This document shows positions 1-64,000 of a DNA stretch of 64,000 nucleotides, piece by piece. Numbering within the stretch: position 1 is the stretch's first letter; every line of letters begins with the position of its first letter. Both the position numbers and the translations under genes were made by a program. The notes beneath the pieces are model-generated. The model was not told where the DNA came from. It did not search any database and saw nothing but the letters and a program-made list of their open reading frames with translations. The stretch lies in NCBI RefSeq assembly GCF_055900595.2, contig NZ_CM148325.1. One strand, given 5' to 3'.

Positions 1-11066: not shown

Positions 11067-12527
11067 TTACAGCGCAGCCACACACTCGCGCGCACCGCGT
11101 TCACACAGCTGCTGATATGCCGCCGTCACCGCGCCAACAAAGTCGGCATTCTGCGGCAGATCATCGGCAAAAATACCGCTCAGGCCCAGCAGCGCTTTCA
11201 CGCGGTCTGCGCCCTGATACTGCGCGTTGATCTTCTGGAACTCCGCCAGCATCGGGTCGACCACGTCAATGGCATTCCCCTGCTCATCCACCCCCTGGGT
11301 GTAACGCATCCAGCCAGCCACGCCGAGCGCCAGGTGACGCCAGCTACCGCCGTTTTGCAAGTGCAGACGCACCGGGTCCAACAGACGCTGCGGTAACTTC
11401 TGGCTGCCGTCCATCGCAATCTGCCAGGTACGGTGACGCAGAGACGGGTTGCTGAAACGCTCGATCAGCAGCGTCGCATAGGCGTTCAGGTCCGTACCTT
11501 CCGGCATCGACAGCGTTGGCGCTTGTTCCTGCATCATCAGGGCAAAGGCCGCTTTGCGATAATCCGGGTTAGTCATGGTGTCGGCAATAGTTTCATAGCC
11601 GCCGAGGTAACCGAGGTACGCCAGGAAAGAGTGGCTGCCGTTCAGCATACGCAATTTCATCATTTCGAACGGCACAACGTCTGCAACGAACTGTGCGCCC
11701 ACTTTATCCCAGTCCGGGCGACCATTAACGAAGTTATCTTCAATGACCCACTGACGGAATGGTTCGCAGGCAATGGCGCACGGGTCGTAAACGCCCAGCT
11801 GGTCAGCAATTTCCTGCAACGTTTCTGGGGTAGCTGCCGGAACGATGCGGTCAACCATGGTGCACGGGAAGGTGACGTTCTCTTCAATCCATGCCGCCAG
11901 TTGCGGATCGCGCGCCTGAGCCAGCCCCAGAACAGCAACTTTTGCCACGTGACCGTTTTCACGCACGTTGTCGCAGGACATGACAGTAAACGCTTTCAGC
12001 CCTTTTTCACGACGCAGACGCAACGCTTCTACGATGTAACCAATCGCCGACTTCGGCGCAGTCGGGTTTTCCAGATCGTGCTTAATCAGCGGATTATTGA
12101 GATCCAGCTGACCGCTCGCCGCATCGGCGCAGTAACCTTTTTCCGTGACCGTCAGGGAGACAATCGCCGTCTGCGGACGCGCCATCGCGTTGAGAATACC
12201 TTCACAACCGTCGATTTCCGGGTGCAGCGCTTCTTTCATCGAGCCAATAATTTTCAGCTCGGTGCTTTCTGCGCCTTTTTCCGCCACGGTATACAGCAGT
12301 TGCTGTTTTTTCAGGTTTTCGATCAGCACGCGGTCGTTGCCTGGCATCAGGTTAACTTCGCAGATACCCCAGTCGCTGTCGGTGCTTTCCAGCAGATGAT
12401 GGGTGTACAGCGCCTGGTGCGCGCGGTGAAACGCCCCGCAACCGAGATGCACAATGCGTGATTCCAGACGAGAATGATCCCATGACGGGCGGGCAACCGG
12501 CAGATTGCTGTCAACAATAGTAGTCAT
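11067..12527 (-). CDS. uxuB: D-mannonate oxidoreductase (fructuronate reductase), mannitol dehydrogenase family
   Basis: 486-aa ORF, N-terminal Rossmann-type dinucleotide motif (VHLGCGAFHRAH); operon position downstream of uxuA. Confidence 0.85.
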   Translation of the reverse strand: MTTIVDSNLPVARPSWDHSRLESRIVHLGCGAFHRAHQALYTHHLLESTDSDWGICEVNLMPGNDRVLIENLKKQQLLYTVAEKGAESTELKIIGSMKEALHPEIDGCEGILNAMARPQTAIVSLTVTEKGYCADAASGQLDLNNPLIKHDLENPTAPKSAIGYIVEALRLRREKGLKAFTVMSCDNVRENGHVAKVAVLGLAQARDPQLAAWIEENVTFPCTMVDRIVPAATPETLQEIADQLGVYDPCAIACEPFRQWVIEDNFVNGRPDWDKVGAQFVADVVPFEMMKLRMLNGSHSFLAYLGYLGGYETIADTMTNPDYRKAAFALMMQEQAPTLSMPEGTDLNAYATLLIERFSNPSLRHRTWQIAMDGSQKLPQRLLDPVRLHLQNGGSWRHLALGVAGWMRYTQGVDEQGNAIDVVDPMLAEFQKINAQYQGADRVKALLGLSGIFADDLPQNADFVGAVTAAYQQLCERGARECVAAL

Positions 12528-12607
12528 CGTAAACTCCAGAATTCGTCTTCAGAGAGTGACGGCAAGGAAGAAGGAACCGGCACGGCGCGCAGCCATGCCG
12601 GTGGATA

Positions 12608-13792
12608 TTAACGGCTAAAGAAAGCGCGCTGGATCGCCATTTCGACACCGCGAACTTCGGCCAGGCCTTTCAGACGACCAATCGCGGAGTAACCTGGGTT
12701 GGTTTTCTTCTTCAGGTCGTCCAGCATCTGATGACCGTGGTCCGGACGCATCGGGATCAGGTCTTCTTTGCCTTCCGCTTTACGACGGTGTTCTTCTTCA
12801 ACAATCGCTTTCACCACTTCGTACATATCAACGTCACCGTTCAGGTGCGCCGCTTCGTGGAAGGTTTTCGGGTTATCTTCACGCATGGTGGAACGCAGAT
12901 GGGTGAAGTAAATACGCGGACCGAACTGCTTGATCATATCAACCAGATCGTTGTCAGCACGCACGCCGTAGGAACCGGTGCACATGGTGAAACCGTTCGC
13001 CATGCTGTTTACGGTATCAACCATCCACTGCATATCTTCAATGGTGGAAACGATACGCGGCAGGCCGAGGATTGGGCGCGGCGGATCGTCCGGGTGAACA
13101 GCCATACGCACGCCAACTTCTTCCGCAACTGGAATGATCGCCTTCAGGAAGACCGCAAAGTTTTCGCGCAGTTTGGCTTTGTCGATATCTTTGTACAGCT
13201 CCAGGTGCTTACGGAACTGGTCAAGGGTGTAGCCTTCTTCCGCGCCCGGCAGACCGGCAATGATGTTACGGGTCAGACGCGCTTTGTCTTCGTCGCTCAT
13301 AGTGGCGAAGCGTTCAGCGGCCTGAGCAATTTCTTCTTCGGTGTAATCCGCTTCCGCGCCTGGACGCTTGAGGATGTGCATTTCAAACGCAGCAAATTCG
13401 ATCTGGTCGAAGCGCAGAGCTTTGGAGCCATCTGGCAGCACGTATTCGAGGTCAGTACGGGTCCAGTCGAGCACCGGCATGAAGTTGTAGCACACGGTGC
13501 GAATGCCGCACTGCGCCAGGTTGCGCAGAGTCTGCTGATAGTTAGCGATCCACTGCTCATAGTTGCCAGTATGAGTTTTGATATCTTCGTGAATTGGCAC
13601 ACTTTCCACAACAGACCACACCAGGCCTGCGTCTTCAACGATCGCCTTGCGTTTGAGGATCTCTTCTACTGACCACACTTCCCCGTTCGGGATATGGTGC
13701 AAAGCGGTAACCACGCCAGTCGCGCCCGCCTGACGGACATCAGCTAAAGTGACCGGATCATTAGGGCCGTACCAGCGCCAGGTCTGTTCCAT
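12608..13792 (-). CDS. uxuA: Mannonate dehydratase
   Basis: ORF 12608-13828; start placed at the Met of [14 protein letters not shown] (394 aa), the conserved UxuA N-terminus. Confidence 0.85.
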
Positions 13793-14131
13793 GATTTTTC
13801 CTCTTTCACATAGTGGGTTCCACAGCAAAAAAACGCGGAATCCCGGAGTTGTTTAGGTATCCGGATGAACAACCAGACCGCAGCCGTGGCATTGCATCGG
13901 ATGAGATGGCGTATAAGTTCTACCTTTTGGTAAGACATGTCAACCCGAATTCAAAAATTGGTTAACCACATCACAAGATTTTCACGCGCACGCTCGTTGC
14001 TGCAAATTGCAGCAACGGGTAATTGATAGTTATTAATCAGAGGGTGTGACATTCATCGCAACAATGGTTGACCAATTTACATAACATGTCGCCCAAAATA
14101 ACAACGGTTCAACCAGGTAAGGTAAAACGTT

Positions 14132-15475
14132 ATGCATGTGCTTAACATTCTTTGGGTAGTATTCGGTATCGGTCTGATGCTGGTACTGAATTTGAAGTTC
14201 AAAATCAATTCAATGGTGGCTTTGCTAGTGGCGGCGCTATCCGTCGGGATGTTGGCGGGCATGGATTTGATGTCGCTGCTGCACACCATGAAAGCGGGCT
14301 TCGGCAACACGCTGGGGGAACTGGCAATCATTGTTGTGTTCGGTGCGGTCATTGGTAAATTGATGGTCGACTCCGGCGCGGCTCATCAGATAGCGCATAC
14401 GCTGCTGGCGCGTCTCGGCCTGCGCTATGTCCAGATATCGGTGATTATCATCGGCCTGATTTTTGGTCTGGCGATGTTCTATGAAGTGGCCTTTATCATG
14501 TTAGCGCCGCTGGTTATCGTCATTGCCGCCGAAGCTAAAATTCCGTTCCTGAAACTGGCTATTCCGGCAGTAGCGGCTGCTACCACCGCACATTCACTTT
14601 TCCCTCCGCAGCCGGGTCCGGTGGCGCTGGTGAATGCTTATGGTGCAGATATGGGGATGGTTTATATCTATGGTGTACTGGTGACAATCCCAAGCGTAAT
14701 CTGCGCAGGCCTGATTCTGCCGAAGTTCCTCGGTAATCTTGAGCGCCCAACGCCATCATTCCTCAAAGCGGATCAACCTTTGGATATGAATAATCTCCCC
14801 TCTTTCGGCGTTTCGATTCTGGTACCGCTGATCCCGGCGATCATTATGATCTCTACCACTATCGCCAATATCTGGCTGGTCAAAGACACCCCTGCGTGGG
14901 AAGTCGTTAACTTTATAGGTTCATCGCCGATTGCAATGTTTATTGCGATGGTGGTTGCATTCGTACTCTTTGGCACCGCGCGTGGTCATGACATGCAGTG
15001 GGTGATGAACGCCTTTGAAAGCGCGGTAAAAAGCATTGCGATGGTGATTCTGATCATTGGTGCGGGCGGCGTGCTGAAGCAGACCATCATCGACACCGGC
15101 ATTGGTGACACCATCGGCATGTTGATGTCCCACGGCAATATCTCGCCGTACATCATGGCGTGGCTGATCACTGTGCTAATTCGTCTGGCGACGGGTCAAG
15201 GTGTGGTTTCAGCGATGACCGCCGCCGGGATTATCAGTGCTGCAATCCTTGATCCAGCAACCGGTCAACTGGTTGGCGTGAATCCGGCGCTGCTGGTACT
15301 GGCGACGGCTGCGGGTTCCAACACCCTCACCCACATTAACGATGCCTCATTCTGGTTGTTCAAAGGTTACTTTGACCTGTCAGTAAAAGACACGTTGAAA
15401 ACATGGGGTCTGCTGGAGCTGGTCAACTCCGTGGTTGGGCTGATTATTGTGTTGATTATTAGCATGGTAGCGTAA
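14132..15475 (+). CDS. gntP: Gluconate/fructuronate transporter (GntP family permease)
   Basis: 447-aa polytopic membrane protein; K-12 synteny between uxuA and fimH. Confidence 0.85.
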
Positions 15476-15484
15476 AAGAACACC

Positions 15485-15507
15485 AGAGCCTGCCAATGGC
15501 AGGCTCT
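15485..15507 (+). terminator. Intrinsic terminator hairpin after gntP
   Basis: 10-bp perfect stem AGAGCCTGCC/GGCAGGCTCT with a 3-nt loop, 10 bp after the gntP stop, followed by a T-containing tract. Confidence 0.55.
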
Positions 15508-15528
15508 ATTCAGATTCGCCTTGTTTAT

Positions 15529-15608
15529 GCCAGATGCGACGCTGCCGCGTCTTATCTGGCCTACAAAGGGCTAACGTGCGGGTTTGTAGGTAGCGTAGCG
15601 CATCAGGC
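15529..15608. repeat. Pair of REP elements between gntP and fimH
   Basis: GCCAGATGCGACGCTGCCGCGTCTTATCTGGCCTAC plus an inverted partial copy (GTAGGTAGCGTAGCGCATCAGGC). Confidence 0.65.
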
Positions 15609-15647
15609 AATATTGCGTACCAGCATTAGCAATGTCCTGTGATTTCT

Positions 15648-16550
15648 TTATTGATAAACAAAAGTCACGCCAATAATCGATTGCACATTCCCTGCAGTCA
15701 CCTGCCCTCCGGTACGTGCGTAATTTGCCGTTAATCCCAGACTTACCGCCGAAGTCCCTACTGCTCCTAACGATACCGTGTTATTCGCTGGAATAATCGT
15801 ACCGTTGCGCGTTAACTGTACGCCGACGCCCTGTGCTGGTGAAAACGACGCGGTATTGGTGAAAATCGAGTTGCCCGCATCTGCGGTTGTGCCGGAGAGG
15901 TAATACCCCAGGTTTTGGCTTTTCGCACAATAAACGGTAAGAGGAATAGGTACCGAACCGGGATAGTCCGGCAGAGTCACGGTGACATCACGAGCAGAAA
16001 CATCACAGCCGCCAGTGGGCACCACCACATCATTATTGGCGTAAATATTCCACACAAACTGGAAATCATCGCTGTTATAGTTGTTGGTCTGTCGCAAAAT
16101 AAGCACGGCAATTAATGAGCCAGCTTTAATCGCCACCCCGCCCGCACTGCTCACAGGCGTCAAATAAAGCGCCACCGGCCACGGCTTATCCGTTCTCGAA
16201 TTATAAACAACGCGCGGCGTTTCGCTGGTGGTAGGAAATGGATAGCTACTGCCACTATATTTTACGGTCCCGGAAAAATGAGATAACACGCCGCCATAAG
16301 CCGAACCTCGTTGCAGTGTGACATAGTCTGTAATGGTTTCCGGGTAATCGTTATGGCAAAAGATTTGCGTCGAAAGATCTACGACCAGGTTTTGCCCCAC
16401 ATTCACGGCGGGCGCAAGGTTTACATAAACATTGGCGCTGCCACCGCCAATAGGGATAGCGGTGCCATTGGCGGTTTTACAGGCGAATGACCAGGCATTT
16501 ACCGACCAACCCATCAACAGTACAGCAAACAGGGTAATAACTCTTTTCAT
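15648..16550 (-). CDS. fimH: Type 1 fimbrial tip adhesin (mannose-binding)
   Basis: Sequence begins MKRVITLFAVLLMGWSVNAWSFACKTANGTAIPIGGGSANVYVNLAP, which I recognise as FimH signal peptide plus lectin domain; 300 aa. Confidence 0.9.
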   Translation of the reverse strand: MKRVITLFAVLLMGWSVNAWSFACKTANGTAIPIGGGSANVYVNLAPAVNVGQNLVVDLSTQIFCHNDYPETITDYVTLQRGSAYGGVLSHFSGTVKYSGSSYPFPTTSETPRVVYNSRTDKPWPVALYLTPVSSAGGVAIKAGSLIAVLILRQTNNYNSDDFQFVWNIYANNDVVVPTGGCDVSARDVTVTLPDYPGSVPIPLTVYCAKSQNLGYYLSGTTADAGNSIFTNTASFSPAQGVGVQLTRNGTIIPANNTVSLGAVGTSAVSLGLTANYARTGGQVTAGNVQSIIGVTFVYQ

Positions 16551-16569
16551 TACAATCATCTCTTCGGAT

Positions 16570-17073
16570 TCAGCTGTAGGTATAGGTGATGCTAATCACT
16601 GCCTGAATGGTTCCCTGAGTGGCTCCGCCATTTACCGTCAATGCTCTGACCTGTAACGGGAAGTGCGCTGATTGTGAGGAATCATCCACCTGAACTGTTT
16701 TGGTTGCGCCAGTATTCAATGTGTTGCCACTGTCATCCTGTAGCTCTAACTGGATGTTTTGCGCGGTCCCCTGGTTTTTATAATATCCGGTACTGTCGGC
16801 TGCCCCGCTGAAGCTGGCGGTGACCCTCGACGTTCCCACCGGACAATGAGTCAACTCAAGCGCAACATCATGCCAGGCCGATGCCGCCCCGGCAGACATC
16901 AGACTGAAAGAATAAAGATCGCCGAGATCTACCGTGGCATTGGTGGTGGAAACCGTGCACGGTTTGGCGACGACCTTACCGTTCACCGTGATGGTGACAT
17001 CGGCTGCCTGTATCGTCGCACTTGCGAGCGCCAACATTGTCGCCAATAAATACCCACGTTTGCGCCATTTCAT
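16570..17073 (-). CDS. fimG: Type 1 fimbrial minor subunit
   Basis: 167-aa secreted pilin-like ORF in conserved position between fimF and fimH. Confidence 0.85.
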   Translation of the reverse strand: MKWRKRGYLLATMLALASATIQAADVTITVNGKVVAKPCTVSTTNATVDLGDLYSFSLMSAGAASAWHDVALELTHCPVGTSRVTASFSGAADSTGYYKNQGTAQNIQLELQDDSGNTLNTGATKTVQVDDSSQSAHFPLQVRALTVNGGATQGTIQAVISITYTYS

Positions 17074-17085
17074 GAGCATCTCCAG

Positions 17086-17619
17086 TTACTGATATTCAAG
17101 AGTGAAGGTAGCCGTGGCATTGATATGCCCCGCAGTGACAGGCACCTGTGTCGCCATTAGCCGGGCGTAAAAATTCAGCGTATTTGGTTTACCCGGCGTC
17201 AGGGTCGTCCACGAAATCGCGGAGGATGGCGCATTAAGGGGGATCTGATTTTGTTGCTCATTCAGAAGCTGTATTCCCAGCCCCGCAGCCGCTGACACCG
17301 TATTTTCAAGTGCAAGCAGGTTGGCATTGTGACTATCTGCAACGCCGGTAAACCCAACCTTTACGGCAGAAACGGCATTACCACAGGGTGACAGCAAAAT
17401 ACGAAATGGAACGACAGGAGTCGTCGCGCCAATGTTGTTAAATTGCTTCGCCGCGTTTTCCATCAGATCAACAGTAAAATTGGTTGATTCAGCGGCCACA
17501 CTACAGCCGTTATCTCTGACATAGCCGCGGATAGTAATCGTGCTATCCGCAGCCAAAGCGTGACTTACCGCCAGCCACAAAAAAGCGCACAGAAGATAAA
17601 AAGGTTTGCTTTTCATCAC
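17086..17619 (-). CDS. fimF: Type 1 fimbrial minor subunit
   Basis: 176/177-aa pilin-like ORF with signal peptide; conserved position after fimD. Confidence 0.85.
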
Positions 17620-17625
17620 GCCCCC

Positions 17626-20262
17626 TTAACGACATTCAGCTGATAGCTGGGTTAATAACTGCTGCTGACTCTCTGGTGGCAGTTGATAATTGGCGACACA
17701 GTGAGCATTTTCCTCTTCTCCCCATTTCACCTGAACTTTTCCCGCTAAAGGCATCCCGCTGAGATAAACCTGACCATTATCCGCAACAATGCCGCTACTC
17801 TGGCTACTCTCTGATGTGACCATCGCCCCAAACGGCAGCGGCTTATTATTATGGGTTAGCGTCATGAGCAGTTTTATCCCAACACGCGCTTTAAACTCTG
17901 CTCGCACAATTGCCCCACGGGTGGGAACAACGTTAGCGACCGCGTTATCTAAATCGACGTTATCAGCCAGGGTATTGGTATCCAGCGCCACTCTATTTTC
18001 CCGATATTCTGTGGCATAAGGCAGCACGGCATAGCCGCGCCAGTCGGTACGCACCCCCGTCTGGTTTTCAACTTTTGCATCTTTTGCGCCGGGTGCTTTA
18101 ACAAGCACCACCGTATCGTTTAACGGCTGCCCCAGCGTTACGCCATTGGCATGAGCCAATACCCCACCGCTGATTCCGTAATAGAGCTGCTTAATATCAT
18201 CGCTATGGCTGTAACCAATGTTGGCATTGCCGTAGCCACCGCGATAATTCAGCGCGGCGTAGCCTGTACTTCCGCTATTACCATCGCCTCCCCCGGCATA
18301 GCCGGTTTGCACGCTATAGCTGAGGTTATTGTCTTCCAGCAACGTACCGTATACGCCCGCAAGGTTGGTCATCCGACCGTTGAGATCGTGTGACATGCTG
18401 TAGCTGGCACTGGCATGTCGCCACTGAGATTTACTGTCAGAACGCAGCCAGTGGCTGAAAGGAATATTGACGTTAAGAGCCAACATCTGATCCCGTCCTT
18501 TTTGCCACGCGTTTTTCGTCAGGCTATAGCTGAGCGTCCAGTTGATATCTTCGAAAGCAGTATTTAATCCAGCCTGGAATTGCTCATCGACATTACTCGT
18601 TCCCCAATAAGTTTGATGGCTACCACTCAAATACAGTGTTGATGTGCGCCCGAGTTGCTGAGTAACAGTGAGCTGTAATTTCCCGCGTTTGTTATAAGCG
18701 AGATTGTAATAGTCGGTAAATTTCGGCTTAACCTGAATAACACCATCCTGTGTTTCGATGTTGTAGCCATTCATTCGGCTGTATGTTGTATCAGCGAAAT
18801 TAAAATACCCGCTGGTCGAGTAACGGTAACCCACTAACTGAAAATTCGTACCTGACTCATTGAGCGATTTGTTATAGAGAAAACGCACCGATTGCCCGTC
18901 ATGCTGACTGTCATCAGGAAGTGTGGAATTAGCCTGCGTCATATCCACGGACAGAGCGCCCAGTGCCCCCATGTTTTTCCCGATACCGAAATTAAAAGCG
19001 CGATAACGATCCGCCAGTTGCGTTCCACCATATATTGTCCAGCCAGCCGGAAGGCCGTGGAGTAATGTACTCTGGAAAAAACGGGGTTTATCCTGTTGCG
19101 CATTTCCACTACGGTATTCTCCTGCCGTAATGGAATAACGAGTATGCCCTTCACGTTGCAAAAGCGGGACTGACGAATAGGGTACGGTAAAGATCTGCGT
19201 GCTACCGTCAGCCTCTTTAATCGTTACCTGCAAGTCACCACTATTACCTGCGGCATAGATATCGTTGATGGTAAAAGGCCCCGGTGGCACCGTACTATTA
19301 TAAATGTCATACCCATTTTGTTTAATAGTGACCTGTGCAGTACCACGCGCAATACCGTGGATCACCGGGGCAAATCCTCTTTGGCTATCGGGTAACATAT
19401 TGTCATCTGAGGCCAATTGTGCGCCGCGAAAGTTAATACCATCGAAAATATCGCCCTGAGTATAACCATCACCCAGCGTCAGCCGGGAACGTAACGGAAT
19501 TATGTCTCGCTCAAGCCAGGTATTGATATGCTGCCATTTATTTTTGCTACCTGATGAACTGTCGCTACTGTTATAACTCCAGGTGGTATTGTCGCGTAAA
19601 CGCCACGCACCAATATTTAACCCACTCTGTAGGTTTAAATATGCATAATGGCTGTTACCACCAATCCGATTCTGTACACTATTTCCGCTGAAATTATAAT
19701 TGAGCAATCCGGCATTAATACCGGGGTCCCATAACTCTGGAGGAATATAACCACGCGCGCGATTACTCATAAATGCCTGAGGGATCGTCAGATTGAGTCG
19801 CTGCTGACCCACATCCAGTTGCGCAGTAGCGTCCTGGATCATTGAGGTTAATGGCACGCAGGCATCATCCGCCAGCAGATTCATACCGGAGACAGAAGCC
19901 GTATTCAGCCCCATACTGGCAAGTTGCGCGCGTGTCAGGCAGGGAACAATCCCTTGTTCGCTGTCGCCCGTATTAAATGTGACATCACGCGTTGCCATAT
20001 AACCATTATTCAAATAGATATCAACACGATACGTCCCTGGCGGTAATTCTTGCCCATTTTCAAAACGCGATAAATCAGCCACAGCCTGGGGATCATCCGC
20101 TAAAAAACGCGGGTTAAAATAGAGTTCGGCAGATGACAAAGGTGCCTGTGTGGCAAAAACACAGGCAACAGAGAGCCGAACAAAAAAACCAGCCAGACGA
20201 GGCTTACGAATATGCAAGCTTTGTGTGTTTCGCTGGTAAAGTCTTAAATTCAGATATGACAT
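17626..20262 (-). CDS. fimD: Type 1 fimbrial outer membrane usher
   Basis: 878-aa ORF, size and position characteristic of the chaperone-usher pathway usher. Confidence 0.9.
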   Translation of the reverse strand: MSYLNLRLYQRNTQSLHIRKPRLAGFFVRLSVACVFATQAPLSSAELYFNPRFLADDPQAVADLSRFENGQELPPGTYRVDIYLNNGYMATRDVTFNTGDSEQGIVPCLTRAQLASMGLNTASVSGMNLLADDACVPLTSMIQDATAQLDVGQQRLNLTIPQAFMSNRARGYIPPELWDPGINAGLLNYNFSGNSVQNRIGGNSHYAYLNLQSGLNIGAWRLRDNTTWSYNSSDSSSGSKNKWQHINTWLERDIIPLRSRLTLGDGYTQGDIFDGINFRGAQLASDDNMLPDSQRGFAPVIHGIARGTAQVTIKQNGYDIYNSTVPPGPFTINDIYAAGNSGDLQVTIKEADGSTQIFTVPYSSVPLLQREGHTRYSITAGEYRSGNAQQDKPRFFQSTLLHGLPAGWTIYGGTQLADRYRAFNFGIGKNMGALGALSVDMTQANSTLPDDSQHDGQSVRFLYNKSLNESGTNFQLVGYRYSTSGYFNFADTTYSRMNGYNIETQDGVIQVKPKFTDYYNLAYNKRGKLQLTVTQQLGRTSTLYLSGSHQTYWGTSNVDEQFQAGLNTAFEDINWTLSYSLTKNAWQKGRDQMLALNVNIPFSHWLRSDSKSQWRHASASYSMSHDLNGRMTNLAGVYGTLLEDNNLSYSVQTGYAGGGDGNSGSTGYAALNYRGGYGNANIGYSHSDDIKQLYYGISGGVLAHANGVTLGQPLNDTVVLVKAPGAKDAKVENQTGVRTDWRGYAVLPYATEYRENRVALDTNTLADNVDLDNAVANVVPTRGAIVRAEFKARVGIKLLMTLTHNNKPLPFGAMVTSESSQSSGIVADNGQVYLSGMPLAGKVQVKWGEEENAHCVANYQLPPESQQQLLTQLSAECR

Positions 20263-20328
20263 TATTCCTCCGGTTTAAAATTACCCGGCAGTCAATTCTT
20301 TTTATTCAGGCGAAAAATTCCCCCTGCG

Positions 20329-21054
20329 TTATTCCATTACGCCCGTCATTTTTGGGGTAAGTGCGCCATAATCATTTATTGTTCGGTAAGTAATATTGCT
20401 TCCTGCATCAGAAGGCAATTTAACCGTGCTTTCGCCCATTGGAGGCACCAAGGCATTTTCAAGAACCCGAGTTCCGGCATTCAACTCTGTTACCGTCAGG
20501 TAATAGGGTGTCGGGTTAATCAGCGTCAGAGAATTCGCGCTACGACGAAATCTTAACTTTTCTGCGGCCTGATCGGGTGGCAACGCTAATTTAGCCGGGC
20601 GATAGTACAATTTAATGCGGCTGATAATTGCGAGCTGTAGCGTATTCTCAGTCAATTTTGATTTATCCATTGACGGAATCGCTTTAACGTTCATCCAGAA
20701 TAAACTTTCCCGATCCTGTGGCAATTGGTTATTTGTGGCATCAAGAATACGCAAGGTATTCTCTTTTTTCCCCTTCATCGCAAACAGAGGTGGTGTCACG
20801 ATAAAACGACCATCCTTTACACCATCGGCATTTTCTACCCATGATTGAATTAAATAGGTGCTATTTTCATCATTATTTGTCACGGCAAGTTGTACTTGTT
20901 TTTGCCCTGCCGGATAAATAACGCGAGTCGCACCTAAGGCCACTCCTGCTTCCGCGCGTCCGGCAGCCATCATTGCCATGATCATCAGGATACCTGCCAG
21001 CAAGCAGAATGTTATTTCCTGCAATTTCCTTACATTGACGTTTTTATTACTCAC
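20329..21054 (-). CDS. fimC: Type 1 fimbrial periplasmic chaperone (PapD-like)
   Basis: 241-aa ORF with signal peptide; conserved position. Confidence 0.9.
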   Translation of the reverse strand: MSNKNVNVRKLQEITFCLLAGILMIMAMMAAGRAEAGVALGATRVIYPAGQKQVQLAVTNNDENSTYLIQSWVENADGVKDGRFIVTPPLFAMKGKKENTLRILDATNNQLPQDRESLFWMNVKAIPSMDKSKLTENTLQLAIISRIKLYYRPAKLALPPDQAAEKLRFRRSANSLTLINPTPYYLTVTELNAGTRVLENALVPPMGESTVKLPSDAGSNITYRTINDYGALTPKMTGVME

Positions 21055-21090
21055 TGTCCTGTTCCTGTTATCACATTATCTGCTGAACAA

Positions 21091-21630
21091 TTACTGATAG
21101 GTTAAAGAGAACCAGGCCTGAGCATTGGCGATGCCGCCAGTAACCCGACGCCCGGTAGCACGATATTTGGCGATGAAATGTAACGACGTAGAGCCTGAGT
21201 AAAGCCGTTTCCAGTTTGCTGGAGGACGATTAATCGGTACAAGGTTTCCTTCATCATCAAACAACGCTACGCCAATATTGGTGGCAATCCCTGGCCCCTC
21301 TCCCACGGAAAGCACATCCGGATTTTTACCATCCGCGACACCGTGAAACGCCACACCCACACGTTCACTCACCACCGTGCTACATTCCCGTAAATGAATA
21401 ACAAAAGGCACCGGTGCGCTATCTTCCCCAACCGCATGAAACCGGTTACTGCTGATTTGCCCCATATTGACCGTCATTTGTTTATCACCAGCTTCAATCC
21501 GGCAAGCTTCTGCAATAATGACGCCCTGAAATTGCATATTTCCGCCGGGCAACGTGGTGTTCCATTTATTTCCGGCCAGAGCAAACATTGGCAGCAACGA
21601 CGCTAATAGAAATAATCTCTTCCTTTTCAT
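21091..21630 (-). CDS. fimI: Type 1 fimbrial subunit FimI
   Basis: ORF 21091-21762; start placed at the Met of [19 protein letters not shown] (179 aa) by recollection of K-12 FimI. Confidence 0.8.
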
Positions 21631-21694
21631 CGTTATTTTTATCGCACAAGGGTGGGCATCCCTGCCCATAATGACGTCCCTGAACCTGGGTAGG

Positions 21695-22243
21695 TTATTG
21701 ATACTGAACCTTGAAGGTCGCATCCGCATTAGCAGCACCTGGGGTTGCGGCACCGGTTGCAAAGTAACGCGCCTGGAACGGAATGGTGTTAGTACCGTTA
21801 TTCAGGGTTGTTTCTGCACTAAATGTCGCACCGTCCAGCGCCAGCGCAGCACCGGTTCTGTCCAGAATTTGCACACCAACATTTGTTGCGCTACCTGCAG
21901 CAGAACTCTGCAGAGCCAGAACGTTGGTATGAGTCGCATCAATCGCCGTACCTAAAAAGGCAACAGCGGCTTTTGATGCAACATTGGTATCGCAATCATT
22001 CAGCTGAATGTTAAAACCGACAGCAGAACTGGTTGCTCCGTCCTGTGCCAGCGATGCGGTACGAACCTGTCCTAACTGAACGGTTTGATCAACAGAGCCT
22101 GCATCAACTGCGCAAGCGGCGTTAACAACTTCCCCTTTAAAGTGAACGGTCCCACCATTAACCGTCGTGGCAGCGGCCAGAGCCGCTGTAGAACTGAGGG
22201 ACAGAGCCGACAGAACAACGATTGCCAGAGTTTTAATTTTCAT
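21695..22243 (-). CDS. fimA: Type 1 fimbrial major subunit
   Basis: ORF 21695-22393; start placed at [23 protein letters not shown] (182 aa), the FimA signal peptide; C-terminal ...[10 protein letters not shown] pilin motif. Confidence 0.9.
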
Positions 22244-22361
22244 GCTGCTTTCCTTTAAAAAAACTGTTTCTAAATCGACATGGGCAGTCGTTCTGTACAC
22301 TTTGTTTTGAAACGAATTGGACTGCCAACACTGCGCAGTTCTTCCCCAAAAGATGAAACAT

Positions 22362-22675
22362 TTGGGGCCATTTTGACTCATAGAGGAAAGCATTACGCAC
22401 GAACTTTCTTAGTTTATTATTTGGATTTATATTCTATTAATACATTCTTTTATAGATTTTTATATTGAGCGCGGTGGTTTTTGGAGAGGTGAATGAGGAA
22501 GTTGCTTCGAGACACAGAAACGTTAACTTTACCTATAGCGGAGGTGATGTGAAATTAATTCATAAGAGAAACAATTTACATATCAAACAGTTAGTTGCTT
22601 TATATCGTTTTTTTATATTTTTATGCTTGAGAACAAATACAAAACTTTTTTATGATATGGACAGTTTGGCCCCAA
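22362..22675. promoter_or_regulatory. fimS: fimS invertible phase-variation switch (314 bp) bounded by 9-bp inverted repeats TTGGGGCCA; carries the fimA promoter
   Basis: TTGGGGCCA at 22362-22370 and its reverse complement TGGCCCCAA at 22667-22675 are exactly 314 bp apart (outer edges) between fimE and fimA; sigma70-like TTGAGA-18bp-TATGAT at 22627-22656 lies inside the element. Confidence 0.85.
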
Positions 22676-22722
22676 TTGTCTTATATTTCTTTATCTTTTC
22701 ATATTATTATCAATAAGTTACA

Positions 22723-23319
22723 TCAGGCATCTTCTCTTTTTAATTTTTCGTTTATGAGATTATTTCTTTCCCATAATCCGGCAAAACGTGCAGCATTACT
22801 GGCGGTATAACGCACAGTATGGCGAATATTTCGATGCCCGAGATAATCCTGAATTAAACGGGTATCTGCACCACGCTCCGCCAGTTCATAACCGCAAGCA
22901 TGCCTTAACATATGAGGATGAGTCTGCGTCACGGTTCCAGCTTCAATACCGGCATCGCGAATAATGCGATAGGCCTGCTGGCGAGAAAGTCGACTCCCGC
23001 GGCGAGAAATAAATATGGCGTCGGTCTGGTCAGCGCCTTTCCAGTTAGTACGTTCCTGGGTCCAGCGCTCCACAGCTTCACGCTCATCAAAACGTAACGG
23101 GTGAACGGTAGAAAATCCGTTCTTCAGTCGGCGGATATTTATTCGACCTTCGTTAAGGTCAAGATCCTGATAATGCAGATCAAGCAGTTCACTAATACGC
23201 ATCCCATGCCGATATGCCAACAAAATTAGGCAATAATCTCTGGCTCCCGTTGCCCCGTAACAAACCGCCTGCATCATGTCCTGAACTTCTTTACCGGTAA
23301 GATAACGACGTTTACTCAC
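22723..23319 (-). CDS. fimE: Tyrosine site-specific recombinase (fim switch ON-to-OFF)
   Basis: 198-aa ORF with integrase-family catalytic residues (HxxR...Y: HMLRHACGYELAERGADTRLIQDYLGHRNIRHTVRYT). Confidence 0.9.
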   Translation of the reverse strand: MSKRRYLTGKEVQDMMQAVCYGATGARDYCLILLAYRHGMRISELLDLHYQDLDLNEGRINIRRLKNGFSTVHPLRFDEREAVERWTQERTNWKGADQTDAIFISRRGSRLSRQQAYRIIRDAGIEAGTVTQTHPHMLRHACGYELAERGADTRLIQDYLGHRNIRHTVRYTASNAARFAGLWERNNLINEKLKREDA

Positions 23320-23796
23320 AATAGTAGTACTCCTGACTGAGATATATTTGAATGAATACCTATAGGAAACCTCGATCGGTTAAAATTAGCCCAATAGATA
23401 AAAAGATAACCACACATGAAGTGATGTGGCTATCAGTCAATTACATTAAATATCATACAAAAATAAAATATCACTGATGTGACAACATCTATTTTCATTG
23501 ATTTGATTCAATATAACAATAGATTGCAGCGGATTAACTTCCAGTTGCTTAAAAAATAAAGAAAAAAGTGCAGAAACAGGAGAACTTGAGTGATGTGTAA
23601 ATTTATGAATGATTTTGTTTATTTATTTTGAAGAACATAAACCATTGTATTTTGTATGGATATGGTTAACTTAATGTTTATTATGATAATTAAGAATCAC
23701 ACTTACAATAACATCAATTAATAAATGGTTAATCATTTTTGATATATCGTAAGAATAATGTATTATTTAACACCATCCCTGGTATCTCATCTATCT

Positions 23797-24399
23797 CTAT
23801 AAAACAGCGTGATGCTGTCGTCCTCTGGCTCTATCCCAGATGCCGTAAAAACGCCCTGCATTGCTGGCGGTATACCAGACAGTATGACGAATATTGCGAT
23901 GTCCAAGATAATCCTGGATAAGTCGTGTATCTATTCCCATATTCGCCAAAGCAAAACCACACGAATGGCGTAACATATGCGGATGAATCTCCAGTGATAA
24001 CCCAGCATTACCACCAGAAGTCGAGATAATATGGTAAAACTGTTGCCGAGAAAGCGGGTTCCCCTTACGTGATAAAAATACCCACTCGCTCTCAGCATGC
24101 GGATAAGAAGTACGTATACTCAACCAGTTTTTTAAAGCCTGAACTTCTTTGTTCAATAGCGGGTGCGTTGTTGAAAAGCCTTTTTTTAATCGATGGATAT
24201 ATATACACTTTGCCTTAAGATCAATATCCGAAATCCTCAATCGACAAATTTCACTCGCCCGGAAACCATGAATAAAACAAAGCAAAGTCAGACAATAATT
24301 ACGTGCTGCATGAGGCCCGGTATTTGCTGCTTTAAGGAGTGACTCGATTTCACTATGGGTCAGGAAGTTCCTTTTTTTGTTATCAGCCTTATTCTTCAT
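23797..24399 (-). CDS. fimB: Tyrosine site-specific recombinase (fim switch, bidirectional)
   Basis: 200-aa paralogue of fimE (HMLRHSCGFALANMGIDTRLIQDYLGHRNIRHTVWYT). Confidence 0.9.
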   Translation of the reverse strand: MKNKADNKKRNFLTHSEIESLLKAANTGPHAARNYCLTLLCFIHGFRASEICRLRISDIDLKAKCIYIHRLKKGFSTTHPLLNKEVQALKNWLSIRTSYPHAESEWVFLSRKGNPLSRQQFYHIISTSGGNAGLSLEIHPHMLRHSCGFALANMGIDTRLIQDYLGHRNIRHTVWYTASNAGRFYGIWDRARGRQHHAVL

Positions 24400-25412
24400 C
24401 GTTTTCCCTTATAATTACAGACGCGCACTAGCTGTGCTGGGTTAGCAATAATCCAACATTTTAATCCTGATTATGTTTATAAAAGCGAACGTTTGCTTAA
24501 TAACTAACGTAAGTGGACCAGTTCTTCTGAGTGAACTTAAATGGAGTAGCGATAGTTACTTATAATAACTTTGCCATACAAACGCCATGCTCTTGCATGC
24601 TATGTACCTTTATATATTTATCAATGTGATACGAATCTAATAATAACCCTCATCATTAATGCAACTAATCTTATCTATATATCATGTGATATGTTCTGTA
24701 ACAAGTAAAATCAACATAAAAAATTCAGCAAAATTTAATATTCGTTCAACTAGCCGTCTCACATATGACATTATTAGTCAACTGCATTTGCCACAAAATG
24801 GCTATTTCATGGAACGCAGTAATTTCTTAGCGTCTATTATCATGCTAATTCTTAGGTCCCTAGCGATTATTCCTGTCTGGTTCGTCAACTCACGCCATGA
24901 GATTGTTATATTCCTTTTTATCATGGAGATATGGGGGAAAGCAGGCGACGCTTTTTCATCTACATTCATTGGTAAATATGGCTTTGGTCACTACGTCTTA
25001 AACCTTCTTCAATCACAGCTATTCGCCGGGCGCTACGGCAAACAAACTAAGTGAAGCATCATCCTGAAAACACCATCATCAACAAGCCTCTCCAGATCGA
25101 CTTCAGAAGTGACCAGTTACAAGCCACAAACCTGGAAACATATTTCATGATGAGAATTATGCTCAGCCTGATGGCGGGTAAACACTTATTTTCACCAAGC
25201 TCACTGAGTTAGCTTGCAAAGCTTTCCTTGTTTAGATTCTAAATAAATTATCTATAAAACAGATAGTTAAAAGAAAATCTTTAGTTTTTGAAGACCACCG
25301 CAAGTGTTCGTCTGGCTTCACATGGCATCTTCCTCTTAGAAAAAGATCGACATATTTTGTGACACGAATTGCAAATCTGGTTTTGTTGTATGGATTGCGT
25401 GATTTTTGATCT

Positions 25413-25433
25413 GGTATAACAGGTATAAAGGTG
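25413..25433. promoter_or_regulatory. NanR operator-like GGTATA repeat in the long fimB-nanC intergenic region
   Basis: GGTATAACAGGTATAAAGGTG matches the repeated GGTATA hexamer recognised by the sialic-acid repressor NanR; ~420 bp upstream of nanC. Confidence 0.6.
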
Positions 25434-25842
25434 CACCACGATAGTCAATGAGACTGGGCATCTCGAAATCTATGGCAAACATCACTTCAGTTCTTTCACA
25501 TCGGGTGATGAAAATGCACTTCAGTCTGAAAGGAATATGAAAATGAGATCAACAGACACTCTATTTTATGACTCTGGGTAAAATGGATTGAGTAAGTGAT
25601 ATCGCTTACGAACATTCAAATCAATCAAACATCAGAAGAGATTTTATACTCAGGTATTTAATCTGGATCTCTGTTTATTTAAATAATGTGGAAAGAGATT
25701 TTTCACAGGAGACATTATACAAAAAATATAAAATACAGCTATCGGTTGCCAAAGACACTATAAGCCTGGCAAAAAATATTACACAACATAAATGCTAATT
25801 GTTTATGCGGGCTTTGTATTGCTTTCTGTATCCTACAAATGA

Positions 25843-26568
25843 GTGAAATTTATGAAAAAGGCTAAAATACTTTCTGGCGTATTATTACTGTGCTTTTCGT
25901 CACCATTAATTTCTCAAGCTGCGACACTGGACGTACGTGGTGGATATCGTAGTGGAAGCCACGCCTATGAGACTCGACTCAAAGTCAGTGAGGGATGGCA
26001 AAATGGATGGTGGGCAAGCATGGAAAGTAATACCTGGAATACCATTCATGATAATAAAAAGGAAAATGCCGCACTCAATGATGTTCAGGTTGAAGTTAAT
26101 TACGCGATTAAACTTGATGATCAATGGACGGTGCGCCCGGGAATGTTAACGCATTTTAGCAGCAACGGCACACGCTACGGACCCTACGTAAAACTGTCCT
26201 GGGACGCGACAAAAGATCTTAATTTTGGCATTCGCTATCGTTACGACTGGAAAGCTTACCGACAACAAGACTTATCCGGTGAGATGTCTCGTGATAACGT
26301 TCATCGTTGGGATGGATATGTCACTTACCATATTAATAGTGATTTCACCTTCGCATGGCAAACGACGCTATACAGCAAACAAAACGATTATCGCTATGCA
26401 AACCATAAGAAATGGGCGACGGAAAATGCATTTGTTCTACAATACCATATGACGCCTGATATTACGCCATACATAGAATATGACTACCTTGACCGTCAGG
26501 GTGTTTATAACGGCAGAGATAATTTATCAGAAAACAGTTATCGCATTGGTGTGTCATTTAAACTGTAG
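25843..26568 (+). CDS. nanC: N-acetylneuraminic acid outer membrane channel (KdgM family porin)
   Basis: Signal peptide MKKAKILSGVLLLCFSSPLISQA then beta-barrel-like sequence ending in aromatic residue pattern (RIGVSFKL); start may be 25852. Confidence 0.8.
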   Translation: MKFMKKAKILSGVLLLCFSSPLISQAATLDVRGGYRSGSHAYETRLKVSEGWQNGWWASMESNTWNTIHDNKKENAALNDVQVEVNYAIKLDDQWTVRPGMLTHFSSNGTRYGPYVKLSWDATKDLNFGIRYRYDWKAYRQQDLSGEMSRDNVHRWDGYVTYHINSDFTFAWQTTLYSKQNDYRYANHKKWATENAFVLQYHMTPDITPYIEYDYLDRQGVYNGRDNLSENSYRIGVSFKL

Positions 26569-26587
26569 TAGACAGGAGACAGTCACA

Positions 26588-27694
26588 ATGAATAAAACAA
26601 TAACGGCGCTTGCTATCATGATGGCTTCATTTGCCGCAAACGCGTCTGTATTACCGGAAACTCCGGTGCCATTTAAAAGTGGTACCGGAGCAATTGATAA
26701 CGACACTGTCTACATTGGTTTAGGTAGCGCAGGTACGGCATGGTACAAGCTGGATACACAGGCCAAAGATAAAAAATGGACAGCGTTAGCTGCATTCCCT
26801 GGTGGGGCGAGAGATCAAGCAACCTCTGCATTTATTGATGGCAATCTGTACGTATTTGGCGGCATTGGCAAAAACAGCGAAGGCTTGACTCAGGTATTTA
26901 ATGACGTACACAAATACAACCCCAAAACCAATAGCTGGGTTAAATTGATGTCGCACGCGCCGATGGGCATGGCGGGCCATGTGACTTTTGTACACAACGG
27001 CAAGGCTTATGTTACTGGCGGTGTTAACCAAAATATCTTTAATGGCTATTTTGAAGATCTCAACGAAGCTGGAAAAGATTCAACCGCTATAGAGAAAATC
27101 AACGCCCACTATTTTGACAAAAAAGCAGAAGATTATTTCTTCAATAAGTTTCTGTTGTCTTTTGATCCCTCTACACAGCAATGGAGTTACGCTGGCGAAT
27201 CTCCCTGGTACGGGACGGCTGGTGCAGCGGTTGTGAATAAAGGCGATAAAACCTGGCTTATTAATGGTGAAGCCAAACCAGGACTACGAACGGATGCCGT
27301 ATTTGAACTTGATTTCACCGGTAATAATTTAAAATGGAATAAACTTGCTCCCGTCTCATCACCAGATGGCGTTGCTGGCGGTTTTGCGGGGATAAGCAAT
27401 GACTCACTTATATTTGCCGGAGGGGCCGGATTCAAAGGTTCACGAGAAAATTACCAGAACGGTAAGAACTATGCGCATGAAGGCCTGAAAAAATCATATA
27501 GCACTGATATTCATCTTTGGCATAACGGGAAATGGGATAAATCGGGCGAATTGTCGCAAGGTCGGGCCTACGGAGTATCATTGCCCTGGAATAATAGTCT
27601 ATTGATTATTGGCGGTGAAACTGCAGGCGGCAAAGCGGTAACGGATTCAGTATTGATCTCTGTGAAGGATAATAAAGTCACAGTGCAAAACTAA
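26588..27694 (+). CDS. nanM: N-acetylneuraminate epimerase/mutarotase (Kelch-repeat protein YjhT)
   Basis: Start at MNKTITALAIMMASFAANA (signal peptide) with RBS GGAGA upstream; 368 aa; nanC-nanM-nanS order. Confidence 0.8.
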   Translation: MNKTITALAIMMASFAANASVLPETPVPFKSGTGAIDNDTVYIGLGSAGTAWYKLDTQAKDKKWTALAAFPGGARDQATSAFIDGNLYVFGGIGKNSEGLTQVFNDVHKYNPKTNSWVKLMSHAPMGMAGHVTFVHNGKAYVTGGVNQNIFNGYFEDLNEAGKDSTAIEKINAHYFDKKAEDYFFNKFLLSFDPSTQQWSYAGESPWYGTAGAAVVNKGDKTWLINGEAKPGLRTDAVFELDFTGNNLKWNKLAPVSSPDGVAGGFAGISNDSLIFAGGAGFKGSRENYQNGKNYAHEGLKKSYSTDIHLWHNGKWDKSGELSQGRAYGVSLPWNNSLLIIGGETAGGKAVTDSVLISVKDNKVTVQN

Positions 27695-27731
27695 CGCTTC
27701 AGGGCCCCAGTAAAGGGGCTCTGCTATCAAT

Positions 27732-28559
27732 TTGCCATTTCAATTACGCGAAAATTATATGAACGCAATAATATCGCCCGATTATTACTATGTTCTTACC
27801 GTTGCCGGTCAGTCTAATGCCATGGCGTATGGCGAAGGACTGCCATTACCGGACAGGGAAGATGCGCCTCATCCCAAAATTAAACAATTAGCGAGATTCG
27901 CGCATACGCATCCCGGAGGCCCCTCATGTCACTTTAACGACATTATTCCACTAACTCACTGCCCACACGATGTTCAGGATATGCAGGGTTATCACCATCC
28001 TCTGGCAACGAATCATCAAACACAGTACGGCACCGTTGGCCAGGCACTGCATATTGCACGGAAATTACTGCCCTTTATTCCTGATAATGCAGGGGTTCTC
28101 ATCGTTCCGTGTTGCCGTGGCGGATCGGCTTTTACCGCGGGCAGCGAAGGGACATATTCAGAACGGCACGGAGCCAGCCATGATGCTTGTCGTTGGGGAA
28201 CGGATACTCCGCTATACCAGGATTTAGTCAGCAGAACGCGAGCCGCACTGGCAAAAAATCCGCAGAACAAATTCCTCGGCGTATGCTGGATGCAAGGCGA
28301 ATTTGACTTAATGGCCAGTGACTACGCGTTACACCCTCAACACTTTAATCATATGGTTAAAGCCTTTCGTAGGGATCTAAAACAATACCATTCTCAGCTT
28401 AATAAAATTACTGACGCGCCGTGGTTTTGCGGCGATACCACCTGGTACTGGAAAGAAAATTTCCCTCATGCGTATGAAGCTATTTATGGCAATTATCAAA
28501 ATAATGTTTTAGCCAATATTATTTTCGTCGACTTCCAGCAACAAGGTGAAGAGGACTGA
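27732..28559 (+). CDS. nanS: Sialate 9-O-acetylesterase-like SGNH hydrolase (YjhS/NanS); reading frame ends prematurely relative to a conserved C-terminal tail present in the +2 frame (28550-28738)
   Basis: SGNH-type motif VAGQSNAMAY near the N-terminus; the peptide RGLTNAPDEDPDDLSTGYFGSAYRSAENWTT...FWRER is encoded in a different frame right after the stop, suggesting a 1-bp indel in a short A-run at ~28548-28552. Confidence 0.7.
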   Translation: MPFQLRENYMNAIISPDYYYVLTVAGQSNAMAYGEGLPLPDREDAPHPKIKQLARFAHTHPGGPSCHFNDIIPLTHCPHDVQDMQGYHHPLATNHQTQYGTVGQALHIARKLLPFIPDNAGVLIVPCCRGGSAFTAGSEGTYSERHGASHDACRWGTDTPLYQDLVSRTRAALAKNPQNKFLGVCWMQGEFDLMASDYALHPQHFNHMVKAFRRDLKQYHSQLNKITDAPWFCGDTTWYWKENFPHAYEAIYGNYQNNVLANIIFVDFQQQGEED

Positions 28560-28791
28560 CGAACGCGCCTGATGAAGATCCAGACGATTTAAGCACGGGA
28601 TATTTCGGCTCAGCGTACCGGTCAGCGGAGAACTGGACGACGTCACTGCGAAGCAGTCATTTCAGCGCGGCAGCCCGTCGGGGGATTATTTCTGACAGGT
28701 TTGTAGAAGCAATTTTGCAGTTTTGGCGCGAAAGGTGAGCGTTCATTAATTTGATTTATTCGCATCCATCAACGCTTTTAACTGCTCCGGC

Positions 28792-29270
28792 GTGCGGCAC
28801 TATAATGGTTTTCACAACAAGGAGCCATTTTCTTATACCACTTTCAGAGACCATCCGCTTATGCCACCGCCCTCTACGCAACTGTTTGCAGAGCACCTTC
28901 CCACCGAGTGGATACAGCACCTCCTGACGCTTTCTGCTCATGCGACCATTTGTCGTCTTAACCTGAGCGCGGATGGCGAAGCGGGGATTAGCCTGCTGGC
29001 CCGCAGCGCTGTCACCCAGGAGCGCCAGCGCGTGGGGGCCCCCTGGTGGAATGGCTCTTCCGCCAGACCGCACAGACATGGGGCGCGGAACGTTACCTGA
29101 AGGATGACTGGCACGGCCTGCAACTTTTTGCCATTGATGGCGCACAGTTCAGGACACCTATGAACCTGAGTTGCGTGAATATTATGGCTCTGCCAACACA
29201 TCCACTGAGCGGCAGAGCGCCTACCCGGTCATGCGTCTGGTGGCGTTAATGAATCTGGGAATCACATTCG
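28792..29270 (+). pseudogene. Fragmented DDE-transposase-like remnant (IS element relic) at the left edge of the accessory island
   Basis: Three short consecutive ORFs in different frames (…LFAIDGAQFRTP…, …YPVMRLVALMNLGITFG) consistent with a frameshifted transposase fragment; family not determinable by eye. Confidence 0.35.
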
Positions 29271-29712
29271 GCTGAATGCCATGACCGCGGCCTACCGGCG
29301 GAGCGATACAGCGTGAGGCAACTAAAGCGGCGTCAGAAATCAGCTTTAAGTTCGCATTCCTGTTTATCGTGACAGAAATGATAGTGCAGGGAAATACGGC
29401 GTCACCAGGAACCATCCCGAAACGGCTGGAGCATCTGCGGGGTGCTCTGGAAGCGGTGTTCCCACGACTATCAAGGCCGAGGGCTGTTAAGGTATCAAAA
29501 ACCCGTTATCCGGTGAAACACAGTGCTGCCCCGCTTAAGTGACGGCATTGTGTTTCTGACTGGCCTTAACTTTCCCTGAATCTCTGACGATCCTCACCAT
29601 TGATATTTTCTTCATTCCTCACCAGAGAAATAAAAAATCACTATACTCATCAAAATATGATGATTACCTTTATTCAGGTGATCACCTTACTATTTTATAC
29701 GGAAAATAAATC

Positions 29713-30363
29713 ATGAATATCCGTCAATCATTACATGACCGAATCTATGCAGAATACCCTCAACAGGCTAAAGATATATTACTGTATTTCCCCACTTATG
29801 AAATTATGCCATCGACCATAAAAATGGTTATGATTAATGAGGTGGTAGCTATAACACCGCAAGAAGATTTTTATACACCAGAGTCTGGTTATTTTACGAC
29901 TGTCGCCCGACAGTTAGCGCTGGCTGGATTATCGGCAAGTAGTGGCGAAGTCTTACTCAACCATGGTATCTACCTGACCTCCGCACTGAAACTACCTAAA
30001 ACACAGATCACAGCCACACCCGCGGAGATCATTCTCTGGTCACCTATTGTAGAATGGGAGCTCGAACTCTTTGCCAATATAAAAGTTATTTTCGTTGGCG
30101 GCGATATCGCGCGAAAATGCCTTAACATCATCGCGAAAAAGCAAACACGTAAACATGCCATCCCTTCAACTCCGACGTACAAACTGATGAATAGCGAATT
30201 AGTCTGGAAAGGAATAAGCATACTTCCTGGATATATTCTTACCGGAAAAAACCTGCTCATTGAAAAGTCAAAAATCGAAATGAATGTCGAACAATTAAGA
30301 AAAGGAATTGCGATTTATCGCAATAGTAACAGTAACCATACGAATAATTCAGTTCATGAATAA
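29713..30363 (+). CDS. Hypothetical protein (216 aa), orphan gene in AT-rich DNA at island edge
   Basis: Uninterrupted ORF with plausible start context; no motif I can confidently assign. Confidence 0.45.
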   Translation: MNIRQSLHDRIYAEYPQQAKDILLYFPTYEIMPSTIKMVMINEVVAITPQEDFYTPESGYFTTVARQLALAGLSASSGEVLLNHGIYLTSALKLPKTQITATPAEIILWSPIVEWELELFANIKVIFVGGDIARKCLNIIAKKQTRKHAIPSTPTYKLMNSELVWKGISILPGYILTGKNLLIEKSKIEMNVEQLRKGIAIYRNSNSNHTNNSVHE

Positions 30364-30876
30364 GAGATGAATCATTAATAACAAGAAATCACTGACAAAC
30401 CACCTGTAAAAGGTCAATCATTTTAGTTCAATTTCCTTTGTCATGATTATATTTTTATCGTCCTGACGATACTATTAACAATTACAATATTTATACCCTC
30501 CCCTGAACAAACAGAAAAGAACTCATACATTCGTTTATAATTCTGGTAATCCTGGCATCATACGTTTAAAATTTAAGGTGTTTGTTTTATAATCATGGTT
30601 CCAAAGACTATTGGTCACCAGAAAATGCCAGCCTTTTCGTGCCAGCTATATTTGTCCAGTGTGTTACCCCATCCAAAAATCATCCACATCCTGATGTTAC
30701 GTTAGATATAGAGAAAACAGGTTGTACTGTGCAATATGCTAACCGCATAAGCGAATATAATTTCTAAGCTGATATTGTCTGGCTGTTGGGAGCTAAACAA
30801 TATAAATATCGCCAGTTGCCAGAACGGTTATATAGACCAGGAGCGTTTCGGCTCCTGGTCTGTTTCGGACATATTA

Positions 30877-32991
30877 TCAATCAGCCACTAATAGCGGACT
30901 AGGGATACCAGATGATGAAACAAACAGCCCTTTTACGGCACGGGTTGCAGCCACATGCAGTAACGCGCGCTCATTAAATAATGCATCACGCTGTTCAACG
31001 GGATCATCGGATGCTAATGCTTTTATTTCCGGCACAACGCCTTCGTTAATCCCCACCAGGAACACATACTGGAACTCAAGCCCTTTAATACGGTGCATCG
31101 TTGCAACTCGCACGCCTGGGCGTGCATCGCTGTCACCGCTATCATTGCCTAAATTAAATGTCTCAATTCCGGCGTCATTGAGTGCTGATGCGTAGCGGTC
31201 GCAAGCATGTTTAGTACGCGCAGTAATGCAGATATCCTGAGAACGAACCTGATTCGCCAGCAATGCCTGAATTTGCTTGACGAGCGTTGCAGCCTCTTCT
31301 TTGAAATCTGCCGCATGCGTAATCATGGGCTTTTCCCCGTGCAGTAATGACAAATAATCATTACTGGTATCCGCTTCGCCATCGAGGTTATCAACCTTCA
31401 CACCAGTTAACAGCCCAACAGCAAATTGACGCGTCTCTTCTGTGGTCCGATAGTTAATCTTCAATTTTTTACTGCGACGACCACGGACGTTAATACCACA
31501 CTGACCAAGAACGACCTTATTGCGATAAATACGCTGATGCCCATCCCCGACAATAAACAGATCGTTGGGCGACTCGGGAACCAGGCTGCGAATAAGAGTA
31601 AATGCCGGGGCACCGATATCTTGAGCTTCATCGACGACAATACTGCTATAAGGTAGTTGGACCTGCTTTTCTTTAAACAGAACAATAGCCTCATGCATGG
31701 CATCGCCCATTTCGCGCAGTTTGGCACGCGCCATTTGTGCTCTGAATTCTTCGAAAACTGGCCAGATTTTCGCCCGTTGAATACGGGATAACGCTGTACC
31801 ACGTCCAACCCGGCTGACTTTGAGGTATTCCTCCCGGGTGTAAACCGCATTTGGCTGGACAACGCGTTGCCACTCTTCAGCATAGAAATTGTCAGGTAGC
31901 CCCAGTTCGGCAGGTGCCTGCTGCAAGGCATAGTTCCAGCATTTACGTCGCCCTTCATCGCTGTCGTATACCACGCGGAAATCATAACCGTGGCGTTTTA
32001 GTTGGTCGCTCATCCAGGCATCAATGTTAACGACGTCAATACGCGCCATCTCTTCTCGCGTACACAACCGCTGGAGATTAGCGCGAATATCTGCCGCCAG
32101 GTTACGCGTAAAGGTCGTGAAAAGTACCTTCTTACCGGGTTTATCTACCAGACGCTGAGATAACCACCGCGCACGGTGCATTGCAACAACCGTTTTCCCT
32201 GTACCTGCACCGCCCAGTACTCGTACCGGACCATTAGCGGGCGACTCCACCAGTTTTCGCTGGCTCGGGTGCAGAAATACACGCCATTTTTCTAAAGGCG
32301 CATTAAGCATCTGCAATAGTTCCTGTTCATTTTCAACGACATGGAAGCGACGTTTACTTCGTTCAATCGCCTCCATAAAGTCGTTGGTATCAACAGGCTC
32401 ATCACGATGATCGTTAAACTCTTCCAGCACTTCCTGGTAATCCAGCCCTTCTGCCAGCCAGTGCAGAGGTTCCCAGGCTTCTGCTGGCATTATGCTTTCA
32501 AGTTGATTAAGCCCGGCTTCATCGGTAAGCGCCATCACCTGATCAATAAAGACAGGCGGCACACCCAGGGCCAGAATCTGTTCCGCGCTGTAAGCTGCGA
32601 AGAGTTTCGGTTTATCAACCACCGTTTCCGCTGCCGGTTTGATATAGCTAATATCAATGACCTGAATCGCGCCAGTAACCGGGTGAATCGAACAATCATG
32701 CCGCCGCGCCCAGTCATATGCTTCGTCGTGTTTATCCACCCACATCAGCATATACAGAGCACCCTGTTCAGGTTTCAGAACAATGCCGCGATAAGTTTGA
32801 TCGATTCGCACCGAATGGACATTTTTACTGCGCGCATCGTGGATCTTTTCATAGTTAAGTCCATTACTGGTCGGGTCCTGACGGAATTTGGAGATGAATT
32901 CCTGCACCTTTTTTTGCTGTGCTTTTGGGATCCGCGCGAATGCGCCCAGAAAACCATCAGAAAGTGCCACCTTGGGCGTTTGCACCGTCAT
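30877..32991 (-). CDS. UvrD/PcrA-like superfamily 1 helicase with ~230-aa N-terminal extension (YjhR-like); last gene of the DISARM-like operon
   Basis: Walker A VLGGAGTGKTVVAMHRA, Walker B IVVDEAQDI, C-terminal UvrD_C-like motif ATMHRIKGLEFQYVFLVG; start overlaps upstream stop (ATGA at 32988-32991). Confidence 0.8.
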   Translation of the reverse strand: MTVQTPKVALSDGFLGAFARIPKAQQKKVQEFISKFRQDPTSNGLNYEKIHDARSKNVHSVRIDQTYRGIVLKPEQGALYMLMWVDKHDEAYDWARRHDCSIHPVTGAIQVIDISYIKPAAETVVDKPKLFAAYSAEQILALGVPPVFIDQVMALTDEAGLNQLESIMPAEAWEPLHWLAEGLDYQEVLEEFNDHRDEPVDTNDFMEAIERSKRRFHVVENEQELLQMLNAPLEKWRVFLHPSQRKLVESPANGPVRVLGGAGTGKTVVAMHRARWLSQRLVDKPGKKVLFTTFTRNLAADIRANLQRLCTREEMARIDVVNIDAWMSDQLKRHGYDFRVVYDSDEGRRKCWNYALQQAPAELGLPDNFYAEEWQRVVQPNAVYTREEYLKVSRVGRGTALSRIQRAKIWPVFEEFRAQMARAKLREMGDAMHEAIVLFKEKQVQLPYSSIVVDEAQDIGAPAFTLIRSLVPESPNDLFIVGDGHQRIYRNKVVLGQCGINVRGRRSKKLKINYRTTEETRQFAVGLLTGVKVDNLDGEADTSNDYLSLLHGEKPMITHAADFKEEAATLVKQIQALLANQVRSQDICITARTKHACDRYASALNDAGIETFNLGNDSGDSDARPGVRVATMHRIKGLEFQYVFLVGINEGVVPEIKALASDDPVEQRDALFNERALLHVAATRAVKGLFVSSSGIPSPLLVAD

Positions 32992-35900
32992 TTGTCACCT
33001 CCGGACAGATGTTGCAATGTAATTTCGTCAATTGGCCCGAATGCAACGTGCCAACCCCTGGTTGTGAATAATGGAATAAATTCTTGATTATCAATAATCA
33101 ATGCCCATTTTTGTGATGGCCAGGCGAGATCGGCTTCCGCAATAATTTCACCTTCATCATTTTGCAATTCGTAGCCGAGAGTCGGCGCAGAGAGAGAATG
33201 AGACTGAAGCAACGCGATCTCTTCAGCGCTTAATAAGCCAAACTCAATAATCTCAGCCCAACTTTCATCAGTCTCTGGTACTGCCTCTGGCGTTGCCGTA
33301 ACTTTAACGTCAACGCTTTCCTGCGGTAAATGCACGGCTTTACGGCTGGTAAAGGTCATATCCGGCAGGAACTGTAACAGGTTTACCAGTCGCCAGAAGC
33401 CATTGAGTCCCGCTTCATAACCGTCATCCTGCGTATAGCGATCGTCAAAACAGATATGCAAACGCAGCCAGCTGCGCATTTGTGCGACACTGGTCGTCGG
33501 TTTAATGGCTTGTTGTGGCAACACCGAAGCCAGCTCAATAAATTGCTGCGATGAGTTACAGCTATCGAGTAAACCACCAAAGACAAACGGTTCGTCTGGC
33601 AAAAGCTCTGCTAGCCGCCAGGCTGGCGCGTTTTCCTGCATTTCATAGGCATACTTTTGTTTCGTTCCCGCGTCCTGTGACTTCTTCACATCCAACCACA
33701 CCCAGGCATGTGCAGCAGCCATTCTCTGCCATAACTGCGTTCTTCCGCCCGGATCGGCGAGATAATCCAGCAGCAGTGCAAAACTGTTGCGTTCCCGGAA
33801 CGACGCTTCAAGGGCCGCAAAGTTGGTATCGTGAAACAGGTTATAAAACTTAGGCTGTTTCATATCCGGGTTATGCCCAAGCCCCAGGACATCCTGAACA
33901 TGTTTAAGCCCAGGCTCTTTGAGATCGGCCCACGTGACTGTCCACACCCAGAAATTATCGCTATCCCGAATCGCCTGGCGTTTTTGCACATCCTCTGCGA
34001 CGCTATTTTTGTGAAACGCAAAGCCATCAAGGAAAATAGCTACCGGTTTAATGGCATCAGACTGCATAAGCGGATATAGCACGTAATCCGGGCGACAAGG
34101 GATCCCCACTGCCTCTTTAGCGCCTAAATCCACCTGAGCTTTAAGATGCCAGCTCATCATCGGTTCGCTGCGGGTGTTAATAATCCACCCAGCGCCCTGA
34201 TGCGCGTAACTGCGACTGACAATCAGGTTTTTATTTTCTTGCAGGCAGCTAATAAACCGTTTTTCCAGCTCACTGCCCATCATGGCTTCGAGGGAAATGT
34301 TTTTGATGGAATCAATTACCCGTATCGAATCTCTTGCCTGCAAAATTTTCGCCAGCAAGAGACGCGCCTGATCGCGGGAGACATACTTCATGCGCCCACG
34401 GTCACGGTAAGCGTAAACGCAACGATAACAACCATCTTTATGCGTATCATGGTTGCAACTGCATTCCACTATCGCCTGATAGGCCAGTTCAAGTAATTTC
34501 AGCAAATTGTCGGGAGTGCGCATCAGCTCTTTAAGAGAACCAGTCCCCCCCGGGACGGTATCGTAAATCACCAGATACTGCCGCCAGGATTCGCCTTCAT
34601 TTTCCGGCTCGCGGTACACAACGCCTTTCAGGTGATCGACATTCCCCTTGAAGTAATGTTTAAGGCCGAGCTGGATCGCCGCCCCAAGAGAAGCCTCCAC
34701 GACACGGTCATTACTGTAACTGCTTACCGGGAGCAGAATTCGCAACGCTTCTGACTCCAGCTGGCGATAGAGATAGAGATAATCTTCGAACTTCGCCTTT
34801 TCCGGTTCCGTGCGATATTTGCAGCTCAAATCATGACGTGGTTCATGATCGCGAGGACGCTGTACCATGCCGCACCCCAGGCAAACTTTAAACCCGGTTC
34901 GCTTCTTCGCTTCTCCGGCAATCATCAACTCATTGGCATCATCCGCCATTTTGCCGAAGTTGATATCCCGCAGGGTGACTTTGCTTAAAAATTCAAAACC
35001 AAACGGAACTTCGCCTTCCTCAATCGCGTATGCCGCCGATACATCTTCTTTTTCGAAACTAACCAATAGCTGACGCTGGAAGAAAGCAGGTTCACGGCTG
35101 TCGCTCTCGTCGCTGATCTGGCTATCACGTGCGCTGGCGCGGGCATACACCTGGCGAAGTTTCAGCAGCGTGGTTTTTTGTCCGGCGTCGGCCCACCCCG
35201 GTGTGCCACATTTCGGGCAATATTTATGCTGGTCGCCCGTCTGGTCGATATTTTCGCTGTAGTTACAGTGGCTACAGATACGCCAGTTCTCCGGCTCAGA
35301 GACCTTCAGGTCTATCTGCTCAATTTCAACTTTATGCCCACCGGCATAGAAATTATTCAGCGGAGCCAGCTCAGCCAGCGCCGTTGATGCCGGGCGTTCA
35401 TATTCGAAAGTGGTGTTTTGATATTCACGCGCTTCCCCGCCTTCTTTACGCCGCCAGAGCACAGAACGTAACGTAATACCGGCTTCCGGAAAGGCGTAGT
35501 TAGGCAGCAGACCTTCATCCGTGAGGAAATTCAGCGTCTGCTTATTGTTGATTTGATTGACTAGCGCCATCAGCGCCTGCCGTTCTGAAGTTAACTCGCG
35601 CATATCGCTGTCAAAGTTTTGATCGCGCGGCGCGTTCTCCAGCTTATCGATACTGCGCTTGAGTTTATCGATGCGTGAACGCAGAGATTTGCGATCTTCC
35701 ACCAGCAGTTTTAACGCCTCTTCGATACGCTGCACCAGAGAGCGTTGTCCTGGCGCGCCCTGAAGATAAGACAACAACTGTTGGCGAGTTTCTGCGGCAA
35801 GATCGGGGAAGATCGCCGTAAATTGTGCAGCAATCTCCGCATGATGCTGTTCGATATATCTCAGTAAGTTATACGGAAAACCCGATTTACGCCCGAACTC

Positions 35901-38900
35901 CAGCTCATCCAGCATCTGTTTGACGTTTTTACAGATAGCGGATTCTGGTACACCGGTTTTCACCCAGTTATCCATACAAAAAGCTGCCAGCTGGCGTTCG
36001 AGAATAGCCGTTGCATTGAGGAAGACGCCAGGAGCCTGCACCTGGCCCTGCATCATCTCCAGCGGTTCTTCAAAGAAAAACTGATCGTGCGGGTTCCCTT
36101 CTGCCACGGTAATGTTTAACGCGTTACCATCTTTACGACCGGCGCGACCAATACGCTGCAAGTAGTTGGCCTGAGCAGGTGGGACAGAACAGAGTAAAAC
36201 GGTGGAAAGATCCCCAACGTCAATACCCATCTCCAGCGTCGGTGTTGCCGACAACAGGTTGATATTCCACGGTTGGTTGCCGCGGTAGAACGATTTTTCG
36301 GTGGCTTCGCGATCTTCACGGCTAAGCAGCCCCGTGTGTTCTGCGCCCTGCACGCGCGCGATGTCCATGTTCTCCCAACGCCAGGTCGCCATATTGTCGA
36401 CTTCCTGGTAACGACCTTCACAACGTAAAGAGAGACAAGGCGCATTACGCCACTGCCAGCCTTGATCGGCCGGAGCCCGGACAACCTCACGGCAACATGA
36501 ACAATTAAGCTGAACGACGTCACGGCTCACCACCAGCGCAGAAGGCACCAGTCCCCAGGCTTCACGCCCTTTGGTGTCAAAATCTTTTACTACTCCGGCT
36601 ATTTTCAACGCCGTAAACAGGCGTCGTAACACTGTTTCCGCAACGCTACTGATAAACAGATTATTGCCGTTACTCAGCGTGCGATTGATCCAATGCTGAT
36701 ACCAACTGGGGTTAGACTTCGCGCCAATCAGGCGATGGAAACCATTAATTTTTTCAAACGACGCATAAGCCGGTTTACGCGTTTTCGGACCGATAGAAGG
36801 CATATAGCGCGAGGTACGCTCTTTTTGCGTCATCATAAAGGTCGTGCCATCACGGCGATAACTTTCGAACGTCGGATGCATAACGGCCCCGGCCTGGCGT
36901 TGATACCAAATAACCCCCAGCGCCAGGTGCGCGACCTGCTCGACGCTCACACCGGACATCTCATCACCCAGCTCTTCACAAAGCTGTTGATGCAGGGCGG
37001 TAATTGCCGGATTAAAGCGTTCTTTATCCACTCCGGCAACGGCATAACCGGTGGCTTCCAGCGTACGTCCGATACGCGCGCGCAGGGTAAATTCGCTGTA
37101 CACCTCCCAGTCGAGGCGCAGGGAAACCAGCTCCGGCAGATCGGAGTTCTCCGCCAGTTTGCCTTCATTTTTCAGTGTCTGATAATCATTCAGCCACTGC
37201 ATATTTGGTGCGATGAAGTTCGCTGCAAAATGAGCATCGTCCGGTGAACGTTCACGCGTTTGTTGGCAAACACGCGCCGCGAACGCATCCAGCGGTAATG
37301 TCTCTTTTTCGCCAAGAACACTGGCGATTTGCCCACGAATCATCAGCGGCCAGGTACGGGCAGTAAAGAAGCTGGCACGATGCGCGGCGTCTTGTACCGA
37401 GTCAGAAAACGTAATCAGCTTTTTATGTTCGTTGAACTGGCTGCCATAAAGCTGGTGAATCATCACCGCCGACAGACTGGCAGCCCGTGACCCCAGAATC
37501 GAAATCCCCTGTTTGCTGTTGCAGTACGGGCATTCATTAGCAAACTCCAGCTCGTCCTTACGCTCTTTGAGCATATCCGGGATCAGTACCTGCAACAGTT
37601 CCGTATGACCGCAATGTCCACACTGGACGCTGGACTGTCGGTTCAGTTTCAGACAGATAGGGCACAGTTTCTGGTGTGCGCCACTGACCGCTTTTTCGTT
37701 GTTATCCGGGAAAGCAAGGACGATGGAGCGCCCTTTTTCAAAGAACTGGCGATAAATGCCGTCGAGGTCTGTTTCCAGCTGAACGCTTTGCCCATGACGC
37801 AGGCTGGCCCAGCCGGTTGCGTGGCAGTCACGGCAGTGGATAACCGGCAAATAGTGTTCGCGATCTTCCACCGCCACATCATCGGCAAACACCAGTCTCG
37901 GCGTTTTCGCCACGCTGGCGACCAGACGACGCATCTCACGAAGCCACAACTGGGAACGCAGTTGCACAAACGGCAACACCGGGCGCGCTTTCTTCGCCTG
38001 GAGACGTTTTTGCCGATCGTGTTCCGTTTCCGGTACTTCGAGACGTGCCTGCGCGATCAGCGCCAGAATGCTTTGCAGCACGCGTCGGGCATGGTCGGCG
38101 CTTTCTGCCAGCATGACCTGGAGATTTTCCAGACACTCTCGTTCAGAGAGGATCCCGCCTTGCAGATCATGGAGTAAGACATGCATCACGCTGTGGCGGC
38201 GTAACAGTGACCCCAGCGCAATACGCTTTTCGCGCCCGTCGTCGCTCTCCAGATCGTCCGGGAGTTGCAAGTCGCTGTCGGAGAACCACAAAGGGATTTG
38301 TCCGTTGAGATACGCCACCGGGGTAGCGTAACTCTGCGGGTCCAGCGCCGAAGCGACCTCCGGCCCCGGATACTGACTGTACGCAATGGCGTAATCCTGC
38401 AAGTACTCCGCTGCCGTGTAGCGATCTTCGCGAATAACGGCGTCATCGGTAAACGGCTGGTCAAAGATTGTTTTTGCGTAATCGAGCAGTTGCCCCAGTT
38501 CGTCGCCGACGGTAGCTGATGTCCCGACGCAGGCGAATCGTTGGTTATCCACACCTATGTGATGCTTCAGACGTCGCACCAGACAGGCCAGATCCGACCC
38601 TTGCGCGCCATCAAACGTATGCAATTCATCCACGACCAGGTAACGCAATGAACCGGGCTGGTTGTAACGCCAGAGCGGCTGATCGCCAGGGCGCATCAGT
38701 AGGTAGTCGAGCATTTTGTAGTTGGTCAACAGGATGTCCGGCGGGCTTTCGCGCAGCGTGTGCTTACAGGTAATGACCTTTTCTGCCGACATTTTTTTGC
38801 TGGGTTCGATTTCGCTGTCGCCGACAAACAATCCGACGGTCACCTTGCCATGCAGTTGTGGATCGCTGGCGATGGTTTTGGCGAAACGGCTGGCCTGATC

Positions 38901-39329
38901 GGTTGCCAGGGCGTTCATCGGGTAGATGATAATTGCTTTAACCCCGGCTTGTGACGCGCCCGCGCAGTGGTTGAGCAGCGGGAACATAAAGCATTCTGTT
39001 TTACCGGAGCCGGTACCGGTAGCGACCAGTGTCGGCTGTGGCGCGTCGCATCCCAGACGCTGAAATGCCCGGGCCTGATGCGCGTGCGGCGGGAACGGCA
39101 GCGTCAGATTAGGGAAAAAATTCAGCGGTAAGTCACTTTTACGAAACGGCAACTGGGCGGAAAGGTATGGTCCTTTCAGCAGCGTTTCGGGCTGGGCCAG
39201 AAATTGCTCCAGCATTGAGACATTATCGTTATTCTCACCGTTAAACAGCGGGCTGTTTAGCGGGAACGCCGCCCGTAAAAAGGCGGCAACGCTGTCGGCG
39301 ACCTGCCGACTGACAACGGACGGCAACAT
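32988..39329 (-). CDS. Giant (2113 aa) DEAH-box helicase with C-terminal Cys-rich Zn-ribbon region (DUF1998/MrfA-like); fused DrmA+DrmB-type or DruE-like protein
   Basis: Motif I LVATGTGSGKTECFMFPLL, motif II YLVVDELHTF, motif VI QRIGRAGRKDG; Cys clusters CSHCNYSEN...CPKCG, CLGCGMV, CSCNHDTHKDGCYRC; start overlaps upstream stop by 1 nt (TGATG at 39327-39331). Confidence 0.8.
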   Translation of the reverse strand: MLPSVVSRQVADSVAAFLRAAFPLNSPLFNGENNDNVSMLEQFLAQPETLLKGPYLSAQLPFRKSDLPLNFFPNLTLPFPPHAHQARAFQRLGCDAPQPTLVATGTGSGKTECFMFPLLNHCAGASQAGVKAIIIYPMNALATDQASRFAKTIASDPQLHGKVTVGLFVGDSEIEPSKKMSAEKVITCKHTLRESPPDILLTNYKMLDYLLMRPGDQPLWRYNQPGSLRYLVVDELHTFDGAQGSDLACLVRRLKHHIGVDNQRFACVGTSATVGDELGQLLDYAKTIFDQPFTDDAVIREDRYTAAEYLQDYAIAYSQYPGPEVASALDPQSYATPVAYLNGQIPLWFSDSDLQLPDDLESDDGREKRIALGSLLRRHSVMHVLLHDLQGGILSERECLENLQVMLAESADHARRVLQSILALIAQARLEVPETEHDRQKRLQAKKARPVLPFVQLRSQLWLREMRRLVASVAKTPRLVFADDVAVEDREHYLPVIHCRDCHATGWASLRHGQSVQLETDLDGIYRQFFEKGRSIVLAFPDNNEKAVSGAHQKLCPICLKLNRQSSVQCGHCGHTELLQVLIPDMLKERKDELEFANECPYCNSKQGISILGSRAASLSAVMIHQLYGSQFNEHKKLITFSDSVQDAAHRASFFTARTWPLMIRGQIASVLGEKETLPLDAFAARVCQQTRERSPDDAHFAANFIAPNMQWLNDYQTLKNEGKLAENSDLPELVSLRLDWEVYSEFTLRARIGRTLEATGYAVAGVDKERFNPAITALHQQLCEELGDEMSGVSVEQVAHLALGVIWYQRQAGAVMHPTFESYRRDGTTFMMTQKERTSRYMPSIGPKTRKPAYASFEKINGFHRLIGAKSNPSWYQHWINRTLSNGNNLFISSVAETVLRRLFTALKIAGVVKDFDTKGREAWGLVPSALVVSRDVVQLNCSCCREVVRAPADQGWQWRNAPCLSLRCEGRYQEVDNMATWRWENMDIARVQGAEHTGLLSREDREATEKSFYRGNQPWNINLLSATPTLEMGIDVGDLSTVLLCSVPPAQANYLQRIGRAGRKDGNALNITVAEGNPHDQFFFEEPLEMMQGQVQAPGVFLNATAILERQLAAFCMDNWVKTGVPESAICKNVKQMLDELEFGRKSGFPYNLLRYIEQHHAEIAAQFTAIFPDLAAETRQQLLSYLQGAPGQRSLVQRIEEALKLLVEDRKSLRSRIDKLKRSIDKLENAPRDQNFDSDMRELTSERQALMALVNQINNKQTLNFLTDEGLLPNYAFPEAGITLRSVLWRRKEGGEAREYQNTTFEYERPASTALAELAPLNNFYAGGHKVEIEQIDLKVSEPENWRICSHCNYSENIDQTGDQHKYCPKCGTPGWADAGQKTTLLKLRQVYARASARDSQISDESDSREPAFFQRQLLVSFEKEDVSAAYAIEEGEVPFGFEFLSKVTLRDINFGKMADDANELMIAGEAKKRTGFKVCLGCGMVQRPRDHEPRHDLSCKYRTEPEKAKFEDYLYLYRQLESEALRILLPVSSYSNDRVVEASLGAAIQLGLKHYFKGNVDHLKGVVYREPENEGESWRQYLVIYDTVPGGTGSLKELMRTPDNLLKLLELAYQAIVECSCNHDTHKDGCYRCVYAYRDRGRMKYVSRDQARLLLAKILQARDSIRVIDSIKNISLEAMMGSELEKRFISCLQENKNLIVSRSYAHQGAGWIINTRSEPMMSWHLKAQVDLGAKEAVGIPCRPDYVLYPLMQSDAIKPVAIFLDGFAFHKNSVAEDVQKRQAIRDSDNFWVWTVTWADLKEPGLKHVQDVLGLGHNPDMKQPKFYNLFHDTNFAALEASFRERNSFALLLDYLADPGGRTQLWQRMAAAHAWVWLDVKKSQDAGTKQKYAYEMQENAPAWRLAELLPDEPFVFGGLLDSCNSSQQFIELASVLPQQAIKPTTSVAQMRSWLRLHICFDDRYTQDDGYEAGLNGFWRLVNLLQFLPDMTFTSRKAVHLPQESVDVKVTATPEAVPETDESWAEIIEFGLLSAEEIALLQSHSLSAPTLGYELQNDEGEIIAEADLAWPSQKWALIIDNQEFIPLFTTRGWHVAFGPIDEITLQHLSGGDK

Positions 39330-42300
39330 CAGGCGCTCTCCTTATCTTGTGCAAAGAACGCCCAGGCCACTTTGTAATCGTCTTCGCGATCCGGCTTGAT
39401 AAACGGAGCCTGCCAGGTGACGGTACGGCGCTCGCCTTCGTCGCTGCGGGTATAGTCATCAAAGGTGACGCTGACGGTACCGGTTTGCAGATGTTTGACA
39501 TCATCCCAGCCGATAGCCTGATCGGTGCAGTCACCGCCGGTCCAGTCCGGGCTGTCGACGTTAAAGACAAAGCCGTTTTTCAGGTCAGCTTTACGCGCAG
39601 TGCGAGGCAAGCCAACGCCCACCAGCCCTTTGCTTGGGGTAAAGATAATGCGACCGTTTTGATCGTACCAGGTATCCGCTTCGTACTGGCGCATCACCGG
39701 GAACTGAACGCGATAAATGGTAAGCAGTTCTTCGAGGGTTAACCCTAGCGCCTGCGCCACCAGTACGTCGATTTCCACCAGCGCCTGACGACGACTGTAG
39801 TCAGAGCGTAAGGCGCAGTTACGCTGCCACTCTGGGGTCAGATTGGTGAAGAAATCCTGGGGAAGCGGCGGGAGATCGCGGCTCCAGCGCTGGGTGTTGA
39901 AGTCTGGGGTGTAGCAGGATTGCCAGAGATCAGCGTAATCTTTCGTTAACACATTCAAAGCTAATGCTCTTGAGTTTGCACTCATTAACTCAACATAAGG
40001 GAAGCCACGCAATGTTGATTCATAAACATCCGCCCGCCCTGTTGTTTTCAAATAAAAATCAGCCACTATTGAATGGCAAAATGCAGAGAAACTTAGCAGG
40101 TTTATTGGCTCTCTAAATGTTGTTGAGAGTACAGGGTGTATATGAGCAACGTGCTTTGGAACTATGCTGGATATCATCGAGCGTTCTGATGATGCCCCAA
40201 ACATTCTTCGATTAACAAAACGATAATAGTCCGTCACCTTCCTCGGCTCGTCTTCATCCTGCTCTTTCCACGAAACCCGTGGGGTGCGCTTTGCATACTC
40301 CTGTGCATCACAGGCTGGAATATAGTTAGTGCGCGGCAAATAGTCGTCGGGCAGAGTTAGCAATTCTAGGTTATCGTATGCTTTATTCGTGTCACAAACC
40401 GCTCTAGGCGTATTGTAGAAAGGATTGCCAACAAAAAAATGAGGGCCAGACAAAACCCATTGTGATGCTTCTTCCGGGAACTGTGTATGTCGCTCAATTG
40501 TACCATCGCTTTGCTGATTAGTTTCATGCCACATTTCTAGAGAATAATATTGCCCCTGCAAATCACCTAATCGCCTAGGTTGTTTCGCAAACTTTTCAAG
40601 TACTGCAACCAATTGAGTAGCATGTAACGCAGGAAGACGGGCTTCATGTGCTGTAGTGCCAGCACTATCATAGAGACGCGAGAAAAGACCTAATTGCTTT
40701 AAATTTACATGCAAGACTCGATCGAAATGTCCCTGAAAATTCCATTTAACCTTTATTTTACCATCAATTTCAGTTTCTTCTTTTATCCCCGGAACAATGC
40801 CTTCCCCTTTATGTTCAAAACACGCATCAATAGTTTGAGGAATAAATAAATTTGCTATATTTGAGAATGCCACTATCTGAGAATAGGGGCCATACACATT
40901 AATGCTAAATAATGTCTGGTTATGCACCTCAGTGAATAATTTCGTTTCATTAATAAACTGAAAATGCGCCCTAAGCCTCGGATATACCGACGCACGCAGC
41001 TGCCCGCCTTTTGGGTCATCATAAATCCCTTCCGGGTGCAGGAACCCTGCCACGCCTTTCTCTGCCCCCAGACGCCAGGCCTGCGGCAGGAAGCATTTAT
41101 ACAAGTTGGTCTGCACCCCGCGCAGTACCGGGTAGTTCTGCTGCGCATTGAGGAAGTTTTGCATCCCTTCACAGCCTTCATACTCGCTGCGCCAGGCCGC
41201 TTCCAGCGCCGGGATCTGGTTAAAGGTATCAATACGCAACGTTGCCAGCTTCGATGCACTCAGCTTACGCAGCACAAATTCCGGCTCGTAATCACCCAGC
41301 ACGCCCGCTTCCTGCCATTCCACTTTCAGCCACGGCGGGTTTCCGAGCATCAGGTCAAAACCGCCACGCTCGGCAAACAAGTCGCAGAACTCCAGATCCC
41401 AGTGGAAGAAACGGTGCTGCTTTCTCAGGGCATCGACAATCGCCAGACGCGGCAAATGACGGAACAACACCTCGGTTTTCAGACGACCAGCAACGGAAAA
41501 CAGCGAAGACTCTTCTCGCAGCAGGCCGTCTTCGGCAAACAGATCGCCAGTGGTGTGCTCCGCAACTTCAGTGACTTTTTCCGTGATTACAATCCCGTCG
41601 AGCAGGGTTTCAATCTCAAACAACCAGGTGCCGCGATCCGGTAACTCATCGGCTTTGTCGATCGGCCAGAACCACAGCGCGCACCAGTAGTCCATCACCC
41701 AACGCAGCTTCTGGTAGGCGCTGTTATCTTCAAGACGACCGCTAAAGGTTTCATCTTTACTGCTCAGCGAAGAACGCGTCTGCTCGCTGTTTTCTGCCGG
41801 CCACACCGGGTAGCTGTCGGCGGTTTTCAGACGTTCTGCTTTAAGTTGCTGGCGATAGGTGTTCCACAGAGCTTCCACCTTTTCGCTGATACGCTGCACA
41901 TCAGCAATCTCATGCCCGGCAAAGCTTTTAATAAACTCTTTGCGCCAGCTGTCCAGGGCTTTGAAGTCATCCGGATAACGCTGCTTAACAGTTTTATCGC
42001 TGTAGTTAGCCATACCGCCGTCGGGCAGCAGGAAGTGAAAAATCTGCGTCTCTTCACGCGGCGTGTTCATCGCCAGTTCGACCGGCTCGCTGTTAAGCCA
42101 GCTCGGATCTTTGGCTTTTTTGTAGGTCAGTTCACTCTTGTTGAACACCTGACGGCGCGCGCCCACCAGTGAGTTACCGCAGTGCAGCTGGTAACCAAAC
42201 CACGGTACAAAGGCATCGCCACTGATGGCGTTCAACCACAGCGACACTTCCGCCAGTTCCACCGCCACCGGGTTTAAGTCCACGCCGAAAACGTTGTTGT

Positions 42301-44251
42301 CGGCAATGTACATTTTCACCCGCTGTAACTCCTGGGTGTAACGATCCTGCGGAATACGGCGACCTTCCGCCTGCTGCTTGTGGAACAGATACGCTTCCGC
42401 CAGCTGGTTGATGGCTTCGTTAAGGAACGCCGCGCTGCCCATCGCCGGTTCGCACACGGTGAGGTTTAAGATGGCATCAGCTTTGGCGTGCGGATCGCTA
42501 ATGGGATCAATCTGCTCCTTAAACAGTTCTTTCAGGGCATATTTAACCAGTGAGCGGGTCAGCACTTCCGGGGTGTAATAAGAGGCAGATTTCTCACGGT
42601 CGCGCCCGGCCATACGGTAGATAAAACTGCCTTTGCGGTGAATGCGCAGACTGCCGTCTTTCTCGTAGACCTTCTCGTCTTCGTGGTATTTGCCAATCTC
42701 ATCCTTACTGACGAAGTAACCCGTCTCCAGCTCGTTAAACTCTTCCCCGGCTTTCTTCACCTCGTAGAGATCTTCGCTGGCGAAGAATCCGCGATAGGAA
42801 AGCAGCGCCTCATACACCGCACCTAACTGGTTGATACCCAACTGGCGATAAGAAATACGTCCGCGGCGGTTAAAGCGCCCTTTGCCCGGGCGGCTTAACG
42901 ACATCGCCTGGATAATCTGTTGCAGGGTTTCGTTACGGAATACCACGCGGTTAAGAATGCGGGTGTTGTTGGCATCGAAAAGATGACTTTCCAGACGCGG
43001 GACGCTGAACTGATGACTATGGATGGTGATCCGGTCGCCGCTCTCCAGGTCACTCTGTATTTTCACGCCGCCGTTGTAGCCTTCGCGCACCAGTTTAAAC
43101 AGCATATTCAGGCTGTCGTGGAAGTAGCGCCCGTTGCGATCTTCTTCGCTGGTCAGCGGGATCATCTCCAGATCGCGCAACGTTTCCAGGCTGTAACCTT
43201 GCAGATAGGTTTTGGCGGTCATTGGCGCATAACCCAGCTCCGGGCGCGCTTCAATGTAGAACAGGAACAGCAGGCGGTACATGTAACGCAGACATTCGCG
43301 GCTCAGTTCATCCGGGTCCACCGCACGGTTACCGGTATAGTTTGCCAGGCCACGGTCGATCAGATAATGCATCGCTTCGTTGCCCAGCAGCTCAATACTT
43401 TCGCGCAGGGCATATTTCAGATCTTCCGAAACACCAAACGCATGTTTGTGCGAATTGTCATCCAGCGAGTCAAGATAAGGTGCCCCACTGCCCGGCAGCA
43501 GCGAATCTTTATGTAGCAACACTGCCGTCGCTTTCAGCGTATCCGTTTCACGACGACTTAAAATCTCTTCAAAATCAAAACGTAGCAGACGGTTTTGCGC
43601 CCACTTAGTACGGTCCAACAACAATAGCTGACGGTTACCGAGCAGCAGCACAAAACGCGGCGGTTCATTTTGAGTGAAGACCGCCGTAGAGAGCAGATCC
43701 TGCCAGCTGCGATATTCACCGTTGGCTTTTTTGCGCAGGCTGTCGCGCTTATGTTTGTCGGTATCCGCCGGGAATTGCGCGGTCAGTAAAGAGAGCGCCA
43801 GCGGATCCAGCGTTCCTTCTTCCTGATCGTGTGCTTCAACAATCCACAGCCACGGGCTACCGTCAGTGCTGTTGTAACGCGCCAGTACCGGCAGTGGTGT
43901 ATCGTCATCCAGCATTTGGATCTGCGGCGTAATTTCGTAGCCCAGCGCCTTTAACAATGGCTGCCAGCGATTACGTTGATCGGCCAGACGCTGCGGGATC
44001 TGACGCTGTTTTTCGTGCTCGGCAAGTTTGCGGAAAAACTCAGTCGCCAGACTGTTAAACTGGTTCCACGGAGCGCGGTATCCCGGCTCTACGTCTTTGC
44101 CCTGTTCACGAGCGGCACGCTCCGCTTCACGCGCTGCATTTTCCTGGGCTATCCAGGGTTCCAGCACATCGCGGATATCACTGGTGAATACCTCACCCAA
44201 ATAGTGGTTAGAGTAAAATTCGTTTTCGTTATTAATACCGACCAGCGCCAT
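39329..44251 (-). CDS. Large (1640 aa) N6-adenine (amino) DNA methyltransferase, DrmMI-like
   Basis: AdoMet-binding motif I CEPAMGSAAFLNEA and catalytic motif IV GNPPW (NPPW = N6A/N4C amino-MTase signature); starts 2 bp after the SNF2 gene stop. Confidence 0.85.
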   Translation of the reverse strand: MALVGINNENEFYSNHYLGEVFTSDIRDVLEPWIAQENAAREAERAAREQGKDVEPGYRAPWNQFNSLATEFFRKLAEHEKQRQIPQRLADQRNRWQPLLKALGYEITPQIQMLDDDTPLPVLARYNSTDGSPWLWIVEAHDQEEGTLDPLALSLLTAQFPADTDKHKRDSLRKKANGEYRSWQDLLSTAVFTQNEPPRFVLLLGNRQLLLLDRTKWAQNRLLRFDFEEILSRRETDTLKATAVLLHKDSLLPGSGAPYLDSLDDNSHKHAFGVSEDLKYALRESIELLGNEAMHYLIDRGLANYTGNRAVDPDELSRECLRYMYRLLFLFYIEARPELGYAPMTAKTYLQGYSLETLRDLEMIPLTSEEDRNGRYFHDSLNMLFKLVREGYNGGVKIQSDLESGDRITIHSHQFSVPRLESHLFDANNTRILNRVVFRNETLQQIIQAMSLSRPGKGRFNRRGRISYRQLGINQLGAVYEALLSYRGFFASEDLYEVKKAGEEFNELETGYFVSKDEIGKYHEDEKVYEKDGSLRIHRKGSFIYRMAGRDREKSASYYTPEVLTRSLVKYALKELFKEQIDPISDPHAKADAILNLTVCEPAMGSAAFLNEAINQLAEAYLFHKQQAEGRRIPQDRYTQELQRVKMYIADNNVFGVDLNPVAVELAEVSLWLNAISGDAFVPWFGYQLHCGNSLVGARRQVFNKSELTYKKAKDPSWLNSEPVELAMNTPREETQIFHFLLPDGGMANYSDKTVKQRYPDDFKALDSWRKEFIKSFAGHEIADVQRISEKVEALWNTYRQQLKAERLKTADSYPVWPAENSEQTRSSLSSKDETFSGRLEDNSAYQKLRWVMDYWCALWFWPIDKADELPDRGTWLFEIETLLDGIVITEKVTEVAEHTTGDLFAEDGLLREESSLFSVAGRLKTEVLFRHLPRLAIVDALRKQHRFFHWDLEFCDLFAERGGFDLMLGNPPWLKVEWQEAGVLGDYEPEFVLRKLSASKLATLRIDTFNQIPALEAAWRSEYEGCEGMQNFLNAQQNYPVLRGVQTNLYKCFLPQAWRLGAEKGVAGFLHPEGIYDDPKGGQLRASVYPRLRAHFQFINETKLFTEVHNQTLFSINVYGPYSQIVAFSNIANLFIPQTIDACFEHKGEGIVPGIKEETEIDGKIKVKWNFQGHFDRVLHVNLKQLGLFSRLYDSAGTTAHEARLPALHATQLVAVLEKFAKQPRRLGDLQGQYYSLEMWHETNQQSDGTIERHTQFPEEASQWVLSGPHFFVGNPFYNTPRAVCDTNKAYDNLELLTLPDDYLPRTNYIPACDAQEYAKRTPRVSWKEQDEDEPRKVTDYYRFVNRRMFGASSERSMISSIVPKHVAHIHPVLSTTFREPINLLSFSAFCHSIVADFYLKTTGRADVYESTLRGFPYVELMSANSRALALNVLTKDYADLWQSCYTPDFNTQRWSRDLPPLPQDFFTNLTPEWQRNCALRSDYSRRQALVEIDVLVAQALGLTLEELLTIYRVQFPVMRQYEADTWYDQNGRIIFTPSKGLVGVGLPRTARKADLKNGFVFNVDSPDWTGGDCTDQAIGWDDVKHLQTGTVSVTFDDYTRSDEGERRTVTWQAPFIKPDREDDYKVAWAFFAQDKESA

Positions 44252-44253
44252 GA

Positions 44254-47112
44254 TTAACCCTCCGCTCCGGTGATAACAGCAATTACCTGAATGTAGGGTT
44301 CTTTTTCAGTCGTCATGGTGTCCTCAATCCATTCGATATAGCTGTCAAAATTGTGTTCGATTTCGCGTTGTCTCTGCTCTTTACGGCTCTGCTTAACTGA
44401 CAATTGCTGTTTGTTATCGGCAAAATCCAGCTCAAGTTGGCTCAACTGCCGCCCACGCAAAACGTCCAGCTTTTGCAGATGCTCATTCAGTTGCTGGTTA
44501 ATGTGCGTTTCAAACGCATTCCGATCATGGATGAATACCTCCCGGGCATGAGCAATAGCCGCTTCCAGTAAATCCTGCTGGCGCTGGTGATTACGATCTT
44601 TACCGCCGCTGTTAGTCAGCTTGTTACTCAACTGCGGATGACGTTGTAAAAACTCAGCGAATGGCTGACTGCCGATTAGCGATTCACGGTTAAAGCTCAC
44701 CACTATCCACGGGTTCACCATCGGATGTGATTTACGGTTCGGGAATAACCCGGAAAGAATGAAGTGATCTTCATCGGGTTCAAGCAGGTATGGCAGACGG
44801 ATAACCGGTGCCTGATGACGACCAAAAGCCGAAGAGATTTTATCGTCCAGCCACTGCACTACCGGGTTGATTTGCCAGAGATACTGCACATCGGGCCAGG
44901 CATGTTGCTCACCGCGAGCGCGTGCAATCGCGTCGGTGATGACGGTTTTATCCTGACTTAAAAAGAGCTGCCAGTTCTCCGGGGCGATTTCAGGCGGTAG
45001 CTGGTTGAAGCGGCGGCGTAACTCCTCCGGTGCCACCAGCGACAAGGTATTATCAGGCAAGGTTTCATACTGGATAGTTTGACCACTGGCTTTCAGGTAA
45101 CCCAATGCTCTTTCACAGTACGCCTGTTCGCTGGCAAACAAGCTGGTGTCTGTTTCGATGACCATTGAGGCATCGCTGGAAACCGCACTGCATATTTCGC
45201 CAAACAGATCGTGTTCGGCGCTTTCCGAGACGTTGCTGTTCAGCAGTTGATCAAACAGGCTGGCACCATCATCCTGCATCATGAACTCTGCAACCTGCTC
45301 TTCTTCCTCTTCCTGGGTAAATTTGCCGGTAAACTCCGAACTGTCCCCAATGTTCTTCTGCGCCTGTTCGTCTTTGTTGATCAACACTTCCAGTACGCGC
45401 ATATCGCCATTGATCTGCGGTTCGCTGGCCTCGGTAAGCAGATAGCGGATTTGAGGCTGATGTTTTTGCCCATAGCGGTCAATACGCCCGTTACGTTGCT
45501 GGAATACCATCAACGACCACGGAATATCAAAGTGAATCATTTTGTGGCTAAGGTGATGCAGGTTGATCCCTTCAGATGCCACATCCGAACAAACCAGAAG
45601 ACGCAACGGCGACTGCGTTTTACCAAAGGCTTCTACGGTTTCCATCAACACCGTATCGCCCTGATCGCCGCGCAGCGTGGCGATCTGATCATCTTTCAAT
45701 TTCAGATCCGCTCGCAGTTGCTGTTCGAGGAACTCCAGCGTTTTAATGCTTTCGGTGAAGATCACCAGGCGATCTTCCGTGTTATTGGCTTTCCAGGCGA
45801 GGTCTTTTCGGATGGTGTCGAGCAGCAACTGGTATTTGCTAAACTGGCTGGCATCAATGTTATTCAGCGCCAACAGCAATGACTCCAGTTCGTTGATCTG
45901 GCTCTGGCTATTATGATCTTTACGGCTCTCAAGACGCTTCAGACGATTAGCCACTACGCTGGCACACGCCATCGGGCTGGAAAATAGCGCTTTTTCGAGG
46001 GTTATCTTGAACAGACGACCTTTGTTAGACTGGGCCTGTTCATCGTCATCATCACGGAACTGACTCTCAACCAGGCGACGGTATGCTTCTTCTTCGGCAC
46101 CGGATGCCAGGCGAGTCAGTTTGACAATATTGCGCTCGGGGAACTCGCCAGACATCTGATCTTTCACGTCTTTTTTGAAGCGACGGACAACCAGATTTTT
46201 ATCGGCAAAGTCGGCGTATTCATACTCTTTCGGGTTGGCGATCGCCGTCGGGTCAAGCATGTTCATCAGGCTGGCAAAACTTTCAGCTTTACCATCATGC
46301 GGCGTTGCTGAAAGCATAATCAGCGTATCGCTGCGCCCGGCGAGCAGTTTTGCCAGTTTACTGCGTAACGAACTGGTTCCACGTTCTGCGACGTTATGGG
46401 CCTCATCAATGACAATAATATCCCACCAGGCATTTTCCAGATGGTGACGATATTCAATATCTTGTTTCAGCGTATCGATGGAGATAATGGTCTTGTCAAA
46501 ATAGTGGAACGGGTTGTGGTTGGTAGGGATGCGGTTACGCACTTTTTGTAAACCAGCAGAATCCAGGCGGGTCAATGGGATCGCAAAACGGCTCCAGAAC
46601 TCCTTCTGGAATTGTGTCAGCATCGATTTAACCGCCAGAACCAGAATACGTTTTCCGCGCCCACGACGGATCAGTTCCGAAACCAGAATACCCGCTTCCA
46701 GCGTTTTACCCAGACCGACAGCGTCGGCAATGAGTATCCGCTGACGCGGTTGTGCCAGCGCCATCCGCGTAGGATCGAGCTGAAACGGCATGGAATCCAT
46801 CGCCGCCAGATGTCCAAAATGGACTTTACTGTCTGTCGGTACGCGTTGGCGTAACTGACTTTCAATATACAACTGTGCCGCCTGATAATTGGCGGATTCA
46901 TCTTCCACCAAATGCGTTTTTGCGGGATCAAGGATCTCTACTTTTTGTTCCAGTTTGGTCAGAAATAACCCTTCTTTACCGCGCACAAGCTCTGAAATAC
47001 CATCGCAGGTCAGCAAATACCCACCATCACCACTGTCATCCGCCCGGCGAATACGCCATTCGGCATCACGAATAACCACCCGCATACCAGGTGCATAATT
47101 TTGCTTATTCAT
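44254..47112 (-). CDS. SNF2-family helicase/ATPase (952 aa), DrmD-like
   Basis: Motif I LIADAVGLGKTLEAG, motif II IIVIDEAHNV, motif III LMLSATPHDG, SNF2-type motif VI FQQRNGRIDRYGQ. Confidence 0.85.
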   Translation of the reverse strand: MNKQNYAPGMRVVIRDAEWRIRRADDSGDGGYLLTCDGISELVRGKEGLFLTKLEQKVEILDPAKTHLVEDESANYQAAQLYIESQLRQRVPTDSKVHFGHLAAMDSMPFQLDPTRMALAQPRQRILIADAVGLGKTLEAGILVSELIRRGRGKRILVLAVKSMLTQFQKEFWSRFAIPLTRLDSAGLQKVRNRIPTNHNPFHYFDKTIISIDTLKQDIEYRHHLENAWWDIIVIDEAHNVAERGTSSLRSKLAKLLAGRSDTLIMLSATPHDGKAESFASLMNMLDPTAIANPKEYEYADFADKNLVVRRFKKDVKDQMSGEFPERNIVKLTRLASGAEEEAYRRLVESQFRDDDDEQAQSNKGRLFKITLEKALFSSPMACASVVANRLKRLESRKDHNSQSQINELESLLLALNNIDASQFSKYQLLLDTIRKDLAWKANNTEDRLVIFTESIKTLEFLEQQLRADLKLKDDQIATLRGDQGDTVLMETVEAFGKTQSPLRLLVCSDVASEGINLHHLSHKMIHFDIPWSLMVFQQRNGRIDRYGQKHQPQIRYLLTEASEPQINGDMRVLEVLINKDEQAQKNIGDSSEFTGKFTQEEEEEQVAEFMMQDDGASLFDQLLNSNVSESAEHDLFGEICSAVSSDASMVIETDTSLFASEQAYCERALGYLKASGQTIQYETLPDNTLSLVAPEELRRRFNQLPPEIAPENWQLFLSQDKTVITDAIARARGEQHAWPDVQYLWQINPVVQWLDDKISSAFGRHQAPVIRLPYLLEPDEDHFILSGLFPNRKSHPMVNPWIVVSFNRESLIGSQPFAEFLQRHPQLSNKLTNSGGKDRNHQRQQDLLEAAIAHAREVFIHDRNAFETHINQQLNEHLQKLDVLRGRQLSQLELDFADNKQQLSVKQSRKEQRQREIEHNFDSYIEWIEDTMTTEKEPYIQVIAVITGAEG

Positions 47113-47180
47113 CGGTTTTTCTGTCTATTTGGGGCAGTGGCGGTAACGTCATCCTGAAAAATGTGGCGCGGCACACTGCG

Positions 47181-47217
47181 ATAAAAAAGAGGGCCTTAAA
47201 GATATCATGAAGGCCCC
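47181..47217 (-). terminator. Rho-independent terminator between the Druantia-like pair and the SNF2 operon
   Basis: On the minus strand: stem GGGCCTT/AAGGCCC (7 bp, 12-nt loop) followed immediately by TCTTTTTTAT; located 120 bp after the 2107-aa gene stop. Confidence 0.65.
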
Positions 47218-47335
47218 CGGCAAAGTGACAAAATGGGAGGGAATGCGCATAATTTGCGCATGATTTTCAAACAAAAATTATTAAAAAGTGAGCTGGGTCA
47301 ACTCCCCTGGAAGATATCCCCAGGGGAGCAATTAT

Positions 47336-50300
47336 TTATCCAGCGATAACATAACTCCTAAGGTCATTACCCGGGGCAACAGCTCGCGCTCGCGTGTTTG
47401 CCAGCCGTTCAACTTGCTGCGGTACTCGCAGAGCAAAATCAAAGAAGGTGTCTTCAATACAGCGCCAGTAGCTAAGCCCCATGTCGAGCAGGACATAATG
47501 CTGACTGCCATCGCTGAAGGTGACTGTCAGTTCTCGTCCATGCTCCGTACTCTGGTTATCCCCCGTTAACCAGCTAATTGCTCCCGGCCACGCAGGCCCC
47601 AGATATCCTTCTTCAAGTAAAGTGGTCACAACCTGCTGACGATCTTCCTCATTAAGCCACGCGTTATAGAGAGCGTTGTGTTGGCGAGAGTTGTAATCCA
47701 ATTTTTTGACGCAAACAGTGAGGCTGGCGCGTTCCGCCATTCCCTGTTCAACCAGCTCGGTTAAGATTTCACCTAACATACGCGCCGTGAATGGGCTATT
47801 AAGATAACGATCGCTGTACTCAACATGCGTTATCTCTTTGTGGCGGGTAAATGCCTGCTTCCAGCCAGCGTGCTGTTGCGTGACTAACGACCAGAAACGC
47901 GAACCAAACCCTTCCAGCGGCCCGTCCAGTTGCTCGCAGAGGTTGATGCGCACCGCCCCGGTGGGTAAGGCGGGCAGTAAATCTTCTGCACTTAAGGTCT
48001 GACCCGAGAAGGTTTTTCCGGACGTTCCTTTAAGTGTCACTACTGGTGAGGACGCACTTTGTCCCCATAATTCACCAGGTGCAACGGTAGCGCTGTCGTC
48101 TGCGGCCCACTGTTGGCTTTGCCCTTCGCGAGTCACCTGCGCAAGCCAGCGCCCCTTTCCTTGCATGAGTTGCGCAGTGGCAATGGATTTCACTTGTAAG
48201 CGTCCTCCCGGCATCGCCGCCAACGCGGAAAGCTGATGTCTGGAGCTATCAGTTAAGTTTTCCAGCGGCGTGGCCACCAGCAACTCAACATTCCCACCGG
48301 AGGAGGCAAACTGGAGCAACTCTTTAAATAATGGCCATTGGGCAAAGTCCCACTGTTCCTGCGGCCCCGCAAGAACCAGCGAGCAGGAGTCATAAATCTC
48401 GCTGTTCAGGCATTGCGCAATACGTAAACTCAGAGGGTTAGTTTCAACCCGGCTACCATCGACGAAGTACTGATATTCTGGCGCGAGGTTAAGTCGCTGC
48501 AACCGTACATTGGTAAGCAGGGTTAATGCATGGTGACGATCTAATCTGTTGACATAATGCTGACTGTCGTAGCTGAGCAAGCAGTGGTGACAGAATTTAT
48601 CGCAACTGCAATCGAGCAATTTTCTGGCGTAATTAAAGACATCAGCCCAATGGTCGATCAATTGCACTGCATAACCTGCACCACCCGCATTATTGTCGTA
48701 AATGAAGATGGAATATCCGGTATAGCCATTGATATCGCGCGCTTGCTGCGTCGTCACGCCCAGCTCAGTATTTTCGATACCCAATTTATGCGCTAACCCT
48801 TCACGCAAAGCGACCGCAAGGGAACGCGCGGCAACCTCATCACGGATCAACAGGCCATTATCATCATTGAGTTGCAGCTCAACCATATCTGTACGACTGC
48901 TATACCCCAACCACAGATCTTTATGCACATGACCGTGGCACAATTTATTGCTCCCCTGACGATCGTTACTGCCCCCTCGCAACAGGTAATGCGTATTTTC
49001 CCGCTCTGGGTTCTTTAGATTTTCAGGGGTACGCTGGGGTTGAGTTTGAGATTCTGCCCGACCACATGAGAGGCAAATTGCGTAGCCGTGCCCAAATTCC
49101 CCTTCACTGAAGTGGAACAATTCCCCACTATGGCTAAAACGGTAACGTCCTAGCCCAGCATCGGGTAAAGAAACCCACACCGAAGACGGTACAAGAACAC
49201 GTGGATCTTTCCAGGGAAGTTGTGCAGGCATGGATACATCATTATGTGCCTGATAACGAATATCTGTCGCAAAACCAACAGGCTGTAAATAACGCTTCAC
49301 ATCAAGTTGCTGTATATCCGCTTTGCAGTGACTACATTCGACAGGATGGGTAGCACTGGTTGCCCCCGCACCACATTTACGGCAATGCCAGAACCACGGA
49401 ATATGATGATCGCCTGACAGCTCCTGCCCGCTGGCAAGTACCTTGCCAAGCATAATGCCCGAGGAACGATATACTTTTCCGCCCAATACCACATCTGCAC
49501 CAGGCGCATACTCGCGTAATGCTGTAGGTAGATCACGGCAGGGCAATTTTTCAATACGACGAGAAAAGCTTTCTCCCCCTTCATTAGGGTCAGCCTGAGT
49601 AGCTTTTATTGCGCGACGTTTTTCCAGCTCATCTGCCGTCAGATAATTGAAATTGACGACACCAACCGGGAAACCATGCCCTGGCAGGAACGCTTCACTA
49701 ATGAGTTTAGAAAACAGATATGCACCGCGATAATCACGAAGCTGATAAGCGATGGCTTTACCTGCTGGCGTTTCTTCCCACGCGCTGTTATCCGCTTTCA
49801 ACGCTTCGATATTTTCCAACAGTATCGCAAGTTGGCTTCTCCAGCGGATATCAACCTGCTGCATCATTGCTTGTGTGCGGGTCAAGAGCTGGGTTGCCGT
49901 CAATGACATCAGGACGGTTCCCTGAGTAAGGCGTTTAAGTTTATCCGCCAGCTGATCGGCCTGGTTATTTAACCAATGGAGAAAACGAAGACACTGGCTC
50001 TCATCACCTTCAAAGAACCATTTGCAACTCAGTTTTGTCGCATCAGGAACTTCAGCTCGTAAAAACAGACCTAAAACCAGGGCATTAACATGTCGTTGAA
50101 CAATACTGCTGCTCCCAAAACGAACCCGTGGCGCACTGGCAGTAGTGTTGAACGCCCAGAGGGGGTCTTTGAATACCTCCATTCCATGCGCCGTGTTTTT
50201 ACATAACGTAATGGCAGCAGATGCACTCTCTCCACGTCGACCCGCGCGGCCTGCACGCTGCAAATAATTTGCCGGAGCTGGAGGAACGTTGTTCATTGCC

Positions 50301-53300
50301 ACCAAACTCATACCACCAATGTCCACCCCCATCTCCATGGTCGTGGAGCAGTTCAGCACATTAACTTTGCCTGACTTAAATTGTTTTTCATTAAACTGGT
50401 TCTGCTCAGGCGTTCTCTGCGCAGAGTGTTCCTCCAGACGATACCAGCTATCTTTCAGGGCCAGTCGGTCGCTGCGAGTAGACCATAATCCTTCCTCGCG
50501 GGCATGTTGAATCAGCGCATTACTTTCCAGCCACTCCAGGCGTTCTTCTCGGGCGATTTCTCCACCACCAGACAAACGCCAGTGACGTACAGGAAGCTCA
50601 GGCATTTCAATCAACACTGCTTTTTCAGGTGCAATTTCTTTGCTACCCGGCAAATACGGAGAGTATCCCAGCAACGTGACGTCTAACGCACGTCGAGTAT
50701 AGGGGCAACGCCACACTTGCTTTGGACTGTAAAATTCAGCCTGTTGTTTAATATCCAGCTGATAACCCGACTCAAACTGACGTAAGCAGGGTCGAATTGC
50801 ATCCCAGACCTCAATCATTAAGTGGTTAACTAACGATTTCCAGTGAGCCTGCTCAGGTTGTATTGCCGGAAAGACTGCAATTAATAGCTTAATGACCCGG
50901 TTATAATGGCGATCGCGTATTTGTGGCCAAAGTTGATCACGTTTCTGCCCTTTGTTTTTTTTATCTGGACCCTGGAGCATTTTTACCGGGAAACGAGCCC
51001 CCATCCAGCGAGGGTATTGCTCGTTTTCGTAAAAAACGGCACTGTTTTCACGTATAAAGAAATCAAGAGTAATCTTCAATAAATTACGCCATTCCGCTAA
51101 TTGCTTATCGGGATCGGGTAATAATGTCTTCCAGTCCTGCGGGCAGGTTGTAACTTTATCAATAAATGGATAGTGAATGGCTACCAGACCCAGACTTTCG
51201 AGGGTCCAGGCATTTTTAGGGCGGCGACCAAATTCACTGTATAAACAAAAATCTGCAAACTGTTGTTTAGTAAGATCAAGCCCAGACAATTCTTTAAAAC
51301 TGCCTCTCATTCTATCGGCAAGGTCCACACTGCCAACCAGCTGTTCAGACAGTGTTTGCCATGACATGGTTTTCTTCTGCTGATTGCCAGAGTTAGCCTG
51401 GAGTATTTGCATCGCTTCAGCATGATCCGGGCTTAAGGAACTCACCATCGGCTCGATAATTTTAAGTGCCTGAATGTCCGCCGGGCTAAGCTCTTCATTA
51501 GCAACCATCGATTTTTTCAGCGCGTCAATAGAGTTTTTTAAAGGAAGGATAGAAAACTGGGCAATAAAACTCTCTAACAATGCGCAGTGTGCCGGGCTGA
51601 GCTTTGCTGATGGCTCATTAATATTGGCCAACTCCTGGTAGCAAAGAGCTCGCAACGTCGCTTTATCGGCATCCTGCTGTAAGCGGGCAGAAATGCGGGC
51701 AGTGCCCTGACGTGAATCCGTAAAGGTGAGCAGACGTCGACCATTAAACGGTCCTAACTGCTCTTCTCTTGTCTGCGGTAATGGTGAAAACTCCAGCAGA
51801 GTAGGAATAATTTCATTTAAAAAAAAGGGCGCGCCAAGTCGAAGCGGACGGAATAAAGGATTATTTTTTCGTTGGGTGTCACCACAGCAAACACAAGCAA
51901 AGGAATTATTACGTCCCTCACCTCGAGATTCCGGTCTTAACAGGTTTATTTCATAGTGCTTTTGCGCTTCACTATCAATTTTCCCCGCCGTCGTTTCTTC
52001 CAGTGAAATGATATATTTTTCACCATCGCTCGCAATCAGACGATCAAATTGAGAGTTATTGTCTAATTCGTCGTTGTCTTCATCTTCAGAATAAACATCT
52101 ACATCAAGAGCAAACTCATCCACTTCGGCAGCGGCGGGTTGCGCTACCAACCAGTTCGTTCCATCACCGCGCATCTCCTCTTTGGCAGACAAATAAGCTG
52201 AACCACACCCGGAGCAACGTAAAACTTCAAATACCGGCGCACCACAGTCACAATATTGGCGCTGCTCAAACCATACCTGACCAAATGGCCAGTCACTCTG
52301 ATTTAATTCATGTGCTTTATGTGAGCATTGTTTGTTTGAACATGCCCATAGACCCGCCAGTGTTCTGATAAATCCATGCATACGTAATGGCGTAAAAGCC
52401 AGTTCACCTTCTCGCGATCTTGCCATTAGATCGAGGAGTTGCAGTAGCTCACGGTGATTAATATCTGGCCAGGTTCTTCTGGCAACATTGAGCAACTCAC
52501 TCAAACGTACTGCCTGCCGTCCGGGATGAGTTAACGCCTGACGCAATTGCTGGGCCACACGGTAATGACAAAGCTGTTGGTAAAGATCCTGAGGGCTCAG
52601 AGATTTAAGAGAAGTTAAAGATGTGGGGTATTCATGACGAATCAGCGACTCCGATACCCGCGGTATTTGTCGATAGCCGCGAACCACTTTGACATCACGT
52701 TCTGTAACGCCCGCAAGATCAGCGACAAATTTAGCAAGCTCCTTATTACCTTCAGGAGAGTCTTCACCAATAGTGGCAGAGGTCGCGATAATCTGCACAG
52801 GTTTATCTGTGCCAGGTCCAACATTGAAAGCCTGCATAACACGACGTAAAAGCAGCGCTAACTCAGCAGCCTGAGAACCAATATAACTATGGGCTTCATC
52901 CAGGACGATATACTTTAACATCCCCTGAGACTTTTCGATGATTGGGGCATCTTTACGACGAATCAGCATATATTCCAGCATGGTGGTATTCGTCACCATG
53001 ATGGAAGGTGGTGCTTCGTAAATGGCTTCCCGACTCAAAGCTTGTTCAGGTACTTTCAACTGATCTTCCTGAACTTCGTATTTGGTATGCCGGGTTTCGC
53101 CATTATATAGCGCGAAGCGTATTTTCCCCTTAAATCCGCGCGTCCATTCGCGAAGCCGCTCCTGTTGGCTGTTAATTAATGCATTTAACGGATACAAGAA
53201 AATAGCTTGTGTCCCTGTTAGTGACTGACGGGTCGATTTTTGCTGACGAATAAGATCTTCCAGGACCGGTACCATAAAGCATTCTGTTTTCCCGGATCCC

Positions 53301-53659
53301 GTACCGCTGCTCACTAACAAGGATTTTTTGTCTTCCAGAATTGTTCGCCACGCAGTGAGTTGATGACGAAATGGCACTGGCGCTTTGCTCAATGCATCAA
53401 CCTGCGGGCTGGAGATCAGCTTGTCCCGCAAATCCTCCATTGTTTCATCCGCAGGCATCCAGCCGAATGTACTTTCGAATACCGGGCCTGCAAGCAGTGA
53501 CCCCTCCTGACCGGGAGGCTGAAAATATTGTGATTCCAGATAATGAGTCAACGACTTGCTCCGCAATGCCAACTGACTTACCACCGACCTCACCGCACGC
53601 TGATGAAGCTGATTTAGAAGTGGCGCATAATGCAGTTGCTGAACGTCCATCAATGACAT
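47336..53659 (-). CDS. druE: Giant (2107 aa) DEAH helicase with DUF1998-like Zn-ribbon C-terminal region; Druantia DruE-like
   Basis: Motif I LVSSGTGSGKTECFMVPVL, motif II YIVLDEAHSY, motif VI QRAGRAGRRGE; Cys clusters CRKCGAG...CSHCK, CLSCGR, CSCDKFCHHC; start overlaps upstream gene by 10 bp. Confidence 0.7.
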   Translation of the reverse strand: MSLMDVQQLHYAPLLNQLHQRAVRSVVSQLALRSKSLTHYLESQYFQPPGQEGSLLAGPVFESTFGWMPADETMEDLRDKLISSPQVDALSKAPVPFRHQLTAWRTILEDKKSLLVSSGTGSGKTECFMVPVLEDLIRQQKSTRQSLTGTQAIFLYPLNALINSQQERLREWTRGFKGKIRFALYNGETRHTKYEVQEDQLKVPEQALSREAIYEAPPSIMVTNTTMLEYMLIRRKDAPIIEKSQGMLKYIVLDEAHSYIGSQAAELALLLRRVMQAFNVGPGTDKPVQIIATSATIGEDSPEGNKELAKFVADLAGVTERDVKVVRGYRQIPRVSESLIRHEYPTSLTSLKSLSPQDLYQQLCHYRVAQQLRQALTHPGRQAVRLSELLNVARRTWPDINHRELLQLLDLMARSREGELAFTPLRMHGFIRTLAGLWACSNKQCSHKAHELNQSDWPFGQVWFEQRQYCDCGAPVFEVLRCSGCGSAYLSAKEEMRGDGTNWLVAQPAAAEVDEFALDVDVYSEDEDNDELDNNSQFDRLIASDGEKYIISLEETTAGKIDSEAQKHYEINLLRPESRGEGRNNSFACVCCGDTQRKNNPLFRPLRLGAPFFLNEIIPTLLEFSPLPQTREEQLGPFNGRRLLTFTDSRQGTARISARLQQDADKATLRALCYQELANINEPSAKLSPAHCALLESFIAQFSILPLKNSIDALKKSMVANEELSPADIQALKIIEPMVSSLSPDHAEAMQILQANSGNQQKKTMSWQTLSEQLVGSVDLADRMRGSFKELSGLDLTKQQFADFCLYSEFGRRPKNAWTLESLGLVAIHYPFIDKVTTCPQDWKTLLPDPDKQLAEWRNLLKITLDFFIRENSAVFYENEQYPRWMGARFPVKMLQGPDKKNKGQKRDQLWPQIRDRHYNRVIKLLIAVFPAIQPEQAHWKSLVNHLMIEVWDAIRPCLRQFESGYQLDIKQQAEFYSPKQVWRCPYTRRALDVTLLGYSPYLPGSKEIAPEKAVLIEMPELPVRHWRLSGGGEIAREERLEWLESNALIQHAREEGLWSTRSDRLALKDSWYRLEEHSAQRTPEQNQFNEKQFKSGKVNVLNCSTTMEMGVDIGGMSLVAMNNVPPAPANYLQRAGRAGRRGESASAAITLCKNTAHGMEVFKDPLWAFNTTASAPRVRFGSSSIVQRHVNALVLGLFLRAEVPDATKLSCKWFFEGDESQCLRFLHWLNNQADQLADKLKRLTQGTVLMSLTATQLLTRTQAMMQQVDIRWRSQLAILLENIEALKADNSAWEETPAGKAIAYQLRDYRGAYLFSKLISEAFLPGHGFPVGVVNFNYLTADELEKRRAIKATQADPNEGGESFSRRIEKLPCRDLPTALREYAPGADVVLGGKVYRSSGIMLGKVLASGQELSGDHHIPWFWHCRKCGAGATSATHPVECSHCKADIQQLDVKRYLQPVGFATDIRYQAHNDVSMPAQLPWKDPRVLVPSSVWVSLPDAGLGRYRFSHSGELFHFSEGEFGHGYAICLSCGRAESQTQPQRTPENLKNPERENTHYLLRGGSNDRQGSNKLCHGHVHKDLWLGYSSRTDMVELQLNDDNGLLIRDEVAARSLAVALREGLAHKLGIENTELGVTTQQARDINGYTGYSIFIYDNNAGGAGYAVQLIDHWADVFNYARKLLDCSCDKFCHHCLLSYDSQHYVNRLDRHHALTLLTNVRLQRLNLAPEYQYFVDGSRVETNPLSLRIAQCLNSEIYDSCSLVLAGPQEQWDFAQWPLFKELLQFASSGGNVELLVATPLENLTDSSRHQLSALAAMPGGRLQVKSIATAQLMQGKGRWLAQVTREGQSQQWAADDSATVAPGELWGQSASSPVVTLKGTSGKTFSGQTLSAEDLLPALPTGAVRINLCEQLDGPLEGFGSRFWSLVTQQHAGWKQAFTRHKEITHVEYSDRYLNSPFTARMLGEILTELVEQGMAERASLTVCVKKLDYNSRQHNALYNAWLNEEDRQQVVTTLLEEGYLGPAWPGAISWLTGDNQSTEHGRELTVTFSDGSQHYVLLDMGLSYWRCIEDTFFDFALRVPQQVERLANTRARAVAPGNDLRSYVIAG

Positions 53660-56600
53660 ACTCCTGCTTGTTCAAAATAATATTGATAGATTACCCCTAA
53701 TTGCTGTGGGGCTTGCTGATAGTGAAATTCAAAAAGCGCAGACAGTTGATGTATCAGGTTATTATCTTTTTGGGTTAACAGCGCTGCGACTAACATCAAA
53801 TTAAAACGTTTTTCAAGCCGTGAGTGATATTTATCTTCAATCCAAAGCTTATTAAAAACAGATTTTAACTCTGGAGTAATAGCACTAGACCAAAGTTCTT
53901 TAGGGAAGATACTGATACGCCCAAAGCTGTCGGGGTTCCTTAATAGCATCTGTTTAGCTTCATTAAACTGCTCACGACTAACAGTTGGCAATACATCACA
54001 ACCGGTTGGTAGGCTCTCACTATATGTAAGTAACATATTCGCAATGGGAGCCAGCCGACGATCGATATGTGCACGATGGTTCATAAAAGCAATAAAGGGT
54101 TGCAATATATGTAATGCTAATGTTTTATCGTTAATCTGTTTTTCCAGATAAGCCCAACATTTTTGGAAAACATCTTTCCAGATTGAAACGGGAATCCATC
54201 CCCATGAAAAGGGTAATTCTTCCTGTATATCATAAATCGTATCGCTATCACCAGAAAGACATGATGATATTAACAACTGAACAACCACGCGGTAATTACT
54301 CGAAATACCTCTGAACAAGTCCAGATCCAGCAAGGATAAGCCATTATTCATTTTGTATTTCTTAATATACTCTGTTAATAAACAGCAATAATTTTGCAAT
54401 GGGTTGTTATCTATTTCAAAAATTAGCTCATTAAATTTTTTTTTGCGCTGTTCTGGGTCTGCTTCGCATAGAGCATTTAGTAATAAATCATTTGTCTGCA
54501 ATACAGGTAGCATCCATTTAATTACTGGTGCAATGCGAGCTGTACCATCAAGTTTTCCCACAATTAACCATGGACTATCCTGAACATTCAGAGCTGAAAG
54601 ATCATAAGCAAATTCATCTTTTTTTAGCAATGATTTGTGTAAGCCAGGATCCTTAAGAGAAATAGCATCAACAACCAGTTCGTCTATTCTATTTGCAGGA
54701 AAAACAACAGAATTTTTTATATCAACCAGCAACCCTTGATCGTGTTCAATAAAACTACCATCGTAGCGTTTAATATTGAGTGTTGCTTTATCCTTTCCAA
54801 ATCTGTCAGAGTAAAAATCAACACATAATGTACTATTGCTGTTCCATGCACATGCCAGCATAGAATTTAGCAAATTATAGTTCTCATAAAGTGAAATTTG
54901 TTGTAATTTGTCATTGCGTCCTGATAAAAGAGGAAGGTCGGCATGTAAATAACGGAATTTTTCAGCTACTGGATTTTCATCCAATAACTCGATATTAAGA
55001 TATCCTCTTCCAGCACATGACATGGTTAATAACTCAGCATCTATTCCATGCAAATGTGCTATAGATGCCACACCATCAAAATGAACAGAACCATCATTAG
55101 TTACAAATCGGCCACCGCTAACCGGCTTAGGTAATAATAGTTTAAGATTAGAACCATCTTTCCAGGAGACCCGTAAATCAACGGTATTTTCCAGCATCTG
55201 CGATGAATTATAATAAATAGCACACTCGTTTTGTGAATAATCGGACTTAAGTGTTACTTTTTCATTGTTTGTATATTTGTCAATTCTAGTATCCGTTATA
55301 CCAGAAAGCATTATGATGCCTTGCTGAGCACTCTCAGGTATAATATTAATATCGAAGTCTGCTGGTAAAACTACAACTTTACCGCTAAATAAAACCTCAT
55401 CATTAACTATTCGTCTGACTTCTATCTGTCCTTTTGGCATTTCTGATGCGACAGAATACCAGGCATTGTTACCTGAACGAATGGAACGCCAAAAAAGTTC
55501 TTTCTCCGGTACAATGCCATATTGCAGATCCTTTTTCCAACCGATCTTCGGCCAGGCTCGATGGACAGGATAATCCGATTTAACCAGTTCAACTTCTGTC
55601 GATTTAATATAATATTCAATCGCAGAATCATAAAGTTGCTGGGTGCGAATTGTACAAACTGCACCATCATGTAAAACAACACTAAATACTCCACTTATTT
55701 TAGTTAAGCTGCGTTCACTGTTTTTCAGCAACCTTGGGATATCAAACTCACCTTCTCCACTAATATCTAAATGGCTATTTTTCGGTAGCGAAATAAACAG
55801 AGCATTTAGCCTGGAACTCACAGACCCCATACCGACAAGTTTTAGCTGCGATTCACTCTCATTCATCGCTTCAAAAACCCAGGGGAGTTCTTCAGTAAGT
55901 TCATAACCGCCTTTTGGAATTGTGTGGCCTAACAGAATTGGACCTTCATGAAGCGACAACGAGATTTCGGCCATTGCATCTGCACCAGAGAGCTTTTGCA
56001 TCGCAATAGGTAATAACTCGACCCGCCAATCTTGCTGCTCATAACGGCTTAGCATTGCCAACCTTGCCCCGCCATTTCTCCATTTTCCTGAAATGATGAG
56101 TCGGGTCTGCTCCGGCTGAATATTGCATTCAAACAAAGAGGTTAACTGTTCTGTACGCATTGTGGCCGGGAATCGGAACCGGGCATCACAATACCAACTG
56201 TCATCAACATCGACCCAGATTCTTTCAACCTGAAGACTACTTGCACTGCGTATTTCAGAAGATTGAGAAAGTAATCGCCTTACAATCTCTGCAGCATTCG
56301 CTTCGGGGAGAACGAGTGGAAGTTGAAGATGCCAGTCTGGAGAGAGCTTACGTAATGCAGAAACGGGATCACTGCTTTGAGGTGGATGCTCACTAAGTAA
56401 TCGGCAGAGAGTCTCGCAGAATTCACCGGCTATTTCATAGACCAGTTCGTTTTGCATTGTGACAGGAATCGTATCGCCTAATTTTTGTGCAATTTTAGCG
56501 GCAGGATATTGAGATGCTTGCCCACGAAGCGCCTGATATATCCTTCTGAAATAGGTAATCAAATAACCGCTCTCATTTTCAATCATGCGGATAGGTAAAC

Positions 56601-57009
56601 CACCTTCACAAGCCAGTGTATGCAGATAACCCGAAGCTTGCCCCAGGTTTCTTATCTTTCTTTTCCAGTAGCGAATGCCATCATTAACCAGCTTCTGTCG
56701 ATGAACATACGGAACTTTCCAGTCAATAGAATCTAAAATTGTGTCCCATTTAGGGTGTCCGACCGTATGAGTCCGGCGGATAAACTCTGCGGCATATATG
56801 CTAAATAGAACATCGCTATAGGAAATGAATATCGTTCTTGGATAACTACGGGGGGCATATGTACGCAGTAGTTCTGCCAAACTTTCGTACTCTGTATCAG
56901 TACAACGGTAAGCATATAACGCCCGTCCATCAGCTCCGGATAATGAACGGCGACTAAAAAACATGTTAAGCCATTGCAAAAGTGGGTTAACTGGAGTTTT
57001 CACAAGCAA
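53650..57009 (-). CDS. druH: Large (1119 aa) protein without recognisable catalytic motifs; Druantia type III DruH-like partner of DruE
   Basis: Long uninterrupted ORF, no P-loop or nuclease motif visible; translationally coupled to the DruE-like gene; size and pairing match what is described for DruH. Confidence 0.55.
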   Translation of the reverse strand: MLVKTPVNPLLQWLNMFFSRRSLSGADGRALYAYRCTDTEYESLAELLRTYAPRSYPRTIFISYSDVLFSIYAAEFIRRTHTVGHPKWDTILDSIDWKVPYVHRQKLVNDGIRYWKRKIRNLGQASGYLHTLACEGGLPIRMIENESGYLITYFRRIYQALRGQASQYPAAKIAQKLGDTIPVTMQNELVYEIAGEFCETLCRLLSEHPPQSSDPVSALRKLSPDWHLQLPLVLPEANAAEIVRRLLSQSSEIRSASSLQVERIWVDVDDSWYCDARFRFPATMRTEQLTSLFECNIQPEQTRLIISGKWRNGGARLAMLSRYEQQDWRVELLPIAMQKLSGADAMAEISLSLHEGPILLGHTIPKGGYELTEELPWVFEAMNESESQLKLVGMGSVSSRLNALFISLPKNSHLDISGEGEFDIPRLLKNSERSLTKISGVFSVVLHDGAVCTIRTQQLYDSAIEYYIKSTEVELVKSDYPVHRAWPKIGWKKDLQYGIVPEKELFWRSIRSGNNAWYSVASEMPKGQIEVRRIVNDEVLFSGKVVVLPADFDINIIPESAQQGIIMLSGITDTRIDKYTNNEKVTLKSDYSQNECAIYYNSSQMLENTVDLRVSWKDGSNLKLLLPKPVSGGRFVTNDGSVHFDGVASIAHLHGIDAELLTMSCAGRGYLNIELLDENPVAEKFRYLHADLPLLSGRNDKLQQISLYENYNLLNSMLACAWNSNSTLCVDFYSDRFGKDKATLNIKRYDGSFIEHDQGLLVDIKNSVVFPANRIDELVVDAISLKDPGLHKSLLKKDEFAYDLSALNVQDSPWLIVGKLDGTARIAPVIKWMLPVLQTNDLLLNALCEADPEQRKKKFNELIFEIDNNPLQNYCCLLTEYIKKYKMNNGLSLLDLDLFRGISSNYRVVVQLLISSCLSGDSDTIYDIQEELPFSWGWIPVSIWKDVFQKCWAYLEKQINDKTLALHILQPFIAFMNHRAHIDRRLAPIANMLLTYSESLPTGCDVLPTVSREQFNEAKQMLLRNPDSFGRISIFPKELWSSAITPELKSVFNKLWIEDKYHSRLEKRFNLMLVAALLTQKDNNLIHQLSALFEFHYQQAPQQLGVIYQYYFEQAGVCH

Positions 57010-57220
57010 CCTGCCTTCCTTTGATACAATTCGTAACAGGTTACTATCATCATAAAAAAGCTCAACCCGATGAACTCGCTAAAAATGAGACAAATCATTT
57101 ATATCTCGAAAAAACTTGTTACAATCATGAGCGCTACACCGAACTTAACCATATAAATTATGTGCGTTTTGTTTATTTTTTAAACAATTACAACTATCCA
57201 TTATTTACACAGGTATCAAA

Positions 57221-58873
57221 ATGTTAGCGCAGCTTTTTGAGCAGTTGTTTCAATCGATAGACTCTACACTGATCACCAATATTTTCATCTGGGCTGTTAT
57301 ATTCGTATTTTTATCAGCGTGGTGGTGTGACAAAAAAAATATACATAGTAAGTTTAGAGAATATGCTCCAACCTTAATGGGGGCATTAGGTATTCTGGGT
57401 ACTTTCATTGGTATTATTATTGGGTTACTCAATTTTAATACTGAAAGTATTGATACCAGCATCCCCGTATTATTAGGCGGCCTAAAAACAGCATTCATTA
57501 CAAGCATTGTAGGTATGTTTTTTGCCATTTTATTTAATGGAATGGATGCTTTCTTTTTTGCCAATAAACGAAGTGCGTTAGCAGAAAATAACCCTGAATC
57601 TGTTACACCTGAACATATCTATCATGAATTAAAAGAGCAGAACCAGACTCTGACTAAATTAGTCTCGGGTATTAACGGTGATAGTGAAGGTTCTCTTATT
57701 GCTCAAATAAAATTACTACGTACTGAGATTAGCGATTCCTCGCAGGCACAATTAGCTAATCACACTCATTTCAGTAATAAGCTTTGGGAACAACTTGAAC
57801 AATTTGCAGATCTAATGGCAAAAGGTGCTACAGAACAAATTATTGATGCTTTACGACAAGTCATTATTGATTTTAATGAAAATTTAACTGAACAGTTTGG
57901 TGAAAACTTTAAAGCACTTGATGCCTCTGTAAAAAAACTTGTTGAGTGGCAGGAAAATTATAAAACGCAAGTTGAGCTGATGTCAGAACAATATCAACAA
58001 AGTGTCGAGTCTCTGGTTGAAACAAAAACTGCGGTTGCCGGGATTTGGGAAGAATGTAAAGAAATTCCTCTGGCTATGTCTGAACTGCGTGAAGTGCTTC
58101 AGGTGAACCAACATCAAATCAGCGAACTCTCCCGCCATTTAGAAACCTTTGTCGCTATCCGCGATAAAGCTACAACCGTATTACCTGAAATACAGAACAA
58201 AATGGCTGAAGTGGGTGAACTGCTGAAATCCGGAGCTGCAAATGTTAGTGCATCTCTTGAGCAAACCAGCCAGCAAATACTTCTTAATGCAGATTCAATG
58301 CGCGTGGCCCTGGATGAAGGTACCGAAGGATTCAGACAATCGGTTACCCAAACACAACAAGCATTTGCCTCGATGGCACATGATGTCAGCAATTCCTCCG
58401 AAACTCTAACCAGCACGTTAGGTGAAACAATTACTGAAATGAAACAAAGTGGTGAAGAATTCCTGAAGTCACTAGAGTCGCACTCGAAAGAATTGCATAG
58501 AAATATGGAACAAAATACGACTAATGTAATTGATATGTTCAGTAAGACTGGTGAAAAGATTAACCATCAACTATCCAGTAATGCCGATAATATGTTTGAT
58601 TCAATCCAGACATCATTTGATAAGGCAAGTGCAGGGCTGACTTCTCAAGTCAGAGAATCAATTGAAAAATTTGCTCTATCCATCAACGAGCAGTTACATG
58701 CTTTTGAGCAAGCAACTGAACGTGAGATGAACCGTGAAATGCAATCATTAGGTAATGCTCTGCTTTCAATCAGCAAAGGTTTTGTCGGTAACTATGAAAA
58801 ACTTATTAAAGATTACCAAATAATTATGGGGCAGTTACAAGCATTAATTTCTGCTAATAAACATCGAGGGTAA
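57221..58873 (+). CDS. zorA: MotA/ExbB-like membrane protein with long C-terminal coiled-coil tail; Zorya ZorA-like
   Basis: N-terminal TM helices (LITNIFIWAVIFVFLSAWW, LMGALGILGTFIGIIIGLL, AFITSIVGMFFAILFNG) followed by ~400 aa of heptad-like Q/E/L-rich sequence. Confidence 0.75.
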   Translation: MLAQLFEQLFQSIDSTLITNIFIWAVIFVFLSAWWCDKKNIHSKFREYAPTLMGALGILGTFIGIIIGLLNFNTESIDTSIPVLLGGLKTAFITSIVGMFFAILFNGMDAFFFANKRSALAENNPESVTPEHIYHELKEQNQTLTKLVSGINGDSEGSLIAQIKLLRTEISDSSQAQLANHTHFSNKLWEQLEQFADLMAKGATEQIIDALRQVIIDFNENLTEQFGENFKALDASVKKLVEWQENYKTQVELMSEQYQQSVESLVETKTAVAGIWEECKEIPLAMSELREVLQVNQHQISELSRHLETFVAIRDKATTVLPEIQNKMAEVGELLKSGAANVSASLEQTSQQILLNADSMRVALDEGTEGFRQSVTQTQQAFASMAHDVSNSSETLTSTLGETITEMKQSGEEFLKSLESHSKELHRNMEQNTTNVIDMFSKTGEKINHQLSSNADNMFDSIQTSFDKASAGLTSQVRESIEKFALSINEQLHAFEQATEREMNREMQSLGNALLSISKGFVGNYEKLIKDYQIIMGQLQALISANKHRG

Positions 58874-58879
58874 TCGATC

Positions 58880-59587
58880 ATGGATAAGATTATAGGGAAA
58901 CAATTACCTAAAAAAGATCAAGATAATGAACACTGGGTATCCATGTCAGACCTAATGGCAGGGCTGATGATGGTTTTTATGTTCATATCTATTGCTTATA
59001 TGCACTACGTACGTATTGAAAAAGAAAAAATTAAAGAAGTTGCCGTAGCCTACGAGAATGCTCAGTTACAGCTTTATAATGCTCTGGATATTGAGTTTGC
59101 AAAGGATTTGCAAGACTGGGATGCAGAGATCGATAAGCAGACTCTGGAGGTTCGATTTAAATCACCGGATGTTTTATTTGGCTTAGGAAGCACAGAGCTT
59201 AAACCAAAGTTTAAACTCATTCTTGACGACTTCTTTCCTCGCTACCTAAAAGTTCTTGATAATTATCAAGAACATATTACTGAAGTCCGCATTGAAGGTC
59301 ACACAAGTACTGACTGGACTGGAACAACGAATCCTGATATTGCTTATTTTAATAATATGGCACTATCACAAGGTCGTACACGTGCAGTATTACAATACGT
59401 TTATGATATAAAAAATATCGCGACACACCAACAATGGGTTAAAAGTAAATTTGCCGCAGTAGGTTATTCATCTGCACATCCCATTCTTGATAAAACCGGC
59501 AAGGAGGATCCTAATCGCTCTCGTCGTGTCACCTTCAAAGTTGTAACAAATGCCGAGTTGCAGATTAGAAAGATTATTCAGGAGTAA
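58880..59587 (+). CDS. zorB: MotB-like protein with single TM helix and OmpA-type peptidoglycan-binding domain; Zorya ZorB-like
   Basis: TM segment MSDLMAGLMMVFMFISIAY, C-terminal OmpA-family motif (NMALSQGRTRAVLQYV); 6 bp after zorA stop. Confidence 0.75.
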   Translation: MDKIIGKQLPKKDQDNEHWVSMSDLMAGLMMVFMFISIAYMHYVRIEKEKIKEVAVAYENAQLQLYNALDIEFAKDLQDWDAEIDKQTLEVRFKSPDVLFGLGSTELKPKFKLILDDFFPRYLKVLDNYQEHITEVRIEGHTSTDWTGTTNPDIAYFNNMALSQGRTRAVLQYVYDIKNIATHQQWVKSKFAAVGYSSAHPILDKTGKEDPNRSRRVTFKVVTNAELQIRKIIQE

Positions 59588-59590
59588 GAG

Positions 59591-60694
59591 ATGAAATTAT
59601 CTATCGACATTTCAGAACTTATTCAATTAGGGAAGAAAATGTTACCAGAAGGAGTCGATTTTTTTCTGGATGAATCCCCTATTGACTTTGATCCTATAGA
59701 TATTGAGTTATCCACGGGTAAAGAAGTTAGTATCGAAGATCTTGACCCTGGTAGCGGGCTTATCTCTTATCATGGCCGCCAGGTTCTTTTATATATTAGG
59801 GACCATTCAGGGCGTTATGATGCGGCTATCATCGATGGCGAAAAAGGAAAACGTTTTCATATTGCCTGGTGCAGAACTCTTGATGAAATGCGCCATAAAA
59901 ATCGATTTGAAAGGTATCATGCAACTAACCGCATAGATGGTTTATTCGAAATTGATGATGGTTCAGGTCGGAGCCAGGATGTTGATTTACGGGTATGTAT
60001 GAATTGTCTGGAACGACTTAATTACAAAGGAAGTATTGATAAACAAAGGAAAAGAGAGATTTTTAAATCATTCTCATTAAATGAGTTTTTTTCAGATTAT
60101 AGTACCTGTTTTCGTCATATGCCTAAGGGTATCTATGACAAAACAAATAGTGGGTATGTCGAAAACTGGAAAGATATATCAAAATCAATACGAGAAAAGG
60201 CCAAGTATACTTGTAATGATTGTGGTGTGAATTTATCAACCGCCAAAAACTTGTGCCATGTCCATCATAAAAATGGCATCAAATATGATAATCACCATGA
60301 AAACCTTCTTGTTCTGTGTAAGGATTGCCATCGTAAACAGCCCCTCCATGAAGGTATATTCGTTACCCAAGCTGAGATGGCTATCATTCAACGTTTACGT
60401 TCCCAACAAGGGTTATTAAAAGCCGAATCCTGGAATGAAATATATGACCTGACTGATCCATCAGTACATGGTGATATTAATATGATGCAACATAAAGGCT
60501 TTCAACCTCCTGTTCCTGGGTTAGATCTTCAAAACTCAGAACATGAAATTATTGCAACCGTAGAAGCAGCATGGCCAGGCCTTAAAATTGCAGTTAACCT
60601 TACTCCCGCCGAAGTCGAAGGATGGAGAATATATACCGTGGGTGAGCTGGTTAAAGAAATACAAACAGGAGCCTTTACGTCAGCAACGTTGTAA
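59591..60694 (+). CDS. zorE: HNH endonuclease-domain protein; Zorya type II effector ZorE-like
   Basis: HNH motif CNDCGVNLSTAKNLCHVHHKNGIKYDNHHENLLVLCKDCH plus an upstream CMNCLERLNYKG Zn-ribbon; 3 bp after zorB stop. Confidence 0.75.
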   Translation: MKLSIDISELIQLGKKMLPEGVDFFLDESPIDFDPIDIELSTGKEVSIEDLDPGSGLISYHGRQVLLYIRDHSGRYDAAIIDGEKGKRFHIAWCRTLDEMRHKNRFERYHATNRIDGLFEIDDGSGRSQDVDLRVCMNCLERLNYKGSIDKQRKREIFKSFSLNEFFSDYSTCFRHMPKGIYDKTNSGYVENWKDISKSIREKAKYTCNDCGVNLSTAKNLCHVHHKNGIKYDNHHENLLVLCKDCHRKQPLHEGIFVTQAEMAIIQRLRSQQGLLKAESWNEIYDLTDPSVHGDINMMQHKGFQPPVPGLDLQNSEHEIIATVEAAWPGLKIAVNLTPAEVEGWRIYTVGELVKEIQTGAFTSATL

Positions 60695-60705
60695 ATTCCG
60701 AAACT

Positions 60706-60729
60706 CCGTGAAAGTTAAGACTTTCACGG
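60706..60729 (+). terminator. Hairpin after zorE (9-bp stem CCGTGAAAG/CTTTCACGG, 6-nt loop)
   Basis: Perfect inverted repeat 12 bp downstream of the zorE stop; the downstream tract is A/T-rich but not a clean T-run. Confidence 0.45.
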
Positions 60730-60803
60730 AAGATAAATAAAATTTTCCTGATTTGTGACTCAAATTATAAAAGTCGTTTATGGCATAACTTGTCTGTTTT
60801 TTT

Positions 60804-60822
60804 GGTGTAATAGGTATAAAGG
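60804..60822. promoter_or_regulatory. Second NanR operator-like element (GGTGTAATAGGTATAAAGG) upstream of the nanM-like remnant
   Basis: Near-copy of the GGTATA-repeat element at 25413-25433, here ~80 bp upstream of the nanM-like start. Confidence 0.5.
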
Positions 60823-60903
60823 CATATGCTATGGTTAGCCTTATATTTAAAACTTTCCTCATACGGGTGAAGGTTAAAGCTTGGTAGATAGGTTACAGTC
60901 ACA

Positions 60904-61513
60904 ATGAATAAAGCAATAACGGTGCTTGCTATAATGATGGCTTCATTTTCCGTAAATGCGTATGTATTACCGGAAACGCCTGTGCCATTTAAAAGTGGTA
61001 CCGGAGCAATTGATAACAACACTGTCTACATTGGTTTAGGTAGCGCAGGTACGGCATGGTACAAGCTGGAGAAACAGACCAAAGATAAAAAAATGGACAG
61101 CGTTAGCTGCATTTCCTGGTGGACCGAGAGATCAAGCAACTTCTGCATTTATTGATGGCAATCTGTATGTGTTTGACGGCATTGGCAAAAACAGTGAGGG
61201 CTTGACTCAGGTATTTAATGACGTTCACAAATACAACCTCAAAACCAATAGCTGGGTTAAATTGATGTCGCACGCGCCGATGGGCATGGCGGGTCATGTG
61301 ACATTTGTACACAACGGCAAGGCTTATGTTACTGGCGGTGTTAACCAGAATATCTTCAATGGCTATTTTGAAGATCTTAACGAAGCTGGAAAAGATTCAG
61401 CGTACCGGTCACCGGAGAACTGGACGACGGCACTGCGAAGCAGTCATTTCAGTCGGGGGATGATTGTAGACAAATTTGTTGACGCTATTTTGCGGTTTTG
61501 GCGTGAAGGGTGA
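60904..61513 (+). pseudogene. Degraded nanM paralogue fused to a nanS-like 3' tail (frameshifted nanM'-nanS' remnant)
   Basis: 60904-61399 aligns by eye to nanM 26588-27082 with substitutions and an extra A in a poly-A run (frameshift); at 61400 it switches to sequence matching the nanS 3' end (28614-28738), including a 12-bp deletion. Confidence 0.7.
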
Positions 61514-61520
61514 GCGTTCA

Positions 61521-62171
61521 TTAATTTGATTTATTCGCATCCATCAACGCTTTTAACTGCTCCGGCGAAAACGGTGGTTTGCGTCGGTGCAACATCGCAT
61601 GGCAATTAGGGCACACAGGAAGCAAATCATTAACTGGACCCAGCTGGTAATCCTCTTTAATGGCTGAAAGCGGGACCAGGTGATGCACATGGATAAAGCC
61701 TTCAGCGATATCACCATAGATCTTCACCAGATCAACGCCGCATACTTTGCACTGGCATCCATGATGTTCGACCGCTTTATCTCGGGCCTTTTTATCGCGT
61801 TCATAGCGGTTTACTGTCACTTTTATCGCCGCACCTTCAAGGTATGTCTCCTGCGACGGCAACTCATCCGGGAACAGAACGTCGGCTATGGGAGCCGCAG
61901 CGGCTTTATCCTGATGAATATGAAATCCCTGCTCTATGAGTAGTTTGACGCATTTAGATTTTATTCCGCCGGTGAAATCCGCAGGGGTAAATTGCGTCCC
62001 CGTCATCAATGTCGCTGCGATGCCAGCAATCGCCTTCGAGGGGTAACGTCGGCCATGATATTCAATCTCATACAACCGCGCAGGCTGGAACTGATGAGTT
62101 TCTCCCGCATCCCATAAATGGATAGCTTCGATGATATACCGCCGCGGAAGATGATCAGGGAGTTTATTCAT
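61521..62171 (-). CDS. HNH endonuclease-domain protein (216 aa) with N-terminal ~130-aa domain of unknown type
   Basis: C-terminal HNH/Zn-finger motif CQCKVCG...HVHHLVPLS...CPNCH; the last 40 bp of the gene are also present as a copy at 28744-28792. Confidence 0.65.
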   Translation of the reverse strand: MNKLPDHLPRRYIIEAIHLWDAGETHQFQPARLYEIEYHGRRYPSKAIAGIAATLMTGTQFTPADFTGGIKSKCVKLLIEQGFHIHQDKAAAAPIADVLFPDELPSQETYLEGAAIKVTVNRYERDKKARDKAVEHHGCQCKVCGVDLVKIYGDIAEGFIHVHHLVPLSAIKEDYQLGPVNDLLPVCPNCHAMLHRRKPPFSPEQLKALMDANKSN

Positions 62172-62250
62172 GGAGAATGTCCTTATACGTTCTCAGAACA
62201 GGCAGCAAAAAAACAAATGAGATCAAGGTAATATATCTTCACTTGCAGGC

Positions 62251-63180
62251 TTGAACAGCAGAAAATTTGCGAGCATGATCGCAATTATTTCACTGCCAGG
62301 GATATCAATGGCTTCCAGTAAATCGCTACAGCAGGCAATTGCCAATATAAAAATCTGGCACAAGGGTGAACAGCGCGCGCCGCATAAGCCATTGTTATTG
62401 CTATACGTATTAGCGGGATACCTGAATGGACATCCGCGCCTTTTCGATTATGGCTCGGAAATCTACGAACCTCTGCACAGTTTACTGGAACGTTTTGGGC
62501 CACAGCGTTCACAGTACCGACCTGATATGCCGTTCTGGCGATTACAAGGCGACGGATTCTGGCAATTACACAATGCCGAGCTTTGCTCAACAGCAGGGAG
62601 CAGCCGACAACCGCCAGTGAAGGAACTGAACGAATACCACGTTGCAGGCGGTTTCGATGAACAGCACTACGCCCTGGTAACCGGCAATAAAAAACTCATC
62701 AATACTCTGGCGCAACAGATACTCGAAGCGCACTTCACCGAGAGTATTCAGGAAGAAATTGCTGACGAGCTGGGTTTTGATCTCCAGCAAATCCGTAAAC
62801 AGCGCGACCCGTTATTTCGCAAAAATGTATTACGCGCTTATAAATACCAGTGCGCGATATGTGGCTTTAATATGCGCCACGATGACACCACCGTCGCGTT
62901 GGAAGCGGCGCATATAAAATGGAAACAGCACGGCGGTCCTTGTGAAATTCCTAATGGCCTGGCGCTTTGCGCAATTCACCATAAAGCCTTTGATAAAGGA
63001 TCGATTGGCCTGGATGAAAATATGCGGGTACTGGTCTCGGATGCGGTAAACGGCGGAGGGATCGTTGAGAAACTATTCTGGGATTTTGACGGGAAAACTA
63101 TTGCGTTGCCGCAGGTGCGTAAAAATTACCCTTATGAGGGGTTTGTGGAGTGGCATCGGAAAGAGGTTTTTAGGGGGTGA
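62251..63180 (+). CDS. HNH endonuclease-domain protein (309 aa) with ~200-aa N-terminal domain
   Basis: HNH motif CAICGFNMRHDDTTVALEAAHIKWKQHGG...NGLALCAIHHKAFD; divergent from the 216-aa HNH gene across an 80-bp intergenic region. Confidence 0.65.
   Translation: MNSRKFASMIAIISLPGISMASSKSLQQAIANIKIWHKGEQRAPHKPLLLLYVLAGYLNGHPRLFDYGSEIYEPLHSLLERFGPQRSQYRPDMPFWRLQGDGFWQLHNAELCSTAGSSRQPPVKELNEYHVAGGFDEQHYALVTGNKKLINTLAQQILEAHFTESIQEEIADELGFDLQQIRKQRDPLFRKNVLRAYKYQCAICGFNMRHDDTTVALEAAHIKWKQHGGPCEIPNGLALCAIHHKAFDKGSIGLDENMRVLVSDAVNGGGIVEKLFWDFDGKTIALPQVRKNYPYEGFVEWHRKEVFRG

Positions 63181-64000: not shown

What the first reader, a model, noticed from the sequence alone, without database searches (positions are those of the whole stretch)
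32988..53659. Two paralogous ~2100-aa helicase/Zn-ribbon genes within 15 kb of each other
Seen in sequence: the 2113-aa (32988-39329) and 2107-aa (47336-53659) proteins share the same architecture and near-identical motif I (TGSGKTECFM), DExH motif II and motif VI, plus similarly spaced C-terminal Cys clusters, yet sit in two different gene contexts (with SNF2+MTase versus with DruH). Inference: an ancient duplication or module exchange between DISARM-like and Druantia-like systems; the pair could also be substrates for recombination or act on a shared target.
Basis: partly seen in the sequence, partly recalled or inferred. Interest (0 to 1): 0.55.

Follow-up and report, generated by a model that had tools for sequence, protein, structure and literature searches.

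The report
Known ARMADA–Druantia helicase gene pair
The two giant helicase genes are real, distantly related members of one helicase family.

Summary
Both ORFs exist exactly as described: 32988-39329, 2113 aa, and 47336-53659, 2107 aa, both on the minus strand. They are true homologues. Family profiles align collinearly over 1410 columns (ArmC 45-1661 / DruE 50-1717, 22.8% identity, E 4.5e-77). The aligned span covers both RecA domains, the inserted Zn modules and the four-Cys MZB/DUF1998 domain.

The last ~400-450 residues are unrelated. DNA similarity is limited to ~45 nt at motif I.

The upstream gene is DruE of Druantia type III, next to DruH. The other is ArmC of ARMADA type II, in the operon armA (SNF2) - armB (methyltransferase) - armC - armD (UvrD-like). 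The proteins are 99.3-99.6% identical to those of E. coli ATCC 8739. In that strain, published single and double deletions showed defence and synergy (Bell et al. 2025; Li et al. 2025). The whole 24-kb array occurs in about 10% of complete E. coli genomes.

Recent duplication and recombination between the two genes are not supported. Verdict: already known, low interest.

By-products that may be new: ArmC and ZorE share an unassigned C-terminal domain. In at least 12 other species, Zorya II sits inside ARMADA II between armB and armC.

The parts
32988..39329 (-). armC: YprA-family DExH helicase-nuclease of ARMADA type II (2113 aa)
   Evidence: ORF. Pfam DEAD 84-278, Helicase_C 993-1066, MZB 1549-1638. 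Only partial DruE profile hits: 345 bits vs 2173 for the true DruE. 99.3% identical to ArmC of E. coli ATCC 8739. Walker A K110 and Walker B D234 sit at the positions mutated by Bell et al..
38496..39080 (-). ArmC RecA1 / DEAD domain (aa 84-278) with motifs I-III
   Evidence: Pfam. hhalign RecA1 vs DruE RecA1, E 1.4e-53.
34416..34685 (-). ArmC MZB/DUF1998 zinc-binding domain (aa 1549-1638)
   Evidence: Pfam MZB, E 9.4e-13. Its four Cys align with those of DruE.
33915..34262 (-). ArmC predicted Vsr-like PD-(D/E)xK nuclease (aa ~1690-1805; motif RPDYV...IFLDGFAFH...D..KR)
32991..33272 (-). ArmC extreme C-terminal ~90-aa domain shared with ZorE (no Pfam family)
   Evidence: BLASTP to ZorE: 40% identity over 57 aa. 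PADLOC ZorE2 HMM, E 4.5e-9. An HMM built from ArmC sequences only scores 45.7 bits on ZorE vs at most 2.2 on shuffles. No Pfam match.
47336..53659 (-). druE: YprA-family DExH helicase of Druantia type III (2107 aa; RefSeq start 9 nt downstream gives 2104 aa)
   Evidence: PADLOC DruE3 end-to-end, 2173 bits. PDB 9tu7, 4863 bits. 99.6% identical to ATCC 8739 DruE. Pfam Helicase_C and MZB.
48578..48817 (-). DruE MZB/DUF1998 domain (aa 1615-1694)
   Evidence: Pfam MZB, E 7.9e-12.
47339..48493 (-). DruE C-terminal tail (aa ~1723-2107), two PLD-like domains per the literature; no similarity to the ArmC tail
   Evidence: hhalign tail vs tail, probability 0.5%. The PLD-like assignment comes from cryo-EM papers. 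The window sequence has H2040-G-R2042, not HxK.
53650..57009 (-). druH (YjiT family), partner of DruE
   Evidence: PADLOC DruH3, 2544 bits. NCBIfam YjiT_fam, 988 bits.
44254..47112 (-). armA: SNF2/BrxHII/DrmD-like helicase
   Evidence: PADLOC DrmD, 333 bits. NCBIfam DISARM_DrmD 349.7 bits, below the 610 cutoff. 99.8% identical to ATCC 8739 ArmA.
39329..44251 (-). armB: PglX/type IIG-like N6-adenine DNA methyltransferase; the variable target-recognition part is about 39902-40954
   Evidence: PADLOC REase_MTase_IIG 957 bits, DrmMI 191 bits. 91.1% identical to ATCC 8739, with the divergence confined to aa ~1100-1450.
30877..32991 (-). armD: UvrD/GajB-like helicase with an extra N-terminal ~240 aa
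   Evidence: Pfam UvrD-helicase 241-490 and UvrD_C. PADLOC GajB. 99.9% identical to ATCC 8739 ArmD. The RelE-like N-terminus is per Bell et al. and was not tested here.
57221..60694 (+). zorA-zorB-zorE (Zorya type II), third system of the island, divergent from druHE
   Evidence: RefSeq annotation of the syntenic locus. ORFs.
38974..39018 (.). The only DNA-level repeat between the two helicase genes (motif I); the partner copy is at 53262-53306, 84% identical
   Evidence: the repeat finder family D5. blastn: 40 nt at 87.5%, longest exact word 18 nt.

Best explanation
The two genes are armC and druE. Each is the YprA/MrfA-family SF2 helicase-nuclease core of its own anti-phage system, ARMADA type II (armABCD) and Druantia type III (druHE). 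The two systems sit side by side, with Zorya II, in the well-described E. coli defence island (O-island 172 / 'SPIDER' element). The two helicases descend from one ancient ancestor. They keep a collinear body: N-terminal strand, RecA1, inserted helical and Zn modules, RecA2, and the OB-connector-MZB canopy. Each has acquired a different C-terminal nuclease-like tail and different partners.

Shown by others: DruE is a 3'-to-5' DNA helicase that loads on 3' single-stranded DNA. DruH binds ssDNA and acts as sensor. All four ARMADA genes and the ArmC Walker motifs are needed for non-abortive defence. The two systems protect synergistically.

Inferred: ArmC works like DruE as an ssDNA-loading translocase that brings a Vsr-like nuclease to phage DNA. 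ArmB methylation (with ArmA) marks self DNA. The synergy arises from action on shared phage DNA intermediates rather than from a stable ArmC-DruE complex.
For: Identity of the genes:
- PADLOC, NCBIfam and Pfam hits.
- Match to solved DruE, PDB 9tu7, 4863 bits.
- 99.3-99.9% protein identity to the ATCC 8739 locus used in the published deletion experiments.
- Gene order identical to published armABCD/druHE/zorABE.

Ancient common descent:
- hhalign E 4.5e-77 over 1410 collinear columns at 22.8% identity.
- Aligned Zn-Cys clusters.
- Each family has full-length orthologues at 35-41% identity in other phyla.
- ArmC scores 203-345 bits on DruE profiles but only 49 on DrmA. It hits DruE, a second large helicase and MrfA, but not DrmA, in the PDB.

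Different tails.

Long-term linkage: DruH-DruE-ArmA-ArmB are contiguous in Enterovibrio, at 50% (DruE) and 52% (ArmC) identity to the window.

Prevalence: armC is in 525 and druE in 540 of 5426 complete E. coli genomes, and 513 carry at least 80% of the 24-kb array.

Function and synergy: PMC12458937 and bioRxiv 10.1101/2025.09.22.677730. DruE/DruH mechanism.
Against: - No ARMADA profile was available in the 2023 PADLOC library, so ArmC membership rests on near-identity to the published locus, gene order and domain content.
- The ArmC mechanism (polarity, substrate, nuclease activity, role of methylation) has not been determined by anyone and is inferred by analogy.
- Homology of the central insert is weak when tested alone (E 0.0095).
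- The literature disagrees on whether the DruE PLD-like domains are active or dispensable (vs 89).
Confidence: 0.93

Rival explanations
1. The pair is a recent segmental duplication within this genome or island: paralogues still diverging, one copy captured by a new operon.
For: Same length (2113 vs 2107 aa), same strand, 8 kb apart, identical 10-residue motif I.
Against: Only 22.8% identity over the alignable part. No DNA similarity beyond 40-45 nt. The C-terminal tails are unrelated. Each protein has much closer full-length relatives in other phyla. The same divergent pair is already linked in Enterovibrio at ~50% identity to the window.
Confidence: 0.01
2. The resemblance is only the generic SF2 helicase motifs, with no specific relationship.
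For: The highest-confidence aligned blocks are the RecA1 and RecA2 cores. The insert alone is weak (E 0.0095) and the tails do not align.
Against: The post-RecA2 region up to the MZB domain aligns on its own (E 3e-14, 441 columns). 14 Cys in Zn clusters are aligned. The alignment is one collinear block of 1410 columns. ArmC scores 203-345 bits on DruE profiles versus 25-105 on other helicase families.
Confidence: 0.02
3. The two genes serve as substrates for homologous recombination or gene conversion, generating chimeric helicases or deleting the intervening armAB.
For: Direct orientation. A 45-nt stretch of 84% identity at motif I.
Against: The longest exact shared word is 18 nt. From general knowledge, this is below the ~25-nt minimum usually cited for efficient RecA-dependent recombination. 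513 of 5426 complete E. coli genomes carry at least 80% of the 24-kb array, and no hybrid or deletion form appeared among the hits listed in the three searches, which were not screened specifically for one.
Confidence: 0.02
4. ArmC and DruE assemble into mixed oligomers, because they are homologous and DruE works as a dimer. This physical complex would explain the ARMADA-Druantia synergy.
For: DruE dimerisation is required for defence. The two systems are synergistic and co-inherited. The core folds are homologous.
Against: The DruE protruding four-helix subdomain, which is essential for dimerisation (P680-Q758 in 2104-aa numbering), falls in a stretch where ArmC lacks about 50 residues: ArmC 701-750 aligns to DruE 713-813. 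Each system defends on its own when cloned alone. For Druantia-Zorya, no constitutive complex was found, and shared DNA intermediates are favoured.
Confidence: 0.05

Closest known systems
ARMADA type II, ArmC (Bell et al. 2025, PMC12458937; Li et al. 2025, bioRxiv 10.1101/2025.09.22.677730)
   Same: Gene 32988-39329 is this protein. It is 99.3% identical to ArmC of ATCC 8739. The armA-armB-armC-armD order, the overlapping stop/start codons, K110/D234, the MZB domain and the Vsr-like tail all match.
   Different: Nothing material. ArmB in this window carries a different variable (target-recognition) region: 91% identity overall, 36-74% in aa ~1100-1450.
Druantia type III(-A), DruE/DruH (Doron et al. 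2018; 2026 cryo-EM preprints; PDB 9tu7)
   Same: Gene 47336-53659 is DruE (2173-bit end-to-end profile match, 4863 bits to 9tu7) with DruH directly upstream. ArmC shares the collinear helicase body with it.
   Different: ArmC has no DruH partner, lacks the PLD-like tail, lacks about 50 aa of the DruE dimerisation subdomain, and gets only partial DruE profile matches.
DISARM class 1 (DrmA, DrmB, DrmC, DrmD, DrmMI)
   Same: ARMADA shares a SNF2 helicase (DrmD-like), an N6-adenine methyltransferase (DrmMI/PglX-like) and a YprA-type helicase with DUF1998.
   Different: Helicase and DUF1998 are fused in one protein. There is no PLD protein DrmC. ArmA scores below the DrmD cutoff. ArmC scores only 49 bits on DrmA. 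A UvrD-like ArmD is added.
MrfA/YprA DNA-repair helicase of Bacillus subtilis (PDB 6ZNP/6ZNS)
   Same: Founding member of the family: RecA1-RecA2-OB-connector-MZB with a four-Cys zinc site. Both window proteins hit it (71-74 bits).
   Different: MrfA has 751 aa and works in repair with the MrfB exonuclease. It lacks the ~700-aa insert, the extra Zn modules and the nuclease tails.

Membership tests
YprA/MrfA-like SF2 helicases | DEAD/DExH RecA1 plus Helicase_C RecA2 core | tested here: met
   ArmC: Pfam DEAD and Helicase_C. DruE: Helicase_C by Pfam; RecA1 was not scanned against Pfam but aligns to ArmC RecA1 at E 1.4e-53. Motifs I, II, III, V and VI are aligned.
YprA/MrfA-like SF2 helicases | C-terminal MZB/DUF1998 domain with a four-Cys zinc site | tested here: met
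   Pfam MZB, E 9e-13 (ArmC) and 8e-12 (DruE). The four Cys are invariant in both families and aligned.
YprA/MrfA-like SF2 helicases | Sequence relationship to MrfA itself | tested here: met
   phmmer hit to PDB 6znp (YprA): E 4.7e-20 (ArmC) and 2.3e-19 (DruE).
Druantia type III DruE | End-to-end match to the DruE3 profile | tested here: met
   For 47336-53659: PDLC00037 2173 bits, residues 9-2105. For 32988-39329: NOT met, 345 bits in two partial stretches.
Druantia type III DruE | Adjacent druH (YjiT family) in the same operon | tested here: met
   For 47336-53659: DruH3 2544 bits, with a 10-nt overlap with druE. For 32988-39329: not met, its upstream neighbour is a methyltransferase.
Druantia type III DruE | Two C-terminal PLD-like domains (subtype III-A) | not tested
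   Taken from the cryo-EM literature for the 99.6%-identical protein. Here it was only shown that the tail does not resemble the ArmC tail and that it carries H-G-R rather than HxK.
ARMADA type II | Gene order: SNF2 (ArmA) - PglX-like methyltransferase (ArmB) - YprA helicase (ArmC) - UvrD/GajB-like helicase (ArmD), co-directional | tested here: met
   ORFs 44254-47112, 39329-44251, 32988-39329 and 30877-32991, all on the minus strand, with 0-4 nt overlaps or gaps. Domain hits.
ARMADA type II | ArmC belongs to the ARMADA clade of the YprA tree | tested here: inconclusive
   No ARMADA profile exists in PADLOC v2.0.0 and no tree was built here. As a substitute: 99.3% identity to ArmC of ATCC 8739, the strain tested by Bell et al., and 98.7% DNA identity to O157:H7 strains.
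ARMADA type II | Vsr-type PD-(D/E)xK nuclease domain after the MZB domain | tested here: inconclusive
ARMADA type II | ArmD carries an N-terminal RelE-like domain | not tested
   An extra ~240 aa lies N-terminal of the UvrD domain. Pfam gives no RelE hit. The assignment is from Bell et al..
DISARM class 1 | DrmA helicase and DrmB (DUF1998) encoded as separate genes | tested here: not met
   The helicase and MZB domains are in one 2113-aa ORF. DrmA profiles score 46-49 bits only.
DISARM class 1 | DrmD equivalog | tested here: not met
   NCBIfam DISARM_DrmD scores 349.7 bits, below the curated cutoff of 610.
DISARM class 1 | PLD nuclease DrmC | tested here: not met
   There is no separate PLD ORF in the armABCD operon and no PLD-fold match for the ArmC tail.

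The most novel reading that the evidence does not exclude
Zorya II and the ArmC-ArmD half of ARMADA II may be an evolutionarily and functionally coupled unit. ZorE and ArmC end in the same unassigned ~85-aa PD-(D/E)xK-like domain. In at least 12 species, zorABE lies inside ARMADA II between armB and armC, often within 105 nt of armC. On this reading, the C-terminal extension of ZorE that a 2026 preprint attributes to association with Druantia III would really be an ARMADA-type module. Through it, the nucleases of the island would be directed to the same phage DNA intermediate or the same partner. This would make the three-system island one integrated machine, not three neighbours.
Probability: 0.2. 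Interest if true: 0.55.

Novelty: already known. Interest (0 to 1): 0.15.

Why it matters
[quoted passage not shown] The YprA helicase family links DISARM, Dpd, ARMADA and Druantia. This finding adds nothing new about the pair itself. What remains open is the biochemical mechanism of ArmC/ARMADA and the physical basis of the synergy. The shared ArmC/ZorE terminal domain and the Zorya-inside-ARMADA layouts found here give concrete handles for testing that.

Tried and rejected
- Pfam finds nothing in the ArmC tail or in the shared C-terminal domain.
- hhalign of the central insert alone is weak (E 0.0095). Tails and N-termini show nothing.
- The viral-contig scan for ZorE gave only three usable loci, none with ARMADA or Druantia genes nearby. 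So the ZorE-ARMADA link is frequent, not universal.
- The test of whether the ZorE C-terminal domain tracks ARMADA adjacency was not significant: 21/54 vs 0/5, Fisher p = 0.15.
- I could not see more than 10 kb around ZorE. So I could not determine whether Druantia III lies upstream of armA in the nested loci, as it does in Enterovibrio.
- No tRNA is present in the window, so the element's attachment site is not here.
- A recent-duplication reading, a generic-motif reading and a recombination-substrate reading were considered and rejected (see rivals).


Full report
**1. Observation**

- BLASTP between them gives two significant blocks. One is 30% identity over 257 aa around the DEAD domain (E 5e-30). 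The other is 23% over about 720 aa, from Helicase_C to beyond the zinc-binding MZB domain (E 2e-25).
- I collected full-length relatives of each protein and aligned 24 and 23 diverse members (A1, A2).
- Comparing the two family profiles gave one collinear alignment of 1410 columns: ArmC 45-1661 to DruE 50-1717, 22.8% identity, probability 100%, E 4.5e-77.
- Tested piece by piece: RecA1 E 1.4e-53; RecA2 E 2.4e-34; the region from RecA2 to the end of MZB E 3e-14 over 441 columns. The ~700-aa insert between the RecA domains is weak on its own (E 0.0095). The N-termini and the last ~400-450 residues do not align at all.
Fourteen Cys of the first protein, including the MZB four-Cys site, align with Cys of the second.
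- At the DNA level the genes share only a 40-45-nt stretch at motif I (84-87.5%) and no exact word longer than 18 nt.

The limit is that the extreme C-terminal tails are unrelated.

**2. What the genes are**

- The upstream gene matches the PADLOC DruE type III profile end to end (2173 bits). It is preceded by DruH (2544 bits; NCBIfam YjiT family, 988 bits). It matches the solved DruE structure 9tu7 at 4863 bits.
- The other gene gets only partial DruE hits (345 bits at best) and 46-49 bits on DrmA profiles. Pfam finds DEAD, Helicase_C and MZB in it.
- This second gene is the third gene of a tight four-gene operon: a SNF2 helicase (44254-47112; DrmD-like but below the NCBIfam cutoff), a 1640-aa type IIG/PglX/DrmMI-like methyltransferase (39329-44251), the helicase itself, and a UvrD/GajB-like helicase (30877-32991).
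- The 24-kb stretch is about 98% identical to a chromosomal region present in 559 of 5426 complete E. coli genomes; 513 of them carry at least 80% of it. armC alone is in 525 genomes and druE in 540.
- In RefSeq the region lies between the fim/nan genes and further defence genes, and it is followed by zorA2-zorB2-zorE.

**3. Literature**

- A full-text search shows that this array has been described. Bell et al. [quoted passage not shown]
- They named the four genes ArmA-D and showed that all four, together with ArmC K110 and D234, are required for non-abortive defence. They concluded that ARMADA YprA homologues are closest to those of Druantia, a 'missing link' between DISARM and Druantia.
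- They deleted ARMADA II and Druantia III singly and together in E. coli ATCC 8739 and found synergy. Li et al. 2025 did the same in EHEC EDL933 (O-island 172) and explicitly noted the DruE/ArmC homology.
- The window proteins are 99.3% (ArmC), 99.6% (DruE), 99.8% (ArmA), 99.9% (ArmD) and 98.4% (DruH) identical to those of ATCC 8739. K110 and D234 are at the same positions.
- Four 2026 preprints give the DruE/DruH mechanism. DruE is a 3'-to-5' DNA helicase loaded on 3' ssDNA tails, and dimerisation is required. DruH binds ssDNA and acts as sensor.

**4. How old the relationship is**

Each protein has full-length orthologues at 35-41% identity in distant lineages, for example Calditrichaeota and Desulfobacterales for ArmC and Geobacter for DruE. 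The two are only about 23% identical to each other. The split therefore predates the spread of both families. It is not a local duplication.

The pair is nevertheless co-inherited. In Enterovibrio sp. ZSDZ42, DruH-DruE-ArmA-ArmB are contiguous, with DruE 50% and ArmC 52% identical to the window proteins.

**5. The tails**

- The ArmC family tail has an invariant PD...D-G-x-x-H...D..KR pattern.
- An AlphaFold model built on 17 sequences is confident (pLDDT 84.6).
- The DruE tail is PLD-like according to the cryo-EM papers. They disagree on whether it is active or lacks the HxK motif and is dispensable. The window sequence reads H2040-G-R2042.

**6. Mechanism**

- Shown by others: both systems defend directly, each works alone, and together they are synergistic.
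- Inferred here: ArmC works like DruE as an ssDNA-loading translocase, but delivers a Vsr-like nuclease. ArmB methylation, with the ArmA motor, provides self-marking as in DISARM/BREX-type systems. The synergy comes from action on shared phage DNA intermediates.
- A mixed ArmC-DruE oligomer is unlikely. The DruE four-helix subdomain essential for dimerisation falls where ArmC lacks about 50 residues.

**7. Verdict on the finding**

The finding is real, correctly described and biologically important, but already known. The recombination idea is not supported.

**8. By-products outside the finding**

(a) A domain shared by ArmC and ZorE
- The last ~90 residues of ArmC resemble the C-terminal extension of the island's own ZorE: 40% identity over 57 aa, and PADLOC ZorE2 HMM E 4.5e-9.
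- An HMM built from ArmC sequences only scores 45.7 and 44.9 bits on two ZorE proteins, against at most 2.2 bits on 200 shuffles.
- A profile search of 1.84 billion representatives finds 1559 proteins with this domain. In all 150 hits listed it sits at the extreme C-terminus, in proteins of 68-2153 aa. It has no Pfam family.
- A 2026 preprint reports that about 90% of Druantia-associated ZorE carry an unassigned 'nuclease-like' C-terminal extension. Neither that paper nor the others I searched link it to ArmC.

(b) Zorya II nested inside ARMADA II
- Looking up ZorE proteins that carry this domain showed zorABE immediately upstream of armC-armD.
- A scan of one genome per species with a ZorE alignment returned 80 loci. 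This sample is biased towards ZorE that carry the domain.
- Of the 59 loci with at least 7 kb downstream, 21 have ARMADA II genes directly adjacent on the same strand.
- Twelve of these have the nested order armB - cargo - zorA-zorB-zorE - armC-armD. They include Pseudomonas jinjuensis, Luteimonas arsenica, Aliidiomarina indica, Halomonas maura and Thalassolituus. In 7 of the 12, ZorE and ArmC are at most 105 nt apart.
- Only 5 of the 59 loci have Druantia III within 10 kb.
- The armB-zorA gap carries other defence genes: HEC-06/Orf5/SspE-like, HEC-05 and PDC-M72B.
- Bell et al. describe ARMADA II as having a 'strict gene order'.
- The link is not universal. Three viral-contig Zorya loci with the domain have no ARMADA nearby. 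The association of the domain with ARMADA adjacency is not significant in this small sample (p = 0.15).

(c) ArmB target-recognition region
ArmB differs from the ATCC 8739 protein only in aa ~1100-1300 and ~1350-1450, where identity is 36-74%. This is the pattern of a swapped target-recognition domain. It matches the armB variability reported by Li et al..

Noticed in passing
window 32991-33272 (ArmC aa ~2020-2113) and 60422-60691 (ZorE aa ~278-367): ArmC and the island's ZorE end in the same ~85-90-aa domain. An HMM built from ArmC sequences only scores 45.7 bits on ZorE, against at most 2.2 on shuffles. The domain has no Pfam family and occurs in 1559 protein representatives. In all 150 hits listed it is at the extreme C-terminus. 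A 2026 preprint describes the ZorE extension as an unassigned nuclease-like region tied to Druantia, without linking it to ArmC.
   Followed up: partly
L019, L023, L045, L049, L057, L060, L065, L067, L073, L078, L079, L088 (ZorE at ~10001-11100 in most); also L002/L003, L008, L009: In at least 12 species-representative genomes, Zorya II (zorABE) lies inside ARMADA II on the same strand, between armB and armC. It is often within 105 nt of armC, and other defence genes fill the armB-zorA gap. Three further loci have zorABE directly upstream of armA-armB. Three or four have zorABE followed by an ArmD-like helicase only.
   Followed up: partly
window 39902-40954 (ArmB aa ~1100-1450): ArmB is ~100% identical to the ATCC 8739 protein except for two blocks at 36-74% identity. 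This is the signature of an exchanged target-recognition domain, so the methylation specificity is probably different.
   Followed up: partly
window 26533-27070 vs 60849-61387, and 28610-28792 vs 61397-61567: Long direct repeats (87-96% identity) bracket the ~34-kb defence segment. They include the 5' part of nanM. They probably mark how the island was inserted or exchanged at the nan locus.
   Followed up: no
window 53650-60694 and 29713-30363 versus 30877-53659: Base composition is mosaic. druH (39.7% GC), zorABE (38%) and the UDG-like ORF (40%) are much more AT-rich than druE (48.8%) and armA-D (50-53%), even though druH and druE overlap in one operon.
   Followed up: no
window 29713-30363 (+): A 216-aa ORF lies next to armD. 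RefSeq annotates it as 'uracil-DNA glycosylase family protein'. It has only a weak Pfam UDG hit (E 0.004) and no PADLOC hit, and it is conserved at this position in the E. coli islands.
   Followed up: no
window 47113-47335: The druE-armA spacer has a 9-bp-stem hairpin (CTCCCCTGG...CCAGGGGAG) just after the druE stop, followed by a T-rich run. It also has a promoter-like TTGTCA-16-CATGAT site on the minus strand at 47231-47204. This suggests armABCD has its own promoter.
   Followed up: partly
window 53651-53659 and 47336-53659: RefSeq starts druE 9 nt downstream of the first ATG (2104 aa, not 2107). In newer annotations it names the gene 'motility-regulating DEAH-box RNA helicase'. A 2026 preprint could not reproduce the motility function.
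   Followed up: no
window 47339-48493 (DruE tail; H2040-G-R2042 at about 47534-47542): The DruE PLD-like region carries HGR, not the canonical HxK. Two 2026 preprints disagree on whether these domains are an active nuclease or dispensable.
   Followed up: partly
window 61521-63180: Beyond Zorya there are further defence-type genes: an HNH/type IV-like endonuclease (61521-62171, minus strand) and an HNH-domain protein (62251-63180). RefSeq annotates the second as a phosphorothioated-DNA-binding restriction endonuclease.
   Followed up: no

What the first reader, a model, noticed from the sequence alone, without database searches (positions are those of the whole stretch)
47113..47335. Druantia-like and DISARM-like modules are separate transcription units
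Seen in sequence: a canonical intrinsic terminator on the minus strand (GGGCCTT stem, 12-nt loop, then TCTTTTTTAT) sits at 47181-47217 between the DruE-like stop (47336) and the SNF2 start (47112), and a second 9-bp hairpin (CTCCCCTGG/CCAGGGGAG, 47302-47328) lies just after the DruE-like stop. So the six co-directional giant genes are not one operon; the SNF2 operon promoter must lie within about 70 bp upstream of 47112.
Basis: seen in the sequence. Interest (0 to 1): 0.4.

Follow-up and report, generated by a model that had tools for sequence, protein, structure and literature searches.

The report
Spacer between Druantia III and ARMADA II

Summary
The window is E. coli ATCC 8739. The six minus-strand genes are Druantia type III (druHE) and ARMADA type II (armABCD), a published locus (O-island 172 of EDL933).

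Both hairpins are at the stated coordinates. HP1 (47329-47301, -21 kcal/mol) follows the druE stop. HP2 (47218-47189, 9 bp, 12-nt loop, -15 kcal/mol) is followed by U6.

The view that these are two transcription units is supported:
- Genes overlap or nearly abut inside each module, but 223 bp separate the modules.
- Published work cloned exactly these 223 bp plus armABCD, antiparallel to the vector promoter, and obtained defence.
- druHE also works alone.
- ARMADA II occurs without Druantia in other taxa.

Two parts of the interpretation fail. HP2 is not a conserved terminator: only its 3' arm and T-run are conserved (38/43 identical to Serratia-type loci), the 5' arm is complementary in 11 of 36 variants, and Druantia-ARMADA junctions in Siccibacter, Serratia and Yersinia lack it. 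The promoter is probably not in the last 70 bp. The only promoter-like motif kept in all Enterobacterales and Aeromonas orthologues (not in the Vibrionaceae loci) is an extended -10 (TGnTATCTT, 47207-47199) inside the HP2 loop.

HP1 is structurally conserved through compensatory changes. No transcript data could be reached. The result is ordinary and largely already known.

The parts
53650..57009 (-). druH (Druantia type III)
   Evidence: PADLOC DruH3, full length, E=0. NCBIfam STY4851/ECs_5259 family, 988 bits.
47336..53659 (-). druE (Druantia type III YprA-like helicase); its start overlaps the end of druH
   Evidence: PADLOC DruE3, residues 9-2105, E=0. Pfam DEAD, Helicase_C, MZB. Identified with Z5898 of EDL933 from Li et al.'s gene numbering.
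47301..47329 (-). HP1: a 12-bp GC-rich hairpin (9-bp core 47328-47302) 7 nt after the druE stop, with no adjacent U-tract. Probable 3'-end or stabiliser hairpin of the upstream operon.
   Evidence: Energy -21.2 kcal/mol. In 36 variants, 92.8% of cells are paired and 6 of 9 pairs show changes on both sides. Energy is -15 kcal/mol or better in 31 of 36. It follows either druE or an unrelated 743-aa gene.
47296..47301 (-). TTGACC, a -35-like hexamer abutting HP1 (candidate promoter P_A, with AATTTT at 47279-47274)
   Evidence: TTGAC is nearly invariant in Enterobacterales. PWM score is 7.1 in E. coli and 10.4 in the Siccibacter type (TATCGT), and weak in the Serratia type. It is lost in L120 and L100, which keep armA.
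47262..47277 (-). Recombination seam between the upstream module's 3' flank and the ARMADA 5' region
   Evidence: L003 keeps homology only upstream of about 47262. L120 and L100 keep it only downstream of about 47277-47270.
47243..47261 (-). Small hairpin ATGCGCA/TGCGCAT
   Evidence: Present in the minimum-energy fold. 80.6% paired across variants, with mostly one-sided changes. Absent in the Serratia type.
47189..47218 (-). HP2: a 9-bp stem with a 12-nt loop, a terminator hairpin specific to the E. coli type
   Evidence: Energy -15.1 kcal/mol. One of 4 strict terminator hits in the window. Only 62% paired across variants, with 5 of 9 pairs broken. Stable in 11 of 36. The G47215A variant weakens it to -8.5 kcal/mol.
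47181..47188 (-). TTTTTTAT tract after HP2
   Evidence: Read directly. Invariant in all Enterobacterales orthologues, whether or not a hairpin precedes it.
47199..47207 (-). TGaTATCTT, an extended -10-like motif inside the HP2 loop (candidate ARMADA promoter P_B; predicted start near 47192)
   Evidence: TGnTA(T/C)(T/C)CT is kept at 86-87 nt from the ATG in the E. coli, Siccibacter and Serratia types and, by eye, in both Aeromonas loci. The TG is lost only in the 1218KP remnant, where ARMADA has been deleted. It is an inference, not a mapped start.
47167..47209 (-). The most conserved non-coding block: CATGATATCTTTAAGGCCCTCTTTTTTATCGCAGTGTGCCGCG
   Evidence: 38/43 identical between the E. coli and Serratia types. 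By comparison: HP2 5' arm 3/9, flanking stretches 49% and 31%, last 60 nt of druE 48%.
47113..47179 (-). Probable armA 5' leader: helix GCAGUG (47179-47174) with CACUGC (47139-47134), then an A-rich translation start region with no Shine-Dalgarno match
   Evidence: RNAalifold and single folds. Vibrionaceae loci have a covarying GCAG...CUGC-style hairpin at the same place. z-scores are not significant in E. coli.
44254..47112 (-). armA (SNF2/BrxHII-like helicase of ARMADA II)
   Evidence: PADLOC DrmD 1.5e-99. NCBIfam DISARM_DrmD 350 bits, below the 610 cut-off. 100% identical to EDL933 ArmA.
39329..44251 (-). armB (PglX/type IIG-like adenine methyltransferase)
   Evidence: PADLOC REase_MTase_IIG 6.6e-288, Pfam Eco57I. 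Residues about 1100-1450 differ strongly from EDL933.
32988..39329 (-). armC (YprA-like helicase with MZB/DUF1998)
   Evidence: Best PADLOC hits are DruE models. Pfam DEAD, MZB. 99% identical to WP_000937974.1, the ARMADA II reference in Bell et al..
30877..32991 (-). armD (UvrD/GajB-like helicase)
   Evidence: PADLOC GajB 2.7e-36, Pfam UvrD-helicase.
30834..30861 (-). 11-bp GC hairpin 15 nt after the armD stop, also without a U-tract
   Evidence: The 71-nt stretch containing it folds at -24.1 kcal/mol, z -4.5. Same style as HP1 after druE.

Best explanation
The 223-bp spacer is the junction of two autonomous defence modules. It has two halves.

Upstream half (47335 to about 47270): this is the 3' flank of whichever module sits upstream. 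HP1 is a structurally conserved RNA hairpin that marks and probably stabilises the 3' end of the druHE transcript. It is at best a weak terminator, because no U-tract abuts it.

Downstream half (about 47277 to 47113): this is the portable control region of ARMADA II, which travels with armA across genera. Its core is a highly conserved block. I read that block as an extended -10 promoter (TGaTATCTT, 47207-47199) followed by the start of a leader of about 80 nt.

In the E. coli lineage, the otherwise free promoter spacer (47218-47210) has become complementary to the conserved sequence just downstream of the -10. A transcript arriving from druE therefore folds HP2 in front of the conserved T-run and terminates. 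A transcript that starts at the ARMADA promoter lacks the 5' arm and is not terminated. The terminator thus insulates ARMADA from Druantia transcription without a separate element.

What is shown: both hairpins; their conservation patterns; the modular breakpoints; published functional autonomy of both modules.

What is inferred: that HP2 terminates in vivo; which promoter is used; where transcription starts.
For: 1. Gene spacing: overlaps or a 2-nt gap inside modules, 223 nt between them.
2. The gap is exactly 223 bp in five lineages where DruE is 77-100% identical.
3. The spacer goes with armA, not druE. The same region lies downstream of an unrelated 743-aa gene in Enterobacter wuhouensis, Mangrovibacter and Citrobacter.
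4. Breakpoints cluster at about 47262-47277.
5. HP1: 6 of 9 pairs show compensatory changes and 92.8% of cells are paired.
6. HP2: 62% of cells are paired. It is stable in 11 of 36 variants. The 5' arm is 3/9 identical to the Serratia type, while the 3' arm, T-run and following bases are 38/43. All three 5'-arm differences between the E. coli type and the Siccibacter type create pairs.
7. TGnTAyyCT is kept at a fixed distance from the ATG in all Enterobacterales and Aeromonas orthologues.
8. HP2 is one of only 4 strict terminator hits in 128 kb of strand, and all four lie at gene ends.
9. The pARMADA insert starts at 47335, is antisense to Plac, and is active. druHE alone is active.
Against: - No 5' or 3' end mapping could be reached, so both termination at HP2 and the start site are untested.
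- The 12-nt loop is longer than in typical E. coli terminators.
- A common E. coli and Klebsiella-plasmid variant (G47215A) weakens HP2 to -8.5 kcal/mol. Selection for the hairpin is therefore not strong.
- The -10 hexamer TATCTT matches only 4 of 6, and its PWM score (6.4) is lower than that of two other candidates in E. coli.
- Vibrionaceae orthologues lack the TGnTA motif. They carry TAATAT, TACTAT or TATCAT where E. coli has the T-run. The T-run region might therefore be the -10 itself.
- The pARMADA result is a phenotype. It does not exclude read-in from vector sequence.
Confidence: 0.55

Rival explanations
1. One reading: HP2 is a conventional terminator of druHE, and the armABCD promoter lies entirely downstream of it, in 47113-47180.
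For: HP2 plus U6 is a good terminator in this strain. The 223-bp region contains promoter activity according to published cloning. A start in this stretch is possible if the T-run TTTTAT (47186-47181), with ATGATA as -35, is the promoter. The PWM scan flags that hexamer in the Serratia type, score 6.0.
Against: The only sigma-70-like match in or near 47113-47180 is TAGACA-18-CAAAAT (47127-47098). Its -10 lies inside armA, so it cannot express armA. PWM scans of 15 orthologues find nothing recurrent there. 47166-47131 is the least conserved stretch (11/36 identical to the Serratia type). The stretch forms leader-like helices. TTTTAT lacks the critical A at position 2, and its spacing to ATGATA is not kept in Aeromonas.
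Confidence: 0.12
2. The promoter is P_A, directly after HP1 (-35 TTGACC 47301-47296, -10 at about 47279-47274). The arm mRNA then has a leader of about 160 nt. In the E. coli lineage HP2 would be a leader attenuator, or the terminator of a short RNA of about 85 nt.
For: TTGAC is nearly invariant in Enterobacterales. P_A scores 10.4 in the Siccibacter, Citrobacter and Mangrovibacter types and 7.1-7.2 in E. coli. There is a weak Rfam sRNA-type hit at 47176-47266 (suhB/mmgR, 23.4 bits, E 0.018).
Against: The -10 is poor in E. coli (AATTTT) and absent in the Serratia type (score 3.9). L120 and L100 have lost HP1, TTGAC and the -10 but keep the rest and an intact armA. The Rfam hit is far below the gathering score of 41 and matches an alphaproteobacterial family. 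With P_A, a strong terminator would sit in front of a defence operon that is active without known induction.
Confidence: 0.15
3. The six genes are largely co-transcribed from the druH promoter. The hairpins are RNA stability or processing elements, and any internal promoter only supplements read-through.
For: All six genes are co-directional. druE and this spacer are linked to armA in 527 of 528 E. coli genomes that carry any part of the junction query. The two systems act synergistically. In L018, druE and armA overlap by 4 nt. Most Druantia-ARMADA junctions outside the E. coli type have no U-tract terminator.
Against: In this strain a 9-bp GC hairpin plus U6 lies in the path. ARMADA is fully functional from the 223 bp alone. 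ARMADA heads its own unit in most taxa. Linkage in E. coli can be explained by inheritance of one island.
Confidence: 0.15

Closest known systems
Zorya II - Druantia III - ARMADA II defence island of E. coli (O-island 172 of EDL933; ATCC 8739 locus; Bell et al. bioRxiv 10.1101/2025.09.15.676423; Li et al. bioRxiv 10.1101/2025.09.22.677730)
   Same: It is the same locus. The window is 100% identical to ATCC 8739. The gene order and products match, and ArmC is 99% identical to the paper's ARMADA II reference protein. Both papers already treat druHE and armABCD as separate operons or systems.
   Different: Neither paper maps transcripts or describes the hairpins, the conserved block or the modular seam in the spacer.
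Rho-independent (intrinsic) terminator
   Same: HP2 has a GC-rich stem immediately followed by six U. It is on the sense strand, downstream of a stop codon.
   Different: The loop is 12 nt. The hairpin is not conserved among orthologous junctions. Its 3' arm and U-tract are conserved for a different reason and overlap promoter-like motifs.
Extended -10 (TGn) sigma-70 promoters
   Same: TG at -15/-14, plus T at -12, A at -11 and T at -7, are kept in all Enterobacterales and Aeromonas orthologues. No good -35 is needed for this class (established knowledge).
   Different: Untested here. The hexamer TATCTT is a 4/6 match. Vibrionaceae orthologues lack it.
DISARM class 1
   Different: The DrmD model scores below its cut-off. 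The helicase is closer to DruE than to DrmA. There is no PLD (DrmC) gene, and a UvrD/GajB-like gene is present instead. The locus is therefore classified as ARMADA II.

Membership tests
Intrinsic terminator | Stable GC-rich stem-loop on the transcribed strand | tested here: met
   9 bp (6 G-C, 1 G-U, 2 A-U), -15.1 kcal/mol, z -2.4.
Intrinsic terminator | U-tract immediately 3' of the stem | tested here: met
   UUUUUUAU starts at the base after the stem. HP1, by contrast, has only UU and then 13 nt before a U5 run: not met for HP1.
Intrinsic terminator | Short loop (typically 3-8 nt) | tested here: not met
   The loop is 12 nt. The tool's scan, limited to loops of 3-8 nt, does not report HP2.
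Intrinsic terminator | Hairpin maintained in orthologous loci | tested here: not met
   62% of cells paired, 5 of 9 pairs only broken, stable in 11 of 36 variants.
Intrinsic terminator | RNA 3' ends at the U-tract in vivo | not testable with these tools
   No Term-seq or RNA-seq data were reachable.
Druantia type III | DruH followed by DruE (YprA-like helicase with MZB/DUF1998) | tested here: met
   PADLOC DruH3 and DruE3, full length, E=0. Pfam MZB in DruE.
ARMADA type II | Strict order: BrxHII/SNF2-like helicase, PglX-like methyltransferase, YprA-like helicase, GajB-like helicase | tested here: met
   Domain hits. The order is seen. ArmC is 99% identical to the reference WP_000937974.1, and the same strain was used by Bell et al.. 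The RelE-like N-terminus of ArmD was not tested.
DISARM class 1 | DrmA, DrmB (DUF1998), DrmC (PLD), DrmD and DrmMI | tested here: not met
   DrmD model 350 bits against a cut-off of 610. ArmC matches DruE models (1e-103) far better than DrmA (4e-14). No PLD gene.
Separate transcription units | Own promoter upstream of the second unit | tested here: inconclusive
   Supported indirectly by the published pARMADA construct, whose insert begins at 47335, and by conserved promoter-like motifs. No start site has been mapped.
Separate transcription units | Modules occur independently in other genomes | tested here: met
   druE is upstream of armA in 8 of 80 species loci. The other loci have different or divergent neighbours. 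Within E. coli the two are always linked.

The most novel reading that the evidence does not exclude
The transcriptional coupling of two synergistic defence systems may be an evolvable setting written in the promoter spacer of ARMADA II. In the E. coli lineage, the unconstrained spacer of a conserved extended -10 promoter became complementary to the promoter's own discriminator and initial transcribed region. That would create a terminator overlapping the promoter, one that stops Druantia read-through but is invisible to ARMADA's own transcripts. Sister lineages have no such terminator. One lineage has fused druE and armA into a single translationally coupled operon.
Probability: 0.3. Interest if true: 0.4.

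Novelty: already known. Interest (0 to 1): 0.2.

Why it matters
This has practical value for people working on the locus. Synergy experiments delete one system and read the phenotype of the other, so it matters whether ARMADA expression depends on Druantia transcription.

The analysis says the published deletions and the pARMADA clone keep the whole control region. It places the likely promoter at or inside HP2 rather than next to the ATG. It also shows that strain variants (G47215A) and other genera may differ in read-through.

Beyond that, the spacer is a routine operon boundary in a locus already described in the literature.

Tried and rejected
- **Known RNA family.** Rfam at permissive thresholds over 46900-47600 gave only sub-threshold hits. 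The best was suhB/mmgR, 23 bits against a gathering score of 41. Rejected as chance.
- **Small protein genes in the spacer.** ORFs of 21-41 aa exist. However, orthologues differ by 1-nt and 9-nt indels, so no reading frame is conserved.
- **Repeat family (REP/ERIC-like).** HP1 is unique in the window, even allowing 3 mismatches.
- **Integron attC-like site.** GTTGACC does not fit GTTRRRY. This is my own reading, not a tool result.
- **Plus-strand promoter-like site 47225-47253 (10/12).** By eye, its -10 is not conserved in the Siccibacter type in the alignment.
- **Experimental transcript ends.**
  - The EDL933 Cappable-seq table is stored only for about the first 0.06-0.6 Mb of the genome and holds no Z589x tags.
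  - The Sakai Term-seq paper has no stored supplements.
  - Full-text searches for Z5899 and ECs5260/5261 found only the two papers already known for this locus.
- **Viral contig scan** for the conserved block: no match.
- **Long-range partner for the HP2 3' arm in Serratia-type loci.** None was found by eye. Short-range folds give about -1 kcal/mol.
- **Start-codon-sequestering helix** UUUAUCG/CGAUGAA from RNAalifold. Both sides are invariant, so there is no covariation, and single-sequence z-scores are about -0.6. Kept only as a note.

Full report
**Identity of the locus.** The window is E. coli ATCC 8739 (100% identity). On the minus strand lie six genes:
- druH, 57009-53650
- druE, 53659-47336
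- armA, 47112-44254
- armB, 44251-39329
- armC, 39329-32988
- armD, 32991-30877

PADLOC gives full-length DruH3 and DruE3 matches. It gives DrmD-like, type IIG methyltransferase, DruE-like and GajB-like matches for the other four. Pfam and NCBIfam agree, and the DISARM DrmD model stays below its cut-off.

The same island in EDL933 is O-island 172, with Zorya II on the other strand. [quoted passage not shown] They use ATCC 8739 and EDL933, and they call druHE and armABCD separate operons or systems. So 'Druantia-like' is Druantia type III, and 'DISARM-like' is ARMADA type II.

**The observation.**
- HP1 is CTCCCCTGG/CCAGGGGAG. It extends to 12 bp (47329-47301), -21.2 kcal/mol.
- HP2 is GGGGGCCUU/AAGGCCCUC (47218-47189), with a 12-nt loop, -15.1 kcal/mol, followed by UUUUUUAU.
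- The whole spacer is more structured than shuffles, z -3.7.

A strict scan of both strands of the window for perfect-stem hairpins abutting a U-tract gave four hits. All four sit just after a gene end on the right strand, and HP2 is one of them. Shuffled windows gave 0-2 hits.

**Evidence for two units.**
- Inside each module the genes overlap or are 2 nt apart. Between modules there are 223 nt.
- Bell et al. cloned ARMADA II 'under its native promoters'. Their primer FN1701 starts the insert at ATAATTGCTCCCCTGGGGATATC, the first base after the druE stop (window 47335).
- The Gibson overlaps place the insert antiparallel to the lac promoter of pBeloBAC11. From my memory of the vector sequence, the backbone primers also exclude the T7 and SP6 promoters.
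- That construct protected against phages and needed all four genes. A promoter therefore very probably lies within the 223 bp. This is a phenotype, not a transcript map.
- Their Druantia deletion arm (TG179 = window 47286-47335) leaves the whole spacer in place.
- A 2026 preprint shows that druHE alone, with its putative native promoter, protects MG1655.

**Comparative anatomy.** A protein-guided scan gave 80 species loci with an ArmA homologue.
- DruE lies directly upstream in 8 of them. The gap is exactly 223 bp in Escherichia, Siccibacter, Serratia, Enterobacter and Yersinia. It is about 127-129 bp in two Vibrionaceae.
- In an uncultured gammaproteobacterium the gap is -4 bp: the druE stop and armA start share ATGA.
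- Elsewhere ARMADA II is preceded by unrelated or divergent genes.
- Within E. coli, the druE 3' end (529 genomes) and the junction (527-534 genomes) are always together.

Aligning the spacers shows that the region from HP1 to the ATG goes with armA, not with druE. In Enterobacter wuhouensis, Mangrovibacter and Citrobacter it lies downstream of an unrelated 743-aa gene. In seven E. coli genomes the same arrangement has lost ARMADA to an IS911-like insertion.

Other rearrangements define a seam at about 47262-47277:
- 141 E. coli genomes keep only HP1 plus about 45 nt after the 743-aa gene.
- Two metagenomic loci (L120, L100) keep only the part downstream of the seam, with an intact armA.

**HP1 compared with HP2.** The comparison uses 36 distinct spacer versions. 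These were partly found with a pattern inside the conserved block, so invariance of that block in the metagenomic subset is by construction.
- HP1 is paired in 92.8% of cells, and 6 of its 9 pairs have changes on both sides.
- HP2 is paired in 62% of cells, and 5 of its 9 pairs depart only by breaking.
- Folding each version gives HP1 at -15 kcal/mol or better in 31 of 36. It gives a hairpin abutting the T-run at -8 kcal/mol or better in only 11 of 36, all E. coli-type plus one relative with GAGGGCCTT.
- Druantia-ARMADA junctions of Siccibacter, Serratia, Yersinia and Enterobacter fold at 0 to -1.8 kcal/mol there.
- A common E. coli and Klebsiella-plasmid variant (G47215A) weakens HP2 to -8.5 kcal/mol.

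Yet the 3' arm, the T-run and the next 14 nt form the most conserved non-coding block. In loci found through protein only, 47209-47167 is 38/43 identical between the E. coli and Serratia types. That compares with 3/9 for the 5' arm, 31-49% for the flanking stretches and 48% for the last 60 nt of druE. The T-run is therefore conserved for a reason other than termination.

**What the block may be.** A PWM scan of the orthologues, together with the alignments for Aeromonas, finds one promoter-like element at a fixed position in all Enterobacterales and Aeromonas orthologues. It is an extended -10, TGnTA(T/C)(T/C)CT (47207-47199 in the window), 86-87 nt from the ATG. The TG is lost only in the remnant locus that has lost ARMADA.

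There are other candidates:
- TTGTCA-16-CATGAT (47231-47204). It is weaker in relatives.
- P_A: TTGACC (47301-47296) with a variable -10. It is strong in the Siccibacter type, weak in E. coli and Serratia, and missing in L120 and L100.
- The T-run itself. Vibrionaceae have TAATAT, TACTAT or TATCAT at that place.

Downstream, RNAalifold and single folds suggest a leader helix GCAGUG/CACUGC. They also suggest a possible pairing of UUUAUCG with the start-codon region. Vibrionaceae have a covarying hairpin at the equivalent place.

The last 70 bp have no usable sigma-70 match. The only one (47127-47098) has its -10 inside armA.

**Most likely mechanism.**
- HP1 is the 3'-end hairpin of the upstream operon. 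armD is followed by a very similar 11-bp GC hairpin, also without a U-tract (30861-30834; the 71-nt stretch containing it has z -4.5).
- The downstream half of the spacer is ARMADA's portable promoter and leader.
- In the E. coli lineage, the promoter spacer has become complementary to the sequence just after the -10. Read-through RNA from druE then forms HP2 in front of the conserved T-run and terminates. RNA started at the ARMADA promoter lacks the 5' arm.
- All three differences between the E. coli and Siccibacter 5' arms create pairs. This is suggestive but weak evidence of selection.
- Termination in vivo and the start site remain inferences.

**What could not be done.** The EDL933 Cappable-seq start-site table is stored only for the start of the genome. 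The Sakai Term-seq supplements are not held.

**Verdict.** It is wrong about where the promoter must be, and it overstates the terminator, which is lineage-specific. The locus and its division into two systems are already published, so the finding is ordinary.

Noticed in passing
L002 11007-17944; also L003, L006, L007, L015, L093, L099, L105, L121: An unannotated two-gene module (1569 aa and 743 aa, overlapping by 4 nt) occupies the slot of Druantia III directly upstream of the same HP1-spacer-armA block in Enterobacter wuhouensis, Mangrovibacter, Citrobacter and several metagenomes. It also stands alone in about 141 E. coli genomes. It has no hit in PADLOC, Pfam or NCBIfam. It is a candidate uncharacterised defence system that alternates with Druantia III.
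   Followed up: partly
L018 7900-8060: In an uncultured gammaproteobacterium, the druE stop and the armA start overlap (ATGA). [quoted passage not shown]
   Followed up: partly
window 39329-44251 (ArmB residues about 1100-1450): ArmB of ATCC 8739 and EDL933 is nearly identical except for a stretch of about 350 residues that is 35-75% identical. ArmA, ArmC and ArmD are 99-100% identical between the strains. This looks like a swapped target-recognition domain of the methyltransferase.
   Followed up: partly
window 30834-30861: There is an 11-bp GC-rich hairpin 15 nt after the armD stop, without a U-tract (the 71-nt stretch containing it folds at -24.1 kcal/mol, z -4.5). It has the same style as HP1 after druE.
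   Followed up: partly
window 47113-47188: RNAalifold pairs UUUAUCG (the end of the T-run) with CGAUGAA (the armA start codon). It also pairs GCAGUG with CACUGC. There is no Shine-Dalgarno match upstream of the ATG, and the stretch ACAGACAGAAAAACCG is conserved. This could mean control at translation initiation, but there is no covariation.
   Followed up: partly
window 47225-47253, plus strand: A promoter-like site, GTGACA-17-CATAAT (10 of 12), points antisense into the druE 3' end. By eye, its -10 is not conserved in the Siccibacter-type spacer in the alignment.
   Followed up: partly
L014 7850-7990 and L016 7848-7990: In two Vibrionaceae Druantia-ARMADA junctions (about 127 nt) there is a different strong hairpin. 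Its loop again contains the deeply conserved TCATG motif, but no U-tract follows it. A second hairpin just before the ATG covaries.
   Followed up: no
window 57010-57220: The divergent druH/zorA control region holds 5 promoter-like sites, against 1.1 expected from shuffles, and no terminator-like site.
   Followed up: no
L001 (EDL933) and L002: The island sits between fragments of nanM and sialate O-acetylesterase genes next to nanC and the fim operon. Integrase and transposase remnants are present. Some RefSeq records still name DruE 'motility-regulating DEAH-box RNA helicase', following a 2013 paper. A 2026 preprint reports no such effect.
   Followed up: no

What the first reader, a model, noticed from the sequence alone, without database searches (positions are those of the whole stretch)
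47336..57009. Druantia type III-like pair: 1119-aa DruH-like protein and 2107-aa DruE-like helicase
Seen in sequence: two translationally coupled minus-strand genes (10-bp overlap); the downstream one has DEAH helicase motifs I, II and VI plus C-terminal Cys clusters, the upstream one has no recognisable enzymatic motif. Established knowledge: Druantia type III is defined as DruH plus DruE, with DruE a ~2000-aa helicase/DUF1998 protein. Mechanism of Druantia is, to my knowledge, still poorly understood, so an intact chromosomal copy with its native promoter is useful material.
Basis: partly seen in the sequence, partly recalled or inferred. Interest (0 to 1): 0.6.

Follow-up and report, generated by a model that had tools for sequence, protein, structure and literature searches.

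The report
Known E. coli Druantia III defence pair
This is an intact copy of the two-gene anti-phage system Druantia type III (DruH plus the giant helicase DruE), sitting in the well-described E. coli Zorya II–Druantia III–ARMADA II defence island; near-identical copies have already been cloned, tested against phages and solved by cryo-EM, so it is real but ordinary.

Summary
Two long minus-strand ORFs sit at the stated coordinates, and both match Druantia type III profiles end to end (DruH3 2545 bits, DruE3 2173 bits). One correction: the accepted DruE start is probably the second ATG (53650). That gives 2104 aa and a 1-nt TGATG overlap, not 2107 aa and 10 bp.

The locus is not new. DruE is 99.6% and DruH 98.5% identical to the E. 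coli ATCC 8739 proteins. That pair was cloned with its native promoter and shown to defend against phages. Near-identical EDL933 proteins have solved structures (PDB 9TU7–9TUD). About 10% of complete E. coli genomes carry this DNA, almost always between ARMADA II and Zorya II, as here.

Published mechanism: DruE is a 3'→5' YprA-family helicase that loads on exposed ssDNA or forked phage DNA. DruH is an essential partner that binds or trims ssDNA. Defence is direct, not abortive. Whether DruE's C-terminal PLD-like domain cuts DNA is disputed among 2026 preprints. My alignment shows an invariant YxDRY…HxR…DxG pocket in 57 of 57 homologues, which argues that this domain has a function.

Verdict: already known, low interest.

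The parts
53650..57009 (-). druH (1119 aa, TTG start; an in-frame GTG at 57003 would give 1117 aa). YjiT/STY4851/ECs_5259 family.
   Evidence: ORF; DruH3 PDLC00041, 2544.7 bits, profile 1-1117 of 1117; NF038336, 987.8 bits against cutoff 150; PDB 9TUD, 2552.9 bits; 98.5% identical to ATCC 8739 DruH, same length.
47336..53650 (-). druE, accepted form of 2104 aa starting at the second ATG. The longest ORF starts at 53659 (2107 aa). YprA-family SF2 helicase with MZB/DUF1998 and two C-terminal PLD-like domains.
   Evidence: RefSeq start; DruE3 PDLC00037, 2173.4 bits, profile 4-2051 of 2055; Pfam; PDB 9TU7, 4863 bits; 99.6% identical to ATCC 8739 DruE.
53285..53299 (-). DruE helicase motif I (Walker A), GSGKT. 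K124 in the 2107-aa ORF is K121 in published numbering.
   Evidence: K121A abolishes defence in E. coli DruE (PMC13192584).
52889..52900 (-). DruE helicase motif II, DEAH (D251/E252 in published numbering).
   Evidence: DEAH mutants lose defence.
50237..50260 (-). DruE helicase motif VI, QRAGRAGR (R1135/R1139 in published numbering).
   Evidence: R1135A abolishes defence.
48578..48817 (-). DruE MZB (MrfA Zn-binding, formerly DUF1998) domain with the C-x-C-x3-C-x2-C cluster (C1681/1683/1687/1690 in published numbering).
   Evidence: PF09369, E = 7.2e-12. All four Cys are 98-100% conserved in 57 homologues. Cys-to-Ala mutants fail to defend.
47477..47818 (-). Conserved pocket of the second PLD-like domain. 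In ORF numbering: Y1948-x-D1950-R1951-Y1952, P1956, H2040-x-R2042, D2059-x-G2061. Subtract 3 for published numbering.
   Evidence: D, H, R, D, G and P are invariant in 57 of 57 full-length DruE homologues that share only 25-32% identity here; no canonical HxK(x)4D motif.
56593..56931 (-). DruH N-terminal helical region, which holds the family-invariant residues Y32, Y34, R35, E75, R79, R117 and C134-E135-G-G-L-P139.
   Evidence: Alignment A1 of 26 DruH homologues down to 18% identity.
57010..57220 (.). 211-bp divergent intergenic region between druH and zorA2. It holds the druHE promoter region (candidate -35/-10 pairs on the minus strand at 57227-57200 and 57184-57157) and the druH Shine-Dalgarno AGGAAGG (57020-57014).
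   Evidence: consensus matches only; 209 of 211 positions identical to the ATCC 8739 region that drives functional druHE from plasmids.
47113..47335 (-). 223-bp gap between the druE stop and the armA start. It contains a weak terminator-like hairpin (47304-47290) and a promoter-like site (47231-47204).
   Evidence: pattern matches, not above shuffle expectation; identical to ATCC 8739.
57221..60694 (+). Neighbouring system, not part of Druantia: Zorya type II zorA2 (57221-58873), zorB2 (58880-59587) and zorE (59591-60694).
   Evidence: NF041792 1139 bits, NF041787 444 bits, NF041791 691 bits; all above cutoff.
30877..47112 (-). Neighbouring system, not part of Druantia: ARMADA type II. armA, SNF2 helicase (44254-47112); armB, methyltransferase (39329-44251); armC, DruE-like YprA helicase (32988-39329); armD, UvrD/GajB-like helicase (30877-32991).
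   Evidence: All residues mutated in PMC12458937 are present at the same numbering. Naming follows.

Best explanation
The two genes are an intact, chromosomal Druantia type III (subtype III-A, E. coli 'cluster 11') anti-phage system. It lies in a leuX-associated Zorya II–Druantia III–ARMADA II defence island of an E. coli genome.

**How it works, from near-identical orthologues**
- druH and druE are co-transcribed from the 211-bp region shared divergently with zorA2, and they are translationally coupled.
- DruE is a YprA/MrfA-like SF2 helicase. It loads on exposed single-stranded DNA (3' tails, forks, duplex-ssDNA junctions) typical of phage replication and recombination intermediates. It then translocates 3'→5', using ATP, and unwinds the phage genome.
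- DruH is indispensable. It binds ssDNA or 3' ends. In the Pseudomonas orthologue it trims them as a 3'→5' exonuclease, and it licenses or stabilises DruE on the substrate.
- The infected cell survives, so defence is direct rather than abortive. There is no methylation-based self-marking.

**Shown here:** identity, integrity and presence of every residue reported as essential.

**Taken from the literature on orthologues:** all biochemistry and phenotypes.

**Inferred and unresolved:** whether DNA is also cut by DruE's second PLD-like domain. I think it probably is in some contexts, because its pocket is invariant across the family.
For: **Family and integrity**
- Full-length DruH3 and DruE3 profile matches; NF038336 above cutoff; DEAD, Helicase_C and MZB domains.
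- 99.6% and 98.5% identity, with equal lengths, to ATCC 8739 DruE and DruH. Near-identity to the solved EDL933 structures 9TU7-9TUC and 9TUD.
- All functionally tested residues are conserved: DruE K121, D251, E252, R1135 and C1681/1683/1687/1690; DruH N672, Y733, R1031, H1062 and R1064.
- The promoter region matches the functional ATCC 8739 clone at 209 of 211 positions.

**Context**
- The armA-druE junction occurs in 524 of 5426 complete E. coli genomes and the druH-zorA junction in 510. In all, 551 genomes carry this druHE DNA.
- Core fim/uxu/gntP genes flank the island.

**Literature**
- DruHE alone is sufficient for direct defence from its native promoter (10.64898/2026.05.12.722862 and 10.64898/2026.05.13.724758).
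- 3'→5' helicase on ssDNA-containing substrates.
- DruH binds ssDNA and is inhibited by ATP. DruH is a 3'-5' exonuclease and forms a fork-dependent DruE-DruH complex.
- No change in host methylation.

**My own alignment**
- PLD2 pocket invariant in 57 of 57 homologues.
- DruH invariants are concentrated in the N-terminal cleft region.
Against: - This exact allele (8 DruE and 17 DruH substitutions relative to ATCC 8739) has not itself been tested.
- The mechanistic sources are mostly un-reviewed preprints, and they disagree.
  - Loeff et al. (Pseudomonas system) report that the DruE PLD nuclease is essential. Wu et al. (E. coli) report that DruE cleaves long DNA in vitro and infer that cleavage is required for defence.
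  - Hu et al. and Himpich et al. find no nuclease activity. [quoted passage not shown]
  - Loading polarity differs: a 3' overhang, a 5'-overhang junction.
  - DruH is variously described as an exonuclease, a dimeric nickase and phage-protein sensor, or a non-catalytic ssDNA binder.
- The ssDNA/ATP-site residues of E. coli DruH are conserved only within the enterobacterial clade.
Confidence: 0.88

Rival explanations
1. Non-nucleolytic variant. DruE only unwinds phage DNA, and DruH sequesters the resulting ssDNA once cellular ATP falls. No DNA is cut by the system, and the two PLD-like domains are vestigial for defence.
For: - Hu et al. and Himpich et al., working with E. coli proteins 99% identical to these, find that DruE(1-1723) and PLD deletions still defend. 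They see no reproducible nuclease activity, and ATP competes with ssDNA on DruH.
- There is no canonical HxK(x)4D motif in this DruE.
Against: - The PLD2 pocket residues D1950, R1951, Y1952, H2040, R2042, D2059 and G2061 are invariant in 57 of 57 homologues that share only 25-32% identity in this region. That is hard to reconcile with a vestigial domain.
- The Pseudomonas orthologue loses defence when the D-R-Y or D1740 residues are mutated.
- Wu et al. see ATP/Mg-dependent cleavage of long DNA by E. coli DruE.
- Dispensability was shown for only one or two phages, without the neighbouring systems.
Confidence: 0.3
2. The pair is not an autonomous system here. It is one module of a single integrated Zorya II–Druantia III–ARMADA II machine, whose real output depends on the neighbours: ZorE and ArmC nucleases, and ArmB methylation for self/non-self discrimination.
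For: - The three systems are adjacent in at least 92% of the E. coli genomes that carry this druHE, and they move together on different mobile elements.
- Synergy is reported for Druantia III with ARMADA II and with Zorya II, including ZorAB-independent use of ZorE.
- DruE and ArmC are paralogous YprA helicases.
Against: - druHE alone, on a plasmid in K-12 strains that lack the neighbours, gives up to about 10^3-fold protection.
- Single-system deletions in EDL933 and ATCC 8739 each have their own phenotype.
- A 223-bp gap with its own promoter-like site separates druE from armA.
- Druantia III occurs widely without these neighbours in other genera.
Confidence: 0.1
3. The locus is a decaying remnant, like the K-12 yjiT/yjiV pseudogenes, and is no longer functional.
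For: - The island appears immobilised. There is no integrase or tRNA gene in the window, and it is flanked by truncated nan genes.
- The YjiT family is known from a K-12 remnant.
Against: - Both ORFs are full length and the same length as the functional references. They carry only 8 and 17 conservative-looking substitutions, and every tested catalytic or binding residue is intact.
- The regulatory region is 99% identical to a functional one.
Confidence: 0.02

Closest known systems
E. coli ATCC 8739 / NCTC 12923 Druantia III ('EcDruIII'; Hu et al. 10.64898/2026.05.12.722862; Himpich et al. 10.64898/2026.05.13.724758)
   Same: Same two genes, same lengths (1119 and 2104 aa), 98.5% and 99.6% protein identity, the same divergent promoter region (209 of 211 positions) and the same Zorya II and ARMADA II neighbours.
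   Different: - There are 17 DruH and 8 DruE substitutions, including E1058/D1059 here against K/N next to the reported ssDNA/ATP site.
- The ATCC 8739 island is reported at a tRNA-Phe site. The closest match to this window (EC42405) has it at tRNA-Leu, next to ahr and idnK.
E. coli O157:H7 EDL933 O-island 172, Z5897/Z5898 (DruH/DruE); PDB 9TUD and 9TU7-9TUC
   Same: Near-identical proteins (4863 and 2553 bits over the full length). The leuX-side island has the same nine-gene order zorABE / druHE / armABCD.
   Different: DNA identity is about 98.9%, against 99.3-99.5% to ATCC 8739 and EC42405. This window comes from a different E. coli lineage that is not in the complete-genome set.
Pseudomonas aeruginosa type III Druantia (Loeff, Chanez & Jinek, 10.64898/2026.05.13.724313)
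   Same: - Same two-gene architecture and DruE domain order.
- The D-R-Y and H-x-R residues reported there as a PLD nuclease pocket have an invariant counterpart here (mapped by pattern, not by direct alignment to the Pseudomonas sequence).
- The conserved N-terminal cleft of DruH is shared.
   Different: - It belongs to a distant clade and defends against T-even phages.
- The nuclease and DruH exonuclease activities shown there are not confirmed for the E. coli clade, where the PLD-like domains were dispensable.
ARMADA type II ArmC (window 32988-39329) and DISARM DrmA/DrmB; B. subtilis MrfA/YprA (PDB 6ZNP)
   Same: All share a YprA-family helicase core with an MZB/DUF1998 domain. DruE aligns to ArmC at 30% identity (RecA1) and 23% (RecA2-MZB), and to 6ZNP at E = 2e-19.
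   Different: Druantia III has no methyltransferase and no SNF2 partner. It has DruH instead. Its C-terminal nuclease-like domains are PLD-type, whereas ArmC's are reported as Vsr/PD-(D/E)xK-type.

Membership tests
Druantia type III | DruE: giant (about 2000 aa) SF2 DEAD/DEAH helicase with a DUF1998/MZB zinc domain, matching the DruE type III profile. | tested here: met
   PDLC00037 DruE3, 2173.4 bits, profile 4-2051 of 2055. Pfam DEAD, Helicase_C and MZB PF09369 at E = 7e-12. Motifs I, II and VI present.
Druantia type III | DruH: protein of about 1100 aa in the YjiT/STY4851 family, matching the DruH profile. | tested here: met
   PDLC00041 DruH3, 2544.7 bits, profile 1-1117 of 1117. NF038336, 987.8 bits against cutoff 150. 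9TUD 'DruH', 2552.9 bits.
Druantia type III | druH immediately upstream of druE, co-directional, forming one operon. | tested here: met
   Stop/start overlap of 1 nt (accepted start) or 10 nt (longest ORF) on the minus strand.
Druantia type III | Confers phage resistance that needs both genes and DruE ATPase activity. | not testable with these tools
   Shown for 98.5-99.6% identical orthologues. All the mutated residues are present here.
Druantia subtype III-A (two C-terminal PLD-like domains) | Tandem PLD-like domains after the MZB domain, with the distal one carrying the conserved pocket. | tested here: met
   Full-length near-identity to 9TU7, whose authors describe PLD1 and PLD2. Invariant YxDRY…HxR…DxG in residues 1948-2061 across 57 homologues. 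Pfam itself reports no PLD family, and there is no canonical HxK(x)4D motif.
YprA/MrfA helicase family | SF2 core plus an OB-connector-DUF1998 module, homologous to MrfA. | tested here: met
   PDB 6ZNP YprA, E = 2.3e-19. MZB = MrfA Zn-binding domain.
DISARM (considered) | Separate DrmA helicase, DrmB DUF1998 protein, DrmC PLD protein and a methyltransferase (DrmMI/MII). | tested here: not met
   DruE hits DrmA profiles only weakly (38 bits). There is no methyltransferase within the pair. The nearby methyltransferase belongs to the separate armABCD cluster.
Zorya II–Druantia III–ARMADA II island (OI-172 type) | Nine-gene order: zorABE divergent from druHE, followed by armABCD. | tested here: met
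   Junctions conserved in 510 and 524 E. coli genomes. Described in 10.1101/2025.09.22.677730 and PMC12458937.

The most novel reading that the evidence does not exclude
The distal PLD-like domain of DruE could be a genuine, non-canonical (HxR instead of HxK) nuclease or phosphodiesterase. Its activity would matter only in particular contexts, such as certain phages or the synergy with the adjacent ARMADA II and Zorya II systems. That would reconcile the contradictory 2026 reports of 'essential nuclease' and 'dispensable domain'. The evidence is the absolute conservation of YxDRY…HxR…DxG in 57 of 57 distant homologues, set against the published dispensability in E. coli for Bas08 and Bas26.
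Probability: 0.4. Interest if true: 0.4.

Novelty: already known. Interest (0 to 1): 0.12.

Why it matters
It matters little as a discovery. The same locus at 99% identity has been cloned, phage-challenged, mutated and solved by cryo-EM, and about one in ten complete E. coli genomes carries it.

The residual value is as one more natural allele of a system whose final step is still disputed: unwinding only, or unwinding plus cleavage. The family-wide invariance of the PLD2 pocket and of the DruH N-terminal cleft, seen here, points to specific mutants that could settle that dispute.

Tried and rejected
- **A word-indexed homologue search with the DruE C-terminus** returned only fragments. I replaced it with the exhaustive representative search.
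- **Locating the Pseudomonas DruE among the hits** by its published residue numbering failed. The correspondence between its D1917-R-Y/H1999-x-R2001 site and D1950-R-Y/H2040-x-R2042 here therefore rests on pattern and spacing only.
- **Pseudogene or remnant reading** is rejected: lengths and residues are intact.
- **DISARM membership** is rejected.
- **RNA elements:** no tRNA and no Rfam family anywhere in the window.
- **Promoter and terminator scans** give consensus matches only. Terminator-like sites are no more frequent than in shuffles, and promoter-like sites only modestly more (28 against 17.6 ± 4.6), so I treat them as candidates only.
- **Orphan ORFs:** PHROGs, PADLOC and NCBIfam gave nothing for the ORFs at 28756-29145 and 29713-30363.
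Full report
**1. Observation**

Reading the junction shows the druH stop TGA at 53652-53650 and two in-frame ATGs for druE, at 53659 and 53650. The AGGAG Shine-Dalgarno sequence (53665-53661) is 1 nt from the first ATG and 10 nt from the second. RefSeq annotation of the closest genome and the published E. coli work ('1119 and 2104 residues') use the second ATG. The '10-bp overlap' is therefore a property of the longest ORF. The likely arrangement is a TGATG 1-nt overlap, which still implies translational coupling.

- GSGKT at 121-125
- DEAH at 254-257
- QRAGRAGR at 1134-1141
- Cys clusters, including C1684/1686/1690/1693

**2. Identity**

- PADLOC profiles match both proteins end to end: DruE3 PDLC00037 at 2173.4 bits and DruH3 PDLC00041 at 2544.7 bits.
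- NCBIfam places DruH in NF038336 (YjiT/STY4851/ECs_5259 family) at 987.8 bits, against a cutoff of 150.
- Pfam finds DEAD, Helicase_C and MZB (PF09369, the former DUF1998; E = 7e-12) in DruE. It finds nothing in DruH.

**3. Context**

The pair is the middle of a three-system island.
- **Upstream:** Zorya type II (zorA2, zorB2, zorE; 57221-60694, + strand) lies divergently upstream. All three proteins score above the NCBIfam equivalog cutoffs.
- **Downstream:** After a 223-bp gap come four co-directional genes (30877-47112). They encode an SNF2 helicase, a 1640-aa methyltransferase, a second DruE-like 2113-aa helicase and a UvrD/GajB-like helicase. The literature names this set ARMADA type II, armABCD. 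Every ARMADA residue mutated in PMC12458937 is present at the same numbering.
- **Flanks:** The first 25 kb of the window is core E. coli chromosome (iatD, uxuAB, gntP, fim). In the closest complete genome the island ends at tRNA-Leu next to ahr and idnK. That is the leuX site of O-island 172.
- **Frequency:** This druHE DNA occurs in 551 of 5426 complete E. coli genomes. The armA-druE junction occurs in 524 and the druH-zorA junction in 510. The tripartite arrangement is the rule.

**4. Already characterised**

- DruE is 99.6% identical (8 of 2104 substitutions) and DruH 98.5% identical (17 of 1119) to the ATCC 8739 proteins.
- The druH-zorA intergenic region is identical at 209 of 211 positions.
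- The PDB holds cryo-EM structures of near-identical proteins: 9TU7-9TUC (DruE, 4863 bits) and 9TUD (DruH, 2553 bits). These are the EDL933 proteins of Himpich et al..
- The ATCC 8739 druHE operon with its native promoter protects K-12 strains against many BASEL phages without killing the cell. Both genes and the DEAH motif are required.
- Deletion mutants in EDL933 and ATCC 8739 show synergy with ARMADA II. Synergy with Zorya II has been dissected mechanistically.

**5. Mechanism**

*Points the reports agree on.* DruE is a dimerising YprA/MrfA-like SF2 helicase. It engages DNA through exposed ssDNA and unwinds 3'→5'. DruH is essential. Defence is direct. The host genome is not modified.

*Residues conserved here.* All residues reported as essential are present:
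- DruE K121, D251, E252, R1135 and C1681/1683/1687/1690
- DruH N672, Y733, R1031, H1062 and R1064

*Points the reports dispute.*
- Loeff et al. (Pseudomonas system) find that DruH is a 3'-5' exonuclease. They also find that the DruE PLD pocket (D1740, D1917-R-Y, H1999-x-R2001) is an ATP-driven nuclease needed for defence.
- Wu et al. see cleavage of long DNA by E. coli DruE. They propose that DruH is a phage-protein sensor with nicking activity when dimeric.
- Hu et al. and Himpich et al. find no nuclease. For them both PLD-like domains are dispensable, and DruH is an ATP-inhibited ssDNA binder.

**6. My own tests bearing on the dispute**

(a) This DruE has no canonical HxK(x)4D motif. I aligned its C-terminus with 56 full-length DruE homologues from an exhaustive search; they share only 25-32% identity in this region. 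Residues D1950, P1956, H2040, R2042, D2059 and G2061 are invariant, and Y1948, R1951 and Y1952 are 96-98% conserved. The first PLD-like domain has no such signature. The set was chosen by C-terminal similarity, so it says nothing about DruE proteins that lack the domain.

(b) I aligned 26 DruH homologues down to 18% identity. The invariant residues cluster in the N-terminal helical domain: Y32, Y34, R35, E75, R79, R117 and C134-E135-G-G-L-P139. The reported E. coli ssDNA/ATP-site residues are conserved only among close relatives.

Both results favour functional, possibly catalytic, sites at the positions Loeff et al. describe. They do not prove activity in this clade. The mapping to the Pseudomonas residues is by pattern only, because I could not identify that sequence among the hits.

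**7. Rivals**

- A purely non-nucleolytic mechanism remains plausible. It has strong E. coli genetics behind it and sits awkwardly with the conserved pocket.
- Obligatory dependence on the neighbouring systems is contradicted by the stand-alone activity of druHE.
- A decayed remnant is contradicted by intact lengths and residues.

**8. Verdict**

Interest is low. The only open thread is the role of the PLD2 pocket and of the DruH N-terminal cleft, for which specific mutants are proposed.

Noticed in passing
window 30877-47112 (-): A complete ARMADA type II system (armA SNF2 helicase, armB 1640-aa methyltransferase, armC 2113-aa DruE-like YprA helicase, armD UvrD/GajB-like helicase) lies directly downstream of druE. 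The genes are tightly packed (2-nt gap, then 1-nt and 4-nt overlaps). All published catalytic residues are present at identical numbering. armB is 4 aa shorter than in strain EC42405.
   Followed up: partly
window 57221-60694 (+): A complete Zorya type II system (zorA2, zorB2, zorE) is transcribed divergently from druH across a 211-bp intergenic region. It is reported to act synergistically with Druantia III.
   Followed up: partly
window 26558-27082 / 28610-28792 and 60874-61399 / 61397-61567: The block of three defence systems is bracketed by direct repeats. A 527-bp copy (93% identical) of the 5' part of nanM and a 183-bp copy (86% identical) of sequence beyond truncated nanS recur just right of zorE, with the intervening 1.5 kb deleted. 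The right-hand copy encodes only a nanM fragment. This looks like a scar of how the island was acquired or immobilised, and it could allow loss of the island by recombination.
   Followed up: partly
window 61521-62171 (-) and 62251-63180 (+): Two more defence-type genes lie at the right edge of the island. One is an HNH endonuclease (216 aa). The other is a phosphorothioated-DNA-binding restriction endonuclease (NF045808, 438 bits against cutoff 180). No dnd or ssp phosphorothioation genes are present in the window.
   Followed up: no
window 29713-30363 (+): A conserved 216-aa orphan ORF sits between the island's left edge and armD. It is annotated as hypothetical in RefSeq. It has no PADLOC, NCBIfam or PHROGs match, and only a faint uracil-DNA-glycosylase superfamily hit (PF03167, E = 0.004).
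   Followed up: partly
window 47336-60694: There is a sharp composition step inside the coupled operon. druH is 39.7% GC, like zorA2B2E (about 38%). druE is 48.8% GC, rising to 51% in its 3' third, like armABCD (50-53%) and the core genome (49%). This suggests different histories for the two Druantia genes, despite their reported co-phylogeny.
   Followed up: no
DruH homologues P0001-P0043: The protein database's precomputed annotation lists two Pfam families (PF27205.1 and PF27201.1) on nearly all DruH homologues. The Pfam-A library available to profile_search found nothing in DruH, so newer Pfam releases evidently now cover this protein.
   Followed up: no
Himpich et al. preprint: The preprint's helicase-dead mutant is written 'E525A in RecA1'. 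Residue 525 (published numbering) is Asp in this 99%-identical protein and lies in an acidic insert. The DEAH glutamate is E252, so the label is probably a digit transposition.
   Followed up: partly

What the first reader, a model, noticed from the sequence alone, without database searches (positions are those of the whole stretch)
57010..57220. Zorya and Druantia modules are divergently transcribed from one 211-bp AT-rich intergenic region
Seen in sequence: druH-like starts at 57009 on the minus strand and zorA at 57221 on the plus strand, so both systems must be driven from promoters inside the same short region. Inference: shared or overlapping regulation of two defence systems, which would fit the reported co-occurrence and cooperative activity of Zorya II with Druantia III in E. 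coli (recalled from the literature, not verified here). I could not assign confident -35/-10 boxes by eye.
Basis: inference. Interest (0 to 1): 0.5.

Follow-up and report, generated by a model that had tools for sequence, protein, structure and literature searches.

The report
Divergent Zorya II–Druantia III promoter region
The short AT-rich gap between two anti-phage gene sets (Zorya II and Druantia III) is real and probably holds one separate promoter for each, but this head-to-head layout is already published and nothing here shows that the two systems share a regulatory switch.

Summary
druH (53650-57009, minus) and zorA (57221-58873, plus) face away from each other across 211 bp of 32% GC DNA. 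Comparative data favour a GTG start at 57003, which would make the gap 217 bp. PADLOC identifies DruH3/DruE3 and ZorA2/ZorB2/ZorE2 unambiguously.

What I add is a footprint from 12 sequences with DruH identity down to 63%. It shows two separate conserved blocks:
- An extended -10 promoter for zorA: TGnTACAAT at 57117-57125, with the n position free to vary.
- A TTGAGC-16-TAAyyT promoter for druH at 57065-57038.

The two -35 elements lie 32 bp apart, back to back.

Shared regulation as the basis of the systems' cooperation is not supported:
- An IS element splits the two blocks in a Serratia genome, and all five genes stay intact.
- A clade with DruH at 48% identity has the two systems in tandem rather than divergent.
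- Published synergy was obtained with pBAD vectors on separate plasmids.

No transcription-start data could be retrieved, so the promoter positions remain predictions.

The parts
57010..57220 (.). Gap between druH and zorA: 211 bp as annotated, 217 bp if druH starts at the GTG at 57003.
   Evidence: GC is 0.318. The junction is present in 521 of 5,426 complete E. coli genomes.
53650..57009 (-). druH (Druantia III, STY4851/ECs_5259 family). The annotated start is TTG at 57009. The comparatively supported start is GTG at 57003.
   Evidence: PADLOC DruH3, E=0, with the profile starting at residue 3. PGAP annotation. AGG-N6-GTG is invariant in 12 sequences.
47336..53659 (-). druE (Druantia III helicase-nuclease). 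Its start overlaps the end of druH, so the two form one operon.
   Evidence: PADLOC DruE3, E=0. ORF list. PGAP.
57221..58873 (+). zorA2.
   Evidence: PADLOC ZorA2, 2.6e-302. PGAP name.
58880..59587 (+). zorB2.
   Evidence: PADLOC ZorB2, 2.2e-104.
59591..60694 (+). zorE (HNH nickase effector).
   Evidence: PADLOC ZorE2, 1.9e-176.
57117..57125 (+). Predicted zorA promoter, extended -10 element TGtTACAAT. Predicted transcription start is about 57132, giving a leader of about 89 nt.
   Evidence: TG and T-12, A-11, A-9 and T-7 are invariant in 12 sequences, while the n position is t, a or c. The element is also kept in L007, where the druH-side block is absent. PWM hit.
57098..57103 (+). Predicted weak -35 of the zorA promoter (TTTATA, 16-bp spacer), inside the conserved TCATTTAT.
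57060..57065 (-). Predicted -35 of the druH promoter (TTGAGC), inside the invariant TTGAGCTTT.
   Evidence: Invariant in all 12 sequences. PWM hit at the same position in all eight druH-adjacent sequences scanned, best minus-strand hit in seven and second best in one.
57038..57043 (-). Predicted -10 of the druH promoter (TAACCT; TAAyyT in relatives). Predicted transcription start is about 57031, giving a leader of 22-28 nt.
   Evidence: T-12, A-11, A-10 and T-7 are invariant and positions -9 and -8 vary. The element sits a fixed 28 nt from the annotated start.
57021..57050 (+). Candidate second rightward promoter (TTGATA-18-TATCAT), interdigitated with the druH promoter. Its status is unresolved.
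   Evidence: It is the best consensus match in the region. Its -10 pattern TA..AT is invariant in 12 sequences, but its -35 is absent from the Yersinia/Pantoea/Serratia group and from L027.
57086..57097 (.). TGA-N6-TCA dyad (AAATGA-N6-TCATTT in E. coli), centred about 41 bp upstream of the predicted zorA start.
   Evidence: Inverted repeat I8. The TGA is invariant, but the TCA half is broken in Pantoea, and both halves are broken in L007.
57209..57214 (+). zorA ribosome-binding site (ACAGGT).
   Evidence: ACAGG is invariant. It lies 7 nt before the ATG.
57010..57019 (-). druH ribosome-binding region (GGAAGGCAGG on the minus strand). The AGG at 57012-57010 lies 6 nt before the GTG at 57003.

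Best explanation
The gap is a compact control region that carries two separate sigma-70-type core promoters placed back to back, one for each operon. The zorABE promoter is an extended -10 promoter (TGtTACAAT at 57117-57125, with a weak -35 TTTATA at 57098-57103). It should start transcription near 57132 and produce an unstructured, poorly conserved leader of about 89 nt. The druHE promoter (TTGAGC at 57065-57060, a 16-bp spacer, TAACCT at 57043-57038) should start near 57031 and produce a short leader that ends at the AGG ribosome-binding site and the GTG at 57003. The two -35 hexamers are 32 bp apart and the predicted starts about 100 bp apart, so the core elements do not overlap. The five genes move between hosts as one cassette without a regulator gene, so expression most likely depends on the host RNA polymerase and global factors such as growth phase or possibly H-NS on this AT-rich DNA. 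The head-to-head layout is an inherited feature of this cassette. It is not the mechanism of Zorya-Druantia cooperation, which the literature places at the level of DNA intermediates. Shown here: gene identities, the layout, its conservation, and the conserved blocks. Shown in the literature: both operons are functionally active. Inferred: the promoter assignments, the start sites, and the independence of the two promoters.
For: Gene identities and layout. Layout conservation: all 19 distinct related loci outside the window with DruH at 63-99% identity (E. coli SMS-3-5 and EDL933, Escherichia sp. E1V33, Yersinia, Serratia, Enterobacter, Pectobacterium, Pantoea, Lelliottia and metagenome contigs) have zorEBA and druHE head to head. 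The gap as annotated in E. coli is 210-219 bp in every case except Serratia sp. PL17, where the IS element makes it 1279 bp. Footprint: in 12 sequences whose gaps are only 51-69% identical to E. coli, the invariant columns cluster (2 runs of 5 or more against 0.09 expected, P=0.003). They fall into AAAGCTCAA / TTACTA and TCATTTAT / TTGnTACAAT. Within each putative -10, the positions that sigma-70 reads most strictly (-12, -11, -7) never change, while the others vary. A TG two bases upstream of the zorA -10 is invariant and the base between varies (t, a or c). A PWM scan places TTGAGC-16-TAAyyT at the same position in all eight druH-adjacent sequences scanned, as the best minus-strand hit in seven and second best in one. 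Separability: L007 keeps the zorA block but not the druH block. An IS903-like element with a 9-bp target duplication sits exactly between the blocks in Serratia sp. PL17, with all five ORFs intact. Activity: zorABE and druHE deletions in EDL933 lose defence (10.1101/2025.09.22.677730), and the EDL933 gap differs from the window by 2 SNPs in the zorA leader. A DruH (Z5897) peptide was detected in EHEC (PMC3681748). Each system cloned alone with its 'native promoter' protects K-12 strains (PMC11890865; 10.64898/2026.05.12.722862). No RNA element: Rfam finds nothing and the leader fold has z=-0.69.
Against: No transcription start site has been seen for either gene, so both promoters are predictions. 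The druH -10 (TAACCT) matches only 3 of 6 consensus bases and fell below the threshold of the standard scan. The zorA -35 is weak. Conservation around the druH promoter (57034-57065) extends beyond what a -35 and a -10 need, including invariant bases in the spacer. Something else may therefore be encoded there. The highest-scoring consensus promoter in the region is a different one (57021-57050, plus strand). The 12 sequences fall into about four deep lineages and are not independent. The boundaries of the published 'native promoter' clones are not given in the text I could read.
Confidence: 0.6

Rival explanations
1. Interdigitated divergent promoters. A second rightward promoter (TTGATA at 57021-57026, an 18-bp spacer, TATCAT at 57045-57050, start about 57057) overlaps the leftward druH promoter. 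RNA polymerase could then occupy only one at a time, and Zorya and Druantia expression would be coupled by competition.
For: This is the best sigma-70 consensus match in the region (10 of 12; top PWM score of 10.2 in E. coli and the 83% clade, 8.6 in Enterobacter). Its -10 pattern TA..AT is invariant in all 12 sequences. It would explain the otherwise unexplained invariant bases in the druH promoter spacer.
Against: Its -35 is missing from the Yersinia/Pantoea/Serratia group and from L027. The TA..AT conservation could be a by-product of constraints on the other strand. L007 keeps only the downstream extended -10 promoter, so zorA does not need this one. There are no start-site data.
Confidence: 0.2
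2. A shared host transcription factor binds a conserved site in the gap and co-regulates both operons. Candidate sites are the TGA-N6-TCA dyad at 57086-57097, which has CRP class II geometry at about -41.5 from the predicted zorA start, and the 17-bp invariant block at 57034-57050.
For: The dyad AAATGA-N6-TCATTT is present in E. coli, and TGA plus TCAT is conserved in most lineages. Its position between the two promoters suits action on both. druH (ECs5259) falls about 4-fold at entry to stationary phase in O157 Sakai (PMC2241611), so some regulation exists.
Against: Only 6 of 10 CRP core bases match, and the G of TGTGA at position 5 is missing. The dyad is broken in Pantoea (TGA...TGA) and in L007 (AGA...TTA). 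The Serratia IS insertion leaves the dyad with zorA only, separating it from druH. No regulator gene is carried with the cassette, and its flanks differ in every genus. zorA is not in the same differential-expression list as druH.
Confidence: 0.15
3. Xenogeneic silencing. H-NS or Hha coats the AT-rich gap and the AT-rich 5' part of zorA and dampens both promoters together. The 'shared regulation' would then be generic silencing of foreign DNA.
For: GC is 0.32 in the gap and 0.33-0.37 over the first 800 nt of zorA, against 0.47 for the window. ATATAAATT at 57152-57160 resembles the H-NS high-affinity motif TCGATAAATT (recalled from memory). Defence by native Druantia III in EHEC is weaker than when the system is expressed heterologously (10.1101/2025.09.22.677730).
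Against: No H-NS binding data for this locus were found. The motif is not conserved in other lineages. Both systems give clear phenotypes from their native context, so they are not silent.
Confidence: 0.3

Closest known systems
[quoted passage not shown] 2025 preprint, 10.1101/2025.09.22.677730). It is also present in E. coli ATCC 8739, SMS-3-5 and ECOR19.
   Same: The genes, their order and their orientation are the same. The gap sequence is 99% identical to EDL933 and SMS-3-5. [quoted passage not shown] ArmA- and ArmB-like genes follow druE in the window.
   Different: Nothing differs at the level of the layout. The preprint does not map promoters or discuss the intergenic region; the word 'intergenic' does not occur in it.
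Zorya II / Druantia III co-occurrence, co-localisation and synergy (Wu et al., 10.1101/2022.08.21.504612; PMC13192584).
   Same: The same pair of systems. It is reported as non-randomly co-localised on the E. coli chromosome and synergistic. Cluster 11 Druantia III is frequently carried together with Zorya II and ARMADA II.
   Different: Those studies place the cooperation at the level of DNA intermediates, RecBCD and ZorE. They used pBAD-driven genes on separate plasmids, so the cooperation does not depend on the shared gap.
Back-to-back divergent promoter pairs coupled through local supercoiling, such as ilvY-ilvC (twin-domain model). Recalled from general knowledge, not checked here.
   Same: Two outward-facing promoters about 100 bp apart with non-overlapping core elements. 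Transcription from one could in principle stimulate the other through negative supercoils.
   Different: No evidence for such coupling exists here. No regulator comparable to IlvY is encoded nearby.
Divergent operons with one shared operator, such as bioA/bioBFCD with BirA or tetA/tetR. Recalled from general knowledge.
   Same: Two operons leave one short control region in opposite directions.
   Different: Here no conserved dyad operator covering both promoters was recognised by eye in the alignments, no cognate repressor gene is linked, and an IS element can split the region.
Symmetric bidirectional promoters with overlapping -10 elements and about 18 bp between starts (Warman et al. 2021). 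Recalled from memory.
   Same: AT-rich horizontally acquired DNA with -10-like hexamers on both strands close together (57038-57043 minus, 57045-57050 plus).
   Different: The hexamers are adjacent and do not overlap. The predicted distance between starts is about 26 bp for the candidate pair and about 100 bp for the best-supported pair.

Membership tests
Zorya type II | A zorA (MotA-like), zorB (MotB/OmpA-like) and zorE (HNH) operon in that order. | tested here: met
   PADLOC gives ZorA2 2.6e-302, ZorB2 2.2e-104 and ZorE2 1.9e-176 for three consecutive plus-strand ORFs. PGAP uses the same names in genomes 99.9% identical.
Druantia type III | druH followed by druE (large SF2 helicase with DUF1998/MZB), and no druA-D or druF-G genes. 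| tested here: met
   PADLOC gives DruH3 E=0 and DruE3 E=0. The two ORFs overlap at their junction. In relatives, Pfam finds YjiT_N/YjiT_2nd in DruH and DEAD/Helicase_C/MZB in DruE.
[quoted passage not shown] | armABCD lies directly downstream of druE, on the same strand. | tested here: met
   ORFs 44254..47112 (DrmD-like helicase) and 39329..44251 (methyltransferase) follow druE on the minus strand. The order matches SMS-3-5 and EDL933. armC and armD were not examined in the window.
Divergent promoter region, back-to-back class | Two adjacent genes on opposite strands pointing away from each other, with no gene between them. | tested here: met
   The only ORF in the gap (57021..57227, 68 aa, TTG start) is not conserved; the alignments have indels there.
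Divergent promoter region, back-to-back class | Two mapped transcription starts whose core promoter elements do not overlap. | not testable with these tools
   Only predictions are available. The held copies of the EDL933 Cappable-seq tables are truncated before 5.41 Mb.
Extended -10 promoter (zorA) | A TGn motif immediately upstream of a -10 hexamer, with tolerance of a weak -35. | tested here: met
   TGtTACAAT at 57117-57125. The TG is invariant and n varies in 12 sequences plus L007. This is a sequence criterion only; activity was not tested.
Divergent operons with one shared operator (bio or tet type) | A single conserved operator overlapping both promoters, plus a cognate regulator. | tested here: inconclusive
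   No conserved dyad spanning both promoters was recognised by eye in the alignments. An inverted-repeat search was run on the E. coli sequence only, and no dyad or motif search was run on the alignments. No regulator gene is linked, and the flanks differ in each genus. An IS element separates the two blocks in Serratia.
Class II CRP-dependent promoter | TGTGA-N6-TCACA centred at -41.5. | tested here: not met
   The geometry fits (centre 57091.5, predicted start 57132). However, only TGA and TCA match (6 of 10), and the dyad is broken in Pantoea and L007.
Symmetric bidirectional promoter (overlapping -10 elements) | Opposite-strand -10 hexamers that overlap, with starts about 18 bp apart. | tested here: not met
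   The hexamers at 57038-57043 (minus) and 57045-57050 (plus) are adjacent and do not overlap. The predicted spacing is about 26 bp.
Known structured RNA leader (riboswitch, thermometer, sRNA) | A match to an Rfam family, or a fold more stable than shuffled sequence. | tested here: not met
   No Rfam hit at E<=1 over 56700-57500. The predicted zorA leader fold has z=-0.69. The leader sequence is not conserved.

The most novel reading that the evidence does not exclude
The conserved control region couples the two defence systems in cis. The 17-bp invariant block at 57034-57050 would carry two interdigitated promoters, or a site for a host factor. RNA polymerase or that factor would then set the ratio of Druantia to Zorya expression, for example ZorE relative to DruHE, and this tuning would be part of why the head-to-head cassette is kept across Enterobacterales.
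Probability: 0.12. Interest if true: 0.5.

Novelty: already known. Interest (0 to 1): 0.2.

Why it matters
Zorya II and Druantia III are a well-studied example of two bacterial immune systems that work better together, and how such pairs are expressed in their native hosts is largely unstudied. A promoter-level map of the shared gap gives precise targets for reporter and mutation experiments. It also argues that the cooperation does not rest on a common switch. The gain is modest: the layout is published, and the promoter assignments remain predictions.

Tried and rejected
1. Published transcription-start data. The EDL933 Cappable-seq paper (PMC10469882) maps to NZ_CP008957, but the stored supplementary tables are cut off long before 5.41 Mb, so there are no entries for 5412557-5412767. 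The Sakai dRNA-seq paper (PMC7547250) has no held supplements.

2. EDL933 RNA-seq under eleven conditions (PMC4048457). The held supplements do not mention Z5894-Z5899, so no co-expression test was possible.

3. Transfer of K-12 start-site maps through yjiT/yjiV. K-12 YjiT is only 27% identical to this DruH, its upstream region is unrelated, and there is no Zorya there.

4. Structured RNA in the gap or the zorA leader. Rfam finds nothing, the fold is no better than shuffles, and the sequence is not conserved.

5. CRP, Fur, LexA, IHF and sigma-E readings of the conserved blocks, checked by eye against remembered consensus sequences. None fits well or is conserved. The sigma-E-like GAGCTT-17-TCTGT exists only in some lineages.

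6. Repetition of the conserved blocks elsewhere in the window, which would indicate a shared island-wide motif. The druH block is unique. The zorA block has only 2-3-mismatch hits inside coding regions.

7. Promoter conservation in the 48% clade. The DNA upstream of druH in L017 and L023 is unrelated to the E. coli block, so the footprint cannot be extended that far.

8. The simple consensus scan gives no enrichment over shuffles, so it cannot locate the promoters on its own.

Full report
OBSERVATION

The window carries a minus-strand ORF at 53650..57009 and a plus-strand ORF at 57221..58873, separated by 211 bp. PADLOC profiles identify the following:
- the left pair as DruH3 and DruE3 (both E=0);
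- the right trio as ZorA2, ZorB2 and ZorE2 (2.6e-302, 2.2e-104, 1.9e-176);
- the genes after druE as a DrmD-like helicase and a large methyltransferase, which are the ARMADA II genes armA and armB of the published island.

NCBI's annotation of near-identical genomes uses the same start coordinates. The gap has 31.8% GC, against 47.4% for the window. That is within the lowest 3.6% of 211-bp windows, although the first 800 nt of zorA are almost as AT-rich.

One refinement concerns the druH start:
- The codon equivalent to the TTG at 57009 is CTA or CTG in Enterobacter, Lelliottia and Pectobacterium relatives.
- AGG-N6-GTG is invariant in all 12 aligned sequences.
- The PADLOC DruH3 profile starts at residue 3.
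- Several relatives are called as 1117 aa.

druH therefore more likely starts at the GTG at 57003, which makes the gap 217 bp.

HOW COMMON IT IS, AND WHAT IS ALREADY KNOWN

The junction (56700-57500) is found in 521 of 5,426 complete E. coli genomes, and in 511 of them at 99% identity or more. The 5' part of zorA alone is in 529 genomes and the 5' part of druH alone in 514. In E. coli the two are effectively always together.

The literature already describes this:
- A 2026 preprint traces the synergy to shared DNA intermediates and RecBCD. It notes that cluster 11 Druantia III is frequently carried together with Zorya II and ARMADA II (PMC13192584).

The EDL933 gap differs from the window by two SNPs, both in the variable zorA leader. 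None of these papers maps promoters or discusses the intergenic region.

ANATOMY FROM COMPARISON

I collected relatives in three ways: a protein-guided scan of one genome per species, a DNA pattern on the zorA start codon region in metagenomes that excluded the E. coli allele, and look-ups of DruH homologues.

All 19 distinct related loci outside the window with DruH at 63-99% identity have zorEBA and druHE head to head. They are E. coli SMS-3-5 and EDL933, Escherichia sp. E1V33, Yersinia proxima, Serratia sp. PL17, an Enterobacter MAG, Pectobacterium polaris, Pantoea sp. RG18, Lelliottia amnigena, and metagenome contigs at about 83% and about 63%. The gap, measured as annotated in E. coli, is 210-219 bp in every one except Serratia sp. 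PL17, where an inserted IS element brings it to 1279 bp.

The gaps themselves are only 51-69% identical to the E. coli gap. Even so, invariant columns cluster: 2 runs of five or more against 0.09 expected from column shuffles, P=0.003. These sequences represent only about four deep lineages, so the P value is generous.

The invariant mask across 12 sequences is:
- ACA..TTACTA..AT......AAAGCTCAA (57034-57065);
- TGA (57086-57088);
- T.AT.T within TCATTTAT (57095-57102);
- TTG.TA.A.T (57116-57125);
- ACAGG (57209-57213, the zorA ribosome-binding site).

READING THE BLOCKS

On the plus strand, 57117-57125 is TGtTACAAT, an extended -10 element. TG, T-12, A-11, A-9 and T-7 never change. The base between TG and the hexamer is t, a or c in different lineages, and single lineages have TAGAAT or TACACT. 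This is the pattern expected if the element is read by sigma-70. With a 16-bp spacer the -35 is the weak TTTATA at 57098-57103, which is common for extended -10 promoters. The start would be near 57132. The 89-nt leader is not conserved, has no Rfam match and folds no better than shuffled sequence (z=-0.69).

On the minus strand, TTGAGC (57065-57060), 16 bp, then TAACCT (57043-57038; TAATCT or TAATGT in relatives) lies at the same position, 28 nt from the annotated start, in all eight druH-adjacent sequences scanned. It is the best minus-strand hit in seven and the second best in one. Again the -12, -11 and -7 positions are invariant while -9 and -8 vary. The start would be near 57031.

The two -35 hexamers are 32 bp apart and the predicted starts about 100 bp apart. 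This is a back-to-back pair with non-overlapping cores.

ARE THE TWO SIDES SEPARABLE?

Three natural observations suggest they are:
- L007 is a zorA2 relative whose contig ends 326 bp upstream. It keeps the zorA block, but everything to its left is unrelated and lacks the druH block.
- In Serratia sp. PL17 an IS903-like element lies exactly between the two blocks, 3 nt from the TGA. It has inverted repeats GGCTTTGTTGAATAA... and a 9-bp duplication CCTTCAAGA/CCTTCACGA. The gap grows to 1279 bp, and all five ORFs remain full length.
- In a clade with DruH at 48% identity (L017), PADLOC-confirmed ZorA2, ZorB2, ZorE2 and DruH3 lie in tandem on one strand with a 336-bp spacer before druH. Adjacency therefore recurs without the divergent layout.

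More distant Druantia III loci at 33-35% identity have no Zorya immediately upstream.

IS EACH DIRECTION ACTIVE?

There is functional evidence, though no start-site evidence:
- Deleting zorABE or druHE in EDL933 reduces defence from the native context.
- A DruH (Z5897) phosphopeptide was detected in EHEC.
- druH (ECs5259) appears in an O157 Sakai microarray and falls about 4-fold at entry into stationary phase.
- Zorya II from E. coli ATCC 8739 "under its native promoter" protects E. coli MT56.
- The Druantia III operon from ATCC 8739/NCTC12923 "with its native promoter" protects K-12.

The clone boundaries are not given in the text I could read.

DOES THE LAYOUT EXPLAIN THE COOPERATION?

The evidence points away from this:
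- The synergy was first shown, and later dissected, with the two systems on separate pBAD plasmids, so no cis link is needed.
- No regulator gene travels with the cassette, and its flanks differ in each genus.
- No dyad operator conserved across both promoters was recognised by eye in the alignments. No dedicated dyad or motif search was run on them.
- The one dyad in E. coli (AAATGA-N6-TCATTT at 57083-57100) sits about 41 bp upstream of the predicted zorA start, which is class II CRP geometry. It matches only 6 of 10 CRP core bases and is broken in Pantoea and L007.

WHAT REMAINS UNEXPLAINED

Conservation around the druH promoter covers more than a -35 and a -10. Invariant bases lie in the spacer (TAG at 57044-57046, AT at 57049-57050) and beside the -35 (TTT).

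On the other strand these bases form TA..AT (57045-57050). Together with TTGATA at 57021-57026, this is the best consensus promoter in the region. It points toward zorA and is interdigitated with the druH promoter. Its -35 is present in the E. coli and Enterobacter groups but absent from the Yersinia group and L027.

It could be a real second promoter that competes with PdruH, a protein-binding site, or a by-product. This is the basis of the most novel reading that I cannot exclude.

VERDICT

The inference that both promoters lie in the gap is well supported. The inference of shared regulation underlying the cooperation is not supported. The layout is already published. The added value is a testable promoter map and a probable correction of the druH start codon. 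Start-site data exist for EDL933, but the held copies of the tables are truncated. Checking positions 5412645 (minus), 5412746 (plus) and 5412720 (minus) in NZ_CP008957.1 would settle the map.

Noticed in passing
window 57001-57009 (minus strand): The annotated TTG start of druH is probably wrong by two codons. AGG-N6-GTG is invariant in 12 relatives, whereas the TTG position is CTA or CTG in three genera. GTG at 57003 would give a DruH of 1117 aa, which matches the length of the PADLOC profile.
   Followed up: yes
L004 about 5873-6938 (Serratia sp. PL17): An IS903-like element is inserted in the zorA-druH gap between the two conserved blocks. It has terminal inverted repeats GGCTTTGTTGAATAA, a 9-bp target duplication with one mismatch, and a transposase reading frame that appears disrupted (224-aa ORF). 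All five defence ORFs are intact.
   Followed up: partly
L017 285-13562 (ENA metagenome contig): Here Zorya II and Druantia III (DruH at 48% identity) lie in tandem on one strand, zorA-zorB-zorE-druH-druE, with a 336-bp spacer. The spacer contains an 11-nt inverted repeat (AGGGAAGGTGC / GCACCTTCCCT) about 90 nt apart. Part of the spacer is shared with L023.
   Followed up: partly
window 47113-47335 (minus strand): The 223-bp gap between druE and the ARMADA II gene armA begins with a strong GC-rich hairpin (CTCCCCTGG-N9-CCAGGGGAG) just after the druE stop codon, without a T run. It may mark the end of the druHE transcript, and armABCD may have its own promoter.
   Followed up: no
L024 12414-16855 (E. 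coli K-12 MG1655 yjiT and yjiV): K-12 yjiT (505 aa) and the yjiV pseudogene are remote relatives of DruH and DruE (YjiT is 27% identical to this DruH over about 250 aa). They sit beside mcrBC and hsdRMS, apparently as a decayed Druantia III of another cluster, with no Zorya next to them.
   Followed up: partly
window 57222-57250 and relatives: The first ten codons of zorA (MLAQLFEQLF) are almost identical at the DNA level across genera whose ZorA proteins are only about 80% identical overall. This is more conserved than expected for a coding start and may reflect constraints on translation initiation.
   Followed up: no
window 57021-57030 and 57116-57125: There are two direct copies of TTGnTACAAT (TTGATACAAT and TTGTTACAAT) 95 bp apart on the plus strand. 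The first lies in the druH leader and is conserved only in E. coli and the 83% clade.
   Followed up: partly
window 61521-63180: Downstream of zorE lie an HNH endonuclease gene (minus strand) and a gene for a phosphorothioate-DNA-binding restriction endonuclease (plus strand), as annotated in SMS-3-5. They form a further divergent defence gene pair in the same island.
   Followed up: no

What the first reader, a model, noticed from the sequence alone, without database searches (positions are those of the whole stretch)
57221..60694. Zorya type II-like operon (ZorA MotA-like, ZorB OmpA-domain, ZorE HNH nuclease)
Seen in sequence: three tightly spaced plus-strand genes: a 550-aa protein with MotA/ExbB-like N-terminal TM helices and a long coiled-coil-like tail, a 235-aa single-pass protein with an OmpA-type peptidoglycan-binding motif, and a 367-aa protein with a clear HNH motif. 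Established knowledge: Zorya type II = ZorA, ZorB, ZorE, where ZorAB is a proton-channel-like stator homologue and ZorE an HNH nuclease. The segment is visibly more AT-rich than the flanking core genes, consistent with horizontal acquisition.
Basis: partly seen in the sequence, partly recalled or inferred. Interest (0 to 1): 0.6.

Follow-up and report, generated by a model that had tools for sequence, protein, structure and literature searches.

The report
Known E. coli type II Zorya operon
These three genes are an intact copy of the well-studied E. coli type II Zorya anti-phage system (ZorA, ZorB, ZorE). It is found in about one in ten E. coli genomes and is already annotated as such, so the finding is correct but ordinary.

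Summary
Three co-directional ORFs lie at 57221-58873 (550 aa), 58880-59587 (235 aa) and 59591-60694 (367 aa). Each passes NCBI's curated equivalog cut-off for ZorA2, ZorB2 or ZorE, and PADLOC type II Zorya profiles are the best hits for all three. The DNA occurs in 593 of 5426 complete E. coli genomes, where RefSeq already names it zorA2/zorB2/zorE.

The proteins are 99.1%, 99.6% and 98.1% identical to the E. coli ATCC 8739 system that has been tested experimentally. All 17 published functional residues are present at the same numbering.

- The flanks are not core genes. The operon lies in the published Zorya II / Druantia III / ARMADA II defence array.
- Pfam gives no significant HNH hit. PHROGs profiles, the sequence motif and a structure search all confirm the HNH fold.

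The most likely mechanism, taken from the literature, is a ZorA5B2 proton-driven motor that senses phage attack on the envelope and recruits the ZorE nickase.

The only mildly new point is that ZorE's unassigned C-terminal extension is homologous to the last domain of ArmC, encoded in the same island, and has a Vsr-like nuclease fold.

Novelty: already known. Interest: low.

The parts
57010..57220 (.). 211-bp AT-rich divergent intergenic region between druH (-) and zorA (+). It presumably holds the zorABE promoter. Candidate sigma-70 sites on the + strand are at 57021-57050 and 57098-57125.
   Evidence: Sequence read. Promoter-like sites are listed but are not more frequent than in shuffles (13 found, 15.0 expected), so the promoter position is inferred. 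The region is 99.05% identical to the same spacer in ATCC 8739 and Sakai. Divergent transcription of zorABE and druHE is stated in 10.1101/2025.09.22.677730.
57221..58873 (+). zorA2: 550-aa inner-membrane MotA/ExbB-like subunit with a roughly 440-aa helical cytoplasmic tail.
   Evidence: NF041792 1139 bits (cut-off 700), full length 1-550. PADLOC ZorA2 E 2.6e-302. Pfam MotA_ExbB at aa 51-110. PDB 8VVI chain F (S. kujiense type II ZorA) E 7e-38. 545/550 identical to ATCC 8739 ZorA.
58880..59587 (+). zorB2: 235-aa single-pass MotB-like subunit with the ion-carrying Asp24 and a C-terminal OmpA-type peptidoglycan-binding domain.
   Evidence: NF041787 444 bits (cut-off 400). PADLOC ZorB2 E 2.2e-104. 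Pfam OmpA at aa 99-213. PDB 8VVI chain A E 1.5e-52. D24, H141, S143, R215 and R230 are all present. 234/235 identical to ATCC 8739 and 235/235 to Sakai.
59591..60694 (+). zorE: 367-aa effector with three parts. These are an N-terminal Zn-binding domain (the preprint's DUF8245), a central HNH (beta-beta-alpha-Me) nuclease at about aa 185-262, and a C-terminal Vsr-like domain at about aa 277-360.
60705..60730 (+). Perfect 11-bp hairpin starting 10 nt after the zorE stop codon. It is a possible transcript-end or stabilising structure. It has no adjoining U-run, so it is not a classical intrinsic terminator.
   Evidence: RNA fold of 60690-60890: z = -2.73 against shuffles, and the hairpin is in both the MFE and centroid structures. 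The consensus terminator scan found nothing on the + strand. Function is inferred only.
60884..61399 (+). Fragment of nanM (5' part). It is a hitch-hiking pseudogene that marks the distal edge of the zor-dru-arm block.
   Evidence: 93.6% identical over 516 bp to the intact nanM 5' end at 26568-27082. PGAP calls it a frameshifted Kelch-repeat pseudogene. A shorter version (36 + 245 bp) follows zorE in ATCC 8739 and Sakai.
47336..57009 (-). Context, not part of Zorya: Druantia type III, with druH at 53650-57009 and druE at 47336-53659, transcribed divergently from zorA. It is the published synergy partner of Zorya II.
   Evidence: PADLOC DruH3 2545 bits and DruE3 2173 bits. NF038336 YjiT_fam 988 bits. 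Synergy is described in PMC13192584.
30877..47112 (-). Context: ARMADA type II-like operon. Genes are armA 44254-47112, armB 39329-44251, armC 32988-39329 and armD 30877-32991.
   Evidence: PADLOC hits are DrmD-like helicase, type IIG/DrmMI-like methyltransferase, DruE-like YprA helicase and GajB-like UvrD helicase. Order and sizes match the armABCD description for EDL933 OI-172. PADLOC v2.0.0 has no ARMADA model, so this assignment rests on architecture and the literature.

Best explanation
This is an intact, almost certainly functional type II Zorya anti-phage system (zorA2-zorB2-zorE). It belongs to the conserved E. coli Zorya II / Druantia III / ARMADA II defence array.

Mechanism, taken from work on 98-99.6% identical proteins and inferred for this copy:
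1. Five ZorA and two ZorB subunits form an inner-membrane 5:2 ion-driven rotary motor.
2. The ZorB OmpA-like domain holds on to peptidoglycan, and ZorB Asp24 carries protons.
3. The five ZorA C-termini bundle into a long cytoplasmic rod.
4. Phage attack on the envelope is sensed through the peptidoglycan-bound ZorB. This opens the channel, and ion flow drives ZorA rotation or rearrangement.
5. The activated complex brings cytoplasmic ZorE to the membrane.
6. The locally concentrated ZorE HNH nuclease then nicks DNA, preferring supercoiled DNA or DNA with exposed single strands. This stops phage replication, chiefly of T7/T3-like podoviruses.

ZorE can also be used by the neighbouring Druantia III system without ZorAB.

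Shown here: gene identity, intactness, conserved functional residues, the HNH fold and the genomic context. Inferred from the literature: stoichiometry, sensing, recruitment, nicking and phage range.
For: Family assignment:
- NCBIfam equivalogs are above curated cut-offs for all three proteins.
- PADLOC type II profiles are the best hits.
- PGAP gives the same names in 593 E. coli genomes.
- The exact protein sequences are on at least 1000 public contigs under these names.

Near-identity to tested systems:
- ZorA 545/550, ZorB 234/235 and ZorE 360/367 identical to ATCC 8739.
- 545/550, 235/235 and 359/367 identical to O157:H7 Sakai.

Functional residues, all present at the published numbering (residue roles):
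- ZorB: D24, H141, S143, R215, R230.
- ZorE: H90, E99, Y109, Y189, H226, K231, N234, H235, N238, L239, H247, H253.

Structure:
- The solved type II ZorA5B2 structure 8VVI matches ZorA (E 7e-38) and ZorB (E 1.5e-52).

Mechanism from the literature:
- 5:2 motor, required tail, required peptidoglycan binding, ZorE nickase activity and infection-dependent membrane recruitment: PMC11890865.
- Zorya II protects mainly against Autographiviridae in a native host: 10.1101/2025.09.22.677730.
- ZorAB-independent use of ZorE by Druantia III: PMC13192584.

Context: the same nine-gene array as OI-172.
Against: - Nothing was tested in this particular strain.
- 13 amino-acid differences from the ATCC 8739 proteins exist. 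Four of the seven in ZorE cluster at aa 195-207, just before the first Zn-binding Cys pair. None is at a tested residue.
- Pfam does not call the HNH domain at significance.
- Promoter and terminator scans are no better than chance, so expression is assumed from conservation.
- The literature disagrees on the outcome. One view is direct clearance of phage DNA. The other is population-level immunity through host-chromosome nicking.
- The physical signal sensed by ZorAB is still a hypothesis.
Confidence: 0.93

Rival explanations
1. Same genes, different mode of action. Zorya II acts mainly as an abortive or population-level system in which recruited ZorE nicks the host chromosome. The infected cell stops growing or dies instead of clearing the phage.
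For: PMC11890865 reports population-wide immunity and single-strand breaks in bacterial as well as phage DNA. Purified ZorE shows no selectivity for phage DNA except at the level of susceptibility.
Against: The same paper notes that studies of type I Zorya support direct defence. [quoted passage not shown] Nothing in the sequence discriminates between the two modes.
Confidence: 0.4
2. The first two genes are a spare flagellar stator or Tol/Exb-type energiser, and the third is an unrelated HNH homing or restriction nuclease. On this reading it is not a defence operon.
For: Pfam sees only generic MotA_ExbB and OmpA domains. Weak NCBIfam hits to MotB, MotS and MotD exist.
Against: Mot-family models score 27-40 bits against cut-offs of 259-300, whereas ZorB2 scores 444 bits against a cut-off of 400. 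ZorA2 scores 1139 bits full length. The three genes co-occur as a unit in 529 genomes, and deleting any of them abolishes defence in a 98-99% identical system.
Confidence: 0.01
3. The operon is a decaying, non-functional remnant carried passively in an immobilised island.
For: The island edges carry pseudogenes: a nanM fragment, truncated nanS, and integrase and transposase fragments further on. No promoter or terminator stands out statistically.
Against: All three ORFs are full length with no frameshifts. Every tested functional residue is conserved. The intergenic promoter region is 99% identical to that of strains in which the native operon is active.
Confidence: 0.03

Closest known systems
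Type II Zorya of E. coli ATCC 8739 (system used for mutagenesis and ZorE biochemistry in PMC11890865)
   Same: Same three genes in the same order with the same lengths (550, 235, 367 aa). Identity is 99.1%, 99.6% and 98.1% at protein level and 98.2% at operon DNA level. The upstream spacer is 99% identical, and all tested functional residues are present. Druantia III lies divergently upstream and a nanM fragment follows zorE in both.
   Different: There are 13 amino-acid substitutions: 5 in ZorA, 1 in ZorB and 7 in ZorE. The chromosomal site also differs. Here the block lies next to nanCM and fim, and downstream in the two closest genomes come integrase fragments and, in one, P4-like satellite genes. 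In ATCC 8739 it lies next to cadCBA.
OI-172 of EHEC EDL933 / SpLE6 of O157:H7 Sakai (Zorya II + Druantia III + ARMADA II array; 10.1101/2025.09.22.677730)
   Same: Same nine-gene array in the same order and orientation. ZorB is identical, ZorA is 545/550 identical and ZorE 359/367. The array is also next to nanS-nanM-nanC-fim.
   Different: In Sakai nanS is intact and the post-zorE nanM fragment is shorter. Here nanS is truncated and the nanM fragment is 516 bp.
Sulfuricurvum kujiense type II ZorA5B2 cryo-EM structure (PDB 8VVI)
   Same: Clear sequence homology: ZorA E 7e-38 over aa 42-383 and ZorB E 1.5e-52 over aa 13-234. This is the structural template for the 5:2 motor core.
   Different: The S. 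kujiense ZorA is 378 aa and the E. coli ZorA is 550 aa, so the cytoplasmic tail here is about 170 residues longer.
Type I Zorya (ZorABCD; PDB 8QYH/8QYK/8QYY and 8VVN)
   Same: ZorAB motor core with a peptidoglycan-binding ZorB and a tailed ZorA. The effector is recruited by ZorAB.
   Different: Only weak similarity: ZorA E 4e-5 to 3e-4 against PDB type I chains, and ZorB1 NCBIfam 33 bits against a cut-off of 400. No zorC or zorD is present. The effector here is the HNH nickase ZorE.
Flagellar MotAB and Tol/Exb 5:2 motors
   Same: Same architecture class, with a conserved transmembrane Asp and an OmpA-like anchor.
   Different: All Mot-family models are far below their cut-offs. ZorA carries a long cytoplasmic tail, and the operon encodes a nuclease rather than motility or envelope functions.

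Membership tests
Zorya type II | ZorA2 protein: family-specific full-length profile match | tested here: met
   NF041792 equivalog 1139.3 bits (cut-off 700), aa 1-550 on profile 1-550. PADLOC PDLC00638 E 2.6e-302.
Zorya type II | ZorB2 protein: family-specific profile match | tested here: met
   NF041787 equivalog 443.8 bits (cut-off 400). PADLOC PDLC00641 E 2.2e-104.
Zorya type II | ZorE protein: family-specific profile match. This is the gene that distinguishes type II from types I and III. | tested here: met
   NF041791 equivalog 691.3 bits (cut-off 600). PADLOC PDLC00645 E 1.9e-176.
Zorya type II | Operon layout zorA-zorB-zorE, co-directional and tightly spaced, with no zorC/zorD or zorF/zorG | tested here: met
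   Gaps between genes are 6 and 3 bp. Downstream genes are a nanM fragment, an HNH gene and a phosphorothioate-dependent endonuclease, not ZorC/D/F/G.
Zorya type II | Ion-conducting Asp in the ZorB transmembrane helix (D24 in the E. coli system) | tested here: met
   D24 is present in WVSMSDLMAGL within the hydrophobic segment aa 20-44. D24N abolishes defence in the ATCC 8739 system.
Zorya type II | ZorB peptidoglycan-binding domain with residues H141, S143, R215 and R230 | tested here: met
   All four residues are present. Pfam OmpA matches aa 99-213. Their roles are given in PMC11890865.
Zorya type II | Long helical cytoplasmic ZorA tail (aa about 106-550), required for defence | tested here: met
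   There is no hydrophobic segment after aa 114. Only long-helix-type Pfam and PHROGs matches cover aa 142-543. The length equals that of the published construct. Pentameric bundling was not tested.
Zorya type II | ZorE HNH (beta-beta-alpha-Me) catalytic core with its Zn-binding cysteines | tested here: met
   [not shown]
Zorya type II | ZorA5:ZorB2 stoichiometry and ion-driven rotation | not testable with these tools
   Known only from cryo-EM of the S. kujiense homologue 8VVI.
Zorya type II | Anti-phage activity that needs all three genes | not testable with these tools
   Shown for the ATCC 8739 system (98-99.6% identical) and for the EDL933 system, whose array is the one in O157:H7 Sakai (97.8-100% identical to Sakai). 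Not tested for this allele.
Flagellar MotAB / TolQR / ExbBD | Full-length match to Mot, Tol or Exb family models above curated cut-offs | tested here: not met
   MotS 39.7 bits (cut-off 264), MotB 36.4 (300), MotB-family 36.4 (259), MotD 27.2 (283). No MotA, TolQ or ExbB NCBIfam hit for ZorA.
Zorya type I / type III | ZorA1/ZorB1 or ZorA3/ZorB3 profiles as best match, plus zorC/zorD or zorF/zorG genes | tested here: not met
   The best ZorA1 profile is E 5.4e-14 and the best ZorA3 is 3e-7, against 2.6e-302 for ZorA2. NCBIfam ZorB1 scores 33 bits against a cut-off of 400. No such accessory genes are adjacent.

The most novel reading that the evidence does not exclude
The C-terminal extension of ZorE (aa about 277-360) is a Vsr-like PD-(D/E)xK-fold module. 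The 2026 preprint could not assign it to any nuclease family. It is homologous to the very last domain of ArmC, the ARMADA II YprA helicase encoded 21 kb away in the same island.

If this shared module is a common docking or DNA-structure-recognition device, it could be the physical basis for cross-talk among the three co-travelling systems. One example would be the ZorAB-independent use of ZorE by Druantia III.

The homology is well supported. The functional meaning is speculation.
Probability: 0.15. Interest if true: 0.45.

Novelty: already known. Interest (0 to 1): 0.1.

Why it matters
For the scan, it matters mainly as a calibration point. A reader with no tools correctly recognised a type II Zorya operon from raw sequence.

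Biologically the locus adds nothing new. The system, its structure, its effector activity, its island and its synergy partners are all published, and this allele is 98-99.6% identical to the tested ones.

The only item that might be worth a specialist's glance is the link between the ZorE C-terminal domain and the terminal domain of ArmC. It suggests a concrete deletion or domain-swap experiment on how the three systems of this island cooperate.

Tried and rejected
- A PDB sequence search with ZorE found nothing. The same search with the last 300 aa of ArmC found nothing even at E 1.
- Pfam on the last 300 aa of ArmC found nothing even at E 10.
- Promoter and terminator consensus scans showed no enrichment over shuffles and no + strand terminator after zorE.
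- The window has no Rfam gathering-level match and no tRNA, so the tRNA integration site of the island lies outside the window.
- BLASTP of ZorE against DruE, DruH, ArmA and ArmB found nothing significant. The shared C-terminal module is specific to ArmC.
- Position-by-position comparison of the whole window with NZ_CP033635.1 failed in the left part because of indels. Only the 57021-60900 stretch, with 5 mismatches, was used.
- Two annotated-region runs failed on a one-base length overrun and were repeated.
- The MotAB/Tol/Exb reading and the decayed-remnant reading were considered and rejected (see rivals).
Full report
OBSERVATION. They are separated by 6 and 3 bp.

The described features are real.
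- ZorA has hydrophobic segments at aa 12-36, 48-74 and about 81-114. Pfam MotA_ExbB matches aa 51-110. The remaining roughly 440 residues give only long-helix-type matches.
- ZorB has one hydrophobic segment at aa 20-44 and a Pfam OmpA domain at aa 99-213.
- ZorE carries C208-x2-C211 ... H225-H226 ... N238 ... C243-x2-C246-H247.
- The operon is 38.1% GC against 47.4% for the window.

IDENTITY. All three proteins exceed NCBI's curated equivalog cut-offs over their full length:
- ZorA2 NF041792: 1139 bits, cut-off 700.
- ZorB2 NF041787: 444 bits, cut-off 400.
- ZorE NF041791: 691 bits, cut-off 600.

PADLOC's type II Zorya profiles are by far the best hits, at E 2.6e-302, 2.2e-104 and 1.9e-176. 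Type I and type III profiles are orders of magnitude weaker.

Pfam did not call HNH at significance (HNH_3, E 0.081), so the second refutation test needed other evidence:
- 13 PHROGs HNH families match aa 185-262, with a best E of 2.7e-9.
- The Zn-binding cysteines and the catalytic His and Asn are invariant across 62 homologues at 37-85% identity.

HOW COMMON, HOW KNOWN. The 3.9-kb stretch is found in 593 of 5426 complete E. coli genomes, nearly full length in 529. RefSeq annotates it as zorA2/zorB2/zorE. The exact protein sequences sit on at least 1000 public contigs under those names. The best matches, at 99.9%, include strain SMS-3-5 and NZ_CP033635.1.

I fetched the loci of E. coli ATCC 8739 and O157:H7 Sakai. 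The ATCC 8739 Zorya II is the system used for mutagenesis and ZorE biochemistry in PMC11890865. Identities to the window's proteins are as follows:

| Protein | vs ATCC 8739 | vs Sakai |
|---|---|---|
| ZorA | 545/550 | 545/550 |
| ZorB | 234/235 | 235/235 |
| ZorE | 360/367 | 359/367 |

The operon DNA is 98.2% identical and the upstream spacer 99% identical.

All 17 residues whose mutation was reported are present at the same numbering (roles). In ZorB these are D24, H141, S143, R215 and R230. In ZorE they are H90, E99, Y109, Y189, H226, K231, N234, H235, N238, L239, H247 and H253.

CONTEXT.
- Divergently upstream lie druH (53650-57009) and druE (47336-53659), which are Druantia type III.
- Beyond them is a four-gene operon (30877-47112): a DrmD-like helicase, a large methyltransferase, a 2113-aa YprA-type helicase and a UvrD/GajB-like helicase. 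Its order and sizes match the published ARMADA II armABCD.
- Downstream are a nanM fragment, a 216-aa HNH protein and a phosphorothioated-DNA-binding restriction endonuclease (NF045808, 438 bits against a cut-off of 180).
- True core genes (dha, uxu, gntP, fim, nanC, nanM) occupy about 1-27.7 kb.

This nine-gene array is the published OI-172 / SpLE6 defence island. It was reported in 426 E. coli strains, with SMS-3-5 and ATCC 8739 named as carriers. In my searches, 495 genomes hold at least 80% of the 24-kb stretch from armB to the end of the window, against 529 that hold zorABE.

MECHANISM (literature, inferred for this copy).
- Cryo-EM of the S. kujiense type II complex (8VVI) shows a ZorA5B2 motor. 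In it the ZorB Asp packs against a Ser/Thr ring, the ZorB peptidoglycan-binding domains are dimerised, and the ZorA C-termini bundle into a cytoplasmic rod. 8VVI matches ZorA here at E 7e-38 and ZorB at E 1.5e-52.
- In the ATCC 8739 system, each gene, D24, peptidoglycan binding and the tail are required for defence against T7.
- ZorE is a monomeric Mg/Mn-dependent nickase that prefers supercoiled DNA. It moves to the membrane only during infection and only when ZorAB is present.
- In EDL933, Zorya II protects mainly against Autographiviridae.
- The 2026 preprint PMC13192584 adds that Zorya II synergises with Druantia III through RecBCD-dependent DNA intermediates. It also reports that Druantia can use ZorE without ZorAB against Bas37.
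- It remains disputed whether the outcome is direct clearance of the phage or population-level immunity through host DNA damage.

SIDE OBSERVATION FOLLOWED UP. PADLOC's ZorE profile also hit the extreme C-terminus of the 2113-aa ArmC-like helicase. Three results support this link:
- BLASTP gives 35-40% identity between ZorE aa 279-347 and ArmC aa 2022-2095, at E 3e-7 to 4e-9.
- A 62-sequence ZorE profile matches the ArmC tail at hhalign probability 96.9%, E 1.4e-10.
- ArmC shares every invariant position of the ZorE C-terminal family: W281, P307, A327-W328 and W345.

In the alignment, D289 and an acidic residue at 325 are conserved, but no (D/E)xK strand is. I therefore infer a non-catalytic or non-canonical module.

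PMC13192584 describes this extension as enriched in Druantia-associated ZorE but unassigned to any nuclease family. Its main text has no occurrence of 'ArmC' or 'Vsr'. The ARMADA preprint assigns Vsr-type domains to the ArmC C-terminus, and its main text has no occurrence of 'ZorE'. The link between the two may therefore be unreported. It is a small point.

VERDICT. The feature is an already known, already annotated and experimentally characterised system. Interest is low.

Noticed in passing
[not shown]
   Followed up: yes
window 60884-61399 versus 26568-27082; also 61397-61567 versus 28610-28792: Directly after zorE lies a 516-bp copy of the 5' part of nanM, 93.6% identical to the intact nanM 34 kb upstream. 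A second short stretch is also duplicated (about 81-86% identity). The arm-dru-zor block is therefore bracketed by a diverged direct repeat of the nan region. A shortened version of the same nanM fragment follows zorE in Sakai, and also in ATCC 8739, where the island sits next to cadCBA. The fragment therefore travels with the block.
   Followed up: partly
window 47336-57009 (- strand): A complete Druantia type III system is transcribed divergently from zorA: druH (1119 aa) and druE (2107 aa), overlapping by 10 bp. It is the published synergy partner of Zorya II.
   Followed up: partly
window 30877-47112 (- strand): A four-gene operon matches the published ARMADA type II (armA 952 aa, armB 1640 aa, armC 2113 aa, armD 704 aa). 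PADLOC v2.0.0 has no ARMADA model and scatters it over DrmD, type IIG methyltransferase, DruE and GajB hits.
   Followed up: partly
window 61521-62171 (-) and 62251-63180 (+): Two further divergent nuclease genes lie just beyond the nanM fragment. One is a 216-aa HNH protein with only weak type IV restriction hits. The other is a 309-aa phosphorothioated-DNA-binding restriction endonuclease (NF045808, 438 bits against a cut-off of 180). They are probably modification-dependent restriction genes in the same island.
   Followed up: no
window 60173-60211 (ZorE aa 195-207) and 57953-57979 (ZorA aa 245-253): The few differences from the ATCC 8739 and Sakai alleles are clustered. Four of the seven ZorE changes fall in aa 195-207, just before the first Zn-binding Cys pair. 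Three of the five ZorA changes fall in aa 245-253 of the tail. This could reflect a small recombination tract or local diversifying selection.
   Followed up: no
window 47336-60694: Base composition is mosaic inside the island. zorABE is 38.1% GC and druH 39.7%, whereas druE is 48.8% and the arm operon 52%.
   Followed up: no
[not shown]
   Followed up: no
window 27981-29543: At the proximal island edge, nanS is truncated and is followed by a frameshifted hypothetical gene in the closest annotated genome. In O157:H7 Sakai nanS is intact at the same junction.
   Followed up: no
window 57221-58873 (ZorA aa 142-543): The ZorA tail gives weak hits to phage tape-measure-protein PHROGs (E 5.9e-5 to 1.3e-3) and to apolipoprotein Pfam families. 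This most likely reflects long-helix composition rather than homology.
   Followed up: no
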